Part shown: piece by piece, positions 1-64,000 of the stretch | Position numbering within the stretch: the stretch's first letter is position 1 | Layout: every line of letters starts with the position of its first letter | Assembly (NCBI GenBank): GCA_028707065.1 | Contig: JAQTUZ010000005.1 | Location: 3,334-67,333, forward strand | DNA length: 64,000 nucleotides | Direction of reading: 5' to 3' | DNA from: Patescibacteria group bacterium | GTDB lineage: Bacteria; Patescibacteriota; Patescibacteriia; Patescibacteriales; WJLG01 | Program-made: the position numbers and the translations under genes | Notes under the pieces: generated by a model | What the model was told of the DNA's origin: nothing | The model's database searches: none | The model's input: the letters and a program-made list of their open reading frames with translations, nothing else

Positions 1-10
1 TTGCGAACTT

Positions 11-43
11 AAAAGCGGCAGTCCCCTGACGGGAGACTGCCGC
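11..43 (-). terminator. candidate intrinsic terminator after ftsX
   Basis: GC hairpin gcggcagtcccc-tgac-gggagactgccgc at 15-43 (one bulge). On the minus strand it is followed by UUUU (plus aaaa 11-14). It lies 49 nt past the ftsX stop at 92. Confidence 0.55.
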
Positions 44-91
44 ATGGCAAAAAATATACTAAATACCAAATACTTTATACTTTATACTAAT

Positions 92-1006
92 CTACGCTTG
101 CGCGTAACGACGGGCCGCCCACCAGCTGGCCAGGATATTGATCGCGGCAATACCAACGAATTCGCCGCCGAAGATTTCGAAGAAGTGGCGGTTAAAATAA
201 TCAATCAGATTGATATTGTAGCCGACGAAAAACGCTTCCAAATACGGCTGCAACAAGGAGAGGAAAGGATAAAACAGCAAGATAATAATGATCACGCCGA
301 ACAAAGTGTAAAAAAGGCTGGAAACCAAAAACGGCAAATAAATAAAGGAGTTGGGCGCCCCGACCAAGCGCATGATATTTATTTCCATATTATGCGTGTA
401 AATGGCGACGCGGATCGCGTTGAAAATAACCATTAAGGTGATAAAGACGAAAATCGCGCTCAAGATCAAACCGGCCTTGGTGACTTTGTCGGTCACGGAA
501 TTAATTTTATCGAGCATGGTCTGGTAGTCAGTAAAATTCCGCGAATCAATGATCGTCGAGGCGATGCGGTCCAGTCCGTGCGTCAAATTATCGATGGCGT
601 CGGCGTTCTTCGGCTGAATGATCAAAGTCGGCGTCAGCGGATTTTTTCCCAATTCCCGCAGCGCCTGCAAAATTTCCGGATTATCGCTGTTGTTCCGCTG
701 AAAGATGCTCAACGCTTCCTCCTTGGAAACATATTTGACCGCTTTCACGTCGCTTAAATTTTCCACTTGCGCTTTTAAAGCCATGATCGCGTTTTCTTCA
801 GCGTCCGGTTTGAGATAAAGGCTGACGTCGATTTTATCTTTGATGGCGCCGATAGCGGCATCACCGATCACTTTCACCACCAACAGCATATTGATGGAAA
901 AAAGCGCTAAAATCAAAATCATCACTGTCACGATCGACAGCCAAATGTTGCGGGACAAATCCTGTAAGCTGAATTTTATAATTCTGTAAAGCGAGAGAAA
1001 AAACAT
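92..1006 (-). CDS. ftsX: cell division ABC transporter permease FtsX
   Basis: The ORF-track 92..1027 uses a GTG that runs into the REP element. The first ATG at 1006 gives MFFLSLYRIIKFSLQDLSRNIW. Topology is one N-terminal TM, a large external loop and three C-terminal TMs, directly downstream of ftsE. Confidence 0.85.
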   Translation of the reverse strand: MFFLSLYRIIKFSLQDLSRNIWLSIVTVMILILALFSINMLLVVKVIGDAAIGAIKDKIDVSLYLKPDAEENAIMALKAQVENLSDVKAVKYVSKEEALSIFQRNNSDNPEILQALRELGKNPLTPTLIIQPKNADAIDNLTHGLDRIASTIIDSRNFTDYQTMLDKINSVTDKVTKAGLILSAIFVFITLMVIFNAIRVAIYTHNMEINIMRLVGAPNSFIYLPFLVSSLFYTLFGVIIIILLFYPFLSLLQPYLEAFFVGYNINLIDYFNRHFFEIFGGEFVGIAAINILASWWAARRYAQA

Positions 1007-1018
1007 ATAGTATTTATT

Positions 1019-1125
1019 GAAACCCACCCCGTCCGCCCGGGGCGGACACCCCTCCTGGGGAGGGGAATAATATGAAACCCACCCCGTCCGCCCGGGGCGG
1101 ACACCCCTCCTGGGGAGGGGAATAA
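1019..1125. repeat. tandem pair of GC-rich double-hairpin REP-like elements (55-bp period)
   Basis: gaaacccaccccgtccgcccggggcggacacccctcctggggaggggaataa occurs at 1019-1070 and again at 1074-1125. Hairpin 1 is gtccgcc/ggcggac and hairpin 2 is cccctcc/ggagggg. It lies between ftsE and ftsX. Confidence 0.85.
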
Positions 1126-1140
1126 ATTTTAAATTGAAAA

Positions 1141-1821
1141 TTAAAGAAGGTACTTCGCCCTTTCCCGGTCGGAAACGATGCAGCCGTTGTCGATGGTGAT
1201 CACTCTTTTGTTGAGGCGATTGACGATCTCTTTATTGTGGCTGACTAAGACGACTGTGGTACCGAACTTATTGATATGCAAAAGCAAGTCGGTGATCTCA
1301 TTGGCGTTGATCGCGTCCAAATTGCCGGTTGGTTCATCGGCCAAGAGCACTTTCGGGCTATGAACCAGAGCGCGGGCGATGGCGGCACGCTGCTTTTCGC
1401 CGCCGGAAACTTCGTGCGGATAGCGATCCATCTTATCTTCCAAGCCGACGATCTTCATCACCCGGGGAATGATATCCTTGATCCTTTTCGAAGATTGGCC
1501 ACAGACTTCCAGGGCGAAAGCCACGTTTTCAAACAAAGTTTTTTTAGGCAGCAATTTGAAATCCTGAAAAATAACGCCGATCTGCCGGCGCAAATACGGC
1601 ACTTCCCGGCCGCCGATATTGGTAATATCCCAGCCGCCGATGACGATCTTTCCCTCGTTGATCTTTTCTTCGCCGATCATCGCCTTGACCAAAGTCGTCT
1701 TGCCCGATCCGGACACTCCGACGATCGAAACAAACTCGCCCGGTTTGATATGCAAATTCACGTCCTTTAAGACTTGAATTTCGGAAGTATATGATTTATA
1801 GACATTGAATAATTTAATCAT
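1141..1821 (-). CDS. ftsE: cell division ATP-binding protein FtsE
   Basis: Walker A GVSGSGKTT, ABC signature VSGGEKQR, Walker [12 protein letters not shown], 226 aa. It precedes ftsX on the same strand. Confidence 0.92.
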   Translation of the reverse strand: MIKLFNVYKSYTSEIQVLKDVNLHIKPGEFVSIVGVSGSGKTTLVKAMIGEEKINEGKIVIGGWDITNIGGREVPYLRRQIGVIFQDFKLLPKKTLFENVAFALEVCGQSSKRIKDIIPRVMKIVGLEDKMDRYPHEVSGGEKQRAAIARALVHSPKVLLADEPTGNLDAINANEITDLLLHINKFGTTVVLVSHNKEIVNRLNKRVITIDNGCIVSDRERAKYLL

Positions 1822-1844
1822 AATTTGTATTTTGGGTATATAAT

Positions 1845-1950
1845 GCGAATCTACGAATTGTACGCGAATACTACAAATAGATTTAACGAATTAACGATGG
1901 ATAATTCGTTAAATAGTTCGCGGTATTCGCGAAAAATTCGTAGTATTCGT
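1845..1950. repeat. composite inverted repeat built from CGAATACTACGAA words (family B)
   Basis: Left arm gcgaatctacgaattgtacgcgaatactac, right arm cgcggtattcgcgaaaaattcgtagtattcgt. The central 13-bp hairpin is atttaacgaatta / taattcgttaaat (1881-1914). Confidence 0.75.
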
Positions 1951-1957
1951 ATCATGT

Positions 1958-3691
1958 TTATTGCAATTTTCTAATTCCATACTGAATCAATTCTTGCGTC
2001 TCTGCCAAACTTTGTATTTTGGTCGTGGCGCCGAAATCCACCGCGATCAGCTCCTCCCCGGCAGATCCCGTCACTCTGGTCATTAAATTATATTGGTCCA
2101 GATAGCCGGTTTTGGAGCCGGTGACCTTTAAATTGTTGACGGCGGCAAAAACTCCGTCACGAATGAAATTATTGGTATTAGTCAAAGTATGTTTCTTCTT
2201 GGTATTGATGGTGACAAAGGAATATCTGGGAGCAACACTGATTTTTTGGATCACCGGATTCTTAAATATTTCTCTGATAATTATAGCATACTCGCGGGCA
2301 GTGCTCACGTTAGCGGGCGAAAGGCCGGTCGGTTCGATAAAATGGGTGCTGGTCGCGCCGATCGACGCGACATAGGCATTCATCTCGGCAAAGAAAGCGT
2401 CGCGGGAAAGTCCGGAGACCCTGACCAGGGATTCCACGGCATTATTGGCCGAACCGACCAGAGCGGAGTAAACCAAATCGCCGATCGTCATGGTATCGCC
2501 ATCGTTAACCGATAGCTTGGCCGATTCCGCCGGCAGACAATATTGATAATTATACAATTCATCTTGCTTTTTATAAGTTACCACGGTATTTAAAGAAGGA
2601 TGCTGATCGAAAAAAATTTTAATGGCGACTAGTTTGGATAAGCTGGCCAACGGCAAAACAGCGGAAGAATTCTTTTCCCAGATCACGCCGCCGGTTTTTT
2701 CATCAATGACGATCGCCGCCGCCGCTTTAATATCCGGTTCGGACATCGCTCCTGTTTTAGAAACGCCTAAAATACGCCCATTAGCATCCGGCGCCACATA
2801 AAGCGGCTGAATTCTGATGCTAACGATGCCGCTGCCGGCTTTGGCTATTTTTTTAAAAGCGACTTTATCCAAGTCCAGGATCCGATCGGGAAACTTATCC
2901 CTTTCCGGTCCAAAATCATTGATAGTAACATCGACTGATTTGTTATTGTCGATATTATAGACGCGTAATTTTGAACCCTTGGGGAAATCGATTGAAGCCG
3001 CAAAATTTCCGTTTTTATAAGCATACCAGCTGGCTTTGCCCGCGATCAGCACGGCCGGATCGCTCATCACCGCCACTTGGGCGTAAGGCAAGAAGATCTT
3101 GGCCGCTACTGTTTTTTTTGCCGGATCATCCGTGGTTGGCAATTCGCGCCAGGACTGATAATTTTTATCGTAAAAATAAATTCTTTTATAATACTGGTCG
3201 TTGCTGTTGTAGCTTAGCTTCAAAGTAATCGGCAATTTATTATTGTAAGCCGAATTGTTGCTCAAATCGAATTGATAGGTCGGGCTGATCTTTTCCAATT
3301 TCCACGGAGTCGGTAATTCATCGGTGACCGGCTGCGCTTGGATCTCGGTCGCGCCAATCAAAGATTTAGCCGGAAAAGATACGCTAAAATTATTATCAAC
3401 GGTGGACAAGGCACGCCCCTTGATCGCCGAGCTTGCATCCAGACTGACGCTGACCGCCTCCGTGTTAATCGCCGCGCTAGCGGCGGTTGTCGTAGCCGGC
3501 TGGGCTAGCGGAACGACTTTGGCCTGAGTGGCAAGAGGAACTGATGCGCCGGAAACTCCGCCATCATCAAAAACAATACCATCGGCGGCCAAAGCGGGCA
3601 GCACGCCGAAAGTAAGAAGTAAGAAGAAAGAAGTAAGAAGTAATTTTAATCCTTTAATCATAGCTCTGCTTGTCTTGATTTTATGAAACAT
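1958..3691 (-). CDS. secreted RlpA-like (double-psi beta-barrel) domain fused to serine-type D-Ala-D-Ala carboxypeptidase (peptidase S11)
   Basis: RlpA-like block ASWYAYKNGNFAAS..KLRVYNIDNNKSVDVTINDFGP. S11 motifs SxxK (ASLSK), SxN (GSANNA) and KTG (SKTGYL). The ORF-track start at 3811 reads through the octamer repeat (QPINQSTNQLI). ATG at 3691 (or 3661) gives a signal peptide ending LLTFGVLPALA. Confidence 0.8.
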   Translation of the reverse strand: MFHKIKTSRAMIKGLKLLLTSFFLLLTFGVLPALAADGIVFDDGGVSGASVPLATQAKVVPLAQPATTTAASAAINTEAVSVSLDASSAIKGRALSTVDNNFSVSFPAKSLIGATEIQAQPVTDELPTPWKLEKISPTYQFDLSNNSAYNNKLPITLKLSYNSNDQYYKRIYFYDKNYQSWRELPTTDDPAKKTVAAKIFLPYAQVAVMSDPAVLIAGKASWYAYKNGNFAASIDFPKGSKLRVYNIDNNKSVDVTINDFGPERDKFPDRILDLDKVAFKKIAKAGSGIVSIRIQPLYVAPDANGRILGVSKTGAMSEPDIKAAAAIVIDEKTGGVIWEKNSSAVLPLASLSKLVAIKIFFDQHPSLNTVVTYKKQDELYNYQYCLPAESAKLSVNDGDTMTIGDLVYSALVGSANNAVESLVRVSGLSRDAFFAEMNAYVASIGATSTHFIEPTGLSPANVSTAREYAIIIREIFKNPVIQKISVAPRYSFVTINTKKKHTLTNTNNFIRDGVFAAVNNLKVTGSKTGYLDQYNLMTRVTGSAGEELIAVDFGATTKIQSLAETQELIQYGIRKLQ

Positions 3692-3748
3692 TAATGATAC
3701 TTTAATAATACCAACAATTCGGATAATTGGGAAATAAATTTGCCGGAT

Positions 3749-3897
3749 AATCAGTTGATTGGTTGATTGGTTGATTGGTTGATTGGTCTGCAAATTTTGC
3801 GCTAAAATCAATTAATTTTACAAATCTTTTTAAAATTTTCGAAATCTTTTGTCTCGTAAACCAAGTAACCAATTAACTATTCCACTAATCGACTAAG
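3749..3897. repeat. family A inverted repeat, variant with 4 tandem TTGATTGG octamers
   Basis: Left arm aatcagttgattggttgattggttgattggttgattggtc (3749-3788). Right arm aaaccaagtaaccaattaactattccactaatcgactaag (3858-3897). The core between them is AT-rich. Confidence 0.65.
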
Positions 3898-3996
3898 GCC
3901 GAGATAGCTCAGCTGGTATCCGCGACGTCGCCGCTTTGAAGCGGCGCGCGCGGACCCGCTCACGGCCTTTGGCCGATGTAGCGGGGAGCGACGGTA
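3898..3996 (+). pseudogene. partial duplicate of tRNA-Thr positions 1-32, interrupted by a 67-nt GC-rich two-hairpin insertion
   Basis: 3898-3918 (gccgagatagctcagctggta) and 3986-3996 (gagcgacggta) match the tRNA at 4037 exactly. Nt 3919-3985 form two stem-loops, tccgcg..cgcgga and cccgct..agcggg. No anticodon 3' half, T arm or acceptor 3' strand follows. Confidence 0.4.
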
Positions 3997-4036
3997 ACTT
4001 CGCATAGCGCTTATTAAATCGTAATGTTAAATTCAA

Positions 4037-4109
4037 GCCGAGATAGCTCAGCTGGTAGAGCGACGGTATCGTAAACCGTAGGTCAGGGGTCCGATCCCCC
4101 TTCTCGGCT
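4037..4109 (+). tRNA. tRNA-Thr (anticodon CGU)
   Basis: Manual cloverleaf: acceptor gccgaga/tctcggc, D arm gctc-agctggta-gagc, anticodon arm acggt-aTCGTaa-accgt, T arm agggg-tccgatc-cccct. CCA is not encoded and a T-run follows. The T-loop has C where U55 is normally conserved. Confidence 0.8.
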
Positions 4110-4121
4110 CATTTTTTACTC

Positions 4122-4667
4122 TCATTCGATAAAATAGTCCCACCCCGGTTGCCAGGCCTTATTTTTTCTCCAATCATCAGCAAAGGCTTGCGCCCAAGCT
4201 TTTTTATTCAAAATTACTTCCAAGGCGAGTTGCGGGGCTTTATGCCCAACAATGGCAATATTCTTTCCGTCGTAATTTTTTTTCAGAAAAACAATAAAGT
4301 CTTCGATTCTTTTTCTCACATCTTCATAACTTTCTCCATCGGGAAAATTTTCAGTAATAAATTTTTCTTGCAGAGGCTCGACAATCGAAGAAGCTCTGCC
4401 GTTATAATCACCGTAATTACATTCTCTCAATCTTTTATCAGTAAAAATTTTTATCCTATCCTCAAAAATTAATTTTGCAGAACTTGCCGCCCGGTCTAGA
4501 TCGGAACAAAAAACAACATCAAATTTCCTGCCCTTAATTTTATCTTTTAATTCTAAACATTGTTTGACACCCAAAATTGAAAGTTTTGCATCAGACCAAC
4601 CCGAGGAAATTTCTTTCTCATTATCTTCGGTTGTACCATGAACAAAATACGTTAGCTTGATTGACAT
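4122..4667 (-). CDS. histidine phosphatase family protein (phosphoglycerate-mutase-like)
   Basis: N-terminal YFVHGTTEDN, then SDLDRA, RECNYGDYNG, and a second His in IAIVGHKAP. The ATG at 4667 is preferred because the track start at 4691 overlaps the REP element. The canonical RHG reads VHG. Confidence 0.7.
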   Translation of the reverse strand: MSIKLTYFVHGTTEDNEKEISSGWSDAKLSILGVKQCLELKDKIKGRKFDVVFCSDLDRAASSAKLIFEDRIKIFTDKRLRECNYGDYNGRASSIVEPLQEKFITENFPDGESYEDVRKRIEDFIVFLKKNYDGKNIAIVGHKAPQLALEVILNKKAWAQAFADDWRKNKAWQPGWDYFIE

Positions 4668-4683
4668 AAATATTGTCGGGAAT

Positions 4684-4735
4684 AAACCCACCCCGCCTCG
4701 CCGGGCTCGGCACCCCTCCCGGGGAGGGGAATTTT
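4684..4735. repeat. GC-rich double-hairpin REP-like element
   Basis: aaacccaccccgcctcgccgggctcggcacccctcccggggaggggaatttt. It belongs to the same family as 1019-1125 and is nearly identical to 50831-50884. Confidence 0.8.
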
Positions 4736-4745
4736 CGTAAAAAAT

Positions 4746-4826
4746 GTTCGTAGTATTCGCGACTCATTTTAGTAAAATTCGCATGAGCCGCATTCGTAGT
4801 GCGGCAGACGAATCGGTAGTATTCGC
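4746..4826. repeat. family B word repeats (TTCGTAGTATTCG x3)
   Basis: ttcgtagtattcgc (4747-4760), attcgtagtgcgg (about 4792) and cggtagtattcgc (4814-4826). They are followed by attatatacccaaag, the inverted copy of tttgggtatataat at 1831-1844. Confidence 0.6.
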
Positions 4827-4854
4827 ATTATATACCCAAAGCTTTAAGATCAGA

Positions 4855-5262
4855 TTACTGACCGAAAAAATAGTTCCACCACTTAACCGGGTTGGAATTT
4901 TTTTTATCTGAATTGCCGTTGGCCGCGCCAAAAGCGGCGACGTTGCCGGACTGACCGGAATTTTCGATCACGGCCACATGCTCGCCGGGCATTTTTAAAT
5001 TCATGTTAAGCCGGGCTTCTTTTTCCACAAATTGGTCGGATTGCAAATATTTTTTCATCGCGGTCAAATCGTTATTGCTTGCTTCCAAGCTGCTGATCTG
5101 TTTTTGCAGATCGGCCACTTCATTATTGACGGCCAGGCGCTCGCGAGCATTCTGATAAACCGGCAAAATTATCACGGCGATCACAATCAAACAAACCAAA
5201 GTAAAAAAATAGGGGGTTAAAAAAAGTCCGGTCAAAATTTTTCTTTTATTATTTTTTCTCAT
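4855..5262 (-). CDS. septum formation initiator family protein (FtsB/DivIC-like)
   Basis: ATG at 5262 gives MRKNNKRKIL, one TM, then the coiled coil LQKQISSLEASNNDLTAMKKYLQSDQFVEKEARLNMNLKMPGE. The track N-terminus (5403) overlaps the upstream gene. Confidence 0.7.
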   Translation of the reverse strand: MRKNNKRKILTGLFLTPYFFTLVCLIVIAVIILPVYQNARERLAVNNEVADLQKQISSLEASNNDLTAMKKYLQSDQFVEKEARLNMNLKMPGEHVAVIENSGQSGNVAAFGAANGNSDKKNSNPVKWWNYFFGQ

Positions 5263-5276
5263 TTCTGATTGCAAAT

Positions 5277-6857
5277 TTATTGTTCCTTGCGGGTTTTGGG
5301 TGTTACCAGGAAACCCATATATTTTCCCAACATCAGGCGGGTTTGCGCGTCCAGCGCCGGAAAGGAACCGAAGAAAATTATTCCCACCGGCAGCAAGAGC
5401 CATTCGAAAACGATCATCACTCTTTTAAAGCGGCTGACCCCCACCGGCCTTCTGGGCATTAAAAGCGAAGAAACGATCGCCGAGATCAGCAAGCCGATCA
5501 TCGATAAGGTCATCAGGGTTTGCGTGACGCCGGGCAAATTGCCCGAAATAACCATGGCATTGAAAGCCTCGCCGCCGAAAAATAACGGCAGCCAACCAAC
5601 CACGCCGATGATCAGGGCGTTAGTCGCCCAGGAATGAAAACCGTAAACTTGGGTGAACATTTTATCCAAGGCGTCGCGCTTGGGCAAATCTTTCCAGCGT
5701 TTGACCGAATTGAAAATTAAATAGGGAATATTTTCCACTCCCCAGCCCCAGCGGCGCTGCTGCTTATACAAACTTTTCATCGTATTCCAGTTGTCTTGAA
5801 CCATAATCGAATCCATGGAGATCGGGAAAAAAATCGGTACGGCTCGATAATCGCCATTATAATGGAAATAGCAATGCCAATAGATCCGGGAATCTTCAGA
5901 AACCATGGTGGTTGACCAAAAACCGATATCGACCAAAGACCGCCAACTCATTGAATGGGAAGAATAAGTGGCCAATTTGTCCGGACGGATCTGCTGCATC
6001 ATCTGCCAAAAAGTATTGCTTGAGGCGGCGACGCGGGAAAAAAACGGCACTTCCCAGACATTATTATGATAGAGCGGAATAGGCTGATAGCTGACGCGAT
6101 AAGGCTTGGTCAACGTCAAAAAGTAATAAGTCAGGCAATGAAAAAAACCGGGATAAACCACCGTGTCGCTGTCGAAAACACTGACCAAAATTTTATCGTA
6201 GGGAATCTTTTCCGGGTCAATCAGTTCTTCCTTGACTTTCCGTCCCGCCCAAGTCTGATTTGCACCCTTGCCTTTTAACTCCCCGACGATCCCGTCAGGA
6301 TGAATGGTTACTAAAAAATTCCGGAATTTTCCGGCAAACTCTTGCTTGAGGATCGCCGCTTTATCCAAACCCTTCTGCCCTTCGCGTTCCTCGATCGCCA
6401 AGACATAAATAATATTTTCCACGGGAAAATGATCGTCAACTATCGACTGAATGCTCGAACGCAAAACTTCAACCGGTTCCACGGCCGTGGGCACGATGAC
6501 CAGGTGAATGACATCCCGATAAGTAAATCCTTTTTTAACCAAGCTGTCAGCCGGCAATTTACCGGCAGTGGCAATATTTAACTCTTCGCATTTGCGGCGC
6601 CAATCCATCGAACGCATTTTTTTCATCTTAAAATACGATGTGAACAGCATTACACCCAGATAAAGCACCAACAGAAGCCAATAGACATCAAAGGCGATGA
6701 TAAAATAAGCCACCCAAACCGGTTGGAAATAAGAAAAGATGATGAGAATCAGCAAAGTCCCCCAGGAAAAAGCGCCGGGAAAAATTTCGAGTATTCGATA
6801 AAATACGCGGTCGCCGCCGGTCAATTCAGTCGCCTTGCCGATTTTTAAATAATCCAT
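5277..6857 (-). CDS. membrane-embedded processive family-2 glycosyltransferase (cellulose/chitin/PNAG-synthase-like)
   Basis: Two N-terminal TMs, GT2 core with the DSD motif (FDSDTVV) and the Q(Q/R)xRW motif (QQRRWGWG), and several C-terminal TMs. Confidence 0.85.
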   Translation of the reverse strand: MDYLKIGKATELTGGDRVFYRILEIFPGAFSWGTLLILIIFSYFQPVWVAYFIIAFDVYWLLLVLYLGVMLFTSYFKMKKMRSMDWRRKCEELNIATAGKLPADSLVKKGFTYRDVIHLVIVPTAVEPVEVLRSSIQSIVDDHFPVENIIYVLAIEEREGQKGLDKAAILKQEFAGKFRNFLVTIHPDGIVGELKGKGANQTWAGRKVKEELIDPEKIPYDKILVSVFDSDTVVYPGFFHCLTYYFLTLTKPYRVSYQPIPLYHNNVWEVPFFSRVAASSNTFWQMMQQIRPDKLATYSSHSMSWRSLVDIGFWSTTMVSEDSRIYWHCYFHYNGDYRAVPIFFPISMDSIMVQDNWNTMKSLYKQQRRWGWGVENIPYLIFNSVKRWKDLPKRDALDKMFTQVYGFHSWATNALIIGVVGWLPLFFGGEAFNAMVISGNLPGVTQTLMTLSMIGLLISAIVSSLLMPRRPVGVSRFKRVMIVFEWLLLPVGIIFFGSFPALDAQTRLMLGKYMGFLVTPKTRKEQ

Positions 6858-6930
6858 TAGTTGATTAGTTAATTGGTTAATTAGTTTGGCTGTATTTTAG
6901 CTTATTTCAATTAATTTTTATTACCTGCTA

Positions 6931-6959
6931 TTGACTTTATTAAAATTTTATGATATATT
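6931..6959 (+). promoter_or_regulatory. sigma-70-like promoter for the small plus-strand gene
   Basis: TTGACT (6931-6936), 17-nt spacer, TATATT (6954-6959), about 70 nt upstream of the ATG at 7030. Confidence 0.55.
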
Positions 6960-7029
6960 AAATTTATTAAACAATAAAATTGCACTTACGCGTTCATTCC
7001 AACTCAATGATTTCTCAAGGAGGTTTTTC

Positions 7030-7296
7030 ATGGATTCTTCCGCTTGCATTTTCTTTATTGCCTTTTCGGGTTTTGGTTTCCTTTGTTCTGTTTTTTATTG
7101 TTGTTATACGATTAAGACCAGAAAACCCGGAGACAACGATATGCTTACGCCAGTTGTAATTTTTATTGGATTAATGTCTTTGTGTATCTGCCTTATGGCC
7201 TATTATAGATACATACAAACATCCAATTTACCTCAATCGGAAATGGCAACAAAACAAACAATTACGGTACCTCTAAAAACGCCGTTGAGGCGATAG
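7030..7296 (+). CDS. small (88 aa) two-TM membrane protein, unknown function
   Basis: AGGAGG (7018-7023) lies 6 nt before the ATG at 7030. It has its own promoter and terminator and two hydrophobic helices (ACIFFIAFSGFGFLCSVFYCCY, VVIFIGLMSLCICLMAYY). The track start at 6931 is a TTG inside the promoter. Confidence 0.6.
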   Translation: MDSSACIFFIAFSGFGFLCSVFYCCYTIKTRKPGDNDMLTPVVIFIGLMSLCICLMAYYRYIQTSNLPQSEMATKQTITVPLKTPLRR

Positions 7297-7320
7297 TGGT
7301 TATCGTTAACCAATCTCGAG

Positions 7321-7350
7321 CGCTCAGGATTTTTTCTTGAGCGTTTTTTT
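7321..7350 (+). terminator. intrinsic terminator of the small plus-strand gene
   Basis: 8-bp stem cgctcagg / cttgagcg (one G-U pair), 7-nt loop, then TTTTTTT (7344-7350). Confidence 0.65.
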
Positions 7351-7492
7351 AAAAACTTTATAGATATCGGTCGAAGTTTATCCTCGTGAAAACAGGAATC
7401 AATATAACACAACAAAAAAAATAAACGCCTGGATTTTCCCGACAACCTATTTCGCAAAAAAACTAAGTACCTAATCGACTAATTAACTAATT

Positions 7493-8152
7493 TCAGTTTT
7501 TTGTAAGCTTTATTTTAAAAATAACCGTACCAAAAAAATAAAGAACGTAGTAGCCGGCCGTAAAAACCAATAAATTCCGGAAATATTCCCAATCCACGAG
7601 ATACTTTAGCAAATTTTGAAAAATCAACAAGGGATGAAGGAAGATATCCCAACTATTATAACGCTCGATCAGGCCAAGCAAGACCGCCCAGGAAACAAAA
7701 GGAATCATGCCATAGATCAAATTACGGGCAATTTTAGCATTAAAAATCTTGGCCAATACCTGACGCATCTGGGACAAGTAAATAGCAAACAAAACCCAGC
7801 CCAAAACGCTGTAAACAAAAAAATACATTATCTGCCAAGTACCGGCAATACAAACGCTGTTTGCCGAGTCGGCCGGGCAAAAATTCAACAAATGGCGGTT
7901 GCCCACCACCAAATAGGCGGCATTGGGCAAAAAAATGAACCAAAAGAAAAAAATGATAACGGCCCGGATTTTCTGGCCGGTTTTTTTAAACTTGGTTTTC
8001 TGCCAATAAGAAAAAAATAACAAAAACAATCCGAATGGCACCATGGCCAAAAATAAATTCCAAACCATCATCAAAAAAGGATAATCATTGACGTAAAATA
8101 GCCCGAACGTGTCCACAATATTCTTGATACTAAAAAAATGAGTAAAACTCAT
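7493..8152 (-). CDS. polytopic membrane protein, DUF1361-like
   Basis: About 6 TMs. The motifs WNLFLAMVPF and FLPNAAYLV resemble the conserved DUF1361 motifs as I recall them. Confidence 0.5.
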   Translation of the reverse strand: MSFTHFFSIKNIVDTFGLFYVNDYPFLMMVWNLFLAMVPFGLFLLFFSYWQKTKFKKTGQKIRAVIIFFFWFIFLPNAAYLVVGNRHLLNFCPADSANSVCIAGTWQIMYFFVYSVLGWVLFAIYLSQMRQVLAKIFNAKIARNLIYGMIPFVSWAVLLGLIERYNSWDIFLHPLLIFQNLLKYLVDWEYFRNLLVFTAGYYVLYFFGTVIFKIKLTKN

Positions 8153-8163
8153 AATATTGGATT

Positions 8164-8234
8164 GAAATTAGAAATTGGAAATTTGAAATTAGCATTTTTA
8201 AATCTCCAATTTCTAATTTCCAATTTCAAATTTC
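8164..8234. repeat. intergenic hairpin built from GAAATTN words (family C)
   Basis: gaaattagaaattggaaatttgaaattag (8164-8192) pairs with ctccaatttctaatttccaatttcaaatttc (8203-8233), about 26 of 29 positions complementary. The left arm is C-free and the right arm G-free. Confidence 0.8.
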
Positions 8235-8238
8235 TTTT

Positions 8239-10146
8239 TTATTCAAAAACAATGTCTTCTCCTTCGGCCAAATCTTTTTCCGAATTTTTTGGCGCTTCAA
8301 CGGCTTCGGGCGGCTTGCCAACCATAGCTTTAGCGACGGTTGGATTATTTTCAACTTTCGATTTCCGGTCAAAACCGGGCAGTCCCGCCTTCGCCAAGGC
8401 TGCGGCGGACAAGCCGGTTTCTTTCAATTTGGAGAGCGAAACATAACCTTCCTCATTCGCGCCGGTAGAAACCGCTCCCCGAGCCAAAAGAGTTGATGGA
8501 GAAATTTGCGAAAGATCAATCCGATCTTTTTTTACCGGACGATCCGCGGCACCGTCGCGCTTTTTCTTTTTCAATTCCGACAAACAATTCTTGCAATAAA
8601 CCGGGCGGGCGGGATCAGGTTTGAAAGGAACTTTAGTTTCCGCCCCGCAAGAAGCGCAGCGCGCGTCAAATAAAACTCCGCTCGCTTTTGGTTCTTCTCT
8701 TCTGGTCGGTCGATCGGCCTTGGCCGTAGCAGTTTCGAACCTGGGCACGAAATTCGGCCGGGGCAGGGATTCGACTCGCGGTTTTTCCAGATTTGGCTTG
8801 GAAACCAGGCCAGTCGCGCTGATTGATGTTTCCCTGCCTGGCATAACCGGCAATCTGGCCGGCTCTTCGGCAAAATGAATTCTCATTATTTCTTCCTCAA
8901 CCTCGGCCTGCGGCTTAGCATAACTTTGCCGCGTCCAGTCAACCGCCTTTTGCAAATTATTCGTTCTTTCTTCATCGGTTAGGGGCGGCAAGCCTCGGGC
9001 GGAAAACGGCGGCGAAGCCACGCCGTCGATCATTAATTTAACATAAAATTCATATTTGGGAAGATTGAGAATGTCCTCTTCTTCAAAAATCGGCGTAAAT
9101 TCCTTGACCAATTCCTCGGCATCGATCGCTCCGACGCGGAAAGCGACCAGCGTGCCGACGTTGCCGAACACCGCCGCTTTAACCTCATCCGTCAGCTGCT
9201 CCATATATTGATGGGCGATGATCAGATTCAAATGATATTTTCTCGCTTCGGACAAGATCGTGGCGAACGATTCGGTCGAAAAATTCTGGAACTCGTCGAT
9301 ATAAAGATAAAAATCCTTTCTCTCCTTTTCTTTGATGTCCACGCGGCTCATCGCCGCCAGCTGGATCTTGGTGATCATCATCGCGCCCAAAAGCGCCGAA
9401 TTGTCTTCGCCGATATGGCCTTTGGACAAATTCATGATCAAAATTTTTCCCTTATCCATCGCGTCGCGCACGTCGATCGACGATCTGGTCTGGCCGACGA
9501 TATTCCTGATGAGCGAGCTCGACAAAAACTGTCCGACCTTGTTTTGGATCGGCGAGACCGCCTCGGAAGCGAATTTATCGGCATAGCTGGCAAATTCTTT
9601 CAGCCAAAAAGATTTGACCACCGGATCTTTGACCTCGGCCATTACTTTCTTGCGATAGTTCTTATCGGAAAGCATCTGGATGACCGAAAGCAAAGTGGAG
9701 TTGGGATAATCCAAAACCGCCAAAATGGCATTGCGCAAAATATATTCCAATCTCGGTCCCCAGGAATCGGCCCAAAGTTTCTTGAACACGCCGACCAATC
9801 CGGAGGCGACCAAATGCCGGACTTTGATATCGACCGCTTCGACAATATTGAAGGCGATGGGAAAATCAGTATCGGACGGATTAAAATAAATCACGTCCTT
9901 GATCCGCTCGGCCGGAATATATTGCATCACCTTTTCCGCCAGATCGCCGTGCGGATCGACCACGGCCACGCCGCGGCCGGCGCGAATATCAGCGACAATC
10001 ATATTCTCCAAGATCGTCGACTTGCCCATGCCGGTTTTCCCGATCAGATACATATGGCGGCGGCGGTCGTCGACTTTAATGCCGAATTTGATCTTGCGGT
10101 TGCGGAAGGTGGTTTCAGCGAAAGTTGTAATTTCACTATTGATCAT
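8239..10146 (-). CDS. VirD4/TraG/TraD-like P-loop ATPase with disordered linker and C-terminal CxxC-x17-CxxC zinc ribbon
   Basis: Walker A GKTGMGKST, Walker B FYLYIDEFQNF, coupling-protein-like IIAHQYMEQL block. C-terminal CASC-(17 aa: GAETKVPFKPDPARPVY)-CKNC. The ATG at 10146 is preferred over the track start at 10179. Confidence 0.75.
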   Translation of the reverse strand: MINSEITTFAETTFRNRKIKFGIKVDDRRRHMYLIGKTGMGKSTILENMIVADIRAGRGVAVVDPHGDLAEKVMQYIPAERIKDVIYFNPSDTDFPIAFNIVEAVDIKVRHLVASGLVGVFKKLWADSWGPRLEYILRNAILAVLDYPNSTLLSVIQMLSDKNYRKKVMAEVKDPVVKSFWLKEFASYADKFASEAVSPIQNKVGQFLSSSLIRNIVGQTRSSIDVRDAMDKGKILIMNLSKGHIGEDNSALLGAMMITKIQLAAMSRVDIKEKERKDFYLYIDEFQNFSTESFATILSEARKYHLNLIIAHQYMEQLTDEVKAAVFGNVGTLVAFRVGAIDAEELVKEFTPIFEEEDILNLPKYEFYVKLMIDGVASPPFSARGLPPLTDEERTNNLQKAVDWTRQSYAKPQAEVEEEIMRIHFAEEPARLPVMPGRETSISATGLVSKPNLEKPRVESLPRPNFVPRFETATAKADRPTRREEPKASGVLFDARCASCGAETKVPFKPDPARPVYCKNCLSELKKKKRDGAADRPVKKDRIDLSQISPSTLLARGAVSTGANEEGYVSLSKLKETGLSAAALAKAGLPGFDRKSKVENNPTVAKAMVGKPPEAVEAPKNSEKDLAEGEDIVFE

Positions 10147-10163
10147 GAAAAAAATTATGAAAT

Positions 10164-10258
10164 GTAATACTAATCGCACGAATACATACTAATATAACGA
10201 ATGCTCACTAAAAAATTATTCGTCATATTAGTATGTATTCGTATTAAATTAGTATTAC
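10164..10258. repeat. long near-perfect intergenic hairpin (39-41-nt arms)
   Basis: gtaatactaatcgcacgaatacatactaatataacgaat (10164-10202) against attcgtcatattagtatgtattcgtattaaattagtattac (10218-10258). About 35 of 39 positions are complementary, with a 15-nt loop. Confidence 0.85.
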
Positions 10259-10280
10259 ACCTATCGATTGCCTAAATCAT

Positions 10281-11804
10281 TTAAACAAAAGGCAGGTTTG
10301 GTGGCGGCGCGCCCTTATCTTCTTTAGGCTCTTCCGGCGCGGCTTCGGCGGCCGGCTCTTCCGGTTCGTCGGCTGATTTTTTCTCCACACCGAGCTTGCC
10401 CGCCGTAGCCTTGGCGAAGGCGGGTTCTTCTTGCAATTCGCCCAAAAACAGCGGTTCGGCTTTTTCTTGACTGACTATTTCTTCCGCCTGCGGCAAAGTC
10501 ATCGGCGGTTCGGCTTTGCGGCCGGGTGCCATTTGAATCAGCGGCGCCTTAACCGTGCCCATATTGGGGAAATGCCAGATCGTCGCCAGCTCTTCCACGT
10601 TCAACAAACCGCGTTTCCGGCCGCCAACAGTGTCACGTTTGAGATAGTATTGAAAAATTCTATTTTTTCTGCGCTTAAGATTGCTCTGGCGGAACAAATA
10701 ATTGGCGGTAGTCGCCGTTTTGTCCATATCCGGTTTCAAACCATTGGAATCGATCGCCGCGAACTGTTTCATAAAACCGACAAAACCGCCAAAAACTTTG
10801 GCTTTGTTATACACTTCTTTTTCCGCCAGATACACGAATCTGATCTTGAAATCAAAAGCCACTTTGCCGGATTTTTTCTCAATGCCCTCGACTCTTTTTT
10901 TCTGTTTGGGCTTCAACTGCATCATCTTTAAAACATCATCTTTCTTTTCCACTTTTTTCTCCGCCGCCTCGACCGGCCCCATCACGGCGCTGCCCGCCGC
11001 CGAGATCAATCCCAGCGCGGCATCGGCGCTATAATGCAAAATATTTTTTTTGAATTCGGATTTCTCCCCCAAAATTTTACTGACCTCCTTGTCCAATTCA
11101 TCCATCCAGTCAAACCCGATCGGTATGACGAGCATCTGATACCAAAGATTTTCGCCGGGCTGCAGGCTGGAACAGAGATCCATCAGCGCGGCCATCGGAT
11201 CCTTAAAATGAGTTTCCGGCTCCCCCATGATGTGCTCGAACTCTTCATAAGTTTTGATCGGGTAGGACTTAGGCTGCTGCAGAATGAATTCCGATCCCAT
11301 GATCTCATATTTATCGTTGGGAAATCGAAGATCTTTGAAAGCCGTGACATAATCATCAACTTCGGTTATTTCCGCGTCCGGATATTGGGCATAGACGGCC
11401 GATTCGACCAAATCCCGCTGCGGGATCGGCGTGCGGATCAAGAATTGGGTGTACCCGCCGGTGCTGATGATCTCAAAAGAAAATCCCAGCTGGAATTTTC
11501 CTTCCCAGTATTGTTCCAGCAGGTTGATGGAAGAGTGCGCTCCGGCCAGATAGGCGAATAAATTTTCCACGGCTTTGGGCGATTGCTCGTTGCCGCGCGG
11601 AATATCAATGGCCAAAAGAGTGTATTTGCCGTTCTTGGCCGCGTACTGGTTCTGGCGGTAAAAAATCCACAGTTTAAACGATCCCCAGAGAAAGGTGACG
11701 GCAATCGGAATCCAGCCGAAATAAAAAAGCAGCTGGCCGAGAATGATATCGGGCGATTGGCTGAAAAAATTCAAAAATGGCGTAAAATCGATGACAATAT
11801 TCAT
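10281..11804 (-). CDS. membrane protein of unknown function, partner of the VirD4-like ATPase
   Basis: 507 aa, two N-terminal TMs (ILGQLLFYFGWIPIAVTFLWGSF), a large soluble domain and an acidic/Pro-rich C-terminal tail. It sits immediately upstream of the ATPase on the same strand. I recognise no catalytic motif. Confidence 0.6.
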   Translation of the reverse strand: MNIVIDFTPFLNFFSQSPDIILGQLLFYFGWIPIAVTFLWGSFKLWIFYRQNQYAAKNGKYTLLAIDIPRGNEQSPKAVENLFAYLAGAHSSINLLEQYWEGKFQLGFSFEIISTGGYTQFLIRTPIPQRDLVESAVYAQYPDAEITEVDDYVTAFKDLRFPNDKYEIMGSEFILQQPKSYPIKTYEEFEHIMGEPETHFKDPMAALMDLCSSLQPGENLWYQMLVIPIGFDWMDELDKEVSKILGEKSEFKKNILHYSADAALGLISAAGSAVMGPVEAAEKKVEKKDDVLKMMQLKPKQKKRVEGIEKKSGKVAFDFKIRFVYLAEKEVYNKAKVFGGFVGFMKQFAAIDSNGLKPDMDKTATTANYLFRQSNLKRRKNRIFQYYLKRDTVGGRKRGLLNVEELATIWHFPNMGTVKAPLIQMAPGRKAEPPMTLPQAEEIVSQEKAEPLFLGELQEEPAFAKATAGKLGVEKKSADEPEEPAAEAAPEEPKEDKGAPPPNLPFV

Positions 11805-11870
11805 TAGATAATGCTTATTTCTATTCTACTATTTTAACATTTTTTTTAGCTTTGTTCAAGGAAAAAATGG

Positions 11871-11973
11871 GAATTAGTTGATTAGTTAATTGGTCAATTA
11901 GTTGTATCGTTTTATCAATTCAATAATTTAAGCGCCTCAACTAAGTACCTAATCAACCAATTAACTAATTATC
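11871..11973. repeat. family A inverted-repeat element
   Basis: Left arm gaattagttgattagttaattggtcaattagttgtatcg (11871-11909), 28-nt core, right arm caactaagtacctaatcaaccaattaactaattatc (11938-11973). The right arm overlaps the TAG stop at 11965. Confidence 0.8.
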
Positions 11974-12657
11974 TGCCGCGCAAAATCCCAACTCGCATTT
12001 TAATCCTTGGGACGGGTCGCAATCATAGCCGGCGCCGGAATTTTCATTGCAGCAAGGCTGGTTGCTTTGGCCGCAGCGTTCGCAGGTTTTGCCGGTGAGC
12101 AGCTGGCCGATTAAACATCGATCGCCGGTCGCGCAGGACGGGTTGCCGTCAAAGCCGCAGTTGGCACAAATATTGTTCAAACATTCGGACCGCTCACCGG
12201 TTTTGGGCAAGCAGCTATCACTCGCGCAACAAGGCTCGCCGTTAAGACCGCATTCGGCGCATTTATTATTTTGGCAAACCAATCCGGACGAACAGCTCTC
12301 ACCGTTAGCGCAACAAACCTGATCTTTTTCGCCGCAAGCAAAACAAATGCCCTTGACGCAGACGGCATCGCCATTACAAACATTGCCGGCACAGCAAAAT
12401 TCTTCATTATCGCCGCAGCCGCAATCTTCCGAGCAATAATTGCGGGTGGCGTCATTCGGATCAACGCAGCATTGCTGGCCATAATTGCAGCTGGGCGTGG
12501 TCGCGCAGCATTTCAGCTTGTTAAATCCGCAATCAACGCCTAATAGCACCTGCGGGACTCGGCGGGCGGGCGGCTGATTATTCGTCGCGCAGGCAGGCAG
12601 AATAAGAAGCGAAAATGTCAATAATATTAGCAAGAAAAATCGATAAAATATAGGCAT
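11965..12657 (-). CDS. cysteine-rich tandem-repeat lipoprotein
   Basis: ATG at 12657 gives MPIFYRFFLLILLTFSLLILPAC, a lipobox-like LPAC. This is followed by about six ~30-aa repeats of the type CG-x(3-6)-CC-x(n)-C-x(n)-C (CGEKDQVCCANGESCSSGLVCQNNKC, CGLNGEPCCASDSC..). The track N-terminus MEHENMEH lies in a repeat. Confidence 0.65.
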   Translation of the reverse strand: MPIFYRFFLLILLTFSLLILPACATNNQPPARRVPQVLLGVDCGFNKLKCCATTPSCNYGQQCCVDPNDATRNYCSEDCGCGDNEEFCCAGNVCNGDAVCVKGICFACGEKDQVCCANGESCSSGLVCQNNKCAECGLNGEPCCASDSCLPKTGERSECLNNICANCGFDGNPSCATGDRCLIGQLLTGKTCERCGQSNQPCCNENSGAGYDCDPSQGLKCELGFCAADN

Positions 12658-12678
12658 AAATTTTAGAATTAGAACAAA

Positions 12679-12775
12679 GAGCATGGAACATAGAGCAAAA
12701 TCGGAATCAACGTTAAAAAATCTTTTGTGGCGGGATGTTCCATGCTCCATGTTTTCATGCTCCATGATCCATGAT
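12679..12775. repeat. intergenic inverted repeat built from CATGGAGC words
   Basis: gagcatggaaca (12679-12690) pairs perfectly with tgttccatgctc (12736-12747). Further words ccatgttttcatgctccatgatccatg extend to 12775. Confidence 0.75.
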
Positions 12776-12780
12776 ATAAT
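12752..12780 (+). promoter_or_regulatory. extended -10 promoter for the plus-strand cohesin-like gene
   Basis: TTTTCA (12752-12757), 17-nt spacer ending in TG, then TATAAT (12775-12780), i.e. TGATATAAT. AGGAGG at 12842-12847 lies 9 nt before the ATG at 12857. Confidence 0.5.
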
Positions 12781-12856
12781 CTAACTATACAGCTAATCAA
12801 AGTATTTTTCAAAGCTAACAACCTTATTTGTCGTAAGGTTTAGGAGGGCTTTTCCC

Positions 12857-13381
12857 ATGCTTAAAGCCCCAATAAAGGCGCTATTTCTGGCAATGATAGC
12901 CCTGTTTATATTTGCGGTAATAAATCCGGCTGCGGCCGAGGAGTTTTATTACCGCGGTCCCAAGTTGAATCCGCAAATCGCCGCTTCAGCTCTTTTTCTG
13001 ACCCCCATTCGGGAAAAAAATGGCAATTCTTTCACTCTGGATCTGGTGGTTGACCCGGCCGACGAAGAGATTAATACCGTCTCGACCGAAATATCCTTTC
13101 CGACCGACAAATTATCCTTGGAAAATTTGAGCAAAGGCAATTCTTTTTGCTCTTTTTTTGTGGAAGAAAAGATCGATAACGCTCTGGGAAAAATAAAAAT
13201 CAGCTGTCTCGCCCCTTATCCGGGCACGGACAGGATGAGCAATGTCATTTCCTTGACGTTCAAGCAGATCAACACCGGCACCGCTAATCTTAATTTAAGT
13301 TCCGATTCGCTGGTTCTGGCCAACGACGGCTACGGGACAAATGTCCTGAAAGATTTGGGCGGACAGACGATAGTCGATTAG
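12857..13381 (+). CDS. small secreted cohesin-like domain protein
   Basis: Signal peptide ALFLAMIALFIFAVINPAAA. The domain pattern FTLDLVVDP..INTVSTEISFPTDKL..GKIKISCLAPYPG..NVISLTFKQINTGTANLNLSSDSLVLANDGYGTNVL is shared with the N-termini of 13791, 15790 and 40856. Confidence 0.65.
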   Translation: MLKAPIKALFLAMIALFIFAVINPAAAEEFYYRGPKLNPQIAASALFLTPIREKNGNSFTLDLVVDPADEEINTVSTEISFPTDKLSLENLSKGNSFCSFFVEEKIDNALGKIKISCLAPYPGTDRMSNVISLTFKQINTGTANLNLSSDSLVLANDGYGTNVLKDLGGQTIVD

Positions 13382-13406
13382 GCAATTGGTTAATCAGTTA
13401 ATTAGG
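13381..13406. repeat. solo family A arm
   Basis: ggcaattggttaatcagttaattagg immediately after the stop codon. No obvious partner arm is nearby. Confidence 0.5.
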
Positions 13407-13409
13407 ATA

Positions 13410-13446
13410 AAAAAATCTCCTTCTGTAAAAGGCGATTTTTATTTTT
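13410..13446 (+). terminator. weak intrinsic terminator candidate for 12857..13381
   Basis: ctcctt (13417-13422) and aaggcg (13429-13434) form a 6-bp stem with one mismatch. It is flanked by an A-run and followed by tttttatttttt. Confidence 0.35.
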
Positions 13447-13490
13447 AAAAACAAATAAATAAATTCCCTTGTAGCGAGCATTGAAAAATT

Positions 13491-13592
13491 TTGGACAAGA
13501 CGCGCAGCGTATCCTCCCAAGGCGGACAGGGAAGCCGTGCCCCGCCAACGGCGGGGCTAGGCTTCCTAGCGGAGTGATAGGAAATTTGTCCA
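13491..13592. ncRNA. candidate structured RNA (about 100-nt GC-rich extended hairpin), class unknown
   Basis: Nested pairings: tggacaa (13492-98)/ttgtcca (13586-92), ggaagcc (13530-36)/ggcttcc (13560-66), ccccgcc (13540-46)/ggcgggg (13450+100 = 13550-56). It lies in a 409-bp convergent spacer with no credible ORF and is much more GC-rich than its flanks. Confidence 0.3.
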
Positions 13593-13630
13593 GCGCGCAG
13601 TTTTCCTTGTCCCGTCATTTTTGCGGGATG

Positions 13631-13656
13631 CGCCACTTTTTTTAAAAAAAGTGGCG
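13631..13656. repeat. perfect 26-bp palindrome
   Basis: cgccacttttttt|aaaaaaagtggcg. Possibly a bidirectional terminator-like hairpin. Confidence 0.6.
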
Positions 13657-13684
13657 AAGATTTTTGACCTTAAAACGAACCTTA

Positions 13685-13737
13685 ACACACCCCGTCCCGC
13701 CGAGGCGGCGGTCCACCCCTCTCGAGAGGGGAATTTT
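13685..13737. repeat. GC-rich double-hairpin REP-like element
   Basis: acacaccccgtcccgccgaggcggcggtccacccctctcgagaggggaatttt. Hairpin 1 is cgccg/cggcg and hairpin 2 is cccctc/gagggg. Confidence 0.75.
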
Positions 13738-13747
13738 ATATGCCGAC

Positions 13748-13779
13748 AAAAAACCACCTTTATTCAAGGTGATTTTTTT
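13748..13779. terminator. bidirectional intrinsic terminator
   Basis: AAAAAA, stem cacctt (13755-60)/aaggtg (13766-71), then TTTTTTT (13773-79). It lies 12 nt past the stop of 13791..15542. Confidence 0.6.
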
Positions 13780-13790
13780 AGCTGAAATGA

Positions 13791-15542
13791 TTATTTCAAA
13801 ATTTTCTCCACGTCCTTGATCTCTTTCAAAATCCTCTTGTTGGTGGCGTCGATATGCTCGTATAAAATATTTTTTACCCGGGCCTTGCCTTTGGCGAAAT
13901 CAGCGCGATTCATCTTAACGAGATCATCGATCTCCTCGGAGACGGCGATCTTCAGTTCTTCGATATTTTTCTCCAGCACATCTTCGATCTCCAGAGTTTC
14001 TTTCTTTAATTTCTTGCGCACGAATTCCCAGATCCAGATCAGGAGCGCGACGATCAGAATGATCACCAGGAGGAGGGAGACAAGCACCGTGAAATAATTT
14101 AAGACGAACGAACCGATGCGGGCAAAAATCGGCGCCGTGACCAGAAAACTGACCTTGGCGCTCGGCTTGCTCTTCAAGCCGTTGGGATTGACCGCTTCCA
14201 CCCAGGCCGTATAGCGGCCGTTGGCATAATTCTTGGACGCGACCAGGAACCAATTGCCGTCATTGTCGCTTTTTACACTATTAACTTCGGGTTGAGCTTG
14301 GCCTTCCCCTTGAAGATAAATATTGATCGTATTATTGGGATTGGCCGTGCCGCTGATGAAGAATTTATCGCCGGGTTTTATTTCGGCGGAGTAACTTTTG
14401 ATCACCGGAGTGGCCACGGCGGCAAATTCAAAGGTCAAATTAGCCAAGGTCCCGTTGCCGGCCAGATCAAGCGCCTTGACCGCGATCGCATGCGAACCGA
14501 CTGCCAAGTCGGTCAATTTATAAGAAGTTTTGTCGGCGGTTAAAACAATTGGCTCGGCCGACAAGCTGTCAATCAATATTTCATATTTATCCAAACCTGA
14601 TAACTCGTCAGTGGTCTGGAAATATAAAGTCGGCCAATCATTGGGGTCATCCTGCTTTACCGAAAGCGCGAAGTCTTTAGGCGGCGTGGAATCGATATTC
14701 ACGCGGAAATGCCCGGTCGTCCCCCAGCGCCCCTTATTGTCCTTGACCTTGACGTGAATGTACCAGCTGCCATCGTGGTCCGCGGTATATTGTTTGCTAT
14801 TGAATAAGCCATCGGGCACATTGCCCGGTTCAGTACCGGCTTTTTGATCAAAGGCAACGCTGACGCCGGTCGCGCCATCCGGCAGTTTCCAGGAAAAATC
14901 AGCAGTCTTGGCTTTATACCATTTGGTTTGGTCGGGATGAGTATCGGAAGTGATCACCGGCCGATTGTAAGCGGCCGTTTCCACCGGTGCCGGAGTCGGT
15001 GCCGGAGTCGGTTGGCCCGGGGCCGGTTTTTCAGGAGTCGGCGCTTCTACTTTGGCGGAAATGATAAAACTGGCCGAGCCCAGGCTGGATAAAATATTCG
15101 TGCCCATGCCGTCATTGGCCAAAACATCCCCGGAAGTAAAATTGACCGCGGCCGTTCCCAGCTTGATCGCCTGGAAAGTGATGACGCAGATCGTGCCGCC
15201 ATTGCCGGTATAACCGGGGCGGGGCACGCCGCCGCCGAATCCGATCGTTCCCGCGCCTGATGAAAAAGTCGGTTCTTCGGTCCAAAGGCTGAAAACCGAA
15301 CCCTTGGCGACGCTCAGCACTTTAAGCAGGGATTTATCATAAGTAAGCGACGCCTGCCCGGCATTGATGCTTTGGCCGCCGGTGCTGATCTTTATGGCCA
15401 CGGTGAATTTGCTGTTTAAAATTTTCGTCCCGGTCGAAGGCGAGAGATAAAGCGACGCACCCGCTGCCCAGGCCGGAGTCGCCAAAAACGCGCTGGCAGC
15501 AACTAACCCAACTAAAATTAACGGGAAGAAAAATTTTCTCAT
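13791..15542 (-). CDS. cohesin-like surface protein with C-terminal TM anchor and cytoplasmic coiled coil
   Basis: Signal peptide, cohesin-like domain (about 15047-15464), PT-rich linker PTPEKPAPGQPTPAPTPAP, Ig-like modules, TM FVLNYFTVLVSLLLVIILIVALLIWIW and a charged helical tail. It is a paralog of 40856..42604 with the same length and layout. Confidence 0.7.
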   Translation of the reverse strand: MRKFFFPLILVGLVAASAFLATPAWAAGASLYLSPSTGTKILNSKFTVAIKISTGGQSINAGQASLTYDKSLLKVLSVAKGSVFSLWTEEPTFSSGAGTIGFGGGVPRPGYTGNGGTICVITFQAIKLGTAAVNFTSGDVLANDGMGTNILSSLGSASFIISAKVEAPTPEKPAPGQPTPAPTPAPVETAAYNRPVITSDTHPDQTKWYKAKTADFSWKLPDGATGVSVAFDQKAGTEPGNVPDGLFNSKQYTADHDGSWYIHVKVKDNKGRWGTTGHFRVNIDSTPPKDFALSVKQDDPNDWPTLYFQTTDELSGLDKYEILIDSLSAEPIVLTADKTSYKLTDLAVGSHAIAVKALDLAGNGTLANLTFEFAAVATPVIKSYSAEIKPGDKFFISGTANPNNTINIYLQGEGQAQPEVNSVKSDNDGNWFLVASKNYANGRYTAWVEAVNPNGLKSKPSAKVSFLVTAPIFARIGSFVLNYFTVLVSLLLVIILIVALLIWIWEFVRKKLKKETLEIEDVLEKNIEELKIAVSEEIDDLVKMNRADFAKGKARVKNILYEHIDATNKRILKEIKDVEKILK

Positions 15543-15557
15543 AGCTCCTTGTTATTT

Positions 15558-15713
15558 AAATCCAAAATCTTAAGCACAAAATCCAAAGCAAATCCAAAAT
15601 TCAAATGGTCAAAACTTATCCAAAGAGCGACCATCTATTCGCTGACAAAATATTTTCAATTTTAAATTTTAGATTTGTTTTGAGTTTTGGATTTTGAGCT
15701 TTGAATTTAGGAT
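15558..15713. repeat. intergenic inverted repeat built from AAATCCAAA words (family D)
   Basis: Left arm aaatccaaaatcttaagcacaaaatccaaagcaaatccaaaattcaaa. Right arm tttaaattttagatttgttttgagttttggattttgagctttgaatttaggat. The loop is about 56 nt. Confidence 0.75.
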
Positions 15714-15789
15714 CCAGGGCAAACCGATTGTTTCGCGAAATCAAATCATCCTTATTATAACTTAAATTCAAGAATACGACAATTTAAAA

Positions 15790-16881
15790 TCAACCGAGCT
15801 TGATTTTATTTTTCGCCTTTCTCTTTAAAATGACGATGATCGGCACTAACACGAAAATGATCACTAAGATGCCGCCGCCGACAGCGATGATCGGCCGCCA
15901 ATTTGTTGAGCGGGGATTTTTCAATGATTGCAGCGCCGCGTTATCATACTCGACGATCCGCTCGTTGCCGGCGCGGTCAACGGCTTTAACCTTGATCACG
16001 CTGTTCAAAGACTGGTCCTTAAGGATATAGGGCGAGTCAGCTTTCACCCAGCCGGCGGGCAAAACTTCCTTGATCCTGAAAATCTGACGGATAAATCGCT
16101 CAAAGGCGCTTTCCTTTTTTTCTTGCAGATTTTGCGCCTTGGTTTCCAGAACTTCATAGTGATCAACTCCGGTCTGCTTGTCGACCGTGGAAAAAACCAC
16201 AAAATATCGGCCATTGGCGACTCGCGGACTGTTGTCGATCTCGATCACGAACGGTTCGGGCGGAATTTTGTCAGCCGCGATCTTCTCGGCCCAGACATCC
16301 GAGCTGGTCGTGATCTTTTCATTGATCTCAATAACCGCTCCTTGCGCGTTGATCGAAACTCTGGTGCCCTCGCCGTCATTGATATAAGCTTCCGTATCCG
16401 AGCTGAAATCAATCTTGGCCTTGTGAAAAACGATGGGGTTTTTGGGAGAAAAAATCAACGAACCTAAAATATTGCTATCGCCCGGATCGCCCGGGATGAC
16501 GCCGCAATAGCCGCCGGGAATTCCGCCGGAAAAAATAATTTTTCCTTCGCGGTTAACCCGCTCCAGCGCCTCCTGATCCGGCTTTTGCACCCAAATGGTT
16601 AAAAAAGATTCTCCGGAATTAAAATCCTTGAACTCCAGGATATCGGAAGGAAAATTAATGCCGACTTGCGCGGCATTAATGCATTCGCCGCTCGAAACGC
16701 CAACTTTTACCCGCACTTCAATGACATCATTCGGCCCGATCGTTTTTTGCGGCGGATCAAGATAAAAAGTGGCGGCTTTAACCGAAATCGGGAAAAAAAC
16801 AACTGGAAATATAAAAATAAATATTCCCAAAATAAACGTGGAAATTTGAAATTTGAAATTTGAAATTCGTTTTTTCATCAT
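15790..16881 (-). CDS. cohesin-like surface protein with C-terminal TM anchor
   Basis: ATG at 16881/16878 (MMKKRISNFKF..). Cohesin-like domain about 16314-16773 (FYLDPPQK..IEVRVKVGV..INAAQVGINFPSDIL..GKIIFSGGIPGG). C-terminal TM IIAVGGGILVIIFVLVPIIVIL followed by a basic tail. Confidence 0.65.
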   Translation of the reverse strand: MMKKRISNFKFQISTFILGIFIFIFPVVFFPISVKAATFYLDPPQKTIGPNDVIEVRVKVGVSSGECINAAQVGINFPSDILEFKDFNSGESFLTIWVQKPDQEALERVNREGKIIFSGGIPGGYCGVIPGDPGDSNILGSLIFSPKNPIVFHKAKIDFSSDTEAYINDGEGTRVSINAQGAVIEINEKITTSSDVWAEKIAADKIPPEPFVIEIDNSPRVANGRYFVVFSTVDKQTGVDHYEVLETKAQNLQEKKESAFERFIRQIFRIKEVLPAGWVKADSPYILKDQSLNSVIKVKAVDRAGNERIVEYDNAALQSLKNPRSTNWRPIIAVGGGILVIIFVLVPIIVILKRKAKNKIKLG

Positions 16882-16945
16882 AAAAAATATTAAGATTGGA
16901 AATTGAATTTTAAAATTTCTAATTTCCAATTTCTAATTTCTAATT
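16840..16945. repeat. family C (GAAATTT) word repeats forming nested hairpins
   Basis: ggaaatttgaaatttgaaatttgaaattcg (16840-16869) overlaps the first codons of the downstream gene. Its partners are ttggaaattgaatttt/aaaatttctaatttccaa and aatttctaatttctaatt, up to 16945. Confidence 0.7.
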
Positions 16946-16946
16946 A

Positions 16947-18281
16947 TCATCCTGTCCAATAATACATCATGATGGAAAAATCGGCTAAACCGACTTTGCC
17001 GTCCTTGTTGATGTCGGCGGTCTGGTCAGAGGTATCCCAGTTATAAAGCAAGATGGAAAAATCCACCAGGTTAACCGCGTTGTCGCAATTCAGATCGGCA
17101 ATGCCGCACTTGCCCTTTTCCGGCACATTCTTGCCGACATAAAAACTGACAGAACGGCTGAAATTGCTCTCGATCACGCCGGTCGGACTGTTCAGGTGGA
17201 TCAAAGCTTTGGCCGTATGAAAATCTTCGGTTAAAGGCGCGGTATTAAAAACCAAGCTCCAATCACCCTCTGCCCCGCTGGTGGTGGTGGAGACCCTTTC
17301 CAGATCCGAATTGACGTGCACGGCAATATTGACGGTCGGGGAACTCTTGCCGAAAATTTTTATGCTCTCTCCTTTGTTCACTTGATTCTTGTTGACATCG
17401 ATAGTGGGTGAAAGATAAACGTTTTCGATGGTCGTAATCGATTTGGAAGCGACGCGAAAGGTCAAAGTGAGCAAAGTGGATTTTAAGCCGCGCTCATCGT
17501 CGGTCCAAAGTCCGAAAGAAGAAACGCCCGGAGTCGTATCGCCGCTTTGAAAATGAAAATCGCCTTTGGAGTCGGCGCGCACGATGCCGGCGACGTTGCC
17601 GTCGATCAAGACCCGGACTTCGCGGTTGGGATAACCGTTGCCGTTAATGACCACTAAAGTCTGGTCGGGCGGGGTTTTTGTGCCGGGTACAAAGCCGGAG
17701 GTTCCGCCGCTCGAACCGCCTCCTCCGCCGCCGGTAGTCGGCAGCTGGCCCGGCTGGGGTTCTTGATTGCCGACCACGCTGCAATTGCTTAAATCGAGCC
17801 GGCAATTAGGAGTGCAATGCAAGGTGCCGGTGGTATAACCAAAACTTTTACAATCGGCGCCGCCAAAATCAAGGTTGTCGCATTCCTCCGCCTGTTGTTT
17901 GTGCAGATCGCCGCAAGTGTAGCAAGTCGAAGTGGAATAGGCGGTGCAATCACTGGTGCAAGCCAGCCGTCCAGAGACGAAAGGCAGCCCGGTGTAGATA
18001 TCGATGAAACTTTGGCAAGTCGTGGTGCCGGTGTTGGACAAAATTCCCCTGGACGGATTGCCCGGATCGCAAAACTCATAATAAGGGTCGATAAAACCAT
18101 CGCCGCAAACCAACAGAATTTTTACCGAAGTTTCCAGATAGGCGGAAGTGGAGGCATAAGCCGAGAAAACCCCTTCTTTCATCGCACCGACCCGAGCCCA
18201 AGGAAATAAATTAAAATTCAAAGCCAGACACAATAAACAAAAAAAAGAAACCAACAGGATTTTGGGGAAATTTTTATTCAT
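16947..18281 (-). CDS. secreted dockerin-containing protein with Cys-rich N-terminal repeats
   Basis: Signal peptide. CGDG..E.CD-type Cys-rich repeats (CGDGFIDPYYEFCDPGN, CGDLHKQQAEECDNLDFGGADC), a Gly-rich linker and two Ig-like modules. The C-terminal duplicated dockerin repeat is DLNCDNAVNLVDFSILL / DINKDGKVGLADFSIMM (16950-17108). Confidence 0.75.
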   Translation of the reverse strand: MNKNFPKILLVSFFCLLCLALNFNLFPWARVGAMKEGVFSAYASTSAYLETSVKILLVCGDGFIDPYYEFCDPGNPSRGILSNTGTTTCQSFIDIYTGLPFVSGRLACTSDCTAYSTSTCYTCGDLHKQQAEECDNLDFGGADCKSFGYTTGTLHCTPNCRLDLSNCSVVGNQEPQPGQLPTTGGGGGGSSGGTSGFVPGTKTPPDQTLVVINGNGYPNREVRVLIDGNVAGIVRADSKGDFHFQSGDTTPGVSSFGLWTDDERGLKSTLLTLTFRVASKSITTIENVYLSPTIDVNKNQVNKGESIKIFGKSSPTVNIAVHVNSDLERVSTTTSGAEGDWSLVFNTAPLTEDFHTAKALIHLNSPTGVIESNFSRSVSFYVGKNVPEKGKCGIADLNCDNAVNLVDFSILLYNWDTSDQTADINKDGKVGLADFSIMMYYWTG

Positions 18282-18333
18282 ATAAAAATAATCCGGAACA
18301 TTAAAAAATTATCTGCCGAATGCCGCCGCTATT

Positions 18334-18510
18334 AAATTCGAAACGCGAAATCATAAATCCGAAATAAATTCAAAATCCCAAATCCAAAACTTTTTAATTT
18401 AACCCCTCTCAAGCAAAGGGATTCAGCCTTCGACCGATCCAAACGTTTTAGGATTTAGCGCTTAGAATTTTAGATTTGTTTCGGATTTCGCCTGCCGGCC
18501 GGCAGACAGG
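18334..18510. repeat. family D inverted repeat plus a 14-bp GC palindrome
   Basis: Left arm aaattcgaaacgcgaaatcataaatccgaaataaattcaaaatcccaaatccaaaac. Right arm gttttaggatttagcgcttagaattttagatttgtttcggatttcg. This is followed by ctgccgg/ccggcag (18492-18505). Confidence 0.7.
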
Positions 18511-18575
18511 GATTTTGTACTTCGGATTTAACGCCAGCAATATTCAGATTGCGGATGAACCTGGATTATATCTTA

Positions 18576-19634
18576 TTATTCATTCTTTTCCTCCTTGTGC
18601 TTTTCGGCTTGTCTTACCAGCCATTGCCAGAATTTTTTATTAAGAGCTTTGAAGAAATTAATAATCGTGCGCAAGATCGGCCGGGAGGGCAACAAAACCA
18701 GCCAGATAAAGAAACGCCAGAATCTGATCTTAACCAGCAGGGCGATTATCGCCAAAACTATCAAAACTATCCCCGCCGCGACCAGCCAGGGCCAGACGCC
18801 CAAATTATTTCCGCCCAAAATGCCCGGATTAGCGATAGTAAAGGCTATTTCATAATAATTGACGATCTCCTGCTCCTTATAAATTCTAACTTTGACCCAA
18901 TATTGTCCGGCGGGAAGATGAGTGGTAAATTCGGCTGTCACAGCCGCGGTGGAAAACGGGTCGATCTTTTTGATCGATCGGTCCACGCTTGACTGGAGCA
19001 TTTTTTTCTTACTCAGATCCCAAACCTCGATTGTTACTTGGGATGGCGCGGTTTTGACATTGCCTTTATTTTCGATATTCATCACGACCCTTATTTTGTA
19101 AAAAAGCCGGTTGAAGATCGGCGCCCAAATTTTCCAATCCCAAGGTTTGCCCAAGCGCTCGAAATCAGGAATGGAAACCAGCCTGACCAAAAAGTCCGCT
19201 TGGGAAACATTAGTCAGCGCCAAGTCAATATCGATCCGCGCGCCCAAAGCGATGGACACGCCGGCTCCATTTTCCGAGGCCGGGGCGACTTTAACATCGA
19301 TCGCGCCGGTATAGTTGCCCAATTCCGCGCCTTTGGGAATTTTAAAAGTTATCACCATCGGCACTTGCAATTTTCCCTTGGGCAAAACAAAACTGCCGCC
19401 CTGGTCAAGCGTAATCCAAGAAGCTATTTCCGGAGCATTGACTTTTACTTCCGCCTTAAGATCATCGGCAGCGTCCGACCGCAATAACATTATTTCCTGC
19501 TTGTAGGTCGAGCCTGGCGTTAATTGATGATTTTGGATCAAAGGCGGTGAAACGCCAAAACCAGCCCGAACGCCATTAGCCCAGGAAAAAAGCAAAACTA
19601 AAACAAGCAAAGGCAATAAAATTTTCTTTAGCAT
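18576..19634 (-). CDS. DUF916/DUF3324-like (CscA-like) surface protein with C-terminal TM anchor
   Basis: Signal peptide LLVLVLLFSWANGVRA. Two beta-sandwich-like halves (FGVSPPLIQNHQLTPGSTY..., NIENKGNVKTAPSQVTIEVWD...LPAGQYWVKVRIY) and a C-terminal TM. The architecture matches 46947, 48065 and 49250. Confidence 0.5.
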   Translation of the reverse strand: MLKKILLPLLVLVLLFSWANGVRAGFGVSPPLIQNHQLTPGSTYKQEIMLLRSDAADDLKAEVKVNAPEIASWITLDQGGSFVLPKGKLQVPMVITFKIPKGAELGNYTGAIDVKVAPASENGAGVSIALGARIDIDLALTNVSQADFLVRLVSIPDFERLGKPWDWKIWAPIFNRLFYKIRVVMNIENKGNVKTAPSQVTIEVWDLSKKKMLQSSVDRSIKKIDPFSTAAVTAEFTTHLPAGQYWVKVRIYKEQEIVNYYEIAFTIANPGILGGNNLGVWPWLVAAGIVLIVLAIIALLVKIRFWRFFIWLVLLPSRPILRTIINFFKALNKKFWQWLVRQAEKHKEEKNE

Positions 19635-19682
19635 TTAAATATATTCAATCTGAAGGGTGGCAAAGGAATGAAGCGACCCTCG

Positions 19683-19704
19683 GGAGCGCAAAATTTTGCG
19701 TTCC
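19683..19704. repeat. 22-nt palindromic motif (copy 1 of 2)
   Basis: ggagcgcaaaattttgcgttcc followed by tgc. Compare ggaacgcaaaatattgcgttcc followed by tgc at 23515-23536. Confidence 0.6.
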
Positions 19705-20053
19705 TGCAAGGGATTTCCCCCTCAAATTTTCACAATCATAAAACTATACGCCGTGGTATATCCCCCAAATTGCGTATAATCCTACAACTTAATCATACAA
19801 TAACTTTTTGGCAAATGCAATGATGATTATTAAACAATTATTAAGTTTAAAAATATTTATTATTAGCCTTTTTAAACCAAGGTCGCCAAATATTTTTTTA
19901 GCCTTAGAATCCGCCTGAAATACTGGACAAAAATTATCCTTGCCCTGTTCATAAAAAGTGATTATCGCTGAATGCTCTTTCGAGCATTAATTTTCAAAAT
20001 TCGAGTCAAATTTAGGCTGAATACGGCATTCGGCGACACAATCCCATAAGAGT

Positions 20054-20080
20054 AAAAAAAGAGCGCCCGATGAGGCGCTC
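20054..20080 (-). terminator. intrinsic terminator after 20103..21866
   Basis: Minus strand: gagcgcc-tcatcg-ggcgctc followed by UUUUUUU (plus aaaaaaa 20054-20060). It lies 23 nt past the stop. Confidence 0.75.
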
Positions 20081-20102
20081 AAAATTGAAAATTTTGTCAA
20101 CT

Positions 20103-21866
20103 TCACGGATACTGCCAATCGTCATATTTATTTAGAACCACGGTAAAAGTATTGACGCCGTAAAAGGTGGCGGACGGCGTACCGGCCGGAACCCTGATGC
20201 CCCAATAAATCTCAGCCGAGACGTCACTTTGATCAATCGGACGAGCAATTCCCAGAGTCACCGTATCCGGAGTTGTCGAGGAAGTGTTGCCGGCGGAAAA
20301 AGAGAAGGGATTTTTATCATGTTGCTGATTATCGATCTTGATTATTTCCGGGCCAACATGATTTTTCAACATATCCTCGCCGGAAACCGCCGTATCGATC
20401 GGAGTGTTGCCGTAATTAACCACGGTGGTCGAGGCATTGTCCGCGCCGGTATTAGTACCGGCTTGAACGGTGCCGTAAGGAATGGTATTTTCATCGACGC
20501 TTAAAGCCGCGGACGAAATAACTTCCACGCCGTTTAAAGTATTATAAAGACCCAAGCCTTTCAATCCCAGCGCATCGTTGGCTTTAATGCCGGCATACCA
20601 GGAACTGGTGGAAGCGACGCTGGAAGCATCGGTCGGCATGGTAAAAAAAGCCAGCGTGGTGCTGCAAGTGATCGAAGCGGTGGCGCTGCTTGGCCCGGAA
20701 CAATTGGAAATAGCGCAATGATCGGTGGCGATCTGATAACAATTATTATCGTTGGCGCCGCAGTTATTGCCGCCCGAAACCGCTTCTAAATAAATCGTAC
20801 TGGTGGCGGTGGACAGATCGGTACAGCCGTTATTATCGGTAACACTTGAAGAAGTTGCCAAAACTAAAACTTCCGACGCTCCTTTGATGTTCAAAGTGAT
20901 ATTATTACCGCTATTTAAAGTCACGTTGGAAACTGTCGGCGCGACATTATTGACATTATAAACGCTGGAGGTGCCATTGCCGGTCGAAGCGGCCATATTG
21001 TGCCAATCTTTGATAAAACCATAATAAGTATAGGCGGCATGCATTTGGGGAACGTCGGTGGTGTAATCGCAAGAAACGCTGGTCGCCACGGAAGAAGAAC
21101 CGTGGCAAAGTTCAGTGTCGCCACAGCCGCCACCGACCGTCCAGCTATTACTGGAACAAACGAAGATGCTCATATGATCAGATCCGCCTTGAACGTCGGA
21201 ATCCGTGGTGCTGGCGGTAATGGTCACTGCCACTCCCGGATCTTTATTGTCTGACGAGGTATAAAGATGAGTTAGCTGTGGCGCGTGATTGACATAGAAC
21301 GGACTGCCGCTGTCGCCGGCGCCTTGGCTTTGAACCGAACACCGCTGATCGCCCCAATGGCCGTCACAAATAAAAGCATACCAAATCTGCATTTCCGAAC
21401 CCGGATCGGTGACATTGTTGTAAGTGCAGCTAACCGGCACTGTGCTGGAAGCTTTACTGGAAAGACAAAATTGAGTTCCGCTGACGCAAGAAGGCGGCTG
21501 GCCGTCCACCGTGGTAGTAGCCTGGGTGCCCGAACAAACGATCATCCAATAACTGTCTCCCTCGTCATCAAGCGCGGTGCCGGTAAAACCAATACTGCCT
21601 CCGACATTAACCGGCGAAGTAGAAGAGGAAACCGGACTTTCCGCCGGGCCGGCGGTAAAGTGCGGCGGAGAGTTTTTCACGACCACCGAAGTGGTGGCCG
21701 TCGCCGCCTCGGCATCGGCCGCCAGATTAACAAAACCCTTTTGCGCCGGTTTGACGAAATTCAAATTCAAGTTGAAAGAAAACCCCAAGACTATCACATT
21801 AAGCAAACAAAAAATCACGATGATCGGCAAAGTGTGTTTAATTTTCTTTTGTAAAAATTTGGCCAT
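20103..21866 (-). CDS. secreted Cys-rich protein, stand-alone paralog of the C-terminal ~590 aa of the 4142-aa giant
   Basis: N-terminal signal anchor. It is collinear with giant-1 residues encoded at about 28108-29650: NSPPHFTAGP/NTAPSFTSVP, FYVNHAPQL/FRVNHPPSF, ITLNIKGASEV/ITLNIKGAADK, CGANDNNCYQIATDHC/CAANDNNCYQLTTSDC, and the tail IYWGIRVPAG/IYWGIGIPAT. Confidence 0.75.
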   Translation of the reverse strand: MAKFLQKKIKHTLPIIVIFCLLNVIVLGFSFNLNLNFVKPAQKGFVNLAADAEAATATTSVVVKNSPPHFTAGPAESPVSSSTSPVNVGGSIGFTGTALDDEGDSYWMIVCSGTQATTTVDGQPPSCVSGTQFCLSSKASSTVPVSCTYNNVTDPGSEMQIWYAFICDGHWGDQRCSVQSQGAGDSGSPFYVNHAPQLTHLYTSSDNKDPGVAVTITASTTDSDVQGGSDHMSIFVCSSNSWTVGGGCGDTELCHGSSSVATSVSCDYTTDVPQMHAAYTYYGFIKDWHNMAASTGNGTSSVYNVNNVAPTVSNVTLNSGNNITLNIKGASEVLVLATSSSVTDNNGCTDLSTATSTIYLEAVSGGNNCGANDNNCYQIATDHCAISNCSGPSSATASITCSTTLAFFTMPTDASSVASTSSWYAGIKANDALGLKGLGLYNTLNGVEVISSAALSVDENTIPYGTVQAGTNTGADNASTTVVNYGNTPIDTAVSGEDMLKNHVGPEIIKIDNQQHDKNPFSFSAGNTSSTTPDTVTLGIARPIDQSDVSAEIYWGIRVPAGTPSATFYGVNTFTVVLNKYDDWQYP

Positions 21867-21928
21867 ATTTAATTATTAACTCAATTTACGCCATAAACAA
21901 CTTATCCACAGCTATTATCCTTATTCAT

Positions 21929-21937
21929 ATTATACCA
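21929..21937 (-). promoter_or_regulatory. extended -10 promoter (TGGTATAAT) for 20103..21866
   Basis: Minus strand reads TTCATT, 17-nt spacer with TG, then TATAAT. It lies about 60 nt upstream of the ATG at 21866. Confidence 0.45.
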
Positions 21938-22098
21938 CTTTTCCGGAGCTAAATGAATTGCTCGCGCATTAGCAGAAAAAAGGCTAATTTTAAATTAATT
22001 TACAAATATCAATTATCGATAAGACCAGCTTGACCTTCAAATAACAATAGATAAGAATAGATCTTTTTTACTTTTTATTTTCTACTTTTTACTTATTT

Positions 22099-22713
22099 TT
22101 ACACTTCATAATAGTAAATATTTTTGTCAGGCTTGTATTCTTTTTCTTTTTCAGTCAAAACTTTTTCCTCGCCGCCGATCAGAAAATTAAACCATCTTTT
22201 TTTCGGTTCGGTTTTCAAAACCTTGATCGGTTCCAAAAAAGGAATAATGAATCCGGAGCTGATAATTATAGCGCCGGCTCTGGGCTCGACGCGCAATTTT
22301 TTATAAATTTCGCGCAAAATTTGAACATCCAGGTAACAATAAACAACATTGGCCCCCTTGATATCCGCCAGATAATAGTCGGCGCATTTGACTTTGATCC
22401 GGCTGCCGCGGAAAAAAATCTGCAGCCGGGCCAGCGTGCAATGCCATAAACTGTCATCGACTCCGACCAATTTCACCGTAGGGAATTTTTTTTCCACCGC
22501 CCAAAGAAAGCCAGACCGGCCGTAACCCAAGGAGTAAACAACATAATCGTCTCTGATCTCGATTTGTTCCAATATTTTTTCCATTACTTCCGGATGCGAC
22601 TGCAGGAACGGGGCAAAACCGAAAAACAGCAATTCACGCAAAATAATAAAAATAAAAAATAAGACGATAAACAGAATAATTGCTTGAACGATGAAGATGA
22701 TTGTCGAAGCCAT
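22099..22713 (-). CDS. membrane-anchored class I SAM-dependent methyltransferase-like protein
   Basis: N-terminal TM (IIFIVQAIILFIVLFFIFIIL), a Gly-rich motif I-like SLGYGRSG, and the following strands KLVGVDDS and VVYCYL. Confidence 0.45.
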   Translation of the reverse strand: MASTIIFIVQAIILFIVLFFIFIILRELLFFGFAPFLQSHPEVMEKILEQIEIRDDYVVYSLGYGRSGFLWAVEKKFPTVKLVGVDDSLWHCTLARLQIFFRGSRIKVKCADYYLADIKGANVVYCYLDVQILREIYKKLRVEPRAGAIIISSGFIIPFLEPIKVLKTEPKKRWFNFLIGGEEKVLTEKEKEYKPDKNIYYYEV

Positions 22714-22724
22714 TAAATTAAAAT

Positions 22725-22870
22725 TTAGGGGGAACCCCTCAATAGTCCCGCCGGGGCGGGATCAAAGCTCCCCTTTCGCGGGAATAAAGGCGCTCGGGTC
22801 GCTCCACTATCCGGCCGACCCTCGCGGTTATTTTATACCAGCGAGCTCGCTGACGGGGAATTATAGATTA
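22725..22870 (-). promoter_or_regulatory. ~145-nt conserved intergenic element, copy 1 (candidate promoter plus structured leader, or MITE)
   Basis: About 80% identical by eye to 49090-49230. The minus strand starts with TCTATAAT, followed by a variable hairpin and the conserved core ataaaataaccgcgagNgtcggccggataNNggagcgacccgagc. It ends about 12 nt before the ATG at 22713. Confidence 0.4.
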
Positions 22871-22871
22871 A

Positions 22872-23441
22872 CTAAAATATGCCGAAAGTTTTCAGCGCGT
22901 CCTGGAAATCCTTTTGCATTGAAGAAAAATCGGCTTGATCCGCGCCGGGATAAGAATCGACGGGATAAAAATAATAGACGTAAGAATATTTGGTCGAATT
23001 GGTTTTCAATTCAGTTTCTCCGGCCGCCAATTTAAAACTCGCCTTATCGTCATATCTGATATACATTAGCGGCGCGGCGTAATTCGGATTTTTTACGTAA
23101 AGAATTGTCGTTTTTCTGTTGACATTATTAGTGTCTGACATTCGCCAGAATCCTTCCAAAAAACTGGGCACGTTGAGCGCGCCCTTGGCTCCGGCCGGAG
23201 CGCTTAAAAAGAAAGATTGGCGGGAATAAGTGGCGTTTTTCCTTTTATCCAGCAATACCTGGGCGGCTTTTTGCTGCTGCAACTCGGCCGTCCGTTTGGC
23301 CGCCATTTGCGGCTGCCAGAAAAACAGCCAAAAACCCAGCAAAATAAGGAGCGCGATAATAACGCCGAGAACCGGATAAAATATTTTTTTATTTCCGGTC
23401 CAGGAAATAAATTTTTGTTGCCGCTCGATCTTGTTGTCCAT
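22872..23441 (-). CDS. membrane-anchored hypothetical protein
   Basis: 189 aa with an N-terminal TM (IFYPVLGVIIALLILLGFWLFFW) and an extracytoplasmic domain. No motif recognised. Confidence 0.5.
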   Translation of the reverse strand: MDNKIERQQKFISWTGNKKIFYPVLGVIIALLILLGFWLFFWQPQMAAKRTAELQQQKAAQVLLDKRKNATYSRQSFFLSAPAGAKGALNVPSFLEGFWRMSDTNNVNRKTTILYVKNPNYAAPLMYIRYDDKASFKLAAGETELKTNSTKYSYVYYFYPVDSYPGADQADFSSMQKDFQDALKTFGIF

Positions 23442-23514
23442 AAAATTAAATTTAATTTATTATAAATATTTATGTTTAATGAGATGGTTATAAAGCTATT
23501 TTTAACAATCCGCC

Positions 23515-23536
23515 GGAACGCAAAATATTGCGTTCC
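23515..23536. repeat. 22-nt palindromic motif (copy 2 of 2)
   Basis: ggaacgcaa-aata-ttgcgttcc, a perfect 9-bp stem. It lies 5 nt past the stop of the ABC permease. Confidence 0.6.
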
Positions 23537-23540
23537 TGCT

Positions 23541-24734
23541 TTAACTGTACCGGATCGCGTCCAGCGGGTTAAGTTTAGAGGCGTTGCGCGAAGGGAAGAA
23601 ACCGGTTAAGGCTCCCAGAATCGCCGAGAAAATGATCATAAATGCCAAAAACCAAAGGGGAAATTCAAACAAGTTGACTGCTTGGCCGCCCATCCGCTGA
23701 GCGATAAAACCCAAAATCACATTGATCGCCACTCCTCCCCCGACGCCGATCGCCACCCCGGACAAGCCGCCGAAAAATCCCATTAAAACCGCTTCCGACA
23801 GGAAGAGGATCTCGATCGTCAAATTGGAAGCGCCGATCGTGCGCATAATTCCGATTTCCTTGGTCCGCTCCAGAAGCGTGACCGTCATGGTGTTGAACAT
23901 GCCGATCGCCGAAACGACCAGGGCGATGCCGCCGAAAACGGCCAACACGATCTGAATGGCGCCAAAGATCTTATTGGCCTGATCCACGGTTTTGGAAAGT
24001 GAATTAACAATGAAACCTTTGGCTAAAAATTCATTCGAAGCTTTATCCAAAAACTCCCGGGAGCTTACTTTTACTCTGACTCTTTCATAAGTTCCGATGG
24101 CGAATTGCGAAGTCAAATCACTTAACGGAACAAAAGCGTAAAGAGAGGCATCGTCGGCTATTACGCCCTTGATGCGATATTGCTTATTCAATGGCATCTC
24201 ATGGACCTTGCCATCGGCGGCAGGAAGCAAAACTTTCAAATCCACGTATTGGCCGATGATCTCTTCGGATTTGGCATCAAAAAGTTTTAATAAGGCGGAA
24301 GAAATAACCAAGCGATCATCCTCGTCCTCGGCAAACAAATCGCCCTTATCAGCGATTATGCCGGCATAGCGGAAATAAGACGAATCGACTCCCTTAAGCA
24401 TAATGCTGCCGGTCAGGCCGTTGTAAGTGAGCGAGGAACTGAAGCTGGCCAAAGGCGAAACATCTTCGACATTATCCATCAGTTTGAATTCCGCCAATTT
24501 TTTATCATCGATCGTGATCACTTGCGAAGGCGGCGCCAACACGTCCAAAGAAAGCATCGCTTCGCCGAAAACGATCTTTTCCAATAAAATCCTTTGCAGA
24601 CCGTAACCCAGGCCGACCAAAATCACCACGGCCGAAATACCCACGCCAATACCCAAAATCGTCAGCCAAGTTCTCATCGGCCGAGTGCGGAACATTCTGG
24701 TCGCCAATTTAAAGGTATCTTTATAGTTGATCAT
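23541..24734 (-). CDS. ABC transporter permease, MacB/FtsX family
   Basis: N-terminal TM (MRTWLTILGIGVGISAVVILVGLG), a large periplasmic MacB-like domain and a C-terminal FtsX-type 3-TM bundle. Confidence 0.85.
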   Translation of the reverse strand: MINYKDTFKLATRMFRTRPMRTWLTILGIGVGISAVVILVGLGYGLQRILLEKIVFGEAMLSLDVLAPPSQVITIDDKKLAEFKLMDNVEDVSPLASFSSSLTYNGLTGSIMLKGVDSSYFRYAGIIADKGDLFAEDEDDRLVISSALLKLFDAKSEEIIGQYVDLKVLLPAADGKVHEMPLNKQYRIKGVIADDASLYAFVPLSDLTSQFAIGTYERVRVKVSSREFLDKASNEFLAKGFIVNSLSKTVDQANKIFGAIQIVLAVFGGIALVVSAIGMFNTMTVTLLERTKEIGIMRTIGASNLTIEILFLSEAVLMGFFGGLSGVAIGVGGGVAINVILGFIAQRMGGQAVNLFEFPLWFLAFMIIFSAILGALTGFFPSRNASKLNPLDAIRYS

Positions 24735-24804
24735 ATTTTATCACGTAACACGTAGCGCGTAACACACGACAGGGTGCGGTAGAAAAATTTTTTCTTTAAA
24801 ACTA

Positions 24805-24913
24805 TAAGTTAATTAGTTAATTAGGCACTTAGTCGTATTAAAACGAAGTCCGTAAATAATAATTAATATTGTCTGCTATTCAACTAATTAACTAATCAAC
24901 TAAGTAACTAAAA
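24805..24913. repeat. family A inverted-repeat element in the opposite orientation
   Basis: The arms taagttaattagttaattaggcacttagtcg (24805-24836) and caactaattaactaatcaactaagtaactaaaa (24881-24913) are the reverse complement of the arrangement at 27994-28104, including the core motif ttcgttttaatac. Confidence 0.75.
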
Positions 24914-24916
24914 ATT

Positions 24917-26236
24917 CTATGATTTGTTGGCGGTGTCGATCCCTTGGGTCAATAATTTCTCAAAATAAAATACCACTTGGTCCCGATCTTTTTTATCAAG
25001 CCCCACGCCGCCCTTCTTGGCCGACTTTTTCAGAATTTCTTCCAAATCCTCTTTGCGGATCAGCCCGGAAACGCGGTCGCGGACCGCTTGTTTTAAAACC
25101 GCCTTTTGGTCGCGATCGACCCTGATCTTGGCTTCCTCCATTACATAATATAGCAGTTCATTGATCAGTTTGTCTTCCCGGCTGAAAAAAGCCCCTTCAT
25201 TCATGCGGCGGCGATAGCGCCGGACATCTTCCGAATGCTTTAAGATCTGCATCACTTTATCGGTCAAGAATTTGGCCCGGACTTTCGGCAGCCCCACCCC
25301 GCCTTTAGCTAACGGCGCGCTTAAAATTTCATAAAAATTATCGCTGCCCATGGTGCGCAAAATCATCAATTTCACCGCTTTTTCCAAGCGATCGATCTGC
25401 AAAAAATCCAAATCCTGCGTCAAATAATTGATCAGGCTTTTGACTTTCAAATCTTCCGGTTCAAAATAAGGGAACATCTTGGACAGCAGCTCGATTTCGG
25501 TGACCAAAACTTTCTGCCGGTCGAATTTGACGACTTGCTTCTTGTCCGGATTGGGAACGGTGCGCAAGAGCTGGCCGTCTTTCATGTAAAAAACCCGGTG
25601 GCACCAGACCAATTGCGACGCGTTATGGGTGATCATGATCACGGTCTTCTTATCTTTTTGATTGATCTCCTCCAAAACGCGCATCACCTGATCGGAAGAT
25701 TTGGAATCCAGGTTGCCGGTCGGTTCATCAGCCAGCAAAATATCCGGATTGTTGACCATCGAACGGGCCACTGAAGCTCTTTGCAATTGTCCGCCGGAAA
25801 GCAACATGGGATAATTGTCCGCCTTATTGCCGATGCCGAAACGATCGAGGAGAGCCTGTCCGCGAATCTTCCTTTTCGCCCACGGAATACCCAGAAAAGT
25901 CTGCGGTAAAACCGTATTATCGATTACGGAAATCGAATTGATCAGGAAAAATGCCTGATAGATGATGCCGATCGTCCGCGCCTGGTAGTTTACCATTTCC
26001 GCCGGAGAAAAAGCGTAGGGATTTTCGCCTTTTACCAATATTTCTCCCGCTGAAGGCTGCAAGATACCCAAAATGCTGTAAAAAACCGTAGACTTGCCGC
26101 AGCCCGAAGGGCCGAAAAGCGCGATAAACTCACCGGGATAAATATCCAGATTTAAATCGGTGATGGCCTTAAACTCGTTCTTCTTGCCGAGGTTATAGAC
26201 CACGTCCATGTGCCTGCTTTGTATTATAGGCTCCAT
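24917..26236 (-). CDS. ABC transporter ATP-binding protein (MacB/LolD-like) with ~215-aa C-terminal extension
   Basis: Walker [10 protein letters not shown], signature LSGGQLQRA, Walker [13 protein letters not shown]. The extension contains a duplicated motif KGGVGLPK / KKGGVGLDK. Confidence 0.9.
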
Positions 26237-26238
26237 CT

Positions 26239-26321
26239 TATTAGTTAAAAGTTGAAAGTGAAAAATTATTAATTTTATTTCTACCTTATAACTTTTAACT
26301 TTATAACTTTTTACTTTCTAC
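26239..26321. repeat. intergenic inverted repeat built from AGTTAAAAG / CTTTTAACT words
   Basis: C-free left arm ttagttaaaagttgaaagtgaaaaatta. G-free right arm ctaccttataacttttaactttataactttttactttctac. Confidence 0.7.
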
Positions 26322-27902
26322 TTATTTTTTCCCGTTGACCCAGCCGAAGGTGGATTCGAAATTCTTCAAAATGATATCAATGATGTTTTGTTCGCGGGTG
26401 GGCGTCAGCATAATATAATCGCTGGTGCGCGCTTTATTGCCGACATTGTCATAGCATTCGATCCAAAATTTATAAACCGTCGAAGGCAATAAATTCGTCG
26501 TTACTTGCACGTGTTTGGTGCCATAATCTTTTTCCATCGGCAAAACGTCCACTTTTTCCGTGGCATTGAAACCCTGATGGAAAGAAAATTGGCAGACCGC
26601 TTCTTCGTCCGTTTCCCAGCTGATGATCGTCTGCACTTTCGTGTCCGCGCCGGGATAAAGAGTCGATTCGGTATTGACTTTGGAAATAGCCGGCGGCAGC
26701 ACGTCTTTGATGGTCAAAAAAGTAAAAGGCGAACTTTGCGCTTTATCGTTATTTTCGCTCTCGGCGGTGATCATGGCCGAATAATAGGTATCGTACTTCA
26801 GATTATCCAGGCGGATCGAATGGACGATCGAATAATTGGAATTTCCCTGCATCTTGGTTTCGCCCGTATCCAGATCGGTGTACTCGATATAAGCGGAGCA
26901 AGGGATATTGGTGGCAAAATTTATGGTCGCCGCGCTCTCTTCGATCTTGGCAATGGTGATATTATAAATTTCCGGCAGGATCGATTTAGTCACAAAAACC
27001 TTGTCAGTACTCTTAGTCTCCACGCCCAAGCTGGTTTTGGAAACAACCTGAAAATGATAAGTCGTTGCCGGAGTCAGGCCGTTGATCTGCGCCGTATGAT
27101 CGATAACCTGTTCGTCATAATTTCCTTCCTGCCAGACATAAGGATTGGGATTATTGGCGTTGAAATCTTTTTCTGTCACCAGCGCCACGATCGAATTGGC
27201 TTCCTGGTTGGTCTGCCATTTGATAATGGCGTAATCGACGCCGGTTTCCACGTCAACCTTGTCAAAAATTATTTCCAGTTTTTCCGTGACCTGCTGGGCC
27301 TGCTCTTGAATTTGATTCTGAATAATTTGCAGGGTCCGTTGGTCGGTGATTTTATTGATCTCTTCCAAAATTTGCGTCACTTGCTGTTTGTTGGTTTCGG
27401 TGCTGGAAGACACTTGCTCGGTGTTGCCCTGGTACTGGCCGGGAGTTTCCGAAGGGCCCGGATACTGGCCGGGCTGCTCGGACACCTGCGCGTTTTTATT
27501 TCCCGTGGTCACAAAAGAAAAATCGCTGGAAATCGCCTGATTGCCCGAAACGTCCGAAGAAATAATGCGGAAATAATAAGTGGAGTCAGGCAGCAAATCG
27601 TCCAAAATTATTTTATGGCTGGTTTTATCGGAAAGCGGATCGCGCACCATGCCGTAATTGCGATTCAAACCGTAGTTGACCAAGGAATCCGATTGCTCGT
27701 CCGTCTGCCAATAAATAGTCGCCGAGCTGGTAGAGATGCCGTCGATCTTGGAGTTAAAAATTATCGGCGGGATCTTGTCGTTGGCGGCCGCTCCGGCCTG
27801 GTTGGCGCGGAAATTGCTTATCAAAAACAAACCAACGATAAAACTCGCGGCTAAAGCCAAAAGTAACAGCAAAATATTAATGATCAGCAAATGTTTTTGC
27901 AT
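26322..27902 (-). CDS. membrane-anchored protein with four fn3-like (purple-acid-phosphatase N-terminal type) repeats
   Basis: N-terminal TM. The four repeats are marked by IYWQTDEQSDSLVNYG, IKWQTNQEANSIV, INFATNIPCSAYIEY and ISWETDEEAVCQFSF. Confidence 0.65.
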   Translation of the reverse strand: MQKHLLIINILLLLLALAASFIVGLFLISNFRANQAGAAANDKIPPIIFNSKIDGISTSSATIYWQTDEQSDSLVNYGLNRNYGMVRDPLSDKTSHKIILDDLLPDSTYYFRIISSDVSGNQAISSDFSFVTTGNKNAQVSEQPGQYPGPSETPGQYQGNTEQVSSSTETNKQQVTQILEEINKITDQRTLQIIQNQIQEQAQQVTEKLEIIFDKVDVETGVDYAIIKWQTNQEANSIVALVTEKDFNANNPNPYVWQEGNYDEQVIDHTAQINGLTPATTYHFQVVSKTSLGVETKSTDKVFVTKSILPEIYNITIAKIEESAATINFATNIPCSAYIEYTDLDTGETKMQGNSNYSIVHSIRLDNLKYDTYYSAMITAESENNDKAQSSPFTFLTIKDVLPPAISKVNTESTLYPGADTKVQTIISWETDEEAVCQFSFHQGFNATEKVDVLPMEKDYGTKHVQVTTNLLPSTVYKFWIECYDNVGNKARTSDYIMLTPTREQNIIDIILKNFESTFGWVNGKK

Positions 27903-27993
27903 AATTCCCCTTGTTTGTTATTCTCCCCCTTTTTTATCTTGATTTTATTTATCTTCATTATATCAGAATCAGGCTCAACTTAGAAATAATAAT

Positions 27994-28104
27994 AATTAGT
28001 TGATTAGTTAATTGGTTAATTAGTTTGACTATAAACAAACCTTGTTCTAATTAACGAATTTCGTTTTAATACAACTAATTAACCAATCAACTAATTGACT
28101 AATA
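27994..28104. repeat. family A inverted-repeat element
   Basis: Left arm aattagttgattagttaattggttaattagtttgac (27994-28029), 42-nt core, right arm caactaattaaccaatcaactaattgactaata (28072-28104). The right arm abuts the stop of the giant gene. Confidence 0.8.
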
Positions 28105-31100
28105 TCACCATCCTGACCCGTTCAAAATCGCGGCAAAGGTGCTCGAACCATGGAAAGAAGTACGGGTGGAAGTGGCAGGAATGCCGATGCCCCAATAGAT
28201 CAAATCGGAAACATCGGAATTACTGGTCGGTTTGGCTAAATTAAGACTGACAAGCTCCCCGCCGTTTTTCAAAGTGCTGCCCGATGAATAGGAAAAATTT
28301 TGCGTCAAGTCCCAATGGATATAGGTAGAGTCGAGCGTGCTAACGATCAGGCCGGTCATATCAGTGCCGGCCACATCGCTGTTGATCGGCGAGTTGCCAT
28401 TATTGATCACCGTAACCGACTGATTGACCGAGCCGGTATCCGTGCCCGCGTCCATTCTGCCGAAATCGATATTTTCTTCCGGCACATTCAAAGCCAAATT
28501 GGTATTGACTTCGACCGTGGGCGAAGTGGTGGACATATAATTGGAGCCGTCGTAAACCTGCAAACGGCCGGACCAAGTGTCCGTACTCCAGATATTGCCG
28601 GTGGAGTTATCAGTCGGTTCGGCGAAAAATTTCATATTAGCCGTGCAAGTATAAGTGGCAATGGCGTCGGTAGGTCCGGAACAATCGCTTTTTACGCAAT
28701 CAGAGGTAGTAAGCTGATAACAATTATTATCATTAGCGGCGCAAACATACCCCAGCGCGGTGCGATAAATCACGCCCGTGGCCGAAACCAGGGTTTGGCA
28801 GCCATTAAGGTCAGTGACCGAAGTGTCGATCAATTGGACTTGCTTGTCGGCCGCGCCCTTGATATTTAAAGTTATATCGGCATTATTATTCAACGCCAAA
28901 GCTCCCAGCGACGGCGCCGTATTATTAATGTGATAACTGCTGGTTCGCGGGCTGGTGGTGGCGCCCAAGGAAAAATTATCAAAAACAAACGCGTAATAAG
29001 TATAGGCTCCGGCCGGATAAGGCGAAATATTTTGATAATGGCAGATCGGGTTGGCGGTCGTAGTGGCGGTTGTGGAACAGATCGTGTTGCCCGCTCCGCC
29101 GGTGCAGCCGGCCGCGGTCGCGCCATTGGTCGAACAAACATAATAACTCCAGGAATTATCAGTATCGCTATCCGCGGCCGTGGCTTGAATATCGATCAAA
29201 CTGCCCGGGTCTTTATAATCATTGAGCGTGGCAACGGCGCTGAATGACGGCGGATGATTGACGCGGAAAGTCGAAGCGTTCGGCGAGCCGGCCTGGCCCT
29301 GCGACACGGCGGAACATTGGGCGATACCGGCGCCATAATGATAATCGCAGGCAAAACCGTACCAATCATAATATTCAGAATAAAGATGGCTGGTGGAAGC
29401 GGAACAGCTGGCGGCGGCAGAGGAAGAAGCCCGGGAAGAAATGCACCAGGAACCTCCCGGACAAGTCGGCGCCCCGCCGTTGCCCGCGGTAATCGCGCTG
29501 GTTTTACAGATCGCCAAATAATATTGATCGGTCTGCGGGTCAGTAGAGGTGGCGGAAAAATTCACGTTTTGCCCGTAAGCGGTCGGGGTGGAAGTCGCCG
29601 AACCGCCATCCGAAGGCACTGAGGTAAATGACGGAGCGGTATTGGTGGTTCCGGCTACGGTCAATTCGGCATAACGGTCGTAAGCATCAAGCGCCACATT
29701 ATTTTTGGTGCCGCGGAAACAATAAGTTTGGCCGGCCTTGGCATTGGTGGTTGCTTTAATGGCGAATTCCACTTCAGTATCTTGGTCTTCGGCCAAGGTT
29801 ATCGCCGCTGAAGTGGCGGACGGACCATTGACCATGCGGCCGGTGGCATAGGCGTAGCCATTGGTGGATAACCACGCCCGGGTAGTGCTGGCATCGCTAT
29901 ACTGCGTGGAAGTGGCAATCTGGAATTGGTAAGTGGAGGTGGCCGTGCTCCGCACTTGATACCAGGAACTTAAAGCGCCGGAAGAACAATTGGTCGTGGT
30001 GGTAGCGTATTGCAGGCCAAAACCGTAATTGGCAGCTGTTCCGGCCTTGGTATTGGCAAAAGACAAACGCAATCGGATATTGGTTTTTTTACTGATGGCC
30101 GTGCCCAGCGTCGGGTCAGGCGTGTCCTCGGCTTCCCGCCAAGTGCCGGCCGACGCATCGTCAGCCCGCCAGCGATAATGCTTGCCAATAACGTAAGAAC
30201 TCGGCGTGGAAGTGGTGAACGACCAATAATCGGAGCGCAAAATTTCCGCTCCTGCTTGCTGGTAAACCCGATAGTAAACATACCCGCCGCTTAGATAATC
30301 GCTGATGCGATAATCAATCGTGCCGCTCAAAGTGAAATCAGTATTAAGCGCCGCCGAACTGTTGGAGGCCACCGAAGTCCAGGCATTGACCGAGCCAAAA
30401 CGATAAACCTGCAAATTGACATAATTAGCTGTCGGAGCCACGCTGGATTGGCCGTTCCAGGAAACATTCAAAGCATAAGTGGTTTTCCCGTCTCGGGCGG
30501 CAAAATTATAAATCGGATACTGACCGGACCCGCTGGTCATGCTGTCGCGATCATTATTATCAGTCGATACGGCCGTGTAACCGGGATTATCCAAAAAGTA
30601 AGTCAGGTTGACCGAATTGACCGGCAAGCTGCTCAAAATATCTTTGGAATATCGCTTAGTATCATTGGCCACCAGGCTTAAAGTGGGATAGGCCGAATAA
30701 ACATCGAAAGTGGAACTGCCGGTGCCGTCGATCAGCCTTAAGCGATAAGTTTTGCCCACGGTCGCGTTGACTGTCTGCACGGCAAAAGCGAATTCCGTAT
30801 AATGGCTGCTGAGCAAATTATACATATTGGTCAGATTGGTATTTTCCTGGAAAAAGCCGTCCGACCAAGTATTGCCATTGGCCGCGGCTTTGTTGGTGGT
30901 AATCGAATCGCCGTTCGCGCCGGAGATGCCGTAAGAATAGCTGATCGGCGTAGCGGCGCCCACATCGGTCCAGATTCCGGGCGAATCAGTATTATTTTCA
31001 TACTGCAGTTTGAAACGCTTATTATAAGTTTGATCGGCGCCGGTATTCTGGATCTGGACGCGGGCGTTGAGGCGCTGGCCTTTTTCCACATTGGCCAAGG

Positions 31101-34100
31101 GCGCTCCGGCCAGTCCCGGCGCGGTGTTCAAATTAACGCTGGCGCCATCGTCGTTTTCTATCAAGTAAGAAGTTTGCGCCAGTAAGTACCCGGAAGTGGT
31201 ACTGGCAATCATCGCCACGGTCGCGCTGGCTTTATTGCCGGCCAGATCGTAAGCCCAGATATTGAAAGTGTACCAGGAGCTTTTGGCCAAACCGGCCACG
31301 GTAGTGGTGACGGCGCCATTGTAATTAATGTAATTAAGGTTGGTGTCGCTTTGTTCCGAATCGCTTTCCGTAACCGGCGAAGTTGAACCTTTTTTATAAA
31401 AGATCCGATAGCGATAAAAATTGGTATCGGTCGTGGCCGAGCCGAAATGGACGTTGATCGAACCCGAAGTATGCGAACTGAAAACCAGATTGCCGGGCGT
31501 AGCGGGCGCGGCGGTATCGATCGTTATGTTGGGGGTGCTGGCATTGAAGCCGGCCCAGGCGGAGCAGATATCGCTCGCGTCGCAAACCAAAGCCTGCCAT
31601 TTATAAGCGCCGTCGGGAATATCAGTGAGCGAAGATGTTCCGATATAAGGCGTAACGCTGAAATCCTGGGGCGCGCCAGAATAGGTGACCACCCAGATTT
31701 TGGAAGTACAGCCGGAATAATCAGGGCTGGCGCAAGCTCCCGACGGCTTGGCCGTGCTGGTGGCGAAAGTTTGGCTGGTAGGAATGAATTGGTAATAGAT
31801 CGATAATGTTTCCGACGGATCAGGATCCGTGGCCTGGCCGGATAAAACGATATTTTTTTGATTGAAATAAGTGCCGTTGGTGATAACGGTCACCTTATCG
31901 CTCTGATACTGATACAAACTGCCGGCGTTATCAGGATACGAATCCACCGTCACCCTCAATCTGATCTGGTCGACATCGGCGGTAACCACCGTGGAGGAAG
32001 CGTTGAGCGCGTAAACTTTGGCATCAAGATTGATGATGTCATCCCAGATCCAGGCGGCTGGCGCGTTAGCATCGCTGGTAATGTCATCATAAAAAGTCGT
32101 ATCGCTGTCAGTCCGGCCAAAAAGCGACCCGGCCAAGGTATAAGTATTTCCGGCGGTCAAACCGGAAAATAGCGGAATTATCTTATAGCTTATATTGTTC
32201 GGGTCGTTGTTATATCCTTCCAGGCCGAGCTCAACGTCCAGAATAGACTTGGTGGTGGTAGCGACATTATTGGCCGTGCCTTGCAAATAATTGGCCGAGT
32301 CATCAGCCGAACTCCCCGGCACATTGCGATAAGCATATGTATCGTCGGTGTTATCCCAGGCATAAGGCGAATTGATCCACCCCTCCGTGGCGCCGCTGGT
32401 GTAATAATAAACTTCAGTCAAAGAATTGGATGTTTGAAAAGTTACGGCGGTGGAACTGGATTTGTTGCCGGCCTGGTCGTAAGCCCAAATATTAAAAACA
32501 TATTGGGTGTTGGCGGTCAAACCATCGATAGTGATCGACGGCACACCGTTATAGTTCAGATAGCCCAAACTGGAATCGCTGGACGAACCGAACAAGGTAT
32601 CGCTTTCCTTGACGCCGCTCGTCCCCTGCTTATAGAAAATTTTATACTGGCTGAAATTGGCTTCATAGCTTGGCGAACCAAACCCCAAAGTGATGCTGGT
32701 AGTTTTTCGGCTGACCAAAGAAAGTTGGCCCGGCGCTGTCGGCGCGATGGTATCGATCCTGAAATTGGGCGTGGACAAATTGTACGGCGCCCAGGGAGAA
32801 CAGCCGCCGCTATTGCAAGCAAGCGCGTGCCATTTGTAGCTGCTGTCGGGTATTAAAGTTATCATCGCCGCCTTGTTAACGGGCGTTAAATAATATTGTT
32901 CCGTGGAAGTCGAGTAAAAAGTGCCGGGAGAGTTTTGGTTATTATACTCCGTCAAGAGCCATTTGCCGGAACGGGCGACCGAAGCGATGCGGGCTTCATC
33001 GATAATACCGGTCCAATACTCCGTAGTGGCGCCGCCGAAATAAGAGCGGCCGATCTGGGTCGGGTCATTATTAGTAACGATCGTGCCGGTATGAGGGGTC
33101 GTTCCCTGAACAGCGCCGTTATAATAGGCGCGCAAATTCAAACCATCGTAAGTTCCGGCCACGTAAGAGAAGGTGGTGGGTAAAACCGTGGTGCTATAAG
33201 CATGATAAGCGGTTCCGCCCGAGTCCACTTCGGCATGCAATAATTTATTGGCCGAAGCATCCACGCCCAAGTTGAAGATCGCGTATGGGGCAACAGCGGA
33301 AGTTTGCGTTTTGGCGATGATCTTGGCGTAGTTAACCAAGGTGCCGCGCGTCGCCCAAGCCGAATAAGTCGCTCCGGTCGTCACATCGATATCGGCCAAG
33401 TTGATCGCCTGGGCCGTGCCGCTGAAATTTTTAGCAACGCCCAATTTGCCGGTGGTGTTGGTAGTGCCGACGTTAGTACCGTTATAATTGCCGGTCGAAT
33501 CTTTGAAATTATCAGTGGCCAAGTGATAGACGGCCAGATAGCTATTGGACCAGACGCTGCGGGCGCCGTAGGTGGTGGAAGAGGCGGGCTGGGAGGCGGT
33601 CGATGAACCGTAGTAAAGATAAAAAGTGTAATTAGAGGAGGAGGAAATGGAATCGGCGCGGAACCAGACTTCGCCCGAATAAGTGGAAGTGGCCAGCGAA
33701 ACGATTTCGACCGGCATTCTGGTTCCGGTGGAATTGGTGATGACGATGTCGCCGCCGTCGCTATTCCTCTTGGTGTGCCCCCAAAAATCATTAGTCGTAC
33801 CTAATCTGGCCATATCCAAATAAACGGGAAAATTGGTCAGAGCGCCGGCGATCTGGGAGCTTTGAACGACGATGGGAGTGCGATATTGGTAGCCTTTGCT
33901 ATACCAACCGCCGGTAATGGCGTTGTTAGTCCAAATTTTTCCCGCGCAGCTGGCAAAAGTTGTCCCGCTATAACAGAAAGTTGCCGGTACGGACGTGGCT
34001 ACCGTGAAAGTGTTGGCATTATCCAGCAATTCATAATAAAGGGAGAATGACGTGGCGCTCGTGGAAGTAGCCCACAGATTGACCGTATTGCTGGTGGTCC

Positions 34101-37100
34101 AAGCGCCGCTAGTTAAAACCGTGGAAGTGGACTGCTTGTACTGGATCAGCGAAAAAGGCTGAGCGGGAAATTCGGAAAGACTGACCAGGATTTCCGTACT
34201 GGCGCTGGCTTTGCGGCCGAACGTATCATAAGCGAAAATATTGAAAACATAGGTATAGCCGGTGGTCAAACCGGTAATGGTCGTCGAAGACTTGCCGTTA
34301 AAATTTATATAGCCCAAAGAAGCGTCGGAAGAAGAGCCCCAAAGCGAATCAGTTTCTTTAACGCCGCTTGTCCCCTGCTTATAGAAAATTTTATATTGTG
34401 AAAAGTTGGGATCTGAACTTGGCGCGCCAAAATTAAATTTTACGTTAGTGGCGCTTTTGGAATTAAAAATCAGATTCCCCGGGACAGTCGGCGCCGCCGT
34501 GTCGATCTTGATATTCGGCACCGTCGCGTTGAATTGCTTCCAATTTCTGGCGCAGCCGTTACTATCGCAGGCCAAAGCCTGCCATTTATAGTTACCATCG
34601 GGGATCGTCTTAAGATCAGCTTTGATCTCGTGGTTGGAATACCAGACTCGCGAGGCGCAACTTGCGTAAGCCGCGCCTGACGAACAAGCGCCGACCGGAG
34701 TGGTAGTGGCGGTAAGATACGGCTCGCTCGTCGTCGCCAGCTGATAATAAATCGTTACCAAGCCGCCATCCGGGTTGGTAGAGGTAGCATAAAGATTTAT
34801 TTCGTCCGCGTTGATCCAAGTATTATTGGCGATTGCCGTCGAGCCATCGGCCAAATATTGCTCCAAACTTCCGGCAATGGCAGGAGCATTGTTCGTGGTA
34901 ACAACGACTTCGCTGGTCCCGCTCGCCTTGTTGCCGTAAGAATCAAAAGCCCAAATATTGAAAACGTACTGGGTGTTGCCCAATAAGCCGCCGATCGTGG
35001 TGGTGGCCGCGCCGCCATAATTCACGCTGCCTAAATTAATATCGCTGGTGGAACTGAAAACAAAATCGGTTTCTTTGACGCCCGATGAGCCCACTTTGTA
35101 GAAAATTTTATACTGGTGGAAATTATTATCGTGAGCGGCCGAGCCGAAAGCCACCGTGACCGTACCGCCGGTCTTTTTGGAATAAGTCAAGCTTCCCGGC
35201 GGCAGCGGAGCCGCGTTATCGATATAAACGCTGGTGGTGGCGACATTATGATTGCCGCCGCGATTATCGTTGATGATCAGTTTGACGCAAACCGTGCCGG
35301 TGGCGGTGGGCAAATCAATCTTGGAAAGCCAAAAAGTATTGACGGCGTTGGCCCCGGCCGAGGTGGTGATATAACCCGATGAATTGCCGATCTGATCGGA
35401 GTTGCTGTTTAAAACCTTGGGGTCGCCGTGAGCGGCTGTCGTATTGGCGTCGGTTTCGTCGATGCGCGCCTTGTAAGCGGTGGTGCGGCAATTGGCGTCA
35501 AGATAATAATCCGCCCGGGCGGTAAGCGTGTCGTCCAGATCCGGATCATTGGCGGTAAAATTAAGATCAACCCCGCCTGAACCGTCGGATTTTTCCGTCG
35601 CTGAATTAAAAGTCACTGTCGGCAAGCGGTCAGTGCGCTCCCAAACCAGAGTCGTACTGGATTTGTGGCCCACCAGATCATAAGCCCAAAGCGAAAAACT
35701 ATAAACCGTACTGGTGGCCAGGCCGGTGACGGTAGTCGAGGATTTGCCGTTAAAAGTCCGCGAAGCAAGGTTGGCGTCCGAACTTGAGCCCCAAAGCGAA
35801 TCGGTTTCATGGATCGGCGTGGTTGAGCCAAGGCGGTAATAAAGTTTGTATTGGGAAAAATTCGCTTCCGTGGCCGCCGTGGGAAAACTCAATTTAATCG
35901 AAGCAGTGGTGGAAGCGACAGGATTCAAAGTGTTGGAAAAGATCGGCGCGTTGGCATCGACTAGAAAATTCGGGATCGAAGAATTGAATACGGCCCAGTT
36001 GGAACAGCCGCCGAGCGAATCGCAAGCCATGGCTTCCCATTTATAACCGGCGGGAGAAGTGGAATCCGGCACGCCGGGAATCATCACCGCTTTTTTATTA
36101 TTGGTCAGATAAAATTGTTCCGGGGTGGAAGTGGAGTAAAAAGTTCCCGGACTGTTTTGGTTGCGATATTCGGTGATAAGCCATTTGGTCGTCCGGGCGG
36201 TCGCGCCCAGGTGGACTTCGTCGATGATGCCGGTGAAATAGTCGGTTTCCGCGCCGCCGCCGCCGTAATAAGCGCGGCCGATATTCGTCGGCTCATTGTT
36301 AGTGTCGATAGTGCCGGTGCGGGCGGTAATCCCCTGCTGGGCGCCATTGTAGTAAGCGCGCAGATTAGAACCGTCATAAGTTGTTGCCGCCCAATACATG
36401 GTCCCGGCTGCCGGAGCAGTCGTGTCTTTTGCCACGTATTGCGTGGCGGCGCTGCATATTTCCCCTTGCGGCAATTTATTGGCCGAGGCATCATAGCTTA
36501 AAGTATAAATGACGAACGGAGCGACGTGGGTCGGTTGCATCTTGCCGATTATCTTCGCCCAGTTGCCGTTTCCCGCCGCCGGCTGATTCCAGGCGGAAAG
36601 AGTCATATTCGGCGTCAGATCAAGATCGCCCAAATTGATCCAGGCCGCGCCGTTAAAATTACGGGCGCCGCCGATCTTGCCGGTGGTATTGGTGGTTCCG
36701 TTGTCCGCGCCGTTCCACGTTCCGACCGAATCCTTCATACTGCTGTTTTGATAATGAAAAACAGCCGCGTAGCCATTGGACCAGACAGCGCGGGCGCCAT
36801 AGGTAGTGGTTGAAGCGACCTGGGCCGCGGTCGATGAGCCGTAGTAGAGATAGAAAGTGATATTGGAAGAAGAGGAAATGGAATCGGCGCGGAACCAGAC
36901 TTCGCCGGTTTTAGTGGAAGTGGCCAGTGAAACGACCTCGACCGGCATTCTGGTGCCCGAGGAATTAGTGATCAAAATATCGCCGCCGTCGCTGTTCCTT
37001 TTGGTGCGCGACCAAAAAGTATTAGCCGTACCCAGTCTGGCCATATCCAGATAGATCGGAAAATTAACCAGGGCGCCGCCGATCTGAGACGATTGGACTA

Positions 37101-40100
37101 CGATCGGCTGGCGATATTTATAACTGGTGGCGCTGCTAGACCAGCCGGAAGTGGTAGTGGCGTTGGCCCAAATATTATTACCGCAGGAAGAATAAGCCAG
37201 ATTATTCTTGCAAAATGTAGCTGGCGCGGTCGTCGCGGTATTATACGATGAGCCGCTGGGGATCAATTGATAATAAACCACCAAGGGATCGGAATCCTTG
37301 TCAGTGGATGTCGCCTGAAGATTCACCGTACTCTGCAAGGTCCAGGCGCCGTTGGTAATCGGCGTGGAAGTGCTTAACGGATATTGCTGCAGGGGGTAAG
37401 GATTGGCAGGCACGTGGTTAGTGATCAGCGTTTCCGAACCGAGCGCCGCGGCCACCGTGCTGGAAGCGTATTTGCGGACGCGATAATTATCCCAAGTGCC
37501 AAATTGGTTGGCGGCCACGCCATATTCGCCATCCGTGTAAGAAGTGTTGGTCGTAGTACAAGTTGATAAGTATGGCGTGGTAGTGGCGCCGGCATACAGG
37601 GAAGCCTGCAGCAGGCCGGTGGAGCGCCAGGTGAATTGGAGAAAATACCAAGTATTGGCAACGACAGTATAGGTATTGCTATTGGCAATGACCTGGGCGC
37701 CATCAAAATCTTTTCTGATCGTCAAATAATAAGTGCCGCCCGTGCCTCTGGTATCAGTGAAAACGGTATAACCGATCAATTCGCCGCCGCCGGTAGGATG
37801 CCCAACCTCAATGCCGGGCAGCGCGCCCAAAGTACTCGACGATTGGCTCATGGTCCAAGTTTCCCAGATAAGGTTTCGGCCTGAATTAATACTGGGGCGC
37901 GTGCCCAGATGCTTGACGCCGGCAGTATTGCTTTCCAATCCCAAGCTGCCGTATTTGGCGGCAATGCCGCCGATCCGCGCCAAGCTCAAGCTGCCGCTGG
38001 TAAAATCGTTGCTGGTTTCAAAATCATTGAAGTAAACAAAAGTATTGGCCCCGGAAGAATAGGAAGCGGCGGCGCTATTGCCATAATAAAGATAGATCGT
38101 TTTATTGCCGGTGATCAAAGGGATTTTCACCCAAACCTTGGTATAAGATCTGTTGCAAGTATTCGGCTCAAGAAAATAATACAGCTCGCTGGTATCGCTA
38201 TATCGATTGGAATCGGCAAAAGCGATATCCGAGCAGTCTGAGTTCATTTTGCCCGCCGCGATCAAAGTGGCGGTATCGATAGTGACCGGCACTTGAAAAT
38301 CAGTCAAGGTGTTGCCGCCGGCGTAAGTGACGCTGACCGGGACTTCATAATTCCAGCTGGCGTTCCACCAGGGATCCAAAAGCCCATAGCCTGATTTGTC
38401 GCCGACGGTTTCCAAATAAAATTCGCCCTGGGAACCGAAAGTAAAAGAAATATTCATTTTAAAATATTCGGTTTCGCCGGGCTGAATGCTGAATTGTCCG
38501 GCAGCCGTGCTGGAACGGGGCACGAAATTTTCCGGCACGCTTTTTTTACGCGGGCCAAGACCGAATATTTTTTGCCAAAGATTTCTTTGATCCGGAAGTT
38601 TGCCGGCTATGATCTCCGCGGCATTCCATTGATCGACATTTTCCATTGCCCCGGAACTGCCGACGATCACCTGGTTTTGCCGGCACTTTTTTTGATCAGG
38701 AGAAAGCGAATCGCATTGCCGGCTATTATTTTTCCCCGGGCAAAAATAAATTTGGCCGGAACTTGTCGCTATCTTGGCAGAATTCGCTTCCTGCTCGGCG
38801 GAACTTGTCGCCTGTTCTACGGAGCTTGTCGCCTGTTCGGTAGAACTTGTCGCTTGCCATCCGGCAGAACAATAATAAATGCGGTCGCCCCGGGTCGGAT
38901 TTTTCACGGTCATGGCTCGGCGGCTTAATTTTTCCAAACCGGTCATATTGCCGTCGGCGGCGGGAAAATAAGTTTGCAGGCCGAAATTTTCCGTTTGCTC
39001 GCCCTGATTGGTAACGCTGAAATAAACCAGCGCGCCGTTGAGGCCGGAATAATTTTGCCGGTCGGTCTTGATGATCAAGTTTTCATCATCAACGGCATCG
39101 GAGTAAGCGAAATCGATCTTTTGGCCGTCAGTGGTCAAGGGCGCGTCATTGAAAAAATGTTCTTCGGCGCCGGGTACGCCGAGCTGATCCTCGGTTTTTT
39201 CCTCTGCGGCTTTCACCTGGCCTTGGTTGTAATCGACTTCCAGCCAAAGGCCGTCCAGATAAATCTTGGCTGCTTTGGCCGAGAGATCAGCGGCGGAAAT
39301 TTCGCTGTTTTGATAGCTGATCCTGACGCGAAGGTTATTGATATCGTCCCAGGAATTAAAAACGGGCAAAGCATAAAGGAAGTAACCGCCGTTGGCGGCA
39401 TTGGCGACTCCGCCCTTGAGAAACAGATCGCCGGCCGTTTGCCAATCCCCGCCGGTGGAATATTCCACCAACAAATGATCAAAAGTGAAAGTGCTGGCCG
39501 CGGCCAGCGATAATCTTAACTGGACGTTGGTTATTTCGCTGGCGGCAGAATAGCTGTCGAGGTTAAAATCGGAAAAGATCAAACTGTCTTTAAGTTCAGC
39601 CGGCTCGACCGCTGCTTTTGAATTATTCAGCTCTGGCGAAGAAGTGGCCGCATCGATCGCGTTTTCCGCCAAAGCCTTGGGGGCGGAAATTAAATTATGC
39701 CAAAATTGGCCGATGGCGCGCGCCGTGGATTTTAAATTAAAGATCAGGGAAACCGGGCCGCTGTCCGCGCCGCCGCCATTAGCTCCCTGATCAATACCGG
39801 TCGGAACCGGAACGGAATTATTATCACTTCCTCCCGGCGCCGAATCAATCGGCGCGCTCTCCGCGGAATTATCCGGTAAAGTCAAGGCTGGATCGCCGGC
39901 TGGCTGGCTCGAATCGTTTTCTCCCGCAGCCGGACCGGCTTCGGGCAAATGATTTTGGCCGGCGGAAGAATCCAACGCTGGCGCCGCCGGCAAGCCGCCG
40001 TCTCCGGAAGAAGATCCGCCGGAATCAACCGGCTCTTGGATTGCTCCGTCGTTCACCAGAACCGGCGAAGATCCTTGATCGGCCGGAACCGGACTGGGCG

Positions 40101-40533
40101 GAACAGGCGAAGAACCGAGGAAAATTTCCGTAGCAGTGCCGGTGGCCATTGTCGGCTCGGTCGACCCATTAGCGGCGCTCGAAGTCGCCAGCTTGGCTTT
40201 GTTATCCAAAATCCCCGTCGGCAAGCTTCCGCTGCCAAAAATCAAAACCGCGGAATTATTATCATTGAACGCGGAAAAATCAGCCGCCTGATCCGCTTCG
40301 ACGGTCAATGCCTTTTCCGGATTCTGCCAGATGGAATCGCTTTTGATCGCCGGATTATTTAAATCCGCGGCATTGCTTTCCAAACTAAAACTTTGCGGGG
40401 ATAGCTTAATCTGTTCATCGGAAGCTTTAGCTGAAAAATTGTGTCTTAAATAGCCGAAAGACAGGATGATAAACAAAGTTAAAAATCCTAATTTGAACAA
40501 CGGGCTCTTGATAATTTTTTTTACTCTAGGCAT
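28105..40533 (-). CDS. giant (4142 aa) modular surface protein: fn3/Ig-like arrays, three DUF2341-LamG cassettes, Cys-rich C-terminal region
   Basis: Uninterrupted 12,429-nt ORF. It has an N-terminal signal anchor (LFKLGFLTLFIILSFGYL) and a long P/S/G/D-rich segment. fn3-like modules recur (FSQYKIFYK..GL..Y.FNI.AYD), as do Ig-like modules with conserved Cys pairs (WQALACD..GC..W). The composition is T/S/A/G/N-rich. Confidence 0.85.
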   Translation of the reverse strand: MPRVKKIIKSPLFKLGFLTLFIILSFGYLRHNFSAKASDEQIKLSPQSFSLESNAADLNNPAIKSDSIWQNPEKALTVEADQAADFSAFNDNNSAVLIFGSGSLPTGILDNKAKLATSSAANGSTEPTMATGTATEIFLGSSPVPPSPVPADQGSSPVLVNDGAIQEPVDSGGSSSGDGGLPAAPALDSSAGQNHLPEAGPAAGENDSSQPAGDPALTLPDNSAESAPIDSAPGGSDNNSVPVPTGIDQGANGGGADSGPVSLIFNLKSTARAIGQFWHNLISAPKALAENAIDAATSSPELNNSKAAVEPAELKDSLIFSDFNLDSYSAASEITNVQLRLSLAAASTFTFDHLLVEYSTGGDWQTAGDLFLKGGVANAANGGYFLYALPVFNSWDDINNLRVRISYQNSEISAADLSAKAAKIYLDGLWLEVDYNQGQVKAAEEKTEDQLGVPGAEEHFFNDAPLTTDGQKIDFAYSDAVDDENLIIKTDRQNYSGLNGALVYFSVTNQGEQTENFGLQTYFPAADGNMTGLEKLSRRAMTVKNPTRGDRIYYCSAGWQATSSTEQATSSVEQATSSAEQEANSAKIATSSGQIYFCPGKNNSRQCDSLSPDQKKCRQNQVIVGSSGAMENVDQWNAAEIIAGKLPDQRNLWQKIFGLGPRKKSVPENFVPRSSTAAGQFSIQPGETEYFKMNISFTFGSQGEFYLETVGDKSGYGLLDPWWNASWNYEVPVSVTYAGGNTLTDFQVPVTIDTATLIAAGKMNSDCSDIAFADSNRYSDTSELYYFLEPNTCNRSYTKVWVKIPLITGNKTIYLYYGNSAAASYSSGANTFVYFNDFETSNDFTSGSLSLARIGGIAAKYGSLGLESNTAGVKHLGTRPSINSGRNLIWETWTMSQSSSTLGALPGIEVGHPTGGGELIGYTVFTDTRGTGGTYYLTIRKDFDGAQVIANSNTYTVVANTWYFLQFTWRSTGLLQASLYAGATTTPYLSTCTTTNTSYTDGEYGVAANQFGTWDNYRVRKYASSTVAAALGSETLITNHVPANPYPLQQYPLSTSTPITNGAWTLQSTVNLQATSTDKDSDPLVVYYQLIPSGSSYNTATTAPATFCKNNLAYSSCGNNIWANATTTSGWSSSATSYKYRQPIVVQSSQIGGALVNFPIYLDMARLGTANTFWSRTKRNSDGGDILITNSSGTRMPVEVVSLATSTKTGEVWFRADSISSSSNITFYLYYGSSTAAQVASTTTYGARAVWSNGYAAVFHYQNSSMKDSVGTWNGADNGTTNTTGKIGGARNFNGAAWINLGDLDLTPNMTLSAWNQPAAGNGNWAKIIGKMQPTHVAPFVIYTLSYDASANKLPQGEICSAATQYVAKDTTAPAAGTMYWAATTYDGSNLRAYYNGAQQGITARTGTIDTNNEPTNIGRAYYGGGGAETDYFTGIIDEVHLGATARTTKWLITEYRNQNSPGTFYSTSTPEQFYLTNNKKAVMIPGVPDSTSPAGYKWEAMACDSLGGCSNWAVFNSSIPNFLVDANAPIFSNTLNPVASTTASIKLSFPTAATEANFSQYKLYYRLGSTTPIHETDSLWGSSSDANLASRTFNGKSSTTVTGLATSTVYSFSLWAYDLVGHKSSTTLVWERTDRLPTVTFNSATEKSDGSGGVDLNFTANDPDLDDTLTARADYYLDANCRTTAYKARIDETDANTTAAHGDPKVLNSNSDQIGNSSGYITTSAGANAVNTFWLSKIDLPTATGTVCVKLIINDNRGGNHNVATTSVYIDNAAPLPPGSLTYSKKTGGTVTVAFGSAAHDNNFHQYKIFYKVGSSGVKETDFVFSSTSDINLGSVNYGGAATTTIGGLLGNTQYVFNIWAFDSYGNKASGTSEVVVTTNNAPAIAGSLEQYLADGSTAIANNTWINADEINLYATSTNPDGGLVTIYYQLATTSEPYLTATTTPVGACSSGAAYASCASRVWYSNHEIKADLKTIPDGNYKWQALACDSNGCARNWKQFNATVPNIKIDTAAPTVPGNLIFNSKSATNVKFNFGAPSSDPNFSQYKIFYKQGTSGVKETDSLWGSSSDASLGYINFNGKSSTTITGLTTGYTYVFNIFAYDTFGRKASASTEILVSLSEFPAQPFSLIQYKQSTSTVLTSGAWTTSNTVNLWATSTSATSFSLYYELLDNANTFTVATSVPATFCYSGTTFASCAGKIWTNNAITGGWYSKGYQYRTPIVVQSSQIAGALTNFPVYLDMARLGTTNDFWGHTKRNSDGGDIVITNSTGTRMPVEIVSLATSTYSGEVWFRADSISSSSNYTFYLYYGSSTASQPASSTTYGARSVWSNSYLAVYHLATDNFKDSTGNYNGTNVGTTNTTGKLGVAKNFSGTAQAINLADIDVTTGATYSAWATRGTLVNYAKIIAKTQTSAVAPYAIFNLGVDASANKLLHAEVDSGGTAYHAYSTTVLPTTFSYVAGTYDGLNLRAYYNGAVQGTTPHTGTIVTNNDPTQIGRSYFGGATTEYWTGIIDEARIASVARSGKWLLTEYNNQNSPGTFYSTSTEQYYLTPVNKAAMITLIPDSSYKWHALACNSGGCSPWAPYNLSTPNFRIDTIAPTAPGQLSLVSRKTTSITLGFGSPSYEANFSQYKIFYKQGTSGVKESDTLFGSSSDSSLGYLNYNGVPSITIDGLTANTQYVFNIWAYDQAGNKSSSTAVTFQTSNSLTEVYYYTSGATEGWINSPYAWDNTDDTYAYRNVPGSSADDSANYLQGTANNVATTTKSILDVELGLEGYNNDPNNISYKIIPLFSGLTAGNTYTLAGSLFGRTDSDTTFYDDITSDANAPAAWIWDDIINLDAKVYALNASSTVVTADVDQIRLRVTVDSYPDNAGSLYQYQSDKVTVITNGTYFNQKNIVLSGQATDPDPSETLSIYYQFIPTSQTFATSTAKPSGACASPDYSGCTSKIWVVTYSGAPQDFSVTPYIGTSSLTDIPDGAYKWQALVCDASDICSAWAGFNASTPNITIDTAAPATPGNLVFSSHTSGSINVHFGSATTDTNFYRYRIFYKKGSTSPVTESDSEQSDTNLNYINYNGAVTTTVAGLAKSSWYTFNIWAYDLAGNKASATVAMIASTTSGYLLAQTSYLIENDDGASVNLNTAPGLAGAPLANVEKGQRLNARVQIQNTGADQTYNKRFKLQYENNTDSPGIWTDVGAATPISYSYGISGANGDSITTNKAAANGNTWSDGFFQENTNLTNMYNLLSSHYTEFAFAVQTVNATVGKTYRLRLIDGTGSSTFDVYSAYPTLSLVANDTKRYSKDILSSLPVNSVNLTYFLDNPGYTAVSTDNNDRDSMTSGSGQYPIYNFAARDGKTTYALNVSWNGQSSVAPTANYVNLQVYRFGSVNAWTSVASNSSAALNTDFTLSGTIDYRISDYLSGGYVYYRVYQQAGAEILRSDYWSFTTSTPSSYVIGKHYRWRADDASAGTWREAEDTPDPTLGTAISKKTNIRLRLSFANTKAGTAANYGFGLQYATTTTNCSSGALSSWYQVRSTATSTYQFQIATSTQYSDASTTRAWLSTNGYAYATGRMVNGPSATSAAITLAEDQDTEVEFAIKATTNAKAGQTYCFRGTKNNVALDAYDRYAELTVAGTTNTAPSFTSVPSDGGSATSTPTAYGQNVNFSATSTDPQTDQYYLAICKTSAITAGNGGAPTCPGGSWCISSRASSSAAASCSASTSHLYSEYYDWYGFACDYHYGAGIAQCSAVSQGQAGSPNASTFRVNHPPSFSAVATLNDYKDPGSLIDIQATAADSDTDNSWSYYVCSTNGATAAGCTGGAGNTICSTTATTTANPICHYQNISPYPAGAYTYYAFVFDNFSLGATTSPRTSSYHINNTAPSLGALALNNNADITLNIKGAADKQVQLIDTSVTDLNGCQTLVSATGVIYRTALGYVCAANDNNCYQLTTSDCVKSDCSGPTDAIATYTCTANMKFFAEPTDNSTGNIWSTDTWSGRLQVYDGSNYMSTTSPTVEVNTNLALNVPEENIDFGRMDAGTDTGSVNQSVTVINNGNSPINSDVAGTDMTGLIVSTLDSTYIHWDLTQNFSYSSGSTLKNGGELVSLNLAKPTSNSDVSDLIYWGIGIPATSTRTSFHGSSTFAAILNGSGW
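28108..29650 (-). other. giant-1 C-terminal Cys-rich region plus beta-sandwich tail (paralogous to 20103..21866)
   Basis: It starts near NTAPSFTSVPSDGG (about 29620-29650). The tail LALNVPEENIDFG...IYWGIGIPATSTRTSFHGSSTFAAIL ends at the stop codon. Coordinates are approximate. Confidence 0.6.
32900..33890 (-). other. giant-1 DUF2341-like + LamG-like cassette 3
   Basis: WYSKGYQYRTPIVVQSSQIAGALTNFPVYLDMARLG (about 33850-33890), then YLYYGSSTASQ (about 33605), then a LamG-like region ending LLTEYNNQNSPGTFYS. Coordinates are approximate. Confidence 0.55.
36110..37125 (-). other. giant-1 DUF2341-like + LamG-like cassette 2
   Basis: YKYRQPIVVQSSQIGGALVNFPIYLDMARLG (about 37050-37125), then FYLYYGSSTAAQ (about 36840), ending ITEYRNQNSPGTFYS (about 36140). 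It is a close paralog of cassette 3. Coordinates are approximate. Confidence 0.55.
37470..38375 (-). other. giant-1 DUF2341-like + LamG-like cassette 1
   Basis: DPWWNASWNYEVPVSVTY (38341-38377), then IYLYYGNSAAASY (about 38060), ending WDNYRVRKY (about 37470-37500). Coordinates are approximate. Confidence 0.55.
38759..38863. repeat. 21-bp in-frame tandem repeat inside giant-1
   Basis: Copies are gaacttgtcgcctgttctacg (38801), gagcttgtcgcctgttcggta (38822), gaacttgtcgcttgccatccg (38843), with a partial copy at 38759. They encode ATSSTEQATSSVEQATSSAEQ. Confidence 0.7.
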
Positions 40534-40544
40534 GGGCTAAACAT

Positions 40545-40642
40545 AATCCGAACCTACGAAATATCCGAATACTACGAACATCGCCGCAAACCTTTATTCG
40601 GTTCGCGGAATTCGTAGTATTAGAATATAATTCGTAATATTC
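40545..40642. repeat. family B inverted repeat in the 5' leader of giant-1
   Basis: Left arm aatccgaacctacgaaatatccgaatactacgaac. Right arm gttcgcggaattcgtagtattagaatataattcgtaatattc. Confidence 0.7.
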
Positions 40643-40729
40643 TGATTATATTTTAACGAACTTATCCCTTTAATTTTAGTACTTCAAACACAAAATTTCC
40701 GCTAAAAAGCGTATAATCTGGCATCTTAA

Positions 40730-40738
40730 ATTATATCA
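40730..40738 (-). promoter_or_regulatory. extended -10 promoter (TGATATAAT) for giant-1
   Basis: Minus strand reads ttgtgaTATAAT with TG at -15/-14 and a poor -35 (T-run). It sits just downstream of the terminator at 40752-40791 and about 190 nt upstream of the ATG at 40533. Confidence 0.45.
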
Positions 40739-40751
40739 CAATTTTATCAGC

Positions 40752-40791
40752 AAAAAAAGAACGAAAAGTGGTTAACTTTTCGTTCTTTTTT
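40752..40791. terminator. bidirectional intrinsic terminator after 40856..42604
   Basis: A-run (40752-57), a 12-bp perfect stem agaacgaaaagt / acttttcgttct with loop ggtta (40758-40786), then a T-run (40787-91). Confidence 0.8.
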
Positions 40792-40855
40792 ATCTACTAT
40801 TAGCTATTTATTGTCGTAGTGGAAAACCGTTGTTTTTTAACGCCCTATTTTGAGC

Positions 40856-42604
40856 CTATTCGATCTCTTTTTCCACATCTTTAATCTCCTTGCTGATGAA
40901 TTCCTGGGAAATATCCAAGGCTTCGTTGATCTTATCGCGCACGCGTTTTTCCGACTCAGAGTAGCCGGATTTTTTGTCGGCCAGCTCCATCAATTCATTG
41001 ACTTCTTCCTTAAGCGCGGCGAATATTTCATTCAGCCGCTTTTCCAATTCCTGCGACTCTCTGATCGCCCGATCTTTTCTCTGCCTATTCTGCCGCTTTA
41101 AATAAATCATCAAGCAAATGAGGAAGATGATCACTAACAAGAGGAAAAGAATGATCCAAGTTCCATAAGCGGTGATGAGCGAAGGAGACTGGACCAAGAG
41201 GCCCTTGCGCGAACTTTCAGTGCTTTGCGCGCCGCGGCTGTCGATCACTTGCGCCCAAACGTGATATTCGCCCCTGGCCAATTCATTGTGCTGAAAATAA
41301 GTCCAGTTGCCGTCGGTATCGGTTTTGGTCTGCAGAGTTTTGATATTTTTATCATCCTGGGAAATATAAATATTGATGGTCGCGTCGGGATAAAAAGAAG
41401 TTCCCTGGATCGCCAGTTCCGCGCCCTGATTGATCGTCGCTGGCATATCGGTAATGACCGGGGCCTTCAAGGGTTCCACGGAAAATTGTTTGGATGAACT
41501 GGCCGTGTTCCCGGCTTGGTCGGCTACGGCGATCTGAAGCAGATGCGCGCCTGGTTTAAGTATCGGCAGCTGATAAGGATTTTTGAGATATTCCGGAGCG
41601 GCATATTCCTTGATTTCTCCGTCTAAATTAATTTTATACTTGGCAATGCCGGAAGTTACGTCAACGGTGACAAAGGACAGTTTCGGCGTCGGGTTCGTGG
41701 GATCGCCGCCGTTATCGATGTTGATCGCGAAATCGGTTGGCGGCTTGGTATCGATCAAAGTTTGGCGGGTTGCGACCGGCCCCCAACCGGCCTTATTTTG
41801 AAATTTTAAATGCAGAAAGTTCCGGCCATCGGCGACGTTGGAATAAGTTTTAGTTTCGATGATGCCGTCGGATTTCTTTCCCGGGTCGGTTGAAGAGCTT
41901 TGGTCAAGGGAAAGGCTGACCGCGGAAACATCGGGCAAAAGTTTCCAGCTAAAGACCGGATTATTATTGGCATACCAGATATTTTCGTCGGGATGGGTGG
42001 CCGAATCGATCTTGGGCTGGGGCGGCAAGGCGCCGCCGACCGTTGGCTGGGTCGGCTGGGTAGTCGGGACAGTTGAAGTCGGCTTGCTAACCACGGGCGT
42101 TTTTTCCTTGAAAGTATATTGCGCGCCCGAAGTATTGGCCAAAATGTTGGTTCCCTGGCCATCGGCGGCCAAGGCGCTGGCCGAAGAAAAACTGGCTCCG
42201 CCCGAACCTGCTTTTAAAACCGCGAAGTTTACGGAAATGATCACGCCCGAACTGCCTTTATAAGCGGCCGGGGCTCCGCCCGAGTAAGTTATTGTCCCGG
42301 CGGTATTGGAAAAATTAGGTTCTGCCGTCCAAAGGCTGAAAACCGAATTATTTTTGGAGATGCTTTTAACCACCAAATAATCATTGTCGAATTTAATATT
42401 GCCGTCCGAGGCGTTAACGCCATTCCCCCCGCCGCTATTAAGAACGATGTTGACGTTAAAAACATCGCCGACGCTGTAAGTTCCGCTGGAAGGCGATAAA
42501 TACAAAGTCGCCCCGGCAGCCCGGACGCTCGCGGCCGGCATAAAACCAATCACAAAAGAAAGGAAAAAAATTAAGGTAAAAATTCTCGCGAATTGCTTGA
42601 TCAT
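40856..42604 (-). CDS. cohesin-like surface protein with C-terminal TM anchor and cytoplasmic coiled coil
   Basis: Signal peptide, cohesin-like domain (about 42109-42517: ATLYLSPSSGTYSVGDVFNVNIVLNSGG..), a T/P/Q linker, Ig-like modules, TM WIILFLLLVIIFLICLMIYL and a charged helical tail. It is a paralog of 13791..15542. Confidence 0.7.
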   Translation of the reverse strand: MIKQFARIFTLIFFLSFVIGFMPAASVRAAGATLYLSPSSGTYSVGDVFNVNIVLNSGGGNGVNASDGNIKFDNDYLVVKSISKNNSVFSLWTAEPNFSNTAGTITYSGGAPAAYKGSSGVIISVNFAVLKAGSGGASFSSASALAADGQGTNILANTSGAQYTFKEKTPVVSKPTSTVPTTQPTQPTVGGALPPQPKIDSATHPDENIWYANNNPVFSWKLLPDVSAVSLSLDQSSSTDPGKKSDGIIETKTYSNVADGRNFLHLKFQNKAGWGPVATRQTLIDTKPPTDFAINIDNGGDPTNPTPKLSFVTVDVTSGIAKYKINLDGEIKEYAAPEYLKNPYQLPILKPGAHLLQIAVADQAGNTASSSKQFSVEPLKAPVITDMPATINQGAELAIQGTSFYPDATINIYISQDDKNIKTLQTKTDTDGNWTYFQHNELARGEYHVWAQVIDSRGAQSTESSRKGLLVQSPSLITAYGTWIILFLLLVIIFLICLMIYLKRQNRQRKDRAIRESQELEKRLNEIFAALKEEVNELMELADKKSGYSESEKRVRDKINEALDISQEFISKEIKDVEKEIE

Positions 42605-42614
42605 AATTTATAAA

Positions 42615-42738
42615 AATATCCAATAACCAATATCCAATACTTTAAACAATATTAAAATATAATAATATCTAAAATTTAAATTATTAAAATATTAAATTAT
42701 TTTTTTAAATATTTATTATTTGATATTGGATATTAATT
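42615..42738. repeat. intergenic inverted repeat built from ATATCCAAT words
   Basis: G-free arm aatatccaataaccaatatccaatac (42615-42640). C-free arm ttatttgatattggatattaatt (42716-42738). The loop is very AT-rich. Confidence 0.65.
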
Positions 42739-43197
42739 TTCCTCTTCCATCTCCTTCACCTCGATCCTTTTCTTTCCTCTGGACTGGATGCGCAAGAGCG
42801 GCAATTTCAAAACCAAGACCCCGTTTTCGATGATCGATTCGATCTTAGCGACATTGATCTCCTCGGGAAGGATTATCTGGCGATAAAACTCTCCCCAGCG
42901 GTTTTCCTGGCAAAGATATTCTTTTTCTTCGTCTTCGTCTTTGATCAATTTGGGAATTTCTTTTTTGCCGGAAATAGTGATCACGTCGTTCTCGCTTTCC
43001 ACGAAAATGTCCAGCTTATCGGTTTTCACGCCGGCAATCGGCGCAAAAACCACGATCTTCGAGGAAGTTTGATAGATATCCACATCCAATTGCAAATGCT
43101 CGGTAGAATCTTCATCCAATATTTTTTTCGGCAGCTTCTCCCCTTCTTCAATGTCGACCGCCTCGGTTTTTTTCTTTATTTTGCTTAAAAAAGACAT
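42733..43197 (-). CDS. Hsp20/alpha-crystallin family small heat-shock protein
   Basis: Alpha-crystallin core: LQLDVDIYQTSSKIVVFAPIAGVKTDKLDIFVE..ITISGKK...GEFYRQIILPEEINVAKIESIIENGVLVLKLP. Confidence 0.85.
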   Translation of the reverse strand: MSFLSKIKKKTEAVDIEEGEKLPKKILDEDSTEHLQLDVDIYQTSSKIVVFAPIAGVKTDKLDIFVESENDVITISGKKEIPKLIKDEDEEKEYLCQENRWGEFYRQIILPEEINVAKIESIIENGVLVLKLPLLRIQSRGKKRIEVKEMEEEN

Positions 43198-43212
43198 AAA
43201 TTTAAAAATTAT

Positions 43213-43350
43213 GAAGTTAGAAGTAAGAAGTAAGAATTTTTTTGAATATCTTTAAATATAAAAAATAAAATCCTAATCTTATTATAACACAAAAAAATCA
43301 AACAACAAAATAGCCAAATTTTTCGATATTTCTTACTTCTTACTTCTTGC
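43213..43350. repeat. intergenic inverted repeat built from GAAGTAA words
   Basis: gaagttagaagtaagaagtaagaa (43213-43236) pairs with ttcttacttcttacttcttgc (43330-43350). The loop is 93 nt and AT-rich. Confidence 0.75.
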
Positions 43351-43354
43351 TTTA

Positions 43355-45202
43355 TTAACCGGTCCAGCAATACATCATGATGGAAAAATCGACCAGGTTG
43401 ATCTTGCCGTCTTGATTGATATCGGCATTGGCATTATTCGTTCCCCAGTAATACATTAAAATGGAAAAATCGACCAAATTGATCTTGCCGTCCTTGTTGA
43501 TGTCGGAGCGGGAACAAGGCCCTTGCTCGAGCTTCTGACCCACGCCGCAGAGGACTTTTTGGCTCAAAGTGCTTGAACCGATCTTGGCATAAGAAGTCAG
43601 CGCCGTTAATTCATAAATCCCCCGGCTCAATCCGGCGGTGGGAAAAATCGAACTCCAGCGGCCGTCGGCGCTAACTTTTTCTTTCTTGGCGCTTAGTAAT
43701 TTTTTGCCCGGGTCGTTCATTTGGACGATCACCCACACGTTGGGGGCGCTTTGTCCGGAAACGAAAATATTTTGGCCCAGCTCAATTGTCGTGCTGGCCA
43801 ATTTGATCGTCGGCGGAATCAAAATATTAGTCACATTCGTTTGCGTGTTAGCCTCGATCCAAAAAGTCGTGGGATAGGCGATCGAATTTATCCCTTCGGT
43901 GTCCTTGGCCACCAGGGTAAAAGTATATAATCCCTTTTTCAGGCTGCCGACCTCGGCAAAAAAACTGGCGTCAGGCCTGGCCAGCACCGATCCCAATAAC
44001 TGGCTATCCTGGGAAACGCCGATGCTCGAGCCGGGGTAAGCATAGCCGCTCAAAGCCACGCTGGGTAATTGCACGTTTTGGAGAGGAAAAGGCTTGAGGA
44101 TGCCCGTGCCTGAACCGCTGCCCGAACCCCTGCCTCCGCCGCCGCCACCGCCGCCTCCTCCGCCGCCACCGCCGCCCGTGCCGCCGCCGGTTCCCGTGCC
44201 CGTGCCGCCGCCCGTGCCGCCGCCCGTGCCGCCCTCGCCTTGCGCGGCCACGCAAAAATGAATGAGATAATCGTCAAAATTCACCGTGTCTTCGACAGTA
44301 TCGTGACAGCGGACAAAATAGGAAAAACAGCGGGCGCTGGATAAACCGGTGATCATGATGGTGTGATAGAGATCGTCGGAAGTATAAAATTCATCGGTCA
44401 TGTCGTAATAATCCGTCCCGCTCGCCACGCTATAGCGGCAAGTGGCGTCATAGTTGGTCGTTAAGGACATGATCGTCTGCGTTGTTTGCGCGGTCAAAGT
44501 GCCGGTCGGCAAACCGTTGGCGCGAATTTTTATCAAGCCCGCGCTCACCGCGACCGGCTCGACCATCACCACGAAAGTTCGGACATTATCAATGACCGCG
44601 TCGGCCGCGTTATAAGTCTTGACATCAAGCCAATAGCTTCCGGCGCTGGAGGCGTTGATGATCTGATTTACGCCCAAACCGCCAAAGGCGGCGTTCTTGC
44701 CCATTTTTATCCGCACTCGATCATGCGCGGCAATGCCCGTGGAAGAATTCAAAGTGATGGTGATCTTTCCTCCCTGGCCGGCAGTAACTGCCACGCCGTC
44801 GGTGCTGGTGGCGGCCACATCGCCCAACTGGCGATTGAGAAAAATATCAGTCCCGGAAGCGGCCACGGCCAGATCCAGATCAAAATAATCGAACAGAGCT
44901 GGGATGGCCAAGCCGTTATTGGCGAAGCTAATGACAATTTTTCCTCCCGGCGGCACTGCTTGAGCGGTATTAAAATTAACCAGATGATTAGTTGAAGTTG
45001 CCGGCCGAGAACTGTTGATCAGATCATAGGCTTGATATAAATTGGTGGCCCGGGCGGAAAAGGCCGAAATCAAAAAAACGGCCAGCAAACAAATAAAGCC
45101 GCCCAGGACCTGTTTGATAAGTCCATTTCTATCATGAAAGCGACTTATCCGGCCGGCTCTGGAAAAATAACTGATTTTGTTAAATTTTTTACCAGTGATC
45201 AT
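43355..45202 (-). CDS. secreted dockerin-containing protein with poly-Gly linker
   Basis: Signal anchor, an N-terminal beta-rich domain, the G/T-rich tract GGTGGGTGGGTGTGTGGGTGGGGGGGGGGGGGGG, and two Ig-like modules. The C-terminal dockerin pair is DINKDGKINLVDFSILM / DINQDGKINLVDFSIMM (43358-43516). Confidence 0.75.
   Translation of the reverse strand: MITGKKFNKISYFSRAGRISRFHDRNGLIKQVLGGFICLLAVFLISAFSARATNLYQAYDLINSSRPATSTNHLVNFNTAQAVPPGGKIVISFANNGLAIPALFDYFDLDLAVAASGTDIFLNRQLGDVAATSTDGVAVTAGQGGKITITLNSSTGIAAHDRVRIKMGKNAAFGGLGVNQIINASSAGSYWLDVKTYNAADAVIDNVRTFVVMVEPVAVSAGLIKIRANGLPTGTLTAQTTQTIMSLTTNYDATCRYSVASGTDYYDMTDEFYTSDDLYHTIMITGLSSARCFSYFVRCHDTVEDTVNFDDYLIHFCVAAQGEGGTGGGTGGGTGTGTGGGTGGGGGGGGGGGGGGGRGSGSGSGTGILKPFPLQNVQLPSVALSGYAYPGSSIGVSQDSQLLGSVLARPDASFFAEVGSLKKGLYTFTLVAKDTEGINSIAYPTTFWIEANTQTNVTNILIPPTIKLASTTIELGQNIFVSGQSAPNVWVIVQMNDPGKKLLSAKKEKVSADGRWSSIFPTAGLSRGIYELTALTSYAKIGSSTLSQKVLCGVGQKLEQGPCSRSDINKDGKINLVDFSILMYYWGTNNANADINQDGKINLVDFSIMMYCWTG
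44101..44240. repeat. GGN/GGT-ACC low-complexity tract (poly-Gly coding)
   Basis: Plus strand reads ccgccgccgccaccgccgcctcctccgccgccaccgccgcccgtgccgccgccgg..., encoding the Gly/Thr run of 43355..45202. Confidence 0.8.
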
Positions 45203-45675
45203 TTTTGAAAATCATTCTCATTTTGAAGATTGTTCTCTTTTTTCTCTTCCTGCGGCGGCGCTTCCTTCCTCTCCCATTGGGCCAGAATTTCCAATTCCTT
45301 TTCGCGGCGGCGATCAAAATAAAAATTAAGGACTACTAAAGCCGCCAAAATGCCCAGCGCGAGAAAAATAGCCAAAAGCAAACCGCTATTCCAAAAGTTG
45401 TCCTGCTTCTGCCTTTGCGCCTCCTGATCATTGAGCGCCTGTTCTCTGGCGTTAAGCTGTTTTTCCTTTTCGTCAAGCTGCAGCGCCAATTGGTTGATCG
45501 GGTTCACCGCCACGGTGGCGGAATTGTTGATGCCCGTGGCCGCGCTCAATTTATTACCCAAGAAAAAAACCAAATTCAGGGGATGGAGAAAAAGAAAAAA
45601 CAGAAAAAACGATAAAATCACCGCCAGGCAAAAGATCAGCGCCGAGTGATAAATTTTTTTAATGAAGAAAAACAT
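45199..45675 (-). CDS. small membrane protein with coiled coil, unknown function
   Basis: Two TMs flank a Q/E-rich helix (QLALQLDEKEKQLNAREQALNDQEAQRQKQ). Its stop overlaps the start of 43355..45202 (ATGA, 45199-45202), suggesting translational coupling. Confidence 0.5.
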   Translation of the reverse strand: MFFFIKKIYHSALIFCLAVILSFFLFFLFLHPLNLVFFLGNKLSAATGINNSATVAVNPINQLALQLDEKEKQLNAREQALNDQEAQRQKQDNFWNSGLLLAIFLALGILAALVVLNFYFDRRREKELEILAQWERKEAPPQEEKKENNLQNENDFQK

Positions 45676-45678
45676 TGG

Positions 45679-45847
45679 GAATTAGTTAACTGGTTAATTA
45701 GTTAATTAGTTTACAACTTAATAAGTTTAGTGATATAAAAAAATTAAAATATTATTTCATGTTTAAAAATAAACAACAGTCTTATTCTTTCTTTATAAAG
45801 TTGTAAAATTGTAGACTAATTAACCGATTAACTAATCAACTAACCGG
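45679..45847. repeat. family A inverted-repeat element with ~100-nt core
   Basis: Arms gaattagttaactggttaattagttaattagtttac (45679-45714) and gactaattaaccgattaactaatcaactaaccgg (45814-45847). The core shares aaaattaaaatattatttcatgttt with the core at 46799-46913. Confidence 0.8.
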
Positions 45848-46753
45848 CTATTTCGCGCATCTGAATCCCGTGCCCGTGCCCGCTTCGGACGGCGGCGTCA
45901 CCAGATAGACGGAATATTGCCCGGCTTGATCATTATTACCCCAATAACCGCCGCGCGCAATGCCGCGGGAGCCGGTCTTTTTTATCCAAAAATAATCATC
46001 GTAATAATTAGGATCAGCTTGGTCCGAATTGGTATCAGTGGGCATGGCCAGGGAATTCACCCCCTTGATATAACCGTCGTCAGGCAGGGCGTTGCCCTGA
46101 TATTTTCCGTCTTCGACAGTCCCTTCCACCCATTCCCAGACGTTGCCGATCAAGTCATAAGCGCCCGCGCCCGAAACGCAATTTTTTCCCGAGCCGGCCG
46201 GTCCCGGCTGTTTGACCCAATTATTGGCCACTTGGCAATCATCAGCTCCCCAATTGCTATTCTTATCCGGAGTGGCCAACGCGGCCGCCAGCCATTCTTC
46301 GTTGGTGGGCAAGCGCTTACCGGCTTTGGCGCAGGCCACCGCCGCCTGATTTTGCGAAATATAGCGCCAAGGGATCAAGCCCGCTTGCGAGGCCGGCTGG
46401 CAAGACTGGTTTTCCAAATTAGTTCTGGTTTGGTCCTGATTGGCCGGATCCTTGAAAGAGCAGCCATTGCCGGCCGCGTCTTCATATTTATCCAGGCAAA
46501 AACCGCCGGTCGAACCTGGAATAAAAACCATCTCGGCCGGACAAAGAGAATTATTTTTCGCCTTGTTGCCGAACAAACTGTCGCTCGCCTTGATCCCGGC
46601 GGTCGTCAAAGCCACCGCGACGATCATCACGATCAGCCACCTTATCCAGCCAGATTTTCTTTTTCCGCCCTTTTCTTGATACTCAAAACGCCCGGAATCT
46701 TGCCTTCCGCCGGTTGACCTTGCCTTATGTTTTAAATCCAATACTTCGGACAT
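45848..46753 (-). CDS. membrane-anchored FGE-sulfatase/SUMF1-family domain protein
   Basis: N-terminal TM (WIRWLIVMIVAVALTTAGI). Family motifs LPTNEEWLAAA, GNVWEWVEG, RGGYWGN and C-terminal GFRCAK. Confidence 0.8.
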   Translation of the reverse strand: MSEVLDLKHKARSTGGRQDSGRFEYQEKGGKRKSGWIRWLIVMIVAVALTTAGIKASDSLFGNKAKNNSLCPAEMVFIPGSTGGFCLDKYEDAAGNGCSFKDPANQDQTRTNLENQSCQPASQAGLIPWRYISQNQAAVACAKAGKRLPTNEEWLAAALATPDKNSNWGADDCQVANNWVKQPGPAGSGKNCVSGAGAYDLIGNVWEWVEGTVEDGKYQGNALPDDGYIKGVNSLAMPTDTNSDQADPNYYDDYFWIKKTGSRGIARGGYWGNNDQAGQYSVYLVTPPSEAGTGTGFRCAK

Positions 46754-46764
46754 TAAAAACAGGT

Positions 46765-46946
46765 ATTAGTTAATTGGTTGATTGGTTAATTAGTTGTGCA
46801 ATAGAAAATTTTTAAAGGATTTGACTCGGCCAAAAATTTAAAATATTGTTTCATTTTTTAAATCATTAAATTTCGATCGCCATATTTTATTGAACAAAAT
46901 TGATGAACCTGCAGACTAAGTGCCCAATCAACTAATTAACTAATTA
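46765..46946. repeat. family A inverted-repeat element with ~115-nt core
   Basis: Arms attagttaattggttgattggttaattagttgtg (46765-46798) and gactaagtgcccaatcaactaattaactaatta (46914-46946). Confidence 0.8.
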
Positions 46947-48038
46947 CTATGATTTCTTCCTCAAATCAATCACTTTCTTTTCTTCCAATTTTTCAGCCGC
47001 CCCGGCTTCCTTGATCGTTTTTTTCTCGGCTTTTTTTCTGGCTGTTTCCGCGGCTTTCAACTGCTTTTCCAGACCCTTCACCGAACGGCGGATATAATAG
47101 CGCACGAAAATGAAAATCAAAACAAGGAAGAGCAATAAGCCGCCGCCGATGAGCGAGAGCCAGCGCCAATTAAATCCCCAGAAAAAGAAAGTGGCGAATT
47201 CGGTTTGTTTGGCCTGCTCGCCATAGGAAAGCGATAATTCCGCCCGATAGCGATTGATCAAAAAGAAATTATCGCCCGACCATTTCAAATTATCCCAGGT
47301 CCGTTCGCCTTTGGGCAAGACATTGCCGAAATCGCTGGCGATATTCACCGGGATTTCCCCCTGCTGTTTGCCGAACATGTCGAAAATCCTGATATCGCCG
47401 GTCGGCGCGAGATGGACATTGCCCAAATTGTCAAAACGCACGCGGAAATTTCCCTCGCCGCCCCGATAGATCCGGTTGCTAAAAGTGAATTCCCTGATCA
47501 TCCCTTTCTCCTCGATCGCTCCGGCCACTCTGGCCAAAATCAGCGAAGAGATATAAGAGGTGACTTTTATTTCCGTGCCTTTGGCCGTTTCCGCCGGCGG
47601 ATTGGTGCCGATCAAAATCGCCGCGTAATGCCCGCCGGGCTGGGCGTTGAGCGGCACGTCGATCGAAAAAGAAAAAGTGGCGGTTTGGAACGGCGGCAAG
47701 TCCTGTTTCTCCTGGCTTAAAGTGATCCACTGGCTTAAATAAACGCTTTTATTTTCCGGCGTCTCCGGCAAATTGCCGTTATTTAAAAATTTTATTTCGC
47801 CGTTGCCGTTATCCGCGAAATCAACTATTTTGGCGTAAACGGTCACCGGATAACTATTATTGTTAACCGCGTTAACGGCCGTGGCCAAACTTTCACCCGG
47901 CTCCATATTAATCTTCATCAGCGGCGGCGTGATCGTCAAAGCCAAAGCAGAGTCATTGGCGGCCCAAACCAAACCCGGGGTGAAAATTAAAAAAAATGAA
48001 AATATTATAAAAAAAATTTTTTCAATCATGGCTTTCAT
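46947..48038 (-). CDS. DUF916/DUF3324-like (CscA-like) surface protein with C-terminal TM anchor
   Basis: Signal peptide FSFFLIFTPGLVWA. LALTITPPLMKINMEPGESLATAVNAVNNNSYPVTVYAKI.., then a second half FRVRFDNLGNVHLAPTGDIRIFD..LPKGERTW..YRAELSLSYG, a TM and a Lys-rich tail. Confidence 0.5.
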   Translation of the reverse strand: MKAMIEKIFFIIFSFFLIFTPGLVWAANDSALALTITPPLMKINMEPGESLATAVNAVNNNSYPVTVYAKIVDFADNGNGEIKFLNNGNLPETPENKSVYLSQWITLSQEKQDLPPFQTATFSFSIDVPLNAQPGGHYAAILIGTNPPAETAKGTEIKVTSYISSLILARVAGAIEEKGMIREFTFSNRIYRGGEGNFRVRFDNLGNVHLAPTGDIRIFDMFGKQQGEIPVNIASDFGNVLPKGERTWDNLKWSGDNFFLINRYRAELSLSYGEQAKQTEFATFFFWGFNWRWLSLIGGGLLLFLVLIFIFVRYYIRRSVKGLEKQLKAAETARKKAEKKTIKEAGAAEKLEEKKVIDLRKKS

Positions 48039-48064
48039 GGGCTTAGGGAAATTTAACCCCTCGT

Positions 48065-49078
48065 TTATTTTTTTAAGTTAATCACGTATTTATGGTGGTG
48101 GCGAGGAACGGAGCCGGGTTCGGCTTCAAGCTCATCGCCGTTTTTTTCCATAGGTGAGACTGATCTTTTCTCCTGCCTTTTTTTGTGGATGAACCAGGCC
48201 GCGCCGTAAAGCAATCCCAAAATAATCGCCAATAAAGCGATAAACAAAGCCAGGGGCAAATAGGAAAAGTAAACGATATCGGTCAGATTTTTCCCGTTAT
48301 TCTGGCCGTAATCAAGATTAAGCATGGCCTTGAACTTTCCCGGCCCAAGAGCAAGCTTGCCCGCGGCGGAAAAATCTTTTACTTCGTCGGGAGCAATGGT
48401 GCCGCCGGCGATCGACAGTGAACCGACTTCCTGGCCGCCTTTATTGTAAATGATTATTTCGCCAGTTGGCGCCACCGGCTGATTGCCGATATTTTTTATC
48501 TTTAAAACAAAGCTGATATTGTTTTTCGTAAAAAGAGCGCTCGCCGGCTGGAAGCGGTTAATTTCCGCTTGCTCTACCTGATGCTCGACCAGATCCAGAT
48601 TGATCTGCACTTTCGCGGCGTTCATTTTTTGATCGCTCGCTTGCGCCTCGGGCAGATTGCCGCCGGCGGGAAAAGAAATGATCGCGTGATATTTTCCGGG
48701 CCGGGCGTTAGGGCTGGCGGTGATGCGCAAAGTTTGCGTCGCGGTTTCGCCCGGCGGAATTTCGATCACCGCGCGGTAAAAATCGATCCAGCGAACCAGT
48801 GAGGCATCAGCCGGAAGATCAGACGGATCGCCATAAGGAATTATGCCCGCGGCAGGCGAAAGATCGTTGACTTGCGCGTAAACATCGGCCCGAGCGGCGG
48901 AATTATTTTTAATCGCGATAGTTTCCTCCAGGCAGATTCTCCCCTTTTCGCAAGCGGCCACGTCGATCACCGCCGGCGTAACGCTTAAATCAAAAATGGT
49001 ATCGGCGGAAACGATCGCGGGCGAAAAAAACACCGGCAACAGCAGACTAAAAAATATTAATTTTTGCAATAGGCGCAT
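48065..49078 (-). CDS. DUF916/DUF3324-like (CscA-like) surface protein with C-terminal TM anchor
   Basis: ATG at 49078 (MRLLQKLIFFSLLLPVFFSPAIVSA); the track start at 49087 is a TTG. The layout matches 46947 (IFDLSVTPAVIDV.., KIKNIGNQPVAPTGEIIIYN.., a TM and a basic tail). Confidence 0.5.
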   Translation of the reverse strand: MRLLQKLIFFSLLLPVFFSPAIVSADTIFDLSVTPAVIDVAACEKGRICLEETIAIKNNSAARADVYAQVNDLSPAAGIIPYGDPSDLPADASLVRWIDFYRAVIEIPPGETATQTLRITASPNARPGKYHAIISFPAGGNLPEAQASDQKMNAAKVQINLDLVEHQVEQAEINRFQPASALFTKNNISFVLKIKNIGNQPVAPTGEIIIYNKGGQEVGSLSIAGGTIAPDEVKDFSAAGKLALGPGKFKAMLNLDYGQNNGKNLTDIVYFSYLPLALFIALLAIILGLLYGAAWFIHKKRQEKRSVSPMEKNGDELEAEPGSVPRHHHKYVINLKK

Positions 49079-49089
49079 TTTATTCAAAT

Positions 49090-49230
49090 TGAGGGGAAAA
49101 CCCTTGATGGTCCCGCCGCGGCGGGATCAAGACTCCCTTTTCCAAGGTGCTCGGGTCGCTCCGTTATCCGGCCGACTCTCGCGGTTATTTTATGCCCCGC
49201 AGTTTGCTCGCGGGGAATTATAGATTAAAA
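49090..49230 (-). promoter_or_regulatory. ~145-nt conserved intergenic element, copy 2
   Basis: Aligns with 22725-22870: same TCTATAAT 5' end, same conserved core, and the GC hairpin cccgccgcggcggg flanked by cttgat/atcaag. It ends about 12 nt before the start region of 48065..49078. Confidence 0.4.
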
Positions 49231-49249
49231 ACTATCCGCCGCTAAACAG

Positions 49250-50371
49250 TTAAAATAAAATAAAGTAAAGGATGGCGATCACCGCCGCCGCGATTCCCGA
49301 TAAAATCAAGAAGGTCAGCGCAATTTCATTTTTCTCGCGCGGCGATTTTTTCTTGGTTAAAATTTGTCCGCCCCGCAAGCCCATCTTCTTCAAGGCCGCG
49401 TTGATCGCCATTTTCCGATAAACTCGCAGAAAAATCAGAAAAAGAGTGATCAAAACCAAGAGGCTCGCGCCGACCGAAACGAGTATTTTGACGGGGAAGA
49501 TCCAAAAATACCAAAACATCGTCAGAGTTTTTCGCCCTTCGCCTCCCAATTCGGCGGGCGTGCCGTAACTTAAAACCAGTACTGCCTGATAACGGCCGAA
49601 ACCGAAACTGTCTTTCCAGTTAGCGGCGAACAAACGGGCGCTTTTCGGCAAAATATTTCCCCCCTTGTCGTTAACCGGCAAAACCGCCACCTTGCGGCCC
49701 AGCATATTGCTGATTTCGATCACACCCATGGGCTTGATATGCACGTTGCCCAAATTTTGAATTTTGGCGGAAAAATTCACGGAAAAAGGCGTGGCGTAAA
49801 AAATTTTATCAGTCTTGAATTCGCGGATATCGGCGCGTTCATCGGCAACGCCCTCTATCTGCAATAAAAGCAAAGCTGCCGCCTGTTCGGCCACGCCGAT
49901 CGCGGCGCCCTTTTCCGCCTCGCCCGGTTTGAGTTTCGGCGCTTGGGTGCCAAAAACGATCGCTCCGTAATACCCGCCCGGCCCGACATTGGAAGGAACA
50001 TTGACCGTAAAAGGGATCGCCCGGCCTTGCCCGGGTGAAAGAACAATGCCGTCGGTCGAAATATTTATCCAGGAAGAAATATAATTGCCTGCCTCGGTTC
50101 CGGGCACGATCAATTCCGCTTTGCCGCTTTCATCTTCGGCCGCGGCTTTAAAATCTTTCAAGAAAGCGTAAAAAGTTATCTCTTTATCCGATTGATTGGT
50201 TAAAGTGATCGCGCTAGTAAGCACATCGCCGGGTTTGACCATTTCTTCCAGAATCGATGGCGTGACCTTAATGGTGATTTGATTGGCATCCGCCGCCTTG
50301 GCCGCGCCAAATGGCATTAAAAAACAAATTGCCATTAATCCCCAAATCGCCAATTTTTTTTCCCTTAGCAT
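49250..50371 (-). CDS. DUF916/DUF3324-like (CscA-like) surface protein with C-terminal TMs
   Basis: ATG at 50371 (MLREKKLAIWGLMAICFLMPFGAAKA) is preferred over the TTG at 50425. ITIKVTPSILEEMVKPGDVL.., KIQNLGNVHIKPMGVIEISN..LPKSARLF..YQAVLVLSYG, and C-terminal TMs. Confidence 0.5.
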   Translation of the reverse strand: MLREKKLAIWGLMAICFLMPFGAAKAADANQITIKVTPSILEEMVKPGDVLTSAITLTNQSDKEITFYAFLKDFKAAAEDESGKAELIVPGTEAGNYISSWINISTDGIVLSPGQGRAIPFTVNVPSNVGPGGYYGAIVFGTQAPKLKPGEAEKGAAIGVAEQAAALLLLQIEGVADERADIREFKTDKIFYATPFSVNFSAKIQNLGNVHIKPMGVIEISNMLGRKVAVLPVNDKGGNILPKSARLFAANWKDSFGFGRYQAVLVLSYGTPAELGGEGRKTLTMFWYFWIFPVKILVSVGASLLVLITLFLIFLRVYRKMAINAALKKMGLRGGQILTKKKSPREKNEIALTFLILSGIAAAVIAILYFILF

Positions 50372-50461
50372 AAATAATAACACCGGCTGATCTTCCGTGG
50401 GTGCTGTCGTCGAATATCGATTCAACGACAGGATCCTCTTTTCCCAGCCGTCTTTTCTTAT

Positions 50462-50485
50462 TGAGATGGTTTTACAACCATCTCA
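50462..50485. repeat. perfect 10-bp-stem hairpin
   Basis: tgagatggtt-ttac-aaccatctca, about 90 nt upstream of the ATG at 50371. The half-site aatgagatggtt recurs at 23478-23489. Confidence 0.5.
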
Positions 50486-50565
50486 TTGAATTATCAATAA
50501 TATTATAGCAATCCTTGGACATTTTCTCAACTGCCGAATTGTTACTAAACTGTGCAAAAATATAA

Positions 50566-50597
50566 CGCGAATACCACGAATTATACTCGAATACCAC
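50566..50597. repeat. family B words (direct)
   Basis: cgcgaataccacgaattatactcgaataccac. Confidence 0.5.
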
Positions 50598-50608
50598 AAA
50601 CCATTTAT

Positions 50609-50754
50609 AATTCCCCTCTTGCTTGCCCCGCAAAGCGAAGCGATGCGTGGGGGGGTGGCCGCGCCGCCTTGTCCGCCTCGGGCGTAGCGAGACGGGGTGG
50701 AAGTCCCCTCTTGGGAGGGGTGGCCGGCCCCTGGCCGGACGGGGTGGGTTTATT
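50609..50754. repeat. two adjacent GC-rich REP-like units in inverted orientation
   Basis: The reverse complement reads aaacccaccccgtccggccaggggccggccacccctcccaagagggga, followed by a more diverged second unit. Confidence 0.7.
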
Positions 50755-50830
50755 CTTCTTCCTTATTATTGTTATTTTTATTTATCCACCCTCCAATAAT
50801 TTTCAAAATATTTTTAAATAATGTCAGGAA

Positions 50831-50884
50831 TATACCCTCCCCGCCTCGCCGGGCTCGGCACCCCTCCCGAGGAGGGGACAAACA
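50831..50884. repeat. GC-rich double-hairpin REP-like element
   Basis: ataccctccccgcctcgccgggctcggcacccctcccgaggaggggacaaac, near-identical to 4684-4735. Confidence 0.8.
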
Positions 50885-50933
50885 AAAAAACCGCCGGTGT
50901 TCAACCAGCGATTTTATTTTTTGATAAAATATT

Positions 50934-51980
50934 TTAGTAGGTCGGCGTGCAGATGTAAGTCAGCGTACTGGCGTAATCGCCGGCTTCCTGCAGGGCGCTG
51001 ATCTCGATGGAATAAGCCACCGTTGACGAGCCGATGCCGGTAGTTAAACCATCAGAAGGGCCGTTATGATACATGACTTCAACCGGAGTCGTGTGCCAAA
51101 AACCTTTGTAAAGCGAGCCGGCGAAAGGATTGCCGTCGCTTAAAACCGTATCGCCGCTGGTCAGGCCAAGATGGCCGTAAGTGTGGGCATTGCCCAAAAC
51201 ACCGGTCGGCGGCGCCCAGGCCAAGGGCGTGGTGGAGGCGGCCGCGCCGTCTCTGAATGAATCGATATCGGCGCCATTGCTGGCTAGCAAATTATGATCC
51301 TGCTCGACCGTGACCGTATAGCCATAATTGGCGTTAGTGGTGACATTCAATTTCTGGCACATGGTCTTTTCGACTCCCGGAGTAAGAACTCCGAAAGCTA
51401 AAGTATTAAAAGTCGAGGAGGCGGTGCAGGGAACGCCGTTAACCGAAGTGGAAGTGGTCGAGGCTATGCCGGTAATCGTAAAAGTCAAGGAAGCTTCGAC
51501 AGTCGCGGTTACGGCCACGCTGTTGACGATCGCCACGCGGAAAGTGGAATGCTCGATCAGCGCTCCGCCGCTGGCCTTAGTATTAATGGTGATCAACTGG
51601 CTGCCGACCGTGGCCGGATTGGTAGTCCCGCTCAAAGTGATCGTGTAAAGGCCGACGGCCAGACCTCCCGTATAAGCGCAAGTTACGGTGTTGCCGGTTC
51701 CACCCTCGTCTCCCGCGTTGGGACAGATTAAATTACCCGACGAAATATCAGTGAAAGCCGCGGGAAAAATTATTTCAATATAGCCGTTAGCGCCGATCGC
51801 CTGGGTGGTCGAAGCGACGATCGTGTGCGTGACGTTGGCCTCCAATACATCGGAACTGGAAATCGTATCTTTGACACTCTCCATTGATATCGCGTTAGTG
51901 ACCCGGGGAACCGAACCATACATCAACAGCATGCTGAGCATGAGCAATCCGATGATAAATTTTCGTCTTGAAATTTTCAT
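50934..51980 (-). CDS. secreted protein with WxL-like C-terminal domain shared with giant-2
   Basis: Signal peptide. The C-terminal ~190 aa align with the giant-2 tail: SLTFTITGI/SLTLTVAGL, LAFGVLTPG/VPFGVLAPD, NANYGYTVTV/NAEWGYSLYA, and ending AGDYASTLTYICTPTY/AGDYSTNIVYILVPTY. Confidence 0.55.
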   Translation of the reverse strand: MKISRRKFIIGLLMLSMLLMYGSVPRVTNAISMESVKDTISSSDVLEANVTHTIVASTTQAIGANGYIEIIFPAAFTDISSGNLICPNAGDEGGTGNTVTCAYTGGLAVGLYTITLSGTTNPATVGSQLITINTKASGGALIEHSTFRVAIVNSVAVTATVEASLTFTITGIASTTSTSVNGVPCTASSTFNTLAFGVLTPGVEKTMCQKLNVTTNANYGYTVTVEQDHNLLASNGADIDSFRDGAAASTTPLAWAPPTGVLGNAHTYGHLGLTSGDTVLSDGNPFAGSLYKGFWHTTPVEVMYHNGPSDGLTTGIGSSTVAYSIEISALQEAGDYASTLTYICTPTY

Positions 51981-52111
51981 ATTTTTTTTCTTGCCTTACC
52001 AGCCGACCGTCGGGAAATAATTATTTATAAATACTTTAAAAATAGCCTCCTATTCCGCTTAAGCGATAGCTTGCTTAGGACGCGTTCAGAATAATTTTAT
52101 CTCCTCGTTTT

Positions 52112-52120
52112 ATTATACCA
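52112..52120 (-). promoter_or_regulatory. extended -10 promoter (TGGTATAAT) upstream of 50934..51980
   Basis: Minus strand reads TTATAA, 17-nt spacer with TG, then TATAAT. A second TATAAT lies 22 nt further upstream. The leader to the ATG at 51980 is about 125 nt. Confidence 0.45.
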
Positions 52121-52201
52121 TAATTCAGTTTAAATTATAACCCCCTGTCTATCTTTATTAGCCTATTGACCTTTTAATATCTTTTCCCTTTAATTTTGGC
52201 T

Positions 52202-52258
52202 AAAAAAAGAATGAATAAGCTCAAAATTAGAAATTTGAAATTCGAAATTTGCTTGAGC
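52202..52258 (-). terminator. weak terminator candidate after giant-2
   Basis: Stem gctcaa (52219-24)/ttgagc (52253-58) encloses GAAATTT words. The U-run (plus aaaaaaa 52202-08) lies 10 nt away from the stem. Confidence 0.3.
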
Positions 52259-52270
52259 CTGTGGATAAAC

Positions 52271-55200
52271 TTAGTAAGTCGGCACCAAGATATACACAAT
52301 ATTCGTCGAGTAATCCCCGGCCGGCTGCAGGCTGCCGATGCCGGCGCGGAAAATTAAATCGAAGGTTTCATCGGTCACCGGAATCGAACTGTAAGAAATT
52401 TCCTGGTTGCTTGAATCAAATTGCGCGTAAGTGTTATCGGCGGCAAAGCGCGAAGGCGCCGCTCCGGAAAGAGTATCGTCGCCGGAATGATAACCGAAAT
52501 CGCTCGGGTTGAAGACAACAGGCCAAGCCGCGGGCGAAGCGTTAGTCCAAGGAACCGGATTTATTATCGCTCCGTTCGAACTGATGAAATCGTTGGTTTG
52601 GAAGGCATACAAACTGTAACCCCATTCCGCGTTAGTGGAGACGGTAAACCGCTGCGCGCCGATCACCTGATTGTCGGGAGCAAGCACGCCGAACGGAACG
52701 CTCGCCTCGCTGGTCGTCGCGGTGGTGACGATTCCTTCCGTGGCCGTGCCGGCCGGCAGTCCGGCCACGGTCAAGGTCAGGCTGCCGGCGGCGGCGATCA
52801 GACTCGGGTAAACAGCATAAGGTTTGGTGGGAATCGGCTGATCAATATTATTATCGTAACCGCGGAAATAATAAACGGTTCCGGAAGCCGCGCCATTGTT
52901 CCTGATGGTAAATTCCCATTCGCCCCAGCTGTTGGCCGGCTGCACGGCCGAGGAAGTGGAAATACCGGATTCGTTATGAGTCATCTTTGCCGTGGTCGTG
53001 CTTAGTAATAAATTTTGGATCGGATCATTATCCAGATCAATGCCATCGGCATAAGTCCAATCGGTAGTTGAGCTGATCTCCCCTACCCAATTTACGTCAG
53101 TTAAAAAATCAGAATAAGTGGAATACTGCAAACGGATCTTGGTATCAAGCGCGTCAAGACCCTGGATTTCCTGGAAAGCCATTCTTAATTTCATTATTTG
53201 TCCGTCCGTGATATTGTTTGGCGTCGCGTTTTCATCAGCCAGCGGAATTTGCGGCGTTTCATTATATTGATCCTGATACCAGCGCCAGGGACCGCCCGAG
53301 CGCTTAGTGCTCCAGAGATAAACGGAAATTTCTTCCGAGGAACTGGATTTATTGCCGTATTGATCATAAGCCCAGATGCGGAAGACGTATTGCTGGTTGG
53401 CCGTCAAGCCGGTGACGGTCGTGGTGGCCGCGCTGTTATAATCGGCGTAACCCAAATTAGGATCGGACGTCGATCCCCAAAGCGAATCGCTCTCGGTTAC
53501 GCCCGAACTGCCTACCTTATAATATATCCGGTACTCTTTAAAGTGGGTGTCCGAGGATGCCGAGCCGAACACCAGAGTGACCGAACCGGTGGTTTTGCTG
53601 GTGGTGGCCAAGTTCCCCGGATTGGTCGGCTTGACCTGATCGATGATGACCGTGGTGGTGGCCGAGACGGTTTGATTGTCATAACCGTCGTAGGCCGTGC
53701 CGCGCAAACAAAAAATTTGATCAATGCCGGAGACATCATTCAAGGTCGGCCAATCAAAAGCCACGGTATTGGTGCCGTAAGCCGTGATGATCATATTGCC
53801 GGTAGTGGAGCCGATCTGATAGGTTTCGCTATTGTCGATATCGGGAAGCCCGTAAGTCGCGCTCACCGAGGCCGGATCAGTATCCAGAGTAGGATCAAGC
53901 GACGAGCCGAAATCGCAGGAAGAATTGGCCCCGAATTCCAGCTTGAGCTGGGTGGGATAACCGGCCGGATGCGAAACGTTTAAAGTCATTCTGACCACTG
54001 CTGAACCGTCTCTTTTTTGCTGCGCGGACAAGAAAGAGCTGTCAGGCGGCGGCGATAAGGTCAATTCCGGATAGCGTGTGTAAGCGTCCAATACCTGACC
54101 GTTCTTCAAGACGCGGAAACAATAAGTCTGGCCGGCCGCGGCATTGGTGGTCGCCTGGAAAGCATATTCCAATTCAGTATATTCGTTAGCGCCCAAAGTG
54201 GTCGAGGCGCTTTGATTGCTCAAGGCCTTGATCAAACTGCCAGGCACGAAATTGTAGCCCTCGGCATTATTAAAGCGCTGGACGGTCGGTTCGCCGTTGA
54301 AGAAATAGCTGGAATCGATCATGGCAAAATCATCGGCGGCCGTGGTGGTCGGCACATCATTCCAGGAAACCACCGCCGCGCAACTGGCCGCCTTATCCGC
54401 GTATTGCACTTTGTATTGATCTGTTGTTGACCAATCGCCGATATTGGCCACGCTGATCCTGACTCTGACTGGTTTTTCCTTGCCCAGATAAAGAATGTTG
54501 GTCGGATCAACCGTGTCCTCGGCCTCGCGCCAAGTCGCGCCTGTGCTGCTATACGTGGTGGTGGACACCTGGTTAACAGCCGACGATTTATTGCCGTAGT
54601 AATCATAGGCCCAGATATTAAAGGAATATTGGGCTACCGCGGTCAAATTAGAGACCGCGGTGGTGGCTTTGCCGTTATAATCGGCAAACCCCAAGTTATA
54701 ATCCAGCGCTTTGGTCAAAGACAGATCGGCTTCGGTGACCGTGGCCGTGCCGACTTGGTAGAAAACTTTATATTCCCGGAAATGCGAATCAGCCGCGGCC
54801 GAACCGAATTTCAAGAAAACATAATCGCCATTAACGCGGGAGACAGAGAGATCGCCAGGGGTGGAGGGCGCGGCATTATCGATCACTAAACTGGTGGTGG
54901 CCGATGCAAGTTGATCATTTTTTCCATCGTTGATCGTCAAGCGCAAACAATAAATTCCGTCGCCGGTTGGCAAATCCAAGCCAGCGAGCCAATCGAAGTT
55001 AACCGTGTTCGGCCCGCTGGTAGTGATAATCCGGGAAGCGTCGCCGATTTGATAAGCGTTATTATTATTAAGATCCGGGTGGCCGAAGCTGGCGCTGATC
55101 GTGGAACTGGCGTTGTTCAAAGTCGGGTCAAGCGGCGAGCCATGGCAATCGGCATCGGCAAAATATTCCAGCTTGGCCGCGACCGAATCGCCGTCCGGGT

Positions 55201-58200
55201 CGCTGGTAGTGAAGGAAATGTCGACCACGCCGCTGCCGTTGGTTTCCTCGGCGGCCGAATTGAAGGTCCCGGTCGGCAAATGATCAGTGGAATAAGTTGT
55301 TTCCGTGGAACTGGCTTTATGCCCGTAATCATCATAAGCGAAAATCTTAAAACTGTACTGTTTGCCGCCGGTCAGCCCGGTCGCGGTGGTCGTGGCCGCG
55401 CCATTATAATTAATGTAGGCGAGATTGGCATCGGACAATTCCGTGTCGCTTTCGGTAACGCCGGTCCCCTGCTTATAGAAAATGCGGTAGCTTTGGAAAT
55501 TGGTTTCCCGGGTTGCCGCGCCAAAAACAAGTTCCAGATAAGTCGAACCTCTTTTGCCCAAAGTCAAAGCGCCGGGAGCGGTCGGTTTGATATTATCGAT
55601 GACTAGCGAAGTCGTGGCCGGCGCTGCCTGATCTTCAATTCCGTCGTTAGCGGTTAAGCGCAAACAATAAACCGCGTTGCCGGCCGGCAGATCGATCGTG
55701 GAAAGCCAATCAAAATTAACCGTATTGGCGCCGGAGCTGGTAATGATCCAGCCGCTCGAATTGCCGATCTGGTAAGCGTTGGTGTTGCTGATCTTAGCAT
55801 CGCCATAAGTGGAAGTGGCGGTATAATCGGTTTCGTCCAAAGTTGTCGCGTATGGCGCGCCCACGCAGCGGGAATTGGCGAAGAACTCCAGCTTGGCTTT
55901 TAAATTATCCTGGTTGGCATCGTTGGCGATAATGGCGATGTCCACCCGGCCCGAGCCGTCGGTCTGCTCTGAAGCCGAGGCAAAACTCGCGGTCGGAAGA
56001 GCGTTGGTGGTCGCGGTCAATTCGGACGTGGAGCTGGCTCGCCTACCTGTTGAATCATAAGCGTAAATATTAAAGACGTATTGAGTATTGGCCGCCAAAT
56101 TAGCAATAGTGGTCGAACCCGCGCCGTTATAATTAATGTAGGCGAGATTGGCATCCGAGCTTGAACCCCAGAGCGAATCGGTTTCCTTTACGCCGCTCGA
56201 CCCGGCTTGGTAGAATATTTTATATTGAGTAAAGAAGGCTGAAGCGCTTTCTGCTCCGAAATTCAAGGTCAAGCTATGCGAAGTCTTGGAATCCAAGGTT
56301 AACGCGCCAGGAAGAGTCGGCCCATTGCCCGAGACCGTGAAGTTCGGCACGGTATCATTGAACTTGGTCCAATTGGAACAGGCATTTTCTTCGTCGCAAA
56401 CCAGCGCTTGCCATTTATAACCGACTGCCGAATCCGGCAGACCGGGGACAGTAACTTGATCGCCCATGCCGGTTCTTGTCTCTTCGGCACCGGCATTGGT
56501 AAATGATTCCGGATCATTTTGATTGCGATAAGTCGTGCTTATCCAAGCGGCGCCGGCCTTAGTGTCCGCCACGGTGATTTCATCAAGCCGGCCGTCAAAA
56601 CCTAAGCCAATTCGCAGCGGCTGATCATTGGTTTCGGGCGCGGTGGAAAAAGTGGTGCTGGCCTGTGATTGGCCGTTCAGCTTAAGTTCCAAATGAGAAC
56701 TATCCCCGAGCAAAGTGAAATATTGCCAGCTATCAGTGGCGATCAGCGCGTCCACCGTGGTCGTGCCGTAACCAGCCGAGAGATAACTCCCCTTTTGCGA
56801 AACTTGATAATTTTGCTTATCCGCGATGATCCGGGGATTGGCCAAAGCGGATAGTCCGCTCGCGTTCGAAGAAATTCGCCACTCGCCTACCCAATCGCCG
56901 CTGCCGTTCACCACTCTGACAATGATGGTATTCCAGCCTTGTTTCAAATCGACCGCGTTAACCAGAGCATCAGCCGTGAAGCCGTGGACCTGGCAATCGG
57001 CCGAAATCAAACGGCCGTTCACCCACAATTCACTGCCGTCATCAGAACCGCGGGAAATATTGACCGTGCGGCCATCCGGCGAATAAATGTAAGCTCCGAC
57101 ATAAGCTTCGGAGTTCACCGCCGTGTTTCCCCAAACTTTGTTCAAATCGATCGAATAGGGCGCGGCCTGATAATAAACCGAGGACAAACTGGTATCATAA
57201 ACTTTCCAGGATGAGCCGTTAGCCCAAGTGTCGCTGCCATAAGTCGCGCCGGAATAAGGATCAATCATGGCCGGATCAAAAGCGCCCGCGGGAGCGCAAT
57301 CCGCTCCGCCGTCAGCAGGCCATTTCAAGCCGACAAATTGATAACGGGCCTCGCCGCTACCTGACAAACTGTCGACTGTCGCCGTATCCGGGTTGATCCA
57401 GCCGGAAACGGTCAAACCGCCGGTAATATCCAAACTGGCCGAATTCGCCGCCTGCAAAAATTTGTTGGCGCTGTTAAAATCATCAGCTCCGTCAATAATG
57501 CCGGCGCGGCCTTTTTCGCTGCCGTCAAAATTATGGGTCGCGGCATTATTGGCGTTAACGGTCGAGTCTAATCTCGCCCCGGTGCCAGATTCGGCTAAAT
57601 GCCAGACAGCCTGATAATCGCTGTTCCAAGTATTAGCCGAAGAAAGATCGGCGGTTTGGCCGGAGTTGCCGTAATACAGATAAATATCAGTGTCAACGCT
57701 CGCCGAAAGACCGGACTTGACCCAGAATTCGTATTCACCCGTCGTGGAATTGAATTTCTCTTGGGCAAAATTCAATAGGGTCCGGCCGTCAGCGGCGGTA
57801 AAAATGATATCATGTCCGTCGGCGCGGGCCTTGGCCGCCAGATCAGCATCGGTAGCCGTGGCGATCAAGATCGGGAAGTCAGTGAGATCAGCGGCCACTT
57901 GCGCGTGATTAACAGTGATCTTCCGGCGATACAACCAGCCGGCGTTATACCAATCGGACGGGCCCGAGGAAGTGGCGGCCGCCCAGATTTTGGCGGCGCA
58001 AGAATTAAAGGCGGTATTGCTCGCACAAGTTGTTCCTGGCGCGGAAGTCGCAGTAGTAAACCCAGTCCCATTATCCAACAATTGGAAATAGAAAGTGGTG
58101 CTGGTGGAATCCGTATCCACCACATTGGCCCGCAGCTTTACCGTAGCCTGATCAATGACCGCGCCGTTGAGAATGGGCGTGCCGTCGCTCTTGGTCTGTT

Positions 58201-61200
58201 TAAGGTCATTGGGGTTATCCGGCTTTTGGTTGATTTTGAAACTGACCGGAGTGGCGCTGGCTTTATTGCCGTAATCATCGTCAGCCCAGATATTGGCCGC
58301 ATACCAATTGCCCGCGGTCAAGCCGCTAATGGTGGTCGTGGCCGCGCCGTTATAATTCTGATAATTCAAATTGCTGTCGGTCTTTTCATTGTCCGTTTCC
58401 GCCACCGGCGGGCTGCCGGTTTTGTAGAAAATCCGGTAGCGGTAAAAATTAGCTTCCGCGGCCGCGGCGCCATAATTCAAGATCGCGCTGCTGCCGACTT
58501 TTTTGTTGATTGTCAGATTGCCCAGCCCGGTCGGGGCTTTATTATCAATATACAAGGCGGTGGTGGTCGCCGTCGAATCATATGATCCGTTATTAACGGT
58601 CAGGCGCAGACAATAAGTCCCTTCGGCCGCCGGCACATCCGCCTGGGAAAGCCAGACGAAGTTGACGGTGTTGGCGCCGTCAGAGGTGCTGATGTAACCG
58701 GTGCTGGTGCCGACCTGATAGGAATTTTTATTCTGGATGACCGGAGTGCCGGTCGAGGCGGAGATCGATGACGGGTCTTCGTCCAAAGTCGGCTTAAGCG
58801 GCGAGCCGGTGCAGCCGGAATTGGCAAAATATTCCAGCTTGGCGCGAGTATCATAGTCATTAGGATCATCGGCGGTAATGGAAATATTAATGCGCCCCGA
58901 ACCATCAACCTGCTCCGCGGCGGAATTGATCACGCCGGTCGGACCGACCGGGGTCTTGGTGGTGAATTCAGGGCTGCTGGAAGCTTTATTGCCGTAAAGA
59001 TCATAAGCCCAGATATTGAAAACATAATCAGTATTGGTATTCAAGCCGGCGATTGTCGTGGTGGCATGGCCGGAATAATCAAGGACGCTTAGGACCGCGT
59101 CCGAGGAAGAGCCGAACAGGGTATTATGTTCATTAACGCCGCTGGTTCCCGCTTTATAATAAATTTTATATTGGCGGAAATTGGTTTCGGTGGCGGCCGT
59201 GCCGAACAAAACAGTCACGCTGTTGATGGTTTTTTTGCTCAAAGTCAAAGCGCCCAAAGCAGCCGGCGGGGCATTATCAATGATCAAAGTGGTCGTGGCC
59301 GACTTGGTGCCGCCGCGATTGTCGTTCGCCGTGACCCGGAGACAATAGATACCATCACCGGCGGGCAGATCAGTTTTACTCGGCCATTCAAAATTGAGCG
59401 TATTATTACCGAAGGAAGTCAGGATCCAGCCGGTCGAGGTGCCGATCTGGTAATCATTTTTATTTTGGATGGTCGGGTGGCCGAAGAAAGCGGATGAATG
59501 CGTATATCTCTCATCAAGCGCTGCCTTAAGCGGGCTGGAAAAATCGCAGCTGGAACCGGCCGCGTATTCCACTCTCGCCATTGTTTGATTGTCGCCGTCC
59601 GGATCGCCGACCAGCAAGGAAATATCCACCACCCCCGTGCCATTTGTTCTTTCCGCCGCTGAATTAAAAATAATGGTCGGCAAGCGGTCGGTGCGCTCCC
59701 AGATCATCGTCGAGCTGGTTTTACCGCCGTAATTATCATAGGCCCAAATCGAGAAACTATAAGCCGTGCCGCTATTTAAGCCGGTGACAGTGGTGGAAGA
59801 TTTACCGTTGAAATCGATCGCGCCCAAATTAGCATCCGAGCTGGAACCCCAGAGCGAGTCGGTTTCGCGAACCGGCGTGGTTGAACCGACGCGATAATAA
59901 ATTTTATACTGCGAAAAACCAGCGCCCGTGACCGGAGCGGGGTAGCCAAGTTTCATCGAAGCGGAACTTGAAGCGATCACGGTCAGCGGACCGGGCGTGG
60001 AAAGATTGGAGCTGGCCAGAATGAAATTGGGAATGGTTTCATTGAATTTCTTCCAGGCTCTCGAGCAGCCGTCGGCATCGCAAGCCAAGGCCTGCCATTT
60101 GTAACTTCCAAAAGGAATATTCTTTAAATCGACTTTTACGGCATTGGCCGCCAGCCAAACTTTGCTGGAACAGCCGGCGTAGGCGGTGCCGGAAGAGCAG
60201 GCATTGCTCGGCGTGGAAGTGGAAGTTTTAAACGATTCCGAGCTGGTGGCCAGCTGGTAATAAATAGTCACTGAATCGCCGTCCGCGTCGGTCGTGGTCG
60301 CGTAAAGATTAACTTCATCAATATCCAACCAGGAATTATTAGGAATAACAGTAATGCCATCGGACCGATATTGCTCCAGGTTATCGGGAATCGCCGGGAA
60401 ATTCTTGGTCGCCGTGGAGAATTCAGTGGAACTGGCTTTGTTGCCGGCCGAATCATAAGCGTAAATATTGAAAACATATTGCGTGCCGGCGTTGAGGCCG
60501 GAGATAGCAGTAGTGGCATGGGAAAGATAAGTTTGTGAACCTAACGCCGCGTCAGAAGAAGAACTGAAGAGTATATCGCTCTCGGTAACGCCGGAGGAAC
60601 CGACTTTGTAGAAAATCTTGTATTGGGAGAAATTGGTTTCATCGGTGGCCGAGCCAAAAAAGAGATCAATGGAAGTATCGGTTTTTTTGCTTAATGACAA
60701 ATCGCCGGGGGCGGTCGGGTCGGTCTCATCATTCGTAAAGTTAGGCGTGCCGGCGTCAAAGGCCTTCCAGTTTCGCGCGCAGCCGTCAATATCGCAAGCT
60801 AACGCCTGCCATTTATAGCTGCCCTCGGGGATAGCTTTAATGTCGGCCGGGGAATTGTTGCGCCAAACCTTCGACGGGCAGGAAGCATAAGCGGTGCCGG
60901 ACGAGCAAGCATCGGCCGGAGTCGTAGTGGCGGTAAGATACGAACCGCTCGTCGAGGCTAATTGATAATAGAGAGTGACGGGGTCGGCATCGGCATCGGT
61001 GGTGGTGGCAAAAAGATTGACTTCGTTTTGATTGATGAAGGCGCCATTGGGTATGACCGTAATTCCGTCGGCGCGATATTGGATAAGACCGGAAGCTTGC
61101 GCCGGGAAATTCTTGGTGGTGGTGGTGAATTCGGAAGTGCTACTGGCGATGTTGCCGTAAGAATCATAGGCGAAAAGATTGAACACGTAGGCCGTGCCGG

Positions 61201-64000
61201 AATCAAGACCGCTGATGGTGGTGGTGGCGTGGCTCAAATATGTCTGCGAAGCGAGAGCCGGATCGCTCGAAGAGCCGAAGAGCGTATCGGTTTGCTTCAC
61301 GCCCGCGGTACCGGCTTTGTAGTAGATCTTGTATTGGGAGAAATTGGTTTCAACTGCTTGGGCATTGAAATTGACCGTGATCGAATTATCGTTTTTCTTA
61401 GATAAGGTGAGCGGACCGAAATCAGCCGGCGCTTGGTTATCGATAATGAGCGAGGTGGTGGCGAAAGCGGTGGCGCCGCGGTTGTCATTGACCGAAAGCT
61501 GGAGGCAATATATTCCCTCCCCGGCGGGCAGATCATTTTTAGAGAGCCAAACCGTGTTGACCGTATTCGCGCCCGAGGATGTCAAAATCCAGCCGGTTGA
61601 GGTACCGATCTGATAAGTATTTTTGTTCTGGACTTTGGGATCGCCGTAGGTCGCGGTGGTATTGGCATCGGTTTCATCGAGCGTGGTTGGCGCTCCGGAA
61701 CTATGGCAATATTGATCGGTGAAATATCGCACTTGCGCCATCACCTGATCGTCCTGGTCCGGATCAGAAACAACGAAAGACAGATCAGCCTTGCCGGTAG
61801 CATCGATCCGTTCGGCCGCGGAATTAATAATGATGGCGGGATTGCGGTCGGTGCGGTCCCAGATCAACGTGGAGCTGGATCGATTGCCGGCTTGATCATA
61901 GGCCCAGAGCGAAAAACTGTAAGTAGCGGCCGGAGTAAGACCGGTAATGGTAGTCGAGGACTTGCCGTTGAAATTGAGAGAACTCAAATTAGGATCAGAG
62001 CTCGAGCCCCAGAGCGAGTCGGTTTCGCGGATGGGCGTGGTCGAGCCGAGGCGGTAGTAGATTTTATATTGCTGAAAATTAGTTTCCGTAACCGCGGCAG
62101 GTATTCCGAGCTTGATCGAAGTAGTGGAGGAAGCAAGGCGGGTTAAAGGATCGGGAGCGGAGGGCGGCGCAGTATCAACGATGAAATTGGGAACCGAGAC
62201 TTCGAATTTTTTCCAGGCTGTTGAGCAGCCGTCCATGTCGCAGGCCAAAACTTGCCACTGGTAATCATTATCGGGAATGGTTTTGATATTGACTTTTTTG
62301 GTGGCGGCCGGAGTATACCAGACTCGGGACGGGCAGGAAGCATAAGCCGTGCCGGACGAACAAGCATCGGCCGGAGTCGTGGTGGCGGTAAGATACGAAC
62401 CGCTCGTCGAGGCTAATTGATAGTAGAGAGTGATGGGGTCGGCATCGGCATCGGTGGTGGTGGCGAAAAGATTGACTTCGTTTTGATTGATAAAGGCGCC
62501 ATTGGGTATAACTGTCACTCCGTCGGCGCGATATTGGATAAGACCGGAAGCCTGCGCCGGGAAATTTTTGGTGGTAGTGGTGAATTCGGAAGTGCTCGAA
62601 GCGATGTTGCCGTAAGAATCATAGGCGAAAAGATTGAACACGTAGGCTGTGCCGGAATCAAGACCGCTGATGGTGGTGGTGGCGTGGCTCAAATATGTCT
62701 GCGAAGCGAGAGCCGGATCGCTCGAAGAGCCGAAGAGCGTATCGGTTTGCTTCACGCCCGCAGTACCGGCTTTGTAGTAGATCTTGTATTGGGAGAAATG
62801 GGTTTCCGTGGTTTCCGAGCCAAAGACAAGCGTGACCGAACTGTCATTCTTTTTGTTCAAAGTTAAATTACCCGGGCTCGTCGGGGCAACGTTATCAATG
62901 ACGATCGAAGTGGTGGCAAAAGCAGTGGCGCCGCGGTTATCGTTGATCGTCAGCTTGAGGCAATAGGTGCCATCGCCCGCGGGCAGATCAGACAATGATT
63001 GCCAAATTGTGTTAACCGTATTAACGCCGGAAGAAGTCAGGATCCAGCCGGTTGAGGTACCGATCTGATAAGTATTTTTGTTCTGGACTTTGGGATCGCC
63101 GTAAGTGGCAGTGGTGTTGGCATCGGTTTCGTCGATCTCGGCCTGGTTTCCTGCCGCCCGACAATATTGATCGGAAAAATATTGCACTCTGGCCATCACC
63201 TGGTTGTCCTGATCCGGATCATTAACCGCGAAAGCCAGATCAACCATGCCGGTGCCGTCAAATCGTTCAACAACTGAATTTATCGCCAGAGTCGGATCGC
63301 GATCAGTGCGATCCCACATCAAACTGGAACTGGATTTACGGCCAGCCTGGTCATAGGCCCAGAGCGAAAAACTGTAAACCGTGGCCGGAGTCAAGCCGGT
63401 AATAGTCGTCGAGGATTTGCCGTTGAAATTAATGTCGCTCAAATTAGGGTCCGAACTTGAACCCCAAAGCGAATCGGTTTCGCGGATCGGTGTAGTGGAA
63501 CCAAGGCGATAAAATATCTTGTATTGACTGAAGCTGGAAGCGGTTATTGGCGCGGGGAAACCGAGCTTGATGGAAACAGTGGTGGAAGCGATCCTGGTCA
63601 AAGGATCGGGAGTCGAAGGCGGAATCATGCCGATCCTGAAGTTGGGGATCGAGTTATTGAAAGTTTTCCAATTTCTTGAACAACCGTCAATATCGCAGGC
63701 TAACGCTTGCCATTTGAAATCGCCATCGGGAAACGCGGTAATATCGGCTTTTTTGGTGGCGGCGGCAGTGTACCAAACGCGGGAAGGGCAGCTTGCCCAG
63801 GCCGTACCGGATGAGCAGGCATTGACCGGAGTGGTGGTGGCCGTAAGATAGGCGCCGCTGGTAGTGGCTATTTGATAGTAAAGAGTGATGGGGTCGGCAT
63901 CGGCGTCGGTGGTAGTGGCAAAAAGATTGACCTCATCTTGATCAATGATCGCGCCATTAGCAATCACCGTAATACCATCAGCTTGGTATTGTTCAAGGCT
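52271..64000 (-). CDS. giant modular surface protein, 5' end beyond the window (more than 3910 codons in window)
   Basis: The frame stays open to position 64000; the codons before the track start read SLEQYQADGITV, which continues the module pattern. It contains fn3-like, Ig-like (Cys-pair) and DPDxD-rich modules, one DUF2341-LamG cassette and a WxL-like tail. Confidence 0.85.
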   Translation of the reverse strand, partial: SLEQYQADGITVIANGAIIDQDEVNLFATTTDADADPITLYYQIATTSGAYLTATTTPVNACSSGTAWASCPSRVWYTAAATKKADITAFPDGDFKWQALACDIDGCSRNWKTFNNSIPNFRIGMIPPSTPDPLTRIASTTVSIKLGFPAPITASSFSQYKIFYRLGSTTPIRETDSLWGSSSDPNLSDINFNGKSSTTITGLTPATVYSFSLWAYDQAGRKSSSSLMWDRTDRDPTLAINSVVERFDGTGMVDLAFAVNDPDQDNQVMARVQYFSDQYCRAAGNQAEIDETDANTTATYGDPKVQNKNTYQIGTSTGWILTSSGVNTVNTIWQSLSDLPAGDGTYCLKLTINDNRGATAFATTSIVIDNVAPTSPGNLTLNKKNDSSVTLVFGSETTETHFSQYKIYYKAGTAGVKQTDTLFGSSSDPALASQTYLSHATTTISGLDSGTAYVFNLFAYDSYGNIASSTSEFTTTTKNFPAQASGLIQYRADGVTVIPNGAFINQNEVNLFATTTDADADPITLYYQLASTSGSYLTATTTPADACSSGTAYASCPSRVWYTPAATKKVNIKTIPDNDYQWQVLACDMDGCSTAWKKFEVSVPNFIVDTAPPSAPDPLTRLASSTTSIKLGIPAAVTETNFQQYKIYYRLGSTTPIRETDSLWGSSSDPNLSSLNFNGKSSTTITGLTPAATYSFSLWAYDQAGNRSSSTLIWDRTDRNPAIIINSAAERIDATGKADLSFVVSDPDQDDQVMAQVRYFTDQYCHSSGAPTTLDETDANTTATYGDPKVQNKNTYQIGTSTGWILTSSGANTVNTVWLSKNDLPAGEGIYCLQLSVNDNRGATAFATTSLIIDNQAPADFGPLTLSKKNDNSITVNFNAQAVETNFSQYKIYYKAGTAGVKQTDTLFGSSSDPALASQTYLSHATTTISGLDSGTAYVFNLFAYDSYGNIASSTSEFTTTTKNFPAQASGLIQYRADGITVIPNGAFINQNEVNLFATTTDADADPVTLYYQLASTSGSYLTATTTPADACSSGTAYASCPSKVWRNNSPADIKAIPEGSYKWQALACDIDGCARNWKAFDAGTPNFTNDETDPTAPGDLSLSKKTDTSIDLFFGSATDETNFSQYKIFYKVGSSGVTESDILFSSSSDAALGSQTYLSHATTAISGLNAGTQYVFNIYAYDSAGNKASSTEFSTATKNFPAIPDNLEQYRSDGITVIPNNSWLDIDEVNLYATTTDADGDSVTIYYQLATSSESFKTSTSTPSNACSSGTAYAGCSSKVWLAANAVKVDLKNIPFGSYKWQALACDADGCSRAWKKFNETIPNFILASSNLSTPGPLTVIASSSASMKLGYPAPVTGAGFSQYKIYYRVGSTTPVRETDSLWGSSSDANLGAIDFNGKSSTTVTGLNSGTAYSFSIWAYDNYGGKTSSTMIWERTDRLPTIIFNSAAERTNGTGVVDISLLVGDPDGDNQTMARVEYAAGSSCDFSSPLKAALDERYTHSSAFFGHPTIQNKNDYQIGTSTGWILTSFGNNTLNFEWPSKTDLPAGDGIYCLRVTANDNRGGTKSATTTLIIDNAPPAALGALTLSKKTINSVTVLFGTAATETNFRQYKIYYKAGTSGVNEHNTLFGSSSDAVLSVLDYSGHATTTIAGLNTNTDYVFNIWAYDLYGNKASSSPEFTTKTPVGPTGVINSAAEQVDGSGRINISITADDPNDYDTRAKLEYFANSGCTGSPLKPTLDEDPSSISASTGTPVIQNKNSYQVGTSTGYISTSDGANTVNFVWLSQADVPAAEGTYCLRLTVNNGSYDSTATTTALYIDNKAPTGLGNLTINKKVGSSAILNYGAAAAEANFYRYRIFYKTGSPPVAETDNEKTDSNLNYQNYNGAATTTISGLTAGNWYAANIWADDDYGNKASATPVSFKINQKPDNPNDLKQTKSDGTPILNGAVIDQATVKLRANVVDTDSTSTTFYFQLLDNGTGFTTATSAPGTTCASNTAFNSCAAKIWAAATSSGPSDWYNAGWLYRRKITVNHAQVAADLTDFPILIATATDADLAAKARADGHDIIFTAADGRTLLNFAQEKFNSTTGEYEFWVKSGLSASVDTDIYLYYGNSGQTADLSSANTWNSDYQAVWHLAESGTGARLDSTVNANNAATHNFDGSEKGRAGIIDGADDFNSANKFLQAANSASLDITGGLTVSGWINPDTATVDSLSGSGEARYQFVGLKWPADGGADCAPAGAFDPAMIDPYSGATYGSDTWANGSSWKVYDTSLSSVYYQAAPYSIDLNKVWGNTAVNSEAYVGAYIYSPDGRTVNISRGSDDGSELWVNGRLISADCQVHGFTADALVNAVDLKQGWNTIIVRVVNGSGDWVGEWRISSNASGLSALANPRIIADKQNYQVSQKGSYLSAGYGTTTVDALIATDSWQYFTLLGDSSHLELKLNGQSQASTTFSTAPETNDQPLRIGLGFDGRLDEITVADTKAGAAWISTTYRNQNDPESFTNAGAEETRTGMGDQVTVPGLPDSAVGYKWQALVCDEENACSNWTKFNDTVPNFTVSGNGPTLPGALTLDSKTSHSLTLNFGAESASAFFTQYKIFYQAGSSGVKETDSLWGSSSDANLAYINYNGAGSTTIANLAANTQYVFNIYAYDSTGRRASSTSELTATTNALPTASFASASEQTDGSGRVDIAIIANDANQDNLKAKLEFFANSRCVGAPYATTLDETDYTATSTYGDAKISNTNAYQIGNSSGWIITSSGANTVNFDWLSTIDLPAGNAVYCLRLTANDGIEDQAAPATTSLVIDNIKPTAPGALTLGKRGSTYLELVFGAATRETNFQSYRIFYKQGTGVTESDTELSDANLAYINYNGAATTTATGLTGGKQYSFKIFAYDDYGHKASSTETTYSTDHLPTGTFNSAAEETNGSGVVDISFTTSDPDGDSVAAKLEYFADADCHGSPLDPTLNNASSTISASFGHPDLNNNNAYQIGDASRIITTSGPNTVNFDWLAGLDLPTGDGIYCLRLTINDGKNDQLASATTSLVIDNAAPSTPGDLSVSRVNGDYVFLKFGSAAADSHFREYKVFYQVGTATVTEADLSLTKALDYNLGFADYNGKATTAVSNLTAVAQYSFNIWAYDYYGNKSSAVNQVSTTTYSSTGATWREAEDTVDPTNILYLGKEKPVRVRISVANIGDWSTTDQYKVQYADKAASCAAVVSWNDVPTTTAADDFAMIDSSYFFNGEPTVQRFNNAEGYNFVPGSLIKALSNQSASTTLGANEYTELEYAFQATTNAAAGQTYCFRVLKNGQVLDAYTRYPELTLSPPPDSSFLSAQQKRDGSAVVRMTLNVSHPAGYPTQLKLEFGANSSCDFGSSLDPTLDTDPASVSATYGLPDIDNSETYQIGSTTGNMIITAYGTNTVAFDWPTLNDVSGIDQIFCLRGTAYDGYDNQTVSATTTVIIDQVKPTNPGNLATTSKTTGSVTLVFGSASSDTHFKEYRIYYKVGSSGVTESDSLWGSTSDPNLGYADYNSAATTTVTGLTANQQYVFRIWAYDQYGNKSSSSEEISVYLWSTKRSGGPWRWYQDQYNETPQIPLADENATPNNITDGQIMKLRMAFQEIQGLDALDTKIRLQYSTYSDFLTDVNWVGEISSTTDWTYADGIDLDNDPIQNLLLSTTTAKMTHNESGISTSSAVQPANSWGEWEFTIRNNGAASGTVYYFRGYDNNIDQPIPTKPYAVYPSLIAAAGSLTLTVAGLPAGTATEGIVTTATTSEASVPFGVLAPDNQVIGAQRFTVSTNAEWGYSLYAFQTNDFISSNGAIINPVPWTNASPAAWPVVFNPSDFGYHSGDDTLSGAAPSRFAADNTYAQFDSSNQEISYSSIPVTDETFDLIFRAGIGSLQPAGDYSTNIVYILVPTY
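52274..52830 (-). other. giant-2 C-terminal WxL-like domain
   Basis: SLTLTVAGLPAG...VPFGVLAPDNQVIGAQRFTVSTNAEWGYSLYA...LQPAGDYSTNIVYILVPTY, homologous to the C-terminus of 50934..51980. Coordinates are approximate. Confidence 0.45.
56510..57935 (-). other. giant-2 DUF2341-like + LamG-like cassette with an inserted PA14-like segment
   Basis: WLYRRKITVNHAQVAADLTDFPILIA (about 57900-57935), then IYLYYGNSGQ (about 57670). The PA14-like block is YVGAYIYSPDGRTVNISRGSDDGSELWVNGRLI..LKQGWNTIIVRVVNGSGDW (about 56880-57300). It ends WISTTYRNQNDPESF. Coordinates are approximate. Confidence 0.45.
60872..64000. repeat. tandem 1,455-bp (485-codon) super-module repeat inside giant-2
   Basis: Units start at about 60872, 62327 and 63782, the last cut by the window edge. 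The cores 60872-61350 and 62327-62805 differ at roughly 20 of ~480 positions by eye, while the rest of the unit is more diverged. Confidence 0.8.

Follow-up and report, generated by a model that had tools for sequence, protein, structure and literature searches.

The stretch analysed here, 64,000 nucleotides from a genome of the Patescibacteria (CPR) and hereafter called the window, carries paired inverted arrays of short words at about half to two-thirds of its intergenic gaps. Each arm comprises three to five copies of a 7- or 8-nt AT-rich word, and the two arms bracket, as inverted arrays, the non-coding spacer between genes. We consider these to be genuine, lineage-enriched intergenic hairpin repeats of a Patescibacteria clade. 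The individual sites are listed below in window coordinates, with a slash between the genes that flank a spacer; labels such as L083 denote loci of other genomes.

1851..1943, unstranded: CGAATAC-type inverted repeat, non-tandem, S11/ABC spacer (p 0.005)
3753-3787 and 3859-3893, unstranded: AATTGGTT/AACCAATC-family hairpin upstream of the conserved S11 peptidase gene promoter
6856-6886 and 7461-7492 (6856..7492), unstranded: AATTAGTT-family arms flanking a + strand ORF (6931-7296) and its terminator; the junction has the same arms but different cargo in L085
8164..8234, unstranded: GAAATTN heptamer hairpin, 27-bp stem (-27.1 kcal/mol, z -7.4), filling the spacer from the stop of T4CP (type IV coupling protein; 8239) to the DUF1361 start (8152)
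10160..10262, unstranded: near-perfect hairpin of ~42 bp, TACGAATAC/TACTAAT type, not strictly tandem (-50.2 kcal/mol, z -11.7), separating the stop of DUF8128 from the true start of T4CP (10146; P0001, 635 aa)
11868..11970, unstranded: AATTAGTT hairpin directly 3' of the stop of a 230-aa gene, then a T6 run and a conserved promoter, TTGAAC (11854-11859)-N-TGTTAAAAT (11831-11839)
12665..12761, unstranded: AGAGCAT/AGAACAT-type hairpin (z -4.0) in a divergent spacer, belonging to the 5' leader of the 230-aa gene, whose true start is ~12657
15560..15713, unstranded: AAATCCAAA/TTTGGATTT word hairpin, C-type (p 0.005)
16841..16945, unstranded: GAAATTN hairpin, its sense 5' arm following the stop of a 445-aa gene
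18355..18488, unstranded: AAATCCGAAA word hairpin, C-type, 90-nt loop (p 0.015)
22065..22094, unstranded: orphan array, TTTTTAC x4.3, adjoining a stop codon; no inverted partner (p 1.0)
24807..24911, unstranded: AATTAGTT hairpin after the ABC2 stop
26240..26317, unstranded: AGTTAAAAG/CTTTTAACT word hairpin filling the PAP/ABC2 spacer (p 0.01, z -2.8)
27994..28103, unstranded: AATTAGTT hairpin, 31-bp stem (-40.1 kcal/mol, z -8.6), beginning 1 nt past the stop of a 4142-aa gene and upstream of an extended -10, TGATATAAT (27957-27965)
40561..40628, unstranded: CGAATACTAC-type hairpin, conserved in L086 and located in the 4142-aa gene's 5' leader; a canonical terminator (40753-40791) and the promoter TGTGATATAAT (40730-40740) lie upstream of it
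42615..42734, unstranded: AATATCC word hairpin, C-type, filling the HSP20/cohesin-protein spacer
43213..43352, unstranded: GAAGTAA hairpin (18/18) in the dockerin-protein/HSP20 spacer; in the sense direction the 5' arm starts 7 nt past the dockerin-protein stop and 21 nt separate the end of the 3' arm from the HSP20 start; the loop holds a conserved extended -10, TGTGTTATAAT (43281-43291, - strand)
45680..45843, unstranded: AATTAGTT hairpin filling the FGE/g158 spacer (p 0.005)
46765..46946, unstranded: AATTAGTT hairpin, 138-nt loop, its arms spanning from 2 nt past the upstream stop to 11 nt before the FGE start
52224..52251, unstranded: orphan GAAATTN array just past the stop of a 3898-aa gene, with an extended -10, TGGTATAAT, in its neighbourhood (52112-52120)

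A preliminary description of this DNA had placed such repeats in nearly every spacer. Inverted repeats do occur where it located them and the enrichment is real, but that wording was too strong. Of the 30 spacers that measure 60 nt or more, 15 have a best gapless inverted repeat that exceeds 99% of dinucleotide shuffles (0.3 expected) and 17 have one that reaches p<=0.05 (1.5 expected); adding the pairs 6856-6886/7461-7492, 16841-16933 and 3753/3859 raises the count to about 19-20. Over the whole window, 18 of 20 repeats are intergenic, where the intergenic share of the DNA is ~9%. The suggested comparison of spacer folds with dinucleotide-shuffled controls found the spacers more stable, with a mean RNAfold z of -3.2 on the - strand and -2.9 on the + strand (coding controls, -0.06 +/- 1.1). 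The three arm pairs originally aligned by eye hold: 8164-8192/8203-8233 (as 8164-8190/8208-8234, 27 nt at 93% complementarity), 10164-10202/10218-10258 (the ~42-bp stem of 10160-10262) and 12679-12690/12736-12747 (12/12, within a 27-nt, 81% repeat). TRF recovered the locus-specific words, with periods of 7 and 8. Partnerless arrays occur at 13384-13406, 22065-22094 and 52224-52251 and, within coding sequence, at 3610-3643; in places arrays run into coding N-termini. The AATTAGTT family occurs only in the window, L083/L086 and L085; its copies in the 64 kb number more than 8, lie in both orientations and have a common inner motif, GGTACTTAGTTG. Paralogous copies have otherwise unrelated loops, apart from 24807..24911 and 27994-28103, which align in inverted orientation through arms and loop with 75% identity over 110 nt.

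Across the clade, the strict set comprises 22 word-hairpins. The pairing of one C-free with one G-free arm, proposed as the usual case, is seen in 11 of the 22 and fails in the remaining half; much of the effect arises because a repeated 7-8-nt AT-rich word holds one G or one C. The corollary, arms unable to fold on themselves, is a reasonable one, though the composition behind it is confined to half of the hairpins. In 17 of 22 hairpins (p = 0.017) it is the 3' arm, the one closer to the next start codon, that is poor in G. Mismatches in the arms show no excess of G·U over A·C (32 vs 29), and sense and antisense fold energies have a median difference of 0, with no strand asymmetry; these figures thus do not establish selection at the RNA level in the sense direction.

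The hairpins are placed closely with respect to genes. The 5' arm starts -3 to +15 nt from the stop codon, and the 3' arm ends either 4-21 nt before the next start codon or at least 60 nt before it with a promoter between. A Shine-Dalgarno sequence precedes one of 35 hairpin-adjacent starts vs 15 of 76 other starts. Long loops hold seven extended -10 boxes in the sense direction and none in the antisense, and at the HSP20 and g348 junctions the promoter lies within the loop. Word-hairpins are present in divergent and convergent spacers too. At Cpn10/Cpn60 (L084) and T4CP/DUF1361 they stand within an obvious operon, before the start codon and with no intervening promoter. Most indeed lack a U-run, as had been noted, a canonical T tail (>=5 T in the 8 nt after the stem) being found in four of 22. 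The genome also has canonical terminators (40753-40791, 20061-20080) and so does not require the hairpins for termination itself; in the convergent 577/175 spacers of L081 and L082, one sits inside the hairpin loop.

Arms had also been held responsible for false N-terminal extensions of open reading frames. Homologue lengths bear this out for QPINQSTNQLI, read from the - strand arm of 3753..3893 (ORF of 617 aa vs homologues of 561-569 aa), and for MEHENMEH, read from 12665..12761 (homologues of 229-230 aa). ISNFKFQIS, encoded by the 3' arm 16841-16867, is probably real coding sequence, because the start codon at 16881, in the loop, gives 363 aa as in the homologues, and the L083 homologue begins MLISNFKFQIF.

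We compared eight syntenic loci from about seven sister genomes. In these orthologous spacers, whose comparison the preliminary description had suggested, hairpins occur at the same gene junctions with different words, and their arms match within each genome, which argues for a constraint on pairing. When arms were swapped as a control, the complementarity score was 12.3 within vs 8.2 across genomes (Mann-Whitney p = 6e-6). The comparison shows, at the level of sequence, that the maintained feature is arm complementarity and not the sequence itself. At dock615/HSP20, four genomes have arms of GAAGTAA, AAGAGAT, AATTAAG and AATTAAAAATTGAT, each complementary within its own genome, and all four keep the extended -10 TGTGTTATAAT inside the loop. 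The T4CP/DUF1361 junction has three word families in five of six genomes. At FGE/g158, L087 and L088 have one ATTAG/CTAAT pair, and the window and L086 have 3-4 words; the single-word version points to growth in situ rather than insertion. Upstream of DUF8128, the window, L081 and L083 have a word hairpin plus T run; L082 combines a T run with a hairpin-like array of that word family (uncalled by the repeat finder), and in L084 a canonical GC-stem/T-run terminator takes this position. Presence and word family vary among close relatives at the same junction, and the DUF8128/T4CP spacer, which holds the 42-bp hairpin in the window, is only 4 nt in L082 and 18 nt in L085, so that the hairpin is dispensable at some junctions. 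The hairpin 11868..11970 of the window stands inverted in situ in L083 (alignment scores of 69 inverted and 38 direct). It is the sole flipped loop and carries no promoter; promoter-bearing loops have one orientation across all genomes compared. The distant CPR lineages L022, L044, L075 and L078 have the same architecture with other words.

From these sequence features we infer that the hairpins act in RNA. Our tentative preference, held with slightly less than even confidence, is that they are gene-boundary stem-loops that serve processing, stability or insulation and that slippage and arm-to-arm copying generate and renew. Wherever both arms lie on one transcript (operon-internal spacers, read-through from the upstream gene, 5' leaders), they would form an A/U-rich helix of 18-45 bp, long enough for RNase III and expected to block 3' exonucleases, thereby defining and stabilising the upstream message end. 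The helix would end 4-21 nt before a start codon lacking a Shine-Dalgarno sequence, and most of the usually G-free leader would therefore be paired up. Transcripts from a promoter in the loop, as at HSP20 and g348, would have only the 3' arm and be unstructured; read-through transcripts would fold, and the pair would insulate neighbouring transcription units. Arrays would arise and turn over in situ by slippage, a concerted evolution of words, and arm-to-arm copying would keep the arms matched and occasionally flip a hairpin. Of the roles first proposed, processing, stabilising or insulating hairpins match the gene-boundary position, helix length and few T tails more closely than classical terminators do. 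We counted several points against the RNA stem-loop reading: the lack of strand asymmetry, the coexisting canonical terminators, dispensability at some junctions, divergent and convergent sites, partnerless arrays, loops of 50-140 nt that fold slowly, and the four T tails in 22. Copy correction at the DNA level could also keep complementarity without any selection.

A serious rival, absent from the preliminary description and in our view possible if rather unlikely, is that the hairpins are non-adaptive, self-renewing repeats. Slippage in a poor-repair genome would yield 7-8-nt tandem words in AT-rich spacers, intrastrand template switching (quasi-palindrome correction) or recombination would copy arm onto arm, and some families would spread among spacers like REPIN or MITE elements; hairpins would be tolerated outside genes, with incidental effects on RNA. 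The equal G·U and A·C mismatches and equal folding of both strands are consistent with this, as are the flip in L083, the differences in occurrence and word family among close relatives, the orphan arrays and the arrays extending into coding N-termini. Also in its favour are the multicopy AATTAGTT family, with its two orientations, shared motif and restricted distribution, and the two copies with common arms and loop. But the other paralogous loops are unrelated, neither target-site duplications nor a transposase were seen in the DNA examined, and the single-word orthologous versions suggest growth in situ. Moreover, hairpins recur at the same junctions in different genomes, their arms lying close against stop and start codons, loop promoters keep their orientation, and a purely neutral process does not predict the G-poor arm bias of 17 to 5.

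A function at the DNA level is improbable. The arms could be protein-binding arrays, cruciform or supercoil-absorbing promoter insulators, or inverton-like recombination sites inverting promoter-bearing loops, which would suit the arm-flanked promoters at HSP20 and g348, the perfect strand symmetry, the one in situ inversion and the many neighbouring genes that encode surface proteins. However, words vary between spacers and genomes, at orthologous junctions included, and so could not all be recognised by one DNA-binding protein or one site-specific recombinase; promoter loops keep one orientation and the flipped loop is promoterless; and cruciform extrusion is disfavoured by loops of 50-140 nt. 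No recombinase gene was found in the window. One recombinase/resolvase pair lies at the edge of L083.

We give equally little credence to the hairpins being the lineage's Rho-independent terminators, with long A/U-rich stems replacing short G/C-rich ones: hairpins begin right past stop codons, in some cases a T run and then a promoter come next (230/DUF8128, giant1/PAP), L084 has a canonical terminator at the equivalent place and inverted symmetry would give the bidirectionality that convergent spacers need, but T tails are few, many hairpins lie inside operons directly before a start and without a promoter, some are in 5' leaders (12665-12761, 40561-40628), loops reach 140 nt, and canonical terminators coexist, sometimes within the loop.

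Among known systems, the nearest counterpart is the heptamer hairpin of cyanobacterial STRR (short tandemly repeated repetitive) sequences. STRRs are intergenic tandem 7-nt words with several word families per genome, whose inverted arrays can form hairpins between co-transcribed genes (hupS-hupL) or after gene ends, with proposed roles in transcript stability, translational coupling or termination (PMC2670836). Tandem words, several families and inverted intergenic arrays able to form hairpins are common to both; the phylum and words differ, 8-nt words are here as common as 7-nt ones, and the arms here bracket the whole spacer, touch stop and start codons and in some cases enclose a promoter. 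We show word replacement with retained pairing between sister genomes, and found no such report for STRR. TAACTGA heptamers of Beggiatoaceae and cyanobacteria are also tandem in spacers, often ending a few nt before starts, with post-transcriptional roles proposed; one word serves genome-wide, in 169 direct sets and 1 inverted (PMC4679880). Here, in contrast, words are many and mostly in inverted pairs.

Stem-loops between the cistrons of long transcripts include chloroplast 3' inverted repeats and the intercistronic RNase III sites of phage T7, which are processing and stability signals and not efficient terminators; these are not built of tandem words, and processing is only putative here. 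Plastid non-coding DNA commonly shows small inversions of hairpin loops that have inverted repeats on either side. Under the 'hairpin rule' of Mimivirus, nearly every gene has at its 3' end an AT-rich palindrome of variable sequence, likewise defined by structure rather than sequence; but this is a eukaryotic virus whose hairpins mark polyadenylation sites, with no tandem words and no promoter in the loop. The REP/BIME/REPIN elements of Proteobacteria are dispersed intergenic repeats just past stops, often in inverted pairs whose folding gives long hairpins; related genomes show turnover of the families, and the elements are credited with mRNA 3'-end stabilisation and weak termination. REPs are unique G/C-rich imperfect palindromes of ~20-40 nt mobilised by RAYT transposases, unlike the short tandem words and mostly unrelated loops here, and no RAYT transposase gene was seen in the DNA examined. 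The window also has a separate G/C-rich REP-like element, at 1018-1125 and elsewhere.

The long intergenic inverted repeats reported in the preliminary description are real: they were recovered by a repeat finder, by TRF and by a separate seed-and-extend scan, and 18 of 20 window repeats lie within the ~9% of the sequence that is intergenic. Each arm repeats a 7- or 8-nt word 3-5 times in tandem, and its partner lies in inverted orientation; stems measure 18-45 bp with 12-35% G+C, and loops 5-140 nt. For comparison, relatives were fetched via homologues of the type IV coupling protein (T4CP) and of the FGE-sulfatase protein. The sister-genome loci L081-L085 are syntenic with window 92-21866 and L086-L088 with about 40-52 kb, their anchor proteins being 75-87% identical to those of the window. 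Relatives of the window genome include GCA_028716485.1 and ERZ25039473 contig_43950. The T4CP relatives are all Patescibacteria (Parcubacteria- or Falkowbacteria-like metagenome-assembled genomes), with identity of at most 82% in the species-level genome set. Among the 22 strict word hairpins of this clade (window plus relatives), the word period is 7 in 11 and 8 in 10, the same two periods that TRF gave. The window words fall into the following families.

Word families of the window hairpins, by window position
3753, 6856/7461, 11872, 24807, 27994, 45680, 46765: AATTAGTT/AATTGGTT family
8164, 16841, 52224: GAAATTN family
15560, 18355: AAATCCAAA family
43213: GAAGTAA family
42615: AATATCC family
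26240: AGTTAAAAG family
12665: AGAGCAT/CATGGAGC family
1851, 10160, 40561: CGAATAC type, less periodic

Each of the 30 window spacers of at least 60 nt was compared with 200 dinucleotide shuffles, using the best gapless inverted repeat as test statistic; 15 of the 30 reached p<=0.01 and 17 reached p<=0.05. The hairpins are indeed widespread, but they occupy about half to two-thirds of spacers rather than nearly every one, as had been claimed. Folding energies bore the description out, with RNAfold mean z values of -3.2 and -2.9 for the two strands of the spacers against -0.06 +/- 1.1 for coding pieces; single hairpins fold at -27 to -50 kcal/mol (z -4 to -12). The pairing of a C-free with a G-free arm, said to mark most families, is strict in 11 of the 22 clade hairpins and fails in the other half; it arises largely because a short AT-rich word holding a single G or C is repeated.

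Nearly all window genes are carried on the - strand, and G+C is ~45-54% in coding DNA versus 9-35% in spacers. Pfam matches include a TrwB/VirD4-type T4CP with a CxxC zinc ribbon, DUF1361, FtsE/FtsX, HSP20 and cohesin/dockerin/Big_13 surface proteins, and there are two giant ORFs. Their equivalents in relatives have DUF2341/Laminin_G_3/fn3 domains, and identical short TRF matches at 60984/62439 and 61268/62723 hint at a 4-kb-scale internal repeat.

Giant ORFs of the window
28105-40533, - strand: 4142 aa
52271-63967, - strand: at least 3898 aa

The 5' arm of a hairpin begins -3 to +15 nt from the upstream stop codon, and the 3' arm ends in one of two ways. In class 1 it ends 4-21 nt before the start codon with no promoter between, as at the T4CP/DUF1361 and FGE/g158 junctions and at Cpn10/Cpn60 of L084; this class also takes in the cases with a promoter in the loop, at HSP20 (43281-43291) and g348 (52112-52120). 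In class 2 it ends at least 60 nt upstream of the start, and the hairpin is followed by a promoter.

Class 2 promoters
230/DUF8128 junction: TTGAAC-N17-TGTTAAAAT
giant1/PAP junction: TGATATAAT

A canonical terminator stands upstream of DUF8128 in L084, at the junction where others have a word hairpin plus T run. The hairpin of the divergent spacer (12665-12761) forms a 5' leader stem, and in convergent spacers of L081 and L082 a canonical bidirectional terminator lies within the hairpin. In long loops, 7 extended -10 boxes point in the sense direction and none antisense, a bias confined to such boxes, since plain -10-like hexamers in loops divide 50 versus 45. A consensus promoter/terminator scan stayed near shuffle expectation and merely confirmed a few sites, and Rfam on the whole window gave one tRNA only above gathering thresholds. 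The G-poor arm is the one nearer the start in 17 of the 22 hairpins (p = 0.017), and a Shine-Dalgarno sequence is found at 1 of 35 hairpin-adjoining starts versus 15 of 76 elsewhere.

Comparative evidence comes from orthologous spacers, where the same junctions hold hairpins with different words and the arms are complementary in each genome. At T4CP/DUF1361 the word is GAAATTN in the window, AGAACAN in L081, L082 and L084, and AATTAGTT in L083; L085 has none. At dock615/HSP20 it is GAAGTAA in the window, AAGAGAT in L086, AATTAAG in L087 and AATTAAAAATTGAT in L088; in all four genomes the 5' arm lies directly past the stop and is complementary to the 3' arm of that genome, leaving 9-21 nt between the 3' arm and the HSP20 ATG, and the loop has a conserved extended -10 box, TGTGTTATAAT. 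When arms were swapped at eight junctions, mean complementarity was 12.3 within a genome versus 8.2 between genomes (Mann-Whitney p = 6e-6), the high between-genome scores falling mostly where the word family is common to both. Given this excess and the differing words, we conclude that the pairing is kept and the sequence is not. A metagenome-wide scan with the conserved HSP20 start ATGTCTTTTTTAAGCAARATAAA was run to find further cases of covariation; its only matches were two unrelated contigs. Because pairing persists although words vary by locus and genome, one sequence-specific protein is an unlikely reader of the arms; what is conserved is nucleic-acid pairing.

Two junctions record how the repeats change. 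FGE/g158 has one ATTAG/CTAAT pair in L087 and L088 and 3-4 words in the window and L086, and therefore arrays grow in situ. At 230/DUF8128, the 96-nt hairpin of L083 (8166-8261), arms and loop together, is the reverse complement of the one at the same site in the window (11868-11970), while the adjoining stop codon, T run and promoter have not moved; the alignment score is 69 inverted versus 38 direct. As read from this alignment, the flip shows DNA-level interaction of the arms, by recombination or template switching. No flipped loop turned up in a search of ten further pairs of orthologous hairpins.

With one strict filter we counted 11 word hairpins in the 64-kb window versus 19 in 1.38 Mb from 80 more distant CPR loci, a ~12-fold difference. 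A few distant lineages (L022, L044, L075 and L078) have the same architecture with their own words, filling the gap from gene end to next start. Only the window, L083/L086 and L085 carry the AATTAGTT family, whose inner motif is GGTACTTAGTTG. In spacer-versus-spacer blastn, similarity was limited to arms except for 27994-28103 and 24807-24911, whose arms and loop are 75% identical over 110 nt in inverted orientation.

Of the phenomena described so far, the cyanobacterial STRR heptamer hairpin comes closest; STRRs are intergenic, hairpin-forming 7-bp repeats of unknown function (PMC2670836). Both have a ~7-nt tandem unit in intergenic DNA and inverted arrays foldable into a hairpin, but the STRR words are CCCCAGT, TTGGTCA and CAACAGT in a cyanobacterial host, whereas those of the window are AATTAGTT, GAAATTN, GAAGTAA, AAATCCA and others in Patescibacteria. 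Judged by word sequence and host, the window hairpins are an analogue of STRRs and not members of that class. The TAACTGA repeats of Beggiatoa are direct, not inverted (PMC4679880). New here are the host lineage, the stop-to-start bracketing, the cases of a promoter in the loop and the co-variation of arms between sister genomes; our literature searches on such repeats in Patescibacteria/CPR found no description. Set beside REPIN/REP doublets, the AATTAGTT family numbers more than 8 copies that have an inner motif in common, whereas a loop is shared by one pair only and the other loops are unrelated; 30 scanned window proteins yielded no transposase match that would point to a RAYT. We rejected MITEs, as no target-site duplications flank the arms on inspection and the repeat is present as a single word at the orthologous 'empty' sites, pointing to growth in situ. 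CRISPR arrays were likewise rejected, the units here being 7-8 nt, contiguous and in inverted pairs as against direct repeats of 24-48 nt with unique spacers of similar length.

It is quite possible, and we propose it tentatively, that the hairpins act as RNA stem-loops at gene boundaries, which would define and stabilise upstream message ends and pair most of the leader before the downstream start. We arrive at this reading because pairing is conserved, because the predicted helices of 18-45 bp offer the ~20 bp or more of near-continuous dsRNA of an RNase III site, because T tails are mostly absent, and because intercistronic processing or stability stem-loops occupy equivalent places in plastids, phage T7 and REP-bearing operons.

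The cases with a promoter in the loop further suggest a split hairpin that would form only on read-through transcripts. The 3' end of gene A would hold the 5' arm, the G-free leader of gene B would be the 3' arm, and the promoter of B would lie in the loop. Transcripts from B's own promoter would be without the 5' arm, unstructured and translatable; read-through from A would form a long helix, leading to its cleavage, its termination or silencing of its translation. Arms built of tandem words and free of one letter would stay single-stranded and pair in any register, giving fast long-range folding, and in spacers inside operons this helix would couple B translation to A termination. Taken whole, as a gene-insulation system in Shine-Dalgarno-poor CPR genomes, this model is unlikely. 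A different pairing, of an upstream 3' arm with the gene's downstream 5' arm, would circularise the mRNA; by eye, it suits FGE and the 6931-7296 ORF alone.

A possible objection to RNA stem-loops is that the hairpins are a non-adaptive, self-renewing repeat. G·U and A·C mismatches, which should differ under RNA-level selection, show no asymmetry (32 versus 29), and fold stability is the same for the sense and antisense strands. Some junctions can dispense with a hairpin, some arrays are orphans without a partner, and DNA-level copying is shown by the in situ flip and by the dispersal of the AATTAGTT family. This explanation is thus a serious rival, though we think it somewhat unlikely. DNA-level functions (invertons, cruciforms, protein arrays) fit less well and are very unlikely; inverted repeats do flank promoters, with conserved extended -10 boxes in the HSP20 and g348 loops, but these loops have one orientation in all four genomes, arm words vary by locus and the sole flipped hairpin is promoterless. 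Plain terminators also fit less well and are highly improbable, as most hairpins are without a U-run, in agreement with the preliminary description (just 4 of the 22 have 5 or more T among the 8 nt that follow the stem), and have long G+C-poor stems, not the short G/C stem and 3-8-nt loop of the canonical form, true examples of which lie elsewhere in the window (20061-20080 and 40753-40791).

A recognisable Shine-Dalgarno sequence precedes 16 of 130 start codons (all gene starts of the window and L081-L088), and leaders there are mostly A/T-rich and G-poor; such leaders suggest that initiation in the clade may be mainly Shine-Dalgarno-independent. Two N-terminal extensions blamed on the arrays are false: QPINQSTNQLI makes the S11 peptidase ORF 617 aa versus 561-569 aa in relatives, and MEHENMEH makes the '230' ORF 266 aa versus 229-230 aa in homologues. 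A third, ISNFKFQIS, had been included with them but is probably genuine coding sequence; the start at 16881 gives 363 aa like homologues, and the L083 homologue begins MLISNFKFQIF. In the hairpin at this gene the start codon lies in the loop and the 3' arm is translated. The array CTTACTT x4.9 (3610-3643) is coding and forms the signal-peptide core LLLTSFFLLLTF. Heptamer and other short-word arrays enter the coding N-termini of secreted proteins, in the signal-peptide region; the translated repeat unit is not a multiple of three, and these N-terminal peptides are strongly divergent between orthologues.

Arrays running into N-termini
Window: 3610-3643 and 16841-16867
L081: 3644-3720
L083: 3098-3140

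Patescibacteria/CPR are a large, almost uncultured share of bacterial diversity, and their gene expression is largely unknown. In one CPR clade, with scattered occurrences in other CPR lineages, gene boundaries are marked by hairpins whose pairing is preserved and whose sequence is replaced. They are a concrete structural signal to seek in metatranscriptomes and a way into the study of operon structure, mRNA processing and Shine-Dalgarno-independent initiation in CPR. They also add a second, independent system in which to ask what the cyanobacterial heptamer hairpin does, a question now 35 years old. The arrays also inflate ORF calls via false N-terminal extensions and are a likely source of assembly and annotation errors in metagenome-assembled CPR genomes.

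Several spacers carry a separate G/C-rich, REP-like element, CCCGTCCGCCCGGGGCGGACACCCCTCCTGGGGAGGGG, made of two small G/C palindromes and found once as two tandem 55-nt copies; its junctions differ in relatives.

REP-like CCCGTCCGCCCGGGGCGGACACCCCTCCTGGGGAGGGG elements
Window: 1018-1125, 4692-4735, ~13690-13735 and ~50835-50880
L081: 18470-18560
L082: 17771-17848
L084: 20001-20100
L085: 12640-12760 and 18933-18970

Another G/C-rich element, of ~150 nt, has two copies at 80% identity (window 22714-22871 and 49088-49249), running on the - strand from after a -10-like TCTATAAT to the start codons at 22713 and 49087. We regard this element as a candidate regulatory RNA of the 5' leader; an Rfam scan of 49070-49260 matched no family, with only a chance-level RsmY match (E 0.049). 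A truncated copy of a tRNA 5' half (GCCGAGATAGCTCAGCTGGTA...) lies ~120 nt from the intact tRNA (window 3893-3950 and 4037-4109), and in L083 (14912-15457) the tRNA region is rearranged with extra inverted repeats. The distant CPR locus L078 has another family, of near-perfect 19-nt palindromes with 2-nt loops (CAACCGTGAATAGTGACCG/CGGTCACTATTCACGGTTG), directly past several genes.

L078 palindromes
10600-10639
12399-12436
14199-14238
16092-16133

What the first reader, a model, noticed from the sequence alone, without database searches (positions are those of the whole stretch)
6856..7493. Family A (ATTAGTT) element behaves like a dispersed TIR-bounded unit: seven paired copies, both orientations, one with a gene as cargo
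Arms with near-identical sequence recur at 3749-3897, 6856-7493, 11871-11973, 24805-24913, 27994-28104, 45679-45847 and 46765-46946, and there is a solo arm at 13381. The left type is attagttgattagttaattggttaattagtt and the right type is aactaagtacctaatca.ccaattaactaatt. The 24.8-kb copy is the reverse complement of the 28.0-kb copy, including the internal motif ttcgttttaatac, even though the flanking genes have the same orientation. That fits an insertion better than a locally evolved signal. The cores vary from 28 to 115 nt. In the 6856-7493 copy the arms are 570 bp apart and enclose a complete plus-strand unit: promoter TTGACT-17-TATATT, AGGAGG, an 88-aa two-TM protein and a terminator. This resembles a MITE family plus a cargo-bearing relative, but no transposase is visible.
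Basis: seen in the sequence. Interest (0 to 1): 0.65.

Follow-up and report, generated by a model that had tools for sequence, protein, structure and literature searches.

The report
Palindromic octamer-repeat element between CPR genes
The "ATTAGTT" arms are a real family of about 109-base hairpin-forming repeats that sit between genes of an uncultured Patescibacteria (CPR) bacterium and are gained, lost and flipped over evolutionary time, but the copy that seems to carry a gene is an old fixed site whose middle was filled by unrelated DNA.

Summary
Seven paired copies and one solo arm lie at the stated places, far beyond chance.

The family has a canonical 109-nt unit. It consists of a 31-nt arm of four tandem octamers (ATTAGTTR ATTAGTYR ATTAGGTA CTTAGTT), a 47-nt core (GTAT..GAAGTYCGT..) and a complementary 31-nt arm. 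The host is a Patescibacteria genome, and the canonical unit occurs only in this clade.

Relatives at 80-87% protein identity show filled sites, empty sites (4-5-nt spacers) and sites holding other heptamer hairpins at the same gene junctions. One ortholog is inverted whole. So the family does spread and turn over.

It is not a classical MITE. There are no target-site duplications and no transposase in about 190 kb. Most cores are unrelated.

At 6856-7493 the arms are syntenic in distant relatives while the interior differs: an orphan 88-aa ORF here, a different 91-aa ORF, an RNA-like element, or nothing.

Family A is one of at least six tandem 7/8-mer hairpin families. Together they fill about 40% of spacers in this clade.

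It works like REPIN/ERIC/Correia-type palindromic repeats, with arms built like cyanobacterial STRR or TAACTGA repeats. Function (probably hairpin punctuation at cistron junctions) is inferred, not shown.

The parts
27995..28103 (-). Canonical 109-nt family A element (31-nt arm, 47-nt core, 31-nt arm). It lies between the stop of the 4142-aa gene and the promoter of the 526-aa phosphatase-like gene.
   Evidence: Model R1 scores 102.7 bits on the minus strand against 77.7 on the plus strand. See also alignment A1. The stem has 28 of 31 Watson-Crick pairs. Relatives carry AATATCM-heptamer hairpins at this junction instead.
24804..24912 (+). Canonical 109-nt element, inverted relative to the flanking genes. 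It lies between the ABC ATPase and permease genes.
   Evidence: R1 scores 101.7 bits (+) against 51.2 (-). The core is homologous to the 28.0-kb copy in reverse. The junction is only 4-5 nt in L125 and in the P0002 and P0016 contigs, and holds other heptamer hairpins in L122, L123 and L152.
11873..11969 (-). Compact 97-nt element with a 35-nt core. The upstream gene's TAG stop lies inside the first arm, and a T-run and promoter follow the second arm.
   Evidence: R1 scores 95.1 bits. The ortholog in L126 (6229-6325) is the same element inverted whole, with a core match of score 19 against a null maximum of 12.
7461..7491 (-). GGTAC-type arm, flush with the TGA stop of the DUF1361 gene (7493-8152). 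It is the 5' arm of the split copy.
   Evidence: The same arm and the same following sequence (AGGTTGTCG..) occur at this junction in L128, L137 and L146.
6856..6886 (-). A/C-rich arm in mRNA sense (AACTAATTAACCAATTAACTAATCAACTAAT). Its last bases overlap the ATG of the glycosyltransferase gene (5277-6857). It is the 3' arm of the split copy.
   Evidence: The lead-in AAAATACAGCCA plus the arm is conserved in L128, L137, L143 and L146, and the arm alone in L126.
6931..7352 (+). Interior of the split copy: promoter (6931-6959), AGGAGG, an orphan 88-aa two-segment membrane ORF (7030-7296) and a terminator hairpin. This is unrelated DNA inside an old junction copy, not element cargo.
   Evidence: There are no homologs, no Pfam match and no gene on record. 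Its strong SD is atypical for this genome.
45681..45844 (.). Long-core copy (102-nt core). Its arm ends 5 nt before the ATG of the 158-aa gene. The orthologous copy is present in relative G1.
   Evidence: (L396 10907-11084). The core shares a segment with the 46.8-kb copy.
46765..46944 (-). Long-core copy (about 120 nt) with a GGGCAC-type 5' arm 2 nt after the stop codon. The 3' arm ends 11 nt before the ATG of the FGE-sulfatase-like gene. It is absent at this position in G1.
   Evidence: 46.3 bits.
3750..3889 (-). Variant copy with five ATTGGTTG units in one arm and a 70-nt core. It lies between a tRNA fragment and the promoter of the S11 peptidase gene, and is absent in relatives.
   Evidence: 51 bits.
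13377..13399 (+). Solo arm directly after the stop of the plus-strand 174-aa gene, followed by a canonical terminator. The syntenic arm is present in L126 and L123.

Best explanation
Family A is a lineage-specific, non-autonomous palindromic intergenic repeat of a Patescibacteria (CPR) clade.

Anatomy. The unit is 109 nt: a 31-nt arm of four tandem octamers (ATTAGTTR ATTAGTYR ATTAGGTA CTTAGTT), a 47-nt core beginning GTAT..GAAGTYCGT, and a 31-nt arm (AACTAATT AACCAATY AACTAATY AACTAAT) that is complementary except at the conserved GGTAC unit. It occupies cistron junctions. It usually starts at or within a few nt of the upstream stop codon, and its units carry stop codons in all frames. It can fold, as single-stranded DNA or as part of the upstream transcript, into a 20-30-bp AT-rich hairpin.

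Shown here:
- It is copied to new junctions.
- It is lost, inverted in place and replaced by other tandem-heptamer hairpins on the time scale that separates genomes with 80-87% identical proteins.
- It leaves no target-site duplication.
- Its orientation relative to the flanking genes is biased.

Inferred:
- It spreads like REPIN/ERIC/Correia-type hairpin repeats, through a hairpin-dependent, non-DDE route or by recombinational copying. Complementarity of the arms is maintained by slippage and arm-to-arm template switching.
- It is tolerated, or used, as hairpin punctuation that ends or insulates the upstream transcript.
- The 6856-7493 copy is an old junction copy whose loop was invaded by foreign DNA (here an orphan 88-aa gene). 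It is not a cargo-carrying transposon.
For: Reality of the family: 34 matches against 0.05 expected.

Canonical unit: five copies of 108-109 nt from three different contigs or genomes, with the same arm asymmetry and core motif. Model R1 scores these copies 100-115 bits on one strand and 50-78 on the other. Arrays in other phyla score <=59 bits, about equally on both strands. One further canonical copy is in L106, and none is in viral contigs.

Host: Patescibacteria.

Gain and loss:
- The ATPase|permease junction holds family A only in the window. It is 4-5 nt in three relatives and holds three other heptamer hairpins in three more.
- The giant|phosphatase junction holds family A only in the window.
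- The TraG|DUF1361 junction holds family A only in G1 and L145.

In-place inversion: 11873-11969 against L126 6229-6325.

No target-site duplication.

Orientation: the GGTAC arm follows the stop codon at roughly 17 independent junctions and is inverted at 2.

The arms persist while the interior varies at the DUF1361|GT junction.

Arm-to-arm homogenisation: the asymmetry was corrected in opposite directions in the window and G1 copies of the FGE|158 junction. Both arms changed together (AGAAGTA to AGAGATA) around a conserved promoter at the HSP20 junction.

Context: 14 of 25 window spacers have an inverted repeat beyond all 50 dinucleotide shuffles, and about 11 of these have arms with period 7 or 8. 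Across the clade, 32 of 85 spacers have such a repeat.
Against: - No mobilising enzyme was found, but only about 190 kb was inspected.
- There is no direct evidence of transposition intermediates or excision footprints.
- Only the first 20 nt or so of the core is conserved, and most long cores are unrelated.
- There is no covariation. The arms are too conserved to test pairing.
- Transition mismatches in 32 junction stems split 29 G.U against 35 A.C in mRNA sense. Sense and antisense folds have similar energies. So nothing singles out the sense RNA as the selected structure.
- T-runs after the 3' arm are inconsistent, and the stems are AT-rich, so these are not canonical intrinsic terminators.
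- The orientation bias could reflect replication rather than transcription, because all nearby genes share one strand.
- Site counts rest on crude ORF calls and on my grouping of orthologous loci.
Confidence: 0.55

Rival explanations
1. Locally evolved simple-sequence hairpins with no copying between sites. Each junction grows its own arms by slipped-strand expansion of a 7-8-nt motif and of its complement, as with STRR/LSSR-type repeats. Similar octamers arise independently because AT-rich, stop-rich units are favoured.
For: - ATTRGTTR arrays occur in at least 120 genome loci from many phyla and in 95 viral contigs. About a quarter of them have an inverted partner.
- Control octamers of the same composition are also common in viral contigs: 28 loci for one control and at least 120 for the other.
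- At least six other tandem-heptamer hairpin families fill spacers in this window.
- At the HSP20 junction both arms changed unit in concert, in place.
- Most family A cores are unrelated.
Against: - Non-orthologous family A copies share an exact length (109 nt).
- They share the same one-sided GGTAC unit.
- They share the same order of R/Y variants. The arms at 6856 and 27995 are identical over 31 nt.
- They share the core motif GTAT..GAAGTYCGT.
Independent slippage would not reproduce these features. The 24.8-kb and 28.0-kb copies are new relative to five relatives, yet they share core sequence.
Confidence: 0.2
2. One reading: a classical MITE family mobilised in trans by a DDE-type transposase, with 6856-7493 as a larger relative that carries the 88-aa gene as cargo.
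For: - The inverted arms are 31 nt and the elements are small, AT-rich and intergenic.
- Empty and filled orthologous sites exist.
- Copies occur in both orientations.
Against: - There is no target-site duplication above chance.
- No conserved target word lies next to the ends.
- No transposase was found in about 190 kb.
- The arms of the 'cargo' copy are syntenic in distant relatives with different interiors.
- The 88-aa ORF is an orphan, and no second arms-plus-ORF copy exists.
- Orientation is strongly biased, which is unusual for cut-and-paste MITEs.
- An inversion occurs in place.
Confidence: 0.1
3. The elements are binding arrays for a sequence-specific protein, or DNA-uptake-type signal words placed as inverted pairs after genes. 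The model is the way Neisseria and Haemophilus uptake sequences form terminators.
For: - The arm sequence is conserved far more than pairing alone needs, including a conserved mismatch unit (GGTAC).
- Solo arms followed by canonical terminators exist (L133, L135, L138 and window 13377).
- There is a strand and position bias of solo arrays in other phyla: G-type arrays after stops 31 against 7, and AAC-type arrays before starts 16 against 3.
Against: - ATTAGTT is not over-represented outside the arms: 4 observed against about 9 expected. Uptake words, by contrast, also fill coding DNA.
- Octamer spacing is out of phase with the DNA helix.
- No candidate binding protein was identified.
- Other junctions use unrelated repeat units.
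Confidence: 0.07

Closest known systems
[quoted passage not shown] REPINs as defined by Bertels & Rainey 2011, PMC3116915; the other families are from my own knowledge.
   Same: - Two inverted repeats of about 30 nt with a spacer form a hairpin of about 100 nt in ssDNA or mRNA.
- The elements are strictly extragenic and occur in many copies.
- Doublets occur alongside decayed singlets.
- They are non-coding and clade-specific.
- They are gained and lost between relatives.
- No target-site duplication was found here.
   Different: - Each arm is four direct tandem octamers, not a short palindrome.
- There is no GTAG or CGTC tag.
- No RAYT gene was found (not testable genome-wide).
- The stems are AT-rich.
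- The host is a CPR bacterium. I found no description of such repeats in CPR.
Cyanobacterial STRR heptamers and long simple-sequence repeats (Mazel 1990 from my own knowledge; Mrazek 2007 as summarised in PMC4679880). This includes the Nostoc GAC(C/T)AAT x8 array that overlaps the recO start (bioRxiv 10.1101/2022.06.06.494920).
   Same: - Tandem 7-8-nt units lie in spacers.
- The unit is nearly the same word: (G/A)AC(C/T)AAT against AACYAATY here.
- The arrays abut or overlap start codons.
- Unit number varies.
   Different: - The unit is an octamer, not a heptamer.
- The arrays are organised as an inverted pair with a defined core and a fixed total length.
- One arm carries a conserved non-repeat unit.
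TAACTGA direct repeats of Beggiatoaceae, Cyanobacteria and Bacteroidetes (MacGregor 2015, PMC4679880).
   Same: - The word is similar: TAACTGA against TAACTAAT, and units with AACTGAT occur in the 3.7-kb and 13.4-kb arms.
- The repeats are intergenic, in 'forward' orientation within a few nt of start codons, and show sporadic presence between close relatives.
- Solo arrays in other phyla show the same forward bias, 16 against 3.
   Different: - The TAACTGA repeats are almost all direct repeats without an inverted partner (one indirect repeat among 170 sets in BOGUAY).
- A translational role was proposed for them. Here most genes lack a Shine-Dalgarno motif whether or not an arm is present, so that argument does not carry over.
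MITEs (miniature inverted-repeat transposable elements).
   Same: Terminal inverted repeats, small size, non-coding, AT-rich, intergenic, and presence/absence polymorphism.
   Different: No target-site duplication, no cognate IS, a mostly unconserved interior, an orientation bias, and arms made of tandem repeats.

Membership tests
MITE | Terminal inverted repeats bounding a small non-coding element | tested here: met
   The arms are 31 nt with 85-90% complementarity. Compact copies are 92-109 nt.
MITE | Target-site duplication flanking each copy | tested here: not met
   The best direct repeats at 13 copies are 0-3 nt, the same as for mismatched flank pairs.
MITE | Interior conserved among copies | tested here: inconclusive
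   About 20 nt of the core (GTAT..GAAGTYCGT) is conserved in six 109-nt copies. Only two paralogous pairs exceed the shuffle maximum, and the other cores are unrelated.
MITE | Cognate autonomous IS with the same terminal repeats | not testable with these tools
   None was found in the 64-kb window or in about 130 kb of relatives. Whole genomes could not be read.
REPIN / REP | Inverted doublet of about 20-35-nt repeats with a spacer, forming a hairpin, extragenic | tested here: met
   All window copies are intergenic.
REPIN / REP | Each REP is itself an imperfect palindrome with a GTAG or CGTC tag | tested here: not met
   The arms are direct octamer repeats. Neither GTAG/CTAC nor CGTC occurs at the arm ends (sequences).
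REPIN / REP | Associated RAYT (Y1/HUH) transposase gene flanked by the repeats | not testable with these tools
   No such Pfam family appears among the genes listed for the fetched loci or the window. The genomes are incomplete and were not fully accessible.
STRR / long simple-sequence repeats | Three or more head-to-tail copies of a 5-11-nt unit in non-coding DNA | tested here: met
   Each arm has 3-5 octamer units. In other phyla 124 of 137 arrays are intergenic.
TAACTGA-type pre-start repeats | The heptamer TAACTGA as the repeat unit | tested here: not met
   The unit is the octamer AACYAATY. AACTGAT occurs only as a minor variant.
TAACTGA-type pre-start repeats | Forward orientation within a few nt of a start codon | tested here: met
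   The 3' arms end 0, 5 and 11 nt before the ATG at 6857, 45675 and 46753. Solo arrays elsewhere are 16 forward against 3 reverse. The compact copies are instead followed by a promoter.
Intrinsic (Rho-independent) terminator | G+C-rich stem directly followed by a U-tract | tested here: not met
   The stems have about 25% G+C. T-runs are present after only about half of the copies. The scan of 6800-7560 found no terminator-like site.
Integron attC site | RYYYAAC ... GTTRRRY polarity after a promoterless cassette ORF | tested here: not met
   The polarity is the reverse, with GTT-type units first and AAC-type units last. The flanking genes are syntenic housekeeping genes with their own promoters. 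No integrase was found.
Any Rfam RNA family | Score at or above the family's gathering threshold | tested here: not met
   Only tRNA-Thr reaches the gathering score in the window. At E-value thresholds the element hits only generic long-hairpin miRNA models, far below their cut-offs.

The most novel reading that the evidence does not exclude
Family A may be the visible tip of an undescribed general architecture. In CPR bacteria, and in patches across Bacteroidota, Chloroflexota and others, cistron junctions would be punctuated by hairpins whose arms are grown from tandem 7-8-nt repeats. The pairing, not the sequence, would be maintained: families replace each other at the same junction, and both arms change in concert. 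The hairpins would serve to insulate neighbouring transcription units or to couple them. Alternatively, the canonical 109-nt element is propagated by an unknown hairpin-dependent (ssDNA) mobilisation system in CPR genomes, which are thought to be poor in mobile DNA.
Probability: 0.15. Interest if true: 0.75.

Novelty: new variant of a known kind. Interest (0 to 1): 0.45.

Why it matters
- CPR/Patescibacteria genomes are small and streamlined, and their non-coding DNA is barely studied. Here about 40% of spacers in one clade carry hairpins made of tandem 7-8-mers. One family behaves as a copyable 109-nt unit.
- If the hairpins are functional, they define how these organisms end or insulate transcripts in genomes that largely lack Shine-Dalgarno sites and canonical terminators at these junctions.
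- If they are selfish, they are a rare example of an active small repeat family in CPR, and a useful strain-level marker.
- Practically, the repeats break assemblies: a Logan contig ends inside an arm. They also create spurious ORF ends and starts, because the units carry stop codons in all frames.
- Octamer arrays of this kind are common across phyla and in viral contigs, and two composition-matched control octamers were comparably common in viral contigs. Shared repeat words of this kind are therefore not evidence of horizontal transfer.

Tried and rejected
- Rfam found nothing for the element or for the neighbouring RNA-like element, at gathering thresholds or at E-value thresholds.
- The 88-aa ORF has no Pfam match, no gene on record and 0 hits in 1.84 billion representatives.
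- A target-site duplication search gave nothing above the null.
- I found no conserved target word next to the left end of the element (flanks).
- RNAalifold on ten compact copies showed essentially no covariation: 1 of 19 pairs, and the covariation term was 0.02. Structure therefore cannot be argued from covariation.
- The wobble asymmetry test for a sense-RNA hairpin was negative: 29 G.U against 35 A.C. Folds of the two strands have similar energies.
- I tested whether the cross-phylum spread of the octamer is special. Composition-matched control octamers gave 28 and at least 120 viral loci against 95 for the real unit, so it is not special.
- I considered that arm-flush genes uniquely lack Shine-Dalgarno sites. 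Rejected: only about 3 of 29 genes in the window have one.
- I considered that the arm is a DNA-uptake-type word. It is not enriched outside the arms.
- I considered integron attC sites. The polarity is wrong and the genes are syntenic housekeeping genes.
- An early impression from L122-L125 was that each genome has its own private repeat unit and that family A is unique to the window. L126, L128, L396 and the 23 metagenome loci corrected this.
- A literature search for such repeats in CPR found nothing.


Full report
**1. What is in the window**

The window is a gene-dense stretch in which almost all genes lie on the minus strand. The gene content is typical of Patescibacteria/CPR: cohesin/dockerin-like and Big_13 surface proteins, two giant proteins of 4142 and 3898 aa, FtsEX, DivIC, DUF1361 and many proteins with no family. 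Homologs of the permease and of the DUF1361 protein are named by their sources 'Patescibacteria group bacterium' and 'Candidatus Falkowbacteria'. An identical DUF1361 protein lies on an 82.8-kb NCBI contig.

The repeat is real. ATTRGTTRATTRGTT with at most 1 mismatch matches 34 times against 0.05 expected. A 23-mer matches 15 times against 0 expected.

Read in mRNA sense (minus strand), every copy has the same layout:
- the upstream stop codon;
- an arm of (R)ATT(R)GTT octamers;
- an AT-rich core;
- an arm of AACYAATY octamers;
- after 0-90 nt, the next start codon.

The units contain TAG, TAA or TGA at an 8-nt period. Every reading frame is therefore closed inside an arm. This is part of the reason ORFs end flush with the arms.

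**2. The family has a defined unit**

An exact-pattern scan of JGI metagenomes with the GGTAC-type arm found 23 loci from a few related samples. Together with the window and with syntenic relatives, these show a canonical element of 108-109 nt. The copies are w27994, w24805, L131, L136 and L141, and L148 is the same element as L136. The parts are:
- arm ATTAGTTR ATTAGTYR ATTAGGTA CTTAGTT;
- a 47-nt core that starts GTAT..(A)A..GAAGTYCGT;
- arm AACTAATT AACCAATY AACTAATY AACTAAT.

Shorter forms have cores of 30-42 nt (w11871, L126, L132, L142).

A covariance model built from ten copies (R1) scores canonical copies 100-115 bits on one strand and 50-78 on the other. It also finds further copies, including two adjacent ones in L141. 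In 198 loci from other phyla and from viral contigs, the best scores are <=59 bits and about equal on both strands, which means arms only. The single exception is L106, at 90.8 bits, in a GTDB record labelled Nanoarchaeia.

The conserved, one-sided GGTAC unit and the oriented core make this a copyable element. It is not merely a simple repeat.

**3. Behaviour in relatives**

Syntenic loci were fetched through homologs of three window proteins.

| Junction | Window | Relatives |
|---|---|---|
| ABC ATPase / permease | 109-nt A element | 4-5-nt spacer in L125 and in the P0002 and P0016 contigs; hairpins of unrelated heptamers in L122 (CGTATYT), L123 (GTATWWR) and L152 (CACRTAA) |
| Giant / phosphatase | Family A | AATATCM hairpins in L122 and L123; an AAAGTTR array in L152 |
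| TraG / DUF1361 | GAAATTK hairpin | Family A pair in G1 (L126) and L145 |
| 266-aa / 507-aa | Family A | Family A in G1, but as the complete reverse complement of the window copy between identical flanks; core match score 19 against a null maximum of 12 |
| FGE / 158-aa | Family A | Orthologous family A copy in G1 |

The copy upstream of the FGE gene is window-specific and shares core sequence with its neighbour.

The family is therefore gained, lost, replaced and flipped. Flipping in place means that 'both orientations' is not in itself evidence of insertion.

**4. The 6856-7493 copy**

The plus-strand unit is as described:
- promoter at 6931-6959;
- AGGAGG and an 88-aa ORF with two hydrophobic segments;
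- a terminator.

However, the arms are ancestral at this junction.
- L128, whose DUF1361 protein is 63% identical, has the same GGTAC arm flush with the stop codon. It also has the same following sequence and the same AAAATACAGCCA lead-in to the 3' arm. Its interior encodes a different antisense 91-aa ORF.
- L137 has only 103 nt between the arms.
- L146 has 924 nt, with a 149-aa ORF and an RNA-like element.
- L126 keeps only the 3' arm, and L127 a decayed 5' arm. Both carry the RNA-like element, in opposite orientations.

The 88-aa protein has no homolog among 1.84 billion representatives, no Pfam match and no gene on record. Its strong Shine-Dalgarno site is atypical in a genome where only about 3 of 29 genes have one.

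The simplest reading is that the loop of an old junction hairpin is a permissive or fragile place that accumulates foreign DNA. The arms do not move with the gene.

**5. Tests of the transposon model**

- Flanks of 13 copies show no direct repeats beyond those of mismatched flank pairs.
- No common word precedes the left end.
- No transposase appears among the window's proteins or among the genes of the fetched relatives. One serine-recombinase pair lies far from any copy in L126.
- Only two paralogous core pairs exceed the shuffle maximum.
- Orientation is biased. The GGTAC arm is the post-stop arm at about 17 independent junctions and is inverted at 2. Several metagenome loci are the same junction in different genomes, so I counted junctions, not loci.

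This profile fits hairpin repeats of the REPIN/ERIC/Correia kind better than a cut-and-paste MITE. It does not identify the mechanism.

**6. Context: a genome full of tandem-repeat hairpins**

In the window, 14 of 25 spacers have an inverted repeat stronger than in all 50 dinucleotide shuffles. About 11 of these have arms with period 7 or 8, from at least six families. Across the clade, 32 of 85 spacers qualify.

At the HSP20 junction, the window has (AGAAGTA)n/(TACTTCT)n arms and G1 has (AGAGATA)n/(TATCTCT)n arms. Both surround the same TGTTATAAT promoter. This is a concerted change of both arms. At the FGE|158 junction, the arm asymmetry was erased in opposite directions in the two genomes.

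Either selection or arm-to-arm template switching keeps the arms complementary. Short-core copies are followed by a conserved promoter. Long-core copies have the 3' arm next to the start codon, and at the HSP20 junction a conserved promoter lies between the arms.

**7. RNA or DNA?**

The evidence does not decide.
- Stems are 88% Watson-Crick. Transition mismatches split 29 G.U against 35 A.C in mRNA sense.
- Sense and antisense folds have similar energies.
- There is no covariation.
- The stems are AT-rich, and T-runs follow only some copies. These are not canonical terminators.
- The orientation bias argues for a strand-specific constraint. But transcription and replication cannot be separated here, because all the genes share one strand.

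I therefore give 'hairpin punctuation or insulation of cistrons' as the most likely role, and I mark it as inferred.

**8. Other phyla**

The octamer array occurs in at least 120 loci of GTDB species representatives. These span Bacteroidota, Ignavibacteriota, Chloroflexota, WOR-3, Omnitrophota, Planctomycetota, CPR and others. About 90% of the arrays are intergenic.

Solo arrays show a strand bias relative to genes. G-type arrays directly after stops number 31 against 7. AAC-type arrays directly before starts number 16 against 3 (ORF calls were crude).

In viral contigs, control octamers of the same composition are comparably common: 28 and at least 120 loci against 95. The spread therefore reflects the general ease with which such arrays arise, not shared descent.

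The words are close to known ones:
- the Nostoc GAC(C/T)AAT array that overlaps the recO start;
- STRR2 TTGGTCA (my own knowledge);
- the TAACTGA repeats described just upstream of start codons in Beggiatoaceae, Cyanobacteria and Bacteroidetes.

**9. Verdict**

Family A is a new variant of a known kind: a palindromic intergenic repeat with STRR-like tandem-octamer arms, in a CPR clade. The claim that one copy carries a gene as cargo is not supported. Interest is moderate. The element itself is ordinary in kind. What deserves follow-up with complete genomes and transcript-end mapping is the density of these hairpins, their family turnover, and the concerted evolution of their arms in CPR genomes.

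Noticed in passing
window 13470-13680 (minus sense); L126 10690-10880; L127 10740-10900 (reverse); L146 and L143 interiors: A structured-looking element of about 170-200 nt: a terminator-like hairpin GCCACTTTTTTTAGAAAAAAGTGGC, then a long closing helix GCGCGCTGGACAAATTTCC...GGAAATTTTCCAATGCGCGC. It recurs in different spacers and in different orientations among relatives, often between family A arms. Rfam gives only a spurious 23.7-bit RalA hit. It may be an undescribed small RNA gene or another mobile unit.
   Followed up: partly
window 1049-1140 (two tandem copies), 4713, 13716, 50705, 50861: A second dispersed family: a GC-rich element of about 50 nt made of two short hairpins (CCCCTCC-N4-GGAGGGGTG, then GNCCGCC-N4-GGCGGNC GGGGTG). 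The same element directly abuts family A arms in metagenome loci L133, L138, L143, L147 and L149.
   Followed up: partly
window 43198-43354 and L396 13321-13443: Orthologous hairpins around the HSP20 promoter use different heptamers: AGAAGTA in the window and AGAGATA in the relative. The change is in every unit of both arms, while the promoter between them (TGTTATAAT) is conserved. This is concerted evolution of the arms.
   Followed up: partly
window 8153-8238, 15543-15789, 18282-18575, 26237-26321, 42605-42732: Further tandem-heptamer inverted-repeat hairpins of other families (GAAATTK, CAAAACT/AAATCTA, AAATCCGA, AAAGTWR, AATATCM) fill other spacers. All but the AATATCM hairpin at 42605-42732 exceed every one of 50 dinucleotide shuffles.
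   Followed up: partly
window 3897-4691; L126 12976-13523: tRNA-Thr(CGT) at 4037-4110 is followed by a partial second copy of its 5' part (about 3897-3990). A histidine-phosphatase gene (4122-4691) is absent from this junction in relatives. In L126 the equivalent tRNA appears split by an insert that carries another tRNA. This looks like integration or rearrangement at a tRNA gene.
   Followed up: no
window, all gene starts: Only about 3 of 29 genes have a Shine-Dalgarno-like motif within 20 nt of the start. The orphan 88-aa ORF is an exception, with AGGAGG and a near-consensus sigma-70 promoter.
   Followed up: partly
L169 (IMGVR_UViG_3300020160_001188), 1-600 and 13579-14178: A 14.2-kb viral contig (22% G+C) has perfect terminal inverted repeats of at least 600 nt. 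Their outer 330 nt or so are (TTGGTTWA)n octamer arrays, giving telomere-like ends built from the same kind of unit.
   Followed up: partly
window 24735-24800; L125 spacer between the 204-aa and 592-aa genes; L152 9832-10000: Another dispersed unit, TTTCTACCGCACC followed by (GTTACGY)n heptamers, lies next to the 24.8-kb A element and at other junctions in relatives. In L152 the same heptamer forms the hairpin at the ATPase|permease junction. The A element in the window therefore seems to have replaced the 5' half of an older hairpin.
   Followed up: partly
L001 (Logan SRR22315508 contig) = window 6859-8884: An independent 2-kb assembly of the same sequence is 100% identical and ends inside the family A arm. 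The repeats break short-read assemblies.
   Followed up: yes

Follow-up and report, generated by a model that had tools for sequence, protein, structure and literature searches.

Outside cellulosomes, cohesin-dockerin systems are known from Clostridium perfringens (GH84C), from the Archaeoglobus fulgidus pair and from the Ruminococcus bromii amylosome, and a survey of them is said to have been made by Peer et al. in 2009 (cited in PMC10066038). In these systems the pair still connects enzymes or toxins, or the genes stand alone and have no known role. For the non-cellulosomal dockerins of Omnitrophota an adhesin role has been suggested. The genes described here lie in a stretch of 64,000 nucleotides (the window) from a member of the Patescibacteria (CPR), which are tiny-celled bacteria. 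Like the non-cellulosomal systems they appear to use the connector outside cellulose degradation; in contrast to them, they place both partners in a single conserved operon and combine non-catalytic cargo with carriers integral to the membrane. It is this genomic context, a conserved Patescibacteria operon, that constitutes the new result.

The cohesin fold is common to these proteins and to the cellulosomal type I pairs (Clostridium thermocellum CipA, OlpA and OlpC; Acetivibrio cellulolyticus ScaB), and the dockerins have the duplicated calcium-loop and helix form of cellulosomal type I dockerins, with D/N at positions 1, 3, 5, 9 and 12. In a cellulosome, however, many cohesins are strung on one scaffoldin, whereas the cohesin proteins of the window have one each, and the carriers among them are anchored by a C-terminal TM helix and not by an SLH domain or a sortase signal; neither of these, nor an enzyme, a CBM or an X module, was found on the cohesin and dockerin proteins of the window. 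The dockerin also differs in its strongly hydrophobic helix face (DFSILLYxW) and in being clasped by a disulfide whose Cys partners alternate, and the long carriers in having a conserved cytoplasmic tail.

Within the Patescibacteria, SEML1_0315 of the saccharibacterium Southlakia epibionticum is an essential envelope protein whose published description includes a dockerin domain (Wang et al. 2023, PMC10633639). Epibiotic growth depends on it, and host glycans have been speculated to be its target (PMC10633639). By this description it resembles the dockerin proteins reported here in being a Patescibacteria surface protein with Ig-type domains and a dockerin, but it is encoded by a stand-alone gene (927 aa) beside unrelated genes, unlike the operon. 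No cohesin or dockerin term occurs in the available part of the supplementary annotation tables for S. epibionticum (PMC10633639). The genes and domains of the window are the following:

18576..19634, minus strand: W352, first gene of the core operon, a remote WxLIP (DUF916/DUF3324)-like protein
16947..18281, minus strand: D444, secreted dockerin protein of the core operon
17781..18107, minus strand: Cys-rich head of D444 (aa 59-167), two CG(D/N)Gx..E.CD repeats
16950..17108, minus strand: dockerin module of D444 (aa 392-444), calcium loops at 17061-17096 and 16980-17015
15790..16881, minus strand: C363, short cohesin carrier of the core operon
13791..15542, minus strand: C583, long cohesin carrier of the core operon
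15048-15467, minus strand: cohesin domain of C583 (Pfam Cohesin)
14031-14087, minus strand: TM helix of C583 (hydropathy)
13794-14030, minus strand: conserved cytoplasmic tail of C583, 77 aa (hydropathy and alignment)
12857..13381, plus strand: w174, secreted stand-alone cohesin without anchor, in divergent orientation
20103..21866, minus strand: w587, secreted, 587 aa, a loosely associated member
40856..42604, minus strand: C582, cohesin carrier of the second, looser module
43355..45202, minus strand: D615, dockerin protein of the second module
43358-43516, minus strand: dockerin of D615 (Pfam Dockerin_1, 37.9 bits)
46947..48038, minus strand: WxLIP-like membrane protein of the second module (Pfam WxLIP_PGBD, 28.0 bits; gathering score 27.3)
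48065-49087 and 49250-50425: further WxLIP-like paralogues

The first-pass annotation had placed four cohesin-like and two dockerin proteins in one loose set. All six reading frames exist at the positions given for them, and family HMMs run against the six-frame translation (E 1e-8 to 1e-65) detected exactly four cohesin-type domains in the window, at 12857-13381(+), 13791-15542(-), 15790-16881(-) and 40856-42604(-), and exactly two dockerins, at 16947-18281(-) and 43355-45202(-); a motif scan found four calcium loops and none beyond these. The six genes are instead divided between two modules, the core operon and the second, looser module, and the WxLIP-like gene at 18576-19634 had been missed as a member of the operon. 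When the domain assignments were checked with Pfam, they held for C583 (Cohesin, 27.1 bits, gathering score 24.1; also Big_13), C582 (Cohesin, 29.8 bits) and D615, but C363 and w174 as encoded in the window gave no hit and D444 (Dockerin_1, 18.1 bits) stayed under the gathering score of 22.9. The cohesin assignment of C363 and w174 was secured by HHalign, in which the three cohesin families were mutually linked at 99.3-100% (C363 to C583, 100%, E=1.6e-43; w174 to C583, 99.5%; w174 to C363, 99.3%). BLASTP also matched w174 to C583 (E=6e-13), and Pfam Cohesin was detected in 4/25 C363 orthologues and 3/17 w174 orthologues. Sequence-profile matches to solved cohesins were weak (E 0.04-0.8).

For C363, whose start at 16881 is that of the public gene model P0121, the assignment rests on the fold as well. 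Each of the 33 best PDB matches of its AF2 model (pLDDT 88.5) in Foldseek was a cohesin, and with the cellulosomal cohesins 6kgf, 5nrm and 4dh2 the TM reached up to 0.75. The best of them was the cohesin+FN3 pair 2w1n (E=3.5e-10), which, together with 2jh2, we take to represent the C. perfringens GH84C cohesin+FN3 toxin complexes; in 2w1n the cohesin is followed by an FN3-like domain, as in C363.

Hydropathy predicted N-terminal signal peptides on 6/6 cohesin and dockerin proteins, and bore out the earlier description of three carriers with C-terminal TM helices (aa 486-504 of 583, 484-502 of 582 and 334-352 of 363), two of which continue into a charged tail, K/E-rich and 77-80 aa long; by this criterion the carriers are type-I membrane proteins, in agreement with the membrane anchoring proposed for them. 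C363 has the order signal peptide, cohesin, FN3-like domain and TM helix. In C583, publicly named 'cohesin domain-containing protein', the cohesin is followed by a Pro/Thr linker, three Ig/FN3/Big_13 domains, the TM helix and the tail. A search with the C583 profile yielded 4317 representatives at E<=1e-30, giant multi-Ig proteins counted in, and more than 100 of the best 150 matches were single-stretch proteins of about 550-640 aa. C582 is a full-length paralogue of C583 (35% identity, E=2e-92).

D444 consists of a signal peptide, two Cys-rich DUF4215-like repeats, a Gly-rich linker, two Ig-like beta-sandwiches and a C-terminal dockerin, with which the protein ends (...DFSIMMYYWTG). The dockerin matched 2y3n_B in a PDB profile search (E=5e-4), and 21/23 orthologues of D444 match Dockerin_1. 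Among 44 orthologues the loop positions given above are D/N, and the DFSI(L/M)(L/M)YxW helix is invariant in both halves of the dockerin; the AF2 model (pLDDT 77) places the helices at aa 405-413 and 432-443. This two-fold internal symmetry suggests a dual binding mode. The partner of Cys392 is one or the other of two Cys positions that exclude each other, which indicates a disulfide and an extracellular location of the dockerin. D615 has its own N-terminal head, in which Pfam found no domain, followed by a Gly-rich linker and the same C-terminal part. The two Ig-like modules noted in the first-pass annotation ahead of both dockerin repeats proved to belong to a common C-terminal stretch of 238 aa (35% identity, E=2e-40) made up of two beta-sandwich modules followed by the dockerin, and the calcium loops, whose residues it had asked to be checked, are canonical and duplicated in both proteins.

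The cargo, described there as devoid of catalytic motifs, indeed showed no catalytic domain in Pfam, either in D444 or in D615, and a Pfam scan of 23 members of the D444 family returned only dockerin, Ig-like and EF-hand-type families. The Cys pattern of the D444 head is invariant (alignments A5 and A8); the head matches TIGR02232 (myxo_disulf_rpt) weakly, and a relative in locus L041 matches Pfam DUF4215 at 2e-12. Heads vary by lineage between DUF4215 Cys repeats, MG2 and fn3: the ten relatives with variable heads that were scanned with Pfam had MG2, fn3, DUF4215 or an InlB B-repeat, and none had an enzyme domain.

The core operon (19634..13791) is co-directional, and its genes abut or overlap. 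In 80 loci of many Patescibacteria lineages the genes follow one another as W352, dockerin protein, C363 and C583. Counted over the informative ones of 77 species-level loci, the short cohesin carrier lies upstream of the long one in 66/68, the dockerin protein is present in 54/57, and in 36/48 W352 precedes the dockerin gene. C363 and C583 are fused in frame, with consistent membrane topology, in several 50%-identity clusters, and in the one fusion checked at the DNA level the junction contains no stop codon. The gene w174 is an accessory member of some lineages only, being found downstream of the operon in only 15/67 loci.

Taking these observations together, we consider, with a probability of roughly 0.6, that the genes encode a conserved Patescibacteria cell-surface module in which a dockerin plugs a secreted non-enzymatic head protein into membrane cohesins. 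As judged from sequence, it is most likely a platform of membrane-anchored cohesins on which the head protein is retained and displayed, and not a cellulosome; the cellulosome connector has apparently been reused to build a cell-surface structure. Both C363 and C583 would expose a single cohesin on the outer side of the membrane, the former on a short stalk (the cohesin and one FN3-like domain), the latter on a long one (the Pro/Thr linker and three Ig-type domains) continued inside by the conserved helical tail. D444, predicted to be the only product of the four core genes that is secreted in soluble form, and D615, its counterpart in the second module, would plug into one or both cohesins through the symmetric, disulfide-clasped calcium-loop dockerin at their C-terminus and thereby be kept on the cell, with the variable head projecting away from the membrane. 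The co-encoded W352, which has a TM helix and two Ig domains, probably belongs to the base, and w174 would be a free secreted cohesin. Some cohesins may have other ligands, because three or four cohesins face one or two dockerins. The output would most likely be adhesion to or contact with a host, a substrate or the cell's own envelope rather than catalysis; the role is probably adhesion or an envelope function, adhesion being suggested solely by domain types and head variability. The 'docking platform' of the first-pass annotation is strengthened by the near-invariant operon of the dockerin gene and the two carrier genes, and by the carrier fusions.

It is unlikely that the proteins are co-encoded but independent, with the cohesin-like jelly-rolls serving as structural or glycan/peptidoglycan-binding domains and the dockerin as a calcium-stabilised C-terminal module. 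The great divergence of the cohesins (see the missing Pfam hits and weak PDB matches above), the general nature of this beta-sandwich fold and the 2:1 ratio of cohesins to dockerins in the window would suit independence. However, across deep lineages the dockerin gene almost always has two cohesin genes linked to it (54/57, 66/68), the extreme conservation and symmetry of both dockerin helices are typical of a binding face and not of a passive module, and the structures matched best are cohesins that bind dockerins, several of which were solved in complex. It is likewise improbable that the module is a structural part of the envelope, for instance a surface-layer anchor or wall spacer, in place of an adhesin for an external partner. 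Near-universal occurrence across Patescibacteria lineages of free-living samples and very constant protein lengths agree with it, as do the peptidoglycan binding proposed for the family of the WxLIP-like partner and the D444 stalk, whose best fold matches include the S-layer stalk protein SlaB, though the match is a generic Ig one. On the other hand, a distal head that varies by lineage on a fixed stalk and dockerin is more typical of ligand-binding tips, and the flexible Gly-rich linker argues against a rigid lattice.

The tail of C583 has invariant residues (E515, E518, K573, E574 and D577) and a terminal KEIKDVE motif across lineages, and is made up of two amphipathic helical stretches, with hydrophobic spacing of 3-4 residues, split by a variable linker; W352 has a short conserved tail, too. 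Cohesin occupancy or tension might thus be relayed through the TM helix to the C583/C582 tail, or a cytoplasmic partner might control display, but we regard such coupling as quite unlikely: Pfam and NCBIfam gave only generic TM plus coiled-coil matches and no recognisable signalling domain in the tail, the locus comparison revealed no conserved cytoplasmic gene in the operon, and oligomerisation is the simpler explanation of a coiled-coil tail. Conservation and amphipathy by themselves appear equally compatible with the inside-out coupling for which the first-pass annotation left room and with oligomerisation or clustering. Very improbable is a minimal cellulosome- or amylosome-like scaffold docking mainly hydrolases encoded elsewhere, with D444 and D615 as accessories. 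Joining enzymes is the classical role of cohesin-dockerin pairs, surplus cohesins would fit extra clients, and the 64 kb are part of a genome in which enzyme-borne dockerins could lie elsewhere. Against this stand the single cohesin per protein and the other missing cellulosomal features (see above), and the conserved operon partner is non-catalytic. Moreover, the 64 dockerin ORFs in 83 loci all belong to D444-related classes, 33 of the 64, scanned with Pfam, had no glycoside hydrolase or other enzyme domain, and the Pfam domains of the window's secreted and surface proteins (adhesin-like, Ig/fn3-type, ABC-transporter ectodomains) are non-catalytic except for a D-alanyl-D-alanine carboxypeptidase.

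Firmicutes WxL clusters encode WxLIP, a DUF916-DUF3324-TM protein (Hassan et al. 2023, PMC10599100), and lack the cohesin and dockerin of the present operon. The WxLIP layout of signal peptide, two Ig-like domains, TM helix and short tail is that of W352 (ectodomain of about 260 aa, TM helix at aa 283-301, conserved FWxW tail), the homology being remote. The W352 family profile matched the Pfam-positive WxLIP_PGBD paralogue of the window (HHalign 93.6%, E=2e-7); Pfam WxLIP_PGBD matches 5/23 members of alignment A6, which includes this paralogue as the best of the five. In the four loci examined, all of the shorter, single-repeat operon form (L049, L060, L071 and L084), the WxLIP-like gene is preceded by those for a small and a large protein that have one C-terminal domain in common, matching the small and large WxL proteins of WxL clusters; Pfam detected no WxL domain in them, and HHalign no relation of the shared domain to the C-terminal domain of w587 (0.7%). 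In phmmer the 46947..48038 protein of the second module matched the first operon gene of loci with this shorter form, and the best matches of C582, after the L079 copy of a close relative, were the C583-position proteins of three of them (L044, L060 and L049). The gene for w587 lies upstream of the operon in 21/43 loci; in the window it is a separate transcription unit, with a terminator-like hairpin at 20080-20061(-), and its product is a paralogue of the last 540 aa of a giant protein of 4142 aa (39% identity, E=9e-94).

Searching the six-frame translation of the window with family HMMs identified exactly four cohesin-type domains, which belong to the following genes:

12857-13381, + strand: w174, a secreted free cohesin
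13791-15542, - strand: C583, the long cohesin carrier of the core operon
15790-16881, - strand: C363, the short cohesin carrier of the core operon
40856-42604, - strand: C582, the cohesin carrier of the second module

The HMMs also located two dockerins, at the C-termini of the proteins encoded at 16947-18281 (- strand; D444, the dockerin protein of the core operon) and 43355-45202 (- strand; D615, its counterpart in the second module), and a motif scan of the window found four calcium loops and no others. All six ORFs listed in the first-pass annotation were present with the ends it had assigned to them, and its observation of four cohesin-like and two dockerin proteins was borne out in every particular. 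The window derives from a Patescibacteria (CPR) genome. The 583-aa protein is identical to the public entry 'MAG: cohesin domain-containing protein [Patescibacteria group bacterium]', and two genes of the core operon are labelled 'hypothetical protein' in the public record (C363, PHE24_02670; D444, PHE24_02675).

The Pfam Cohesin profile (PF00963, gathering score 24.1) matched C583 (27.1 bits) and C582 (29.8 bits). It did not match the window copies of C363 and w174, and recognized their orthologues only sporadically at E<=0.01 (4/25 for C363 and 3/17 for w174). BLASTP connected C363 and w174 to the long cohesin carriers (6e-6 and 6e-13, respectively), and HHalign comparisons among the cohesin family alignments gave probabilities of 100% (E=1.6e-43), 99.5% and 99.3%. 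These comparisons indicate that C363 and w174 are homologous to the long cohesin proteins despite the absent Pfam match. Profile searches of the PDB with three cohesin families yielded only weak, partial cohesin matches (E 0.04-0.8), which left the fold unsettled. Because of the weakness of these matches to solved structures, C363, the weakest case, was modelled. The AlphaFold2 model (48 sequences) had a pLDDT of 88.5 and a pTM of 0.73, and when it was compared with the PDB by Foldseek, ranks 1-33 were all cohesins (probability 1.00, TM up to 0.75, rmsd 3.1 Å), the top match being 2w1n, the cohesin+FN3 pair of Clostridium perfringens GH84C. Cohesins are nine-stranded beta-sandwiches (jelly-rolls) that bind dockerins in a calcium-dependent manner; such a fold is predicted for C363 by the model, and the other three cohesin proteins probably share it by homology. 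The possibility, allowed for in the first-pass annotation, that these domains would match neither cohesin profiles nor cohesin folds is contradicted by Pfam for C583 and C582, by HHalign and by the Foldseek comparison of the C363 model.

Type I dockerins consist of two repeats of approximately 22 residues, each with a calcium loop (D/N at positions 1, 3, 5, 9 and 12) followed by a helix. Dockerin_1 (PF00404) scored 37.9 bits with D615 and 18.1 bits, below the gathering score of 22.9, with D444; it matched 21 of 23 D444 orthologues, and the D444 family profile retrieved the solved type I dockerin 2y3n_B from the PDB (E=5e-4). The calcium-binding residues, proposed earlier as a check on the repeats, are largely in place: in both repeats of all 44 orthologues aligned, positions 1 and 12 are Asp, position 3 is N/D, position 5 is D/N/S and position 9 is N/D, the exception being Gly at position 9 in repeat 2 of 15/44 sequences. 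The helices following the loops (DFSILLYxW and DFSIMMYYW-TG) are near-invariant in the same 44 sequences and were placed at aa 405-413 and 432-443 in the model of D444. Between lineages the two helices vary in parallel, with paired changes at dockerin positions 16-17 (LL/MM versus AA/MA), and it follows that the internal symmetry is maintained. In the alignment of the D444 dockerin (16950-17108), 42 of 44 sequences have a Cys four residues ahead of loop 1; a second Cys is found in one of two places, position 4 of loop 1 (15/44) or immediately ahead of loop 2 (26/44), and never in both. These mutually exclusive, compensatory positions suggest a disulfide clasp of the dockerin, in which the Cys partner would have been switched during evolution. 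The helix faces of the D444 and D615 dockerins are almost identical, which makes cross-docking between the two modules of the window plausible.

Hydropathy analysis predicted an N-terminal signal peptide on all six proteins and C-terminal TM helices at aa 486-504 of the 583-aa, 484-502 of the 582-aa and 334-352 of the 363-aa protein. In both long carriers the TM helix is followed by a K/E-rich tail of 77-80 aa, so that the anchors previously ascribed to three cohesin carriers, and the charged tails ascribed to two, are both seen in the hydropathy profiles. C583 is composed of the cohesin, a Pro/Thr linker, an Ig-like domain with a THPDQxxWY motif, an FN3/PKD-like domain, Big_13, the TM helix and the tail. 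C363 is a shortened C583, made up of the cohesin, the same FN3-like domain and the TM helix, and owing to this difference in length the two cohesins would be held at unequal distances from the membrane. The carriers end with the TM helix and a basic stretch, followed by the cytoplasmic tail or directly by the C-terminus. The tail of C583 contains two stretches with hydrophobic residues spaced by 3-4 positions, which flank a variable linker; E515, E518, K573, E574 and D577 are invariant and the terminal motif is KEIKDVE. Such a pattern indicates that the tail of the long carrier is not random filler.

Two distant C583 homologues were found in the same set of four co-directional genes, in which the C583 homologue is the last. 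When one genome per GTDB species was scanned, 354 loci with a C583 relative were obtained, and the best 80 of these were analysed; ORFs were classified by phmmer and counts were made over the 77 loci that had a C583 gene. The record titles of the best 80 loci name Falkow-, Parcu-, Portnoy-, Doudna-, Wildermuth-, Uhr-, Colwell- and Wolfebacteria. Many third-party MAG records with this operon (loci L007-L013 and others) bear implausible titles, such as 'uncultured Gammaproteobacteria', 'Deferribacteres', 'Methylomirabilis' or 'Planctomycetes', and are probably mislabelled bins. The gene order W352 (a WxLIP-like membrane protein, 18576-19634 in the window), dockerin protein, C363, C583 was almost invariant. 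A C363 homologue lay immediately upstream of C583 in 66 of 68 informative loci, a dockerin-bearing protein upstream of C363 in 54 of 57, and a W352 homologue upstream of the dockerin protein in 36 of 48, the last figure being subject to single-sequence sensitivity. The linkage of dockerin and cohesin genes in 54/57 loci lends indirect support to dockerin binding by the cohesins. Homologues of w587 (a secreted protein, 20103-21866 in the window) were found upstream in 21/43 and a small free cohesin downstream in 15/67 informative loci. Since the operon is conserved in Patescibacteria, the finding is larger than the first pass over this DNA had assumed.

In most loci the operon genes abut or overlap. 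In the window, however, there are 247 nt with a promoter-like site ahead of C583, and downstream of w587 lies a good terminator. The convergent gap of 409 nt between the w174 and C583 genes (13382-13790) contains three terminator-like hairpins on the + strand, one with an 11-bp stem at 13631-13656.

When 1.84 billion representative proteins were searched with a profile, 4317 C583 relatives were returned at E<=1e-30, giant multi-Ig proteins included. Among the best 150 of the 4317, more than 100 were single-stretch proteins of approximately 550-640 aa and six were 799-901 aa long; all four of the latter that were retrieved proved to be in-frame C363-C583 fusions. Such fusions, of 813-901 aa, occur in several lineages (L084:3222-5882; P0366, P0382, P0384 and P0449). 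At the junction, a hairpin is made up of the C363 TM helix, a short basic loop and what was the signal peptide of C583, so that the topology is consistent, and the former signal peptide probably acts as a second TM helix. The DNA of one fusion was checked: neither a stop codon nor a TGA was present at the junction, and genes for a WxLIP-like and a dockerin protein lay just upstream. These natural fusions are Rosetta-stone evidence for joint action of the two carriers, one beside the other.

Members of the D444 family consist of a signal peptide, one or two Cys-rich repeats, a Gly-rich disordered linker, two beta-sandwiches and the dockerin. The Cys-rich repeat matched DUF4215 in a relative and, weakly, TIGR02232 in D444 itself. 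In other lineages MG2 domains with an InlB B-repeat, fn3 or, as in D615, unannotated sequence take the place of the head, and the stalk and the dockerin are unchanged. Pfam scans of 33 dockerin proteins from the fetched loci (23 D444-family members and 10 variable-head relatives) and of the two in the window detected no catalytic domain in any of them, in agreement with the earlier view that the dockerin cargo of the window is enzyme-free. Foldseek of the D444 model gave generic tandem-Ig matches only, and nothing on the Cys-rich head or the dockerin.

WxL-interacting proteins (WxLIP; PF06030 plus PF11797 plus TM) consist of the Ig-like domains DUF916 and DUF3324 and a C-terminal TM helix. W352 resembles the WxLIP of WxL clusters, to which it is remotely related, in having two Ig-like domains and a TM helix, a layout described for WxL-interacting proteins (PMC10599100). 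The paralogue at 46947-48038 matched WxLIP_PGBD with 28.0 bits (gathering score 27.3). W352, in which the TM helix is present, had no direct WxLIP match; its family was linked to this paralogue by HHalign (93.6%), and WxLIP_HBD matched just 1 of 23 family members. In four related loci with a shorter, single-repeat form of the operon, the WxLIP-like gene has genes for a protein of ~200 aa and a large protein ahead of it (L071:3114-5982, L049:115-5888, L060:3020-5871 and L084:622-1215). The C-terminal ~155 aa of the large protein are homologous to the small one, and this small/large pair has the layout of Firmicutes WxL clusters. No Pfam WxL domain was detected, even at E<=5, in w587, in the C-terminus of the 4142-aa giant protein of the window, or in the small or the large protein encoded upstream in related loci, and a true WxL cluster was therefore rejected. 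The 587-aa w587 is paralogous to the final ~540 aa of the giant (28105-29750; 39% identity, E=9e-94), with which it shares a C-terminal domain of ~155 aa ending in IYWGI..P...Y.G.NTFT.VL; HHalign found no detectable relation (0.7%) between this domain of w587 and the small-protein domain of the four loci.

Starting from the domain identities, the topology, the conservation and fusion of the genes, and the conserved dockerin face and tail, we propose that the core operon encodes a membrane-anchored docking platform, a reading to which we assign a probability of roughly 60 per cent. C363 and C583 would present their cohesins outside the cell, and the secreted head protein would be retained by its C-terminal dockerin and project a variable, non-catalytic head. 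The WxLIP-like protein would form part of the base and the free cohesin would be an accessory. It is on these data that we infer the cohesin-dockerin contact itself, the cohesin used in it, a possible bridging of both cohesins by one dockerin, and the biological role. For the latter we favour adhesion or contact, because variation is confined to the tip and because the neighbours are giant LamG/DUF2341/fn3 surface proteins. That the assembly is instead a structural element of the envelope, an alternative that concerns the role and not the mechanism, appears unlikely. The members of the operon might also be independent surface proteins that never engage in cohesin-dockerin contact, but neither the linkage statistics nor the conserved dockerin helices fit such a reading easily, and we consider it improbable.

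The enzyme-free docking interpretation is well supported by the comparative evidence. An enzyme scaffold whose clients are encoded elsewhere in the genome could be envisaged, given that the data cover 64 kb of it, but a multi-cohesin scaffoldin, a CBM and an SLH domain are all absent, and the dockerin proteins scanned lack an enzyme domain; this explanation is very unlikely. The conserved tail of the long carrier would suit transmembrane signalling, yet no signalling domain is present in the tail and no conserved gene for a cytoplasmic partner accompanies it, which leaves signalling with a rather small chance of being correct. A more far-reaching and speculative idea, to which we give little credence, is that the operon specifies an undescribed, Patescibacteria-wide surface organelle, with a WxLIP-like base, membrane-anchored cohesins at two heights and interchangeable non-enzymatic heads on a symmetric dockerin, which would attach to host cells or particles and, by way of the long carrier's conserved tail, couple its state to the cytoplasm. 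If this were true, cohesin-dockerin docking would be at the core of a symbiotic lifestyle and not a device for polysaccharide degradation.

In cellulosomes a scaffoldin carries several cohesins and usually a CBM, dockerins are borne by enzymes (glycoside hydrolases and other CAZymes), and anchoring is by SLH domains or sortase. In contrast, the system described here, which would work like a cohesin-dockerin display system, has no multi-cohesin scaffoldin, no enzyme-borne dockerins in the 64-kb window or the scanned relatives, and no SLH or sortase anchoring (no SLH domain was found by Pfam on the carriers). Unlike a scaffoldin, a carrier bears a single cohesin, and CBMs were not detected; the rare C363::C583 fusions alone have two cohesins. 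Non-cellulosomal cohesins and dockerins are reported to be widespread (Peer et al. 2009, cited in PMC10066038), and in Omnitrophota such proteins have been suggested to be adhesins. The operon described here would widen the known uses of cohesin-dockerin pairs to membrane-anchored, enzyme-free display. Conserved surface genes of Patescibacteria are mostly annotated as 'hypothetical' and, to our knowledge, partner attachment and envelope organisation of these very small, host-dependent bacteria are largely unknown. The proposal offers a concrete, testable model with a defined protein-protein connector for a surface operon that is among the most conserved in lineages of the Parcubacteria/Falkowbacteria type, and the putative compact natural pair, with its hydrophobic, symmetric and disulfide-clasped dockerin, could serve surface-display engineering. 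No description of this operon was found in the full-text literature on cohesin or dockerin in CPR, Patescibacteria or Parcubacteria, a coverage outside which most subscription journals fall. In the saccharibacterium Southlakia, an envelope protein with a dockerin domain is essential (PMC10633639). This protein, SEML1_0315, was rejected as part of the same system: its gene stands alone in another context, and no cohesin or dockerin term occurs in the supplementary annotation tables of the genome.

The second module comprises, in this order, WxLIP-like proteins (46947-50425), an FGE-sulfatase-like protein, a 158-aa membrane protein, D615, Hsp20 and C582. It lacks C363 and is kept gene for gene in the close relative L079; after L079, the best matches of C582 and the WxLIP-like paralogues were the corresponding genes of loci with the shorter, single-repeat operon (L044, L049, L060, L071 and others). 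The FGE-sulfatase-family (formylglycine-generating-enzyme-like) protein (45848-46753) has a signal anchor, is encoded just upstream of the 158-aa gene and is conserved in L079. The 158-aa protein (45199-45675), likewise conserved in L079, has predicted hydrophobic, TM-like segments at both termini, and its gene overlaps the start of the D615 gene by 4 nt. The Hsp20/alpha-crystallin gene (42733-43197) lies between the D615 and C582 genes, an arrangement also seen at L079:7390-7854; for a cytoplasmic chaperone gene, this is an odd placement inside a surface-protein operon.

The core operon is adjoined by three further genes:

8239-10179: VirD4/TrwB-like ATPase with a treble-clef zinc finger
10281-11804: w507, 507 aa, with one predicted N-terminal hydrophobic segment and no family match
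11965-12765: w266, a Cys-rich secreted protein of 266 aa

A link to the VirD4/TrwB-like ATPase was rejected, as the neighbours w266 and w507 accompany the operon in about a dozen loci only, mostly of the Falkowbacteria type; they lie downstream of it in ~8 Falkowbacteria-type loci. Two giant secreted proteins with DUF2341, LamG and many fn3 domains are encoded at 28105-40533 (4142 aa) and 52271-63967 (at least 3898 aa), on the same strand as both modules, and the region with the giants and the two modules reads as one long surface-protein island.
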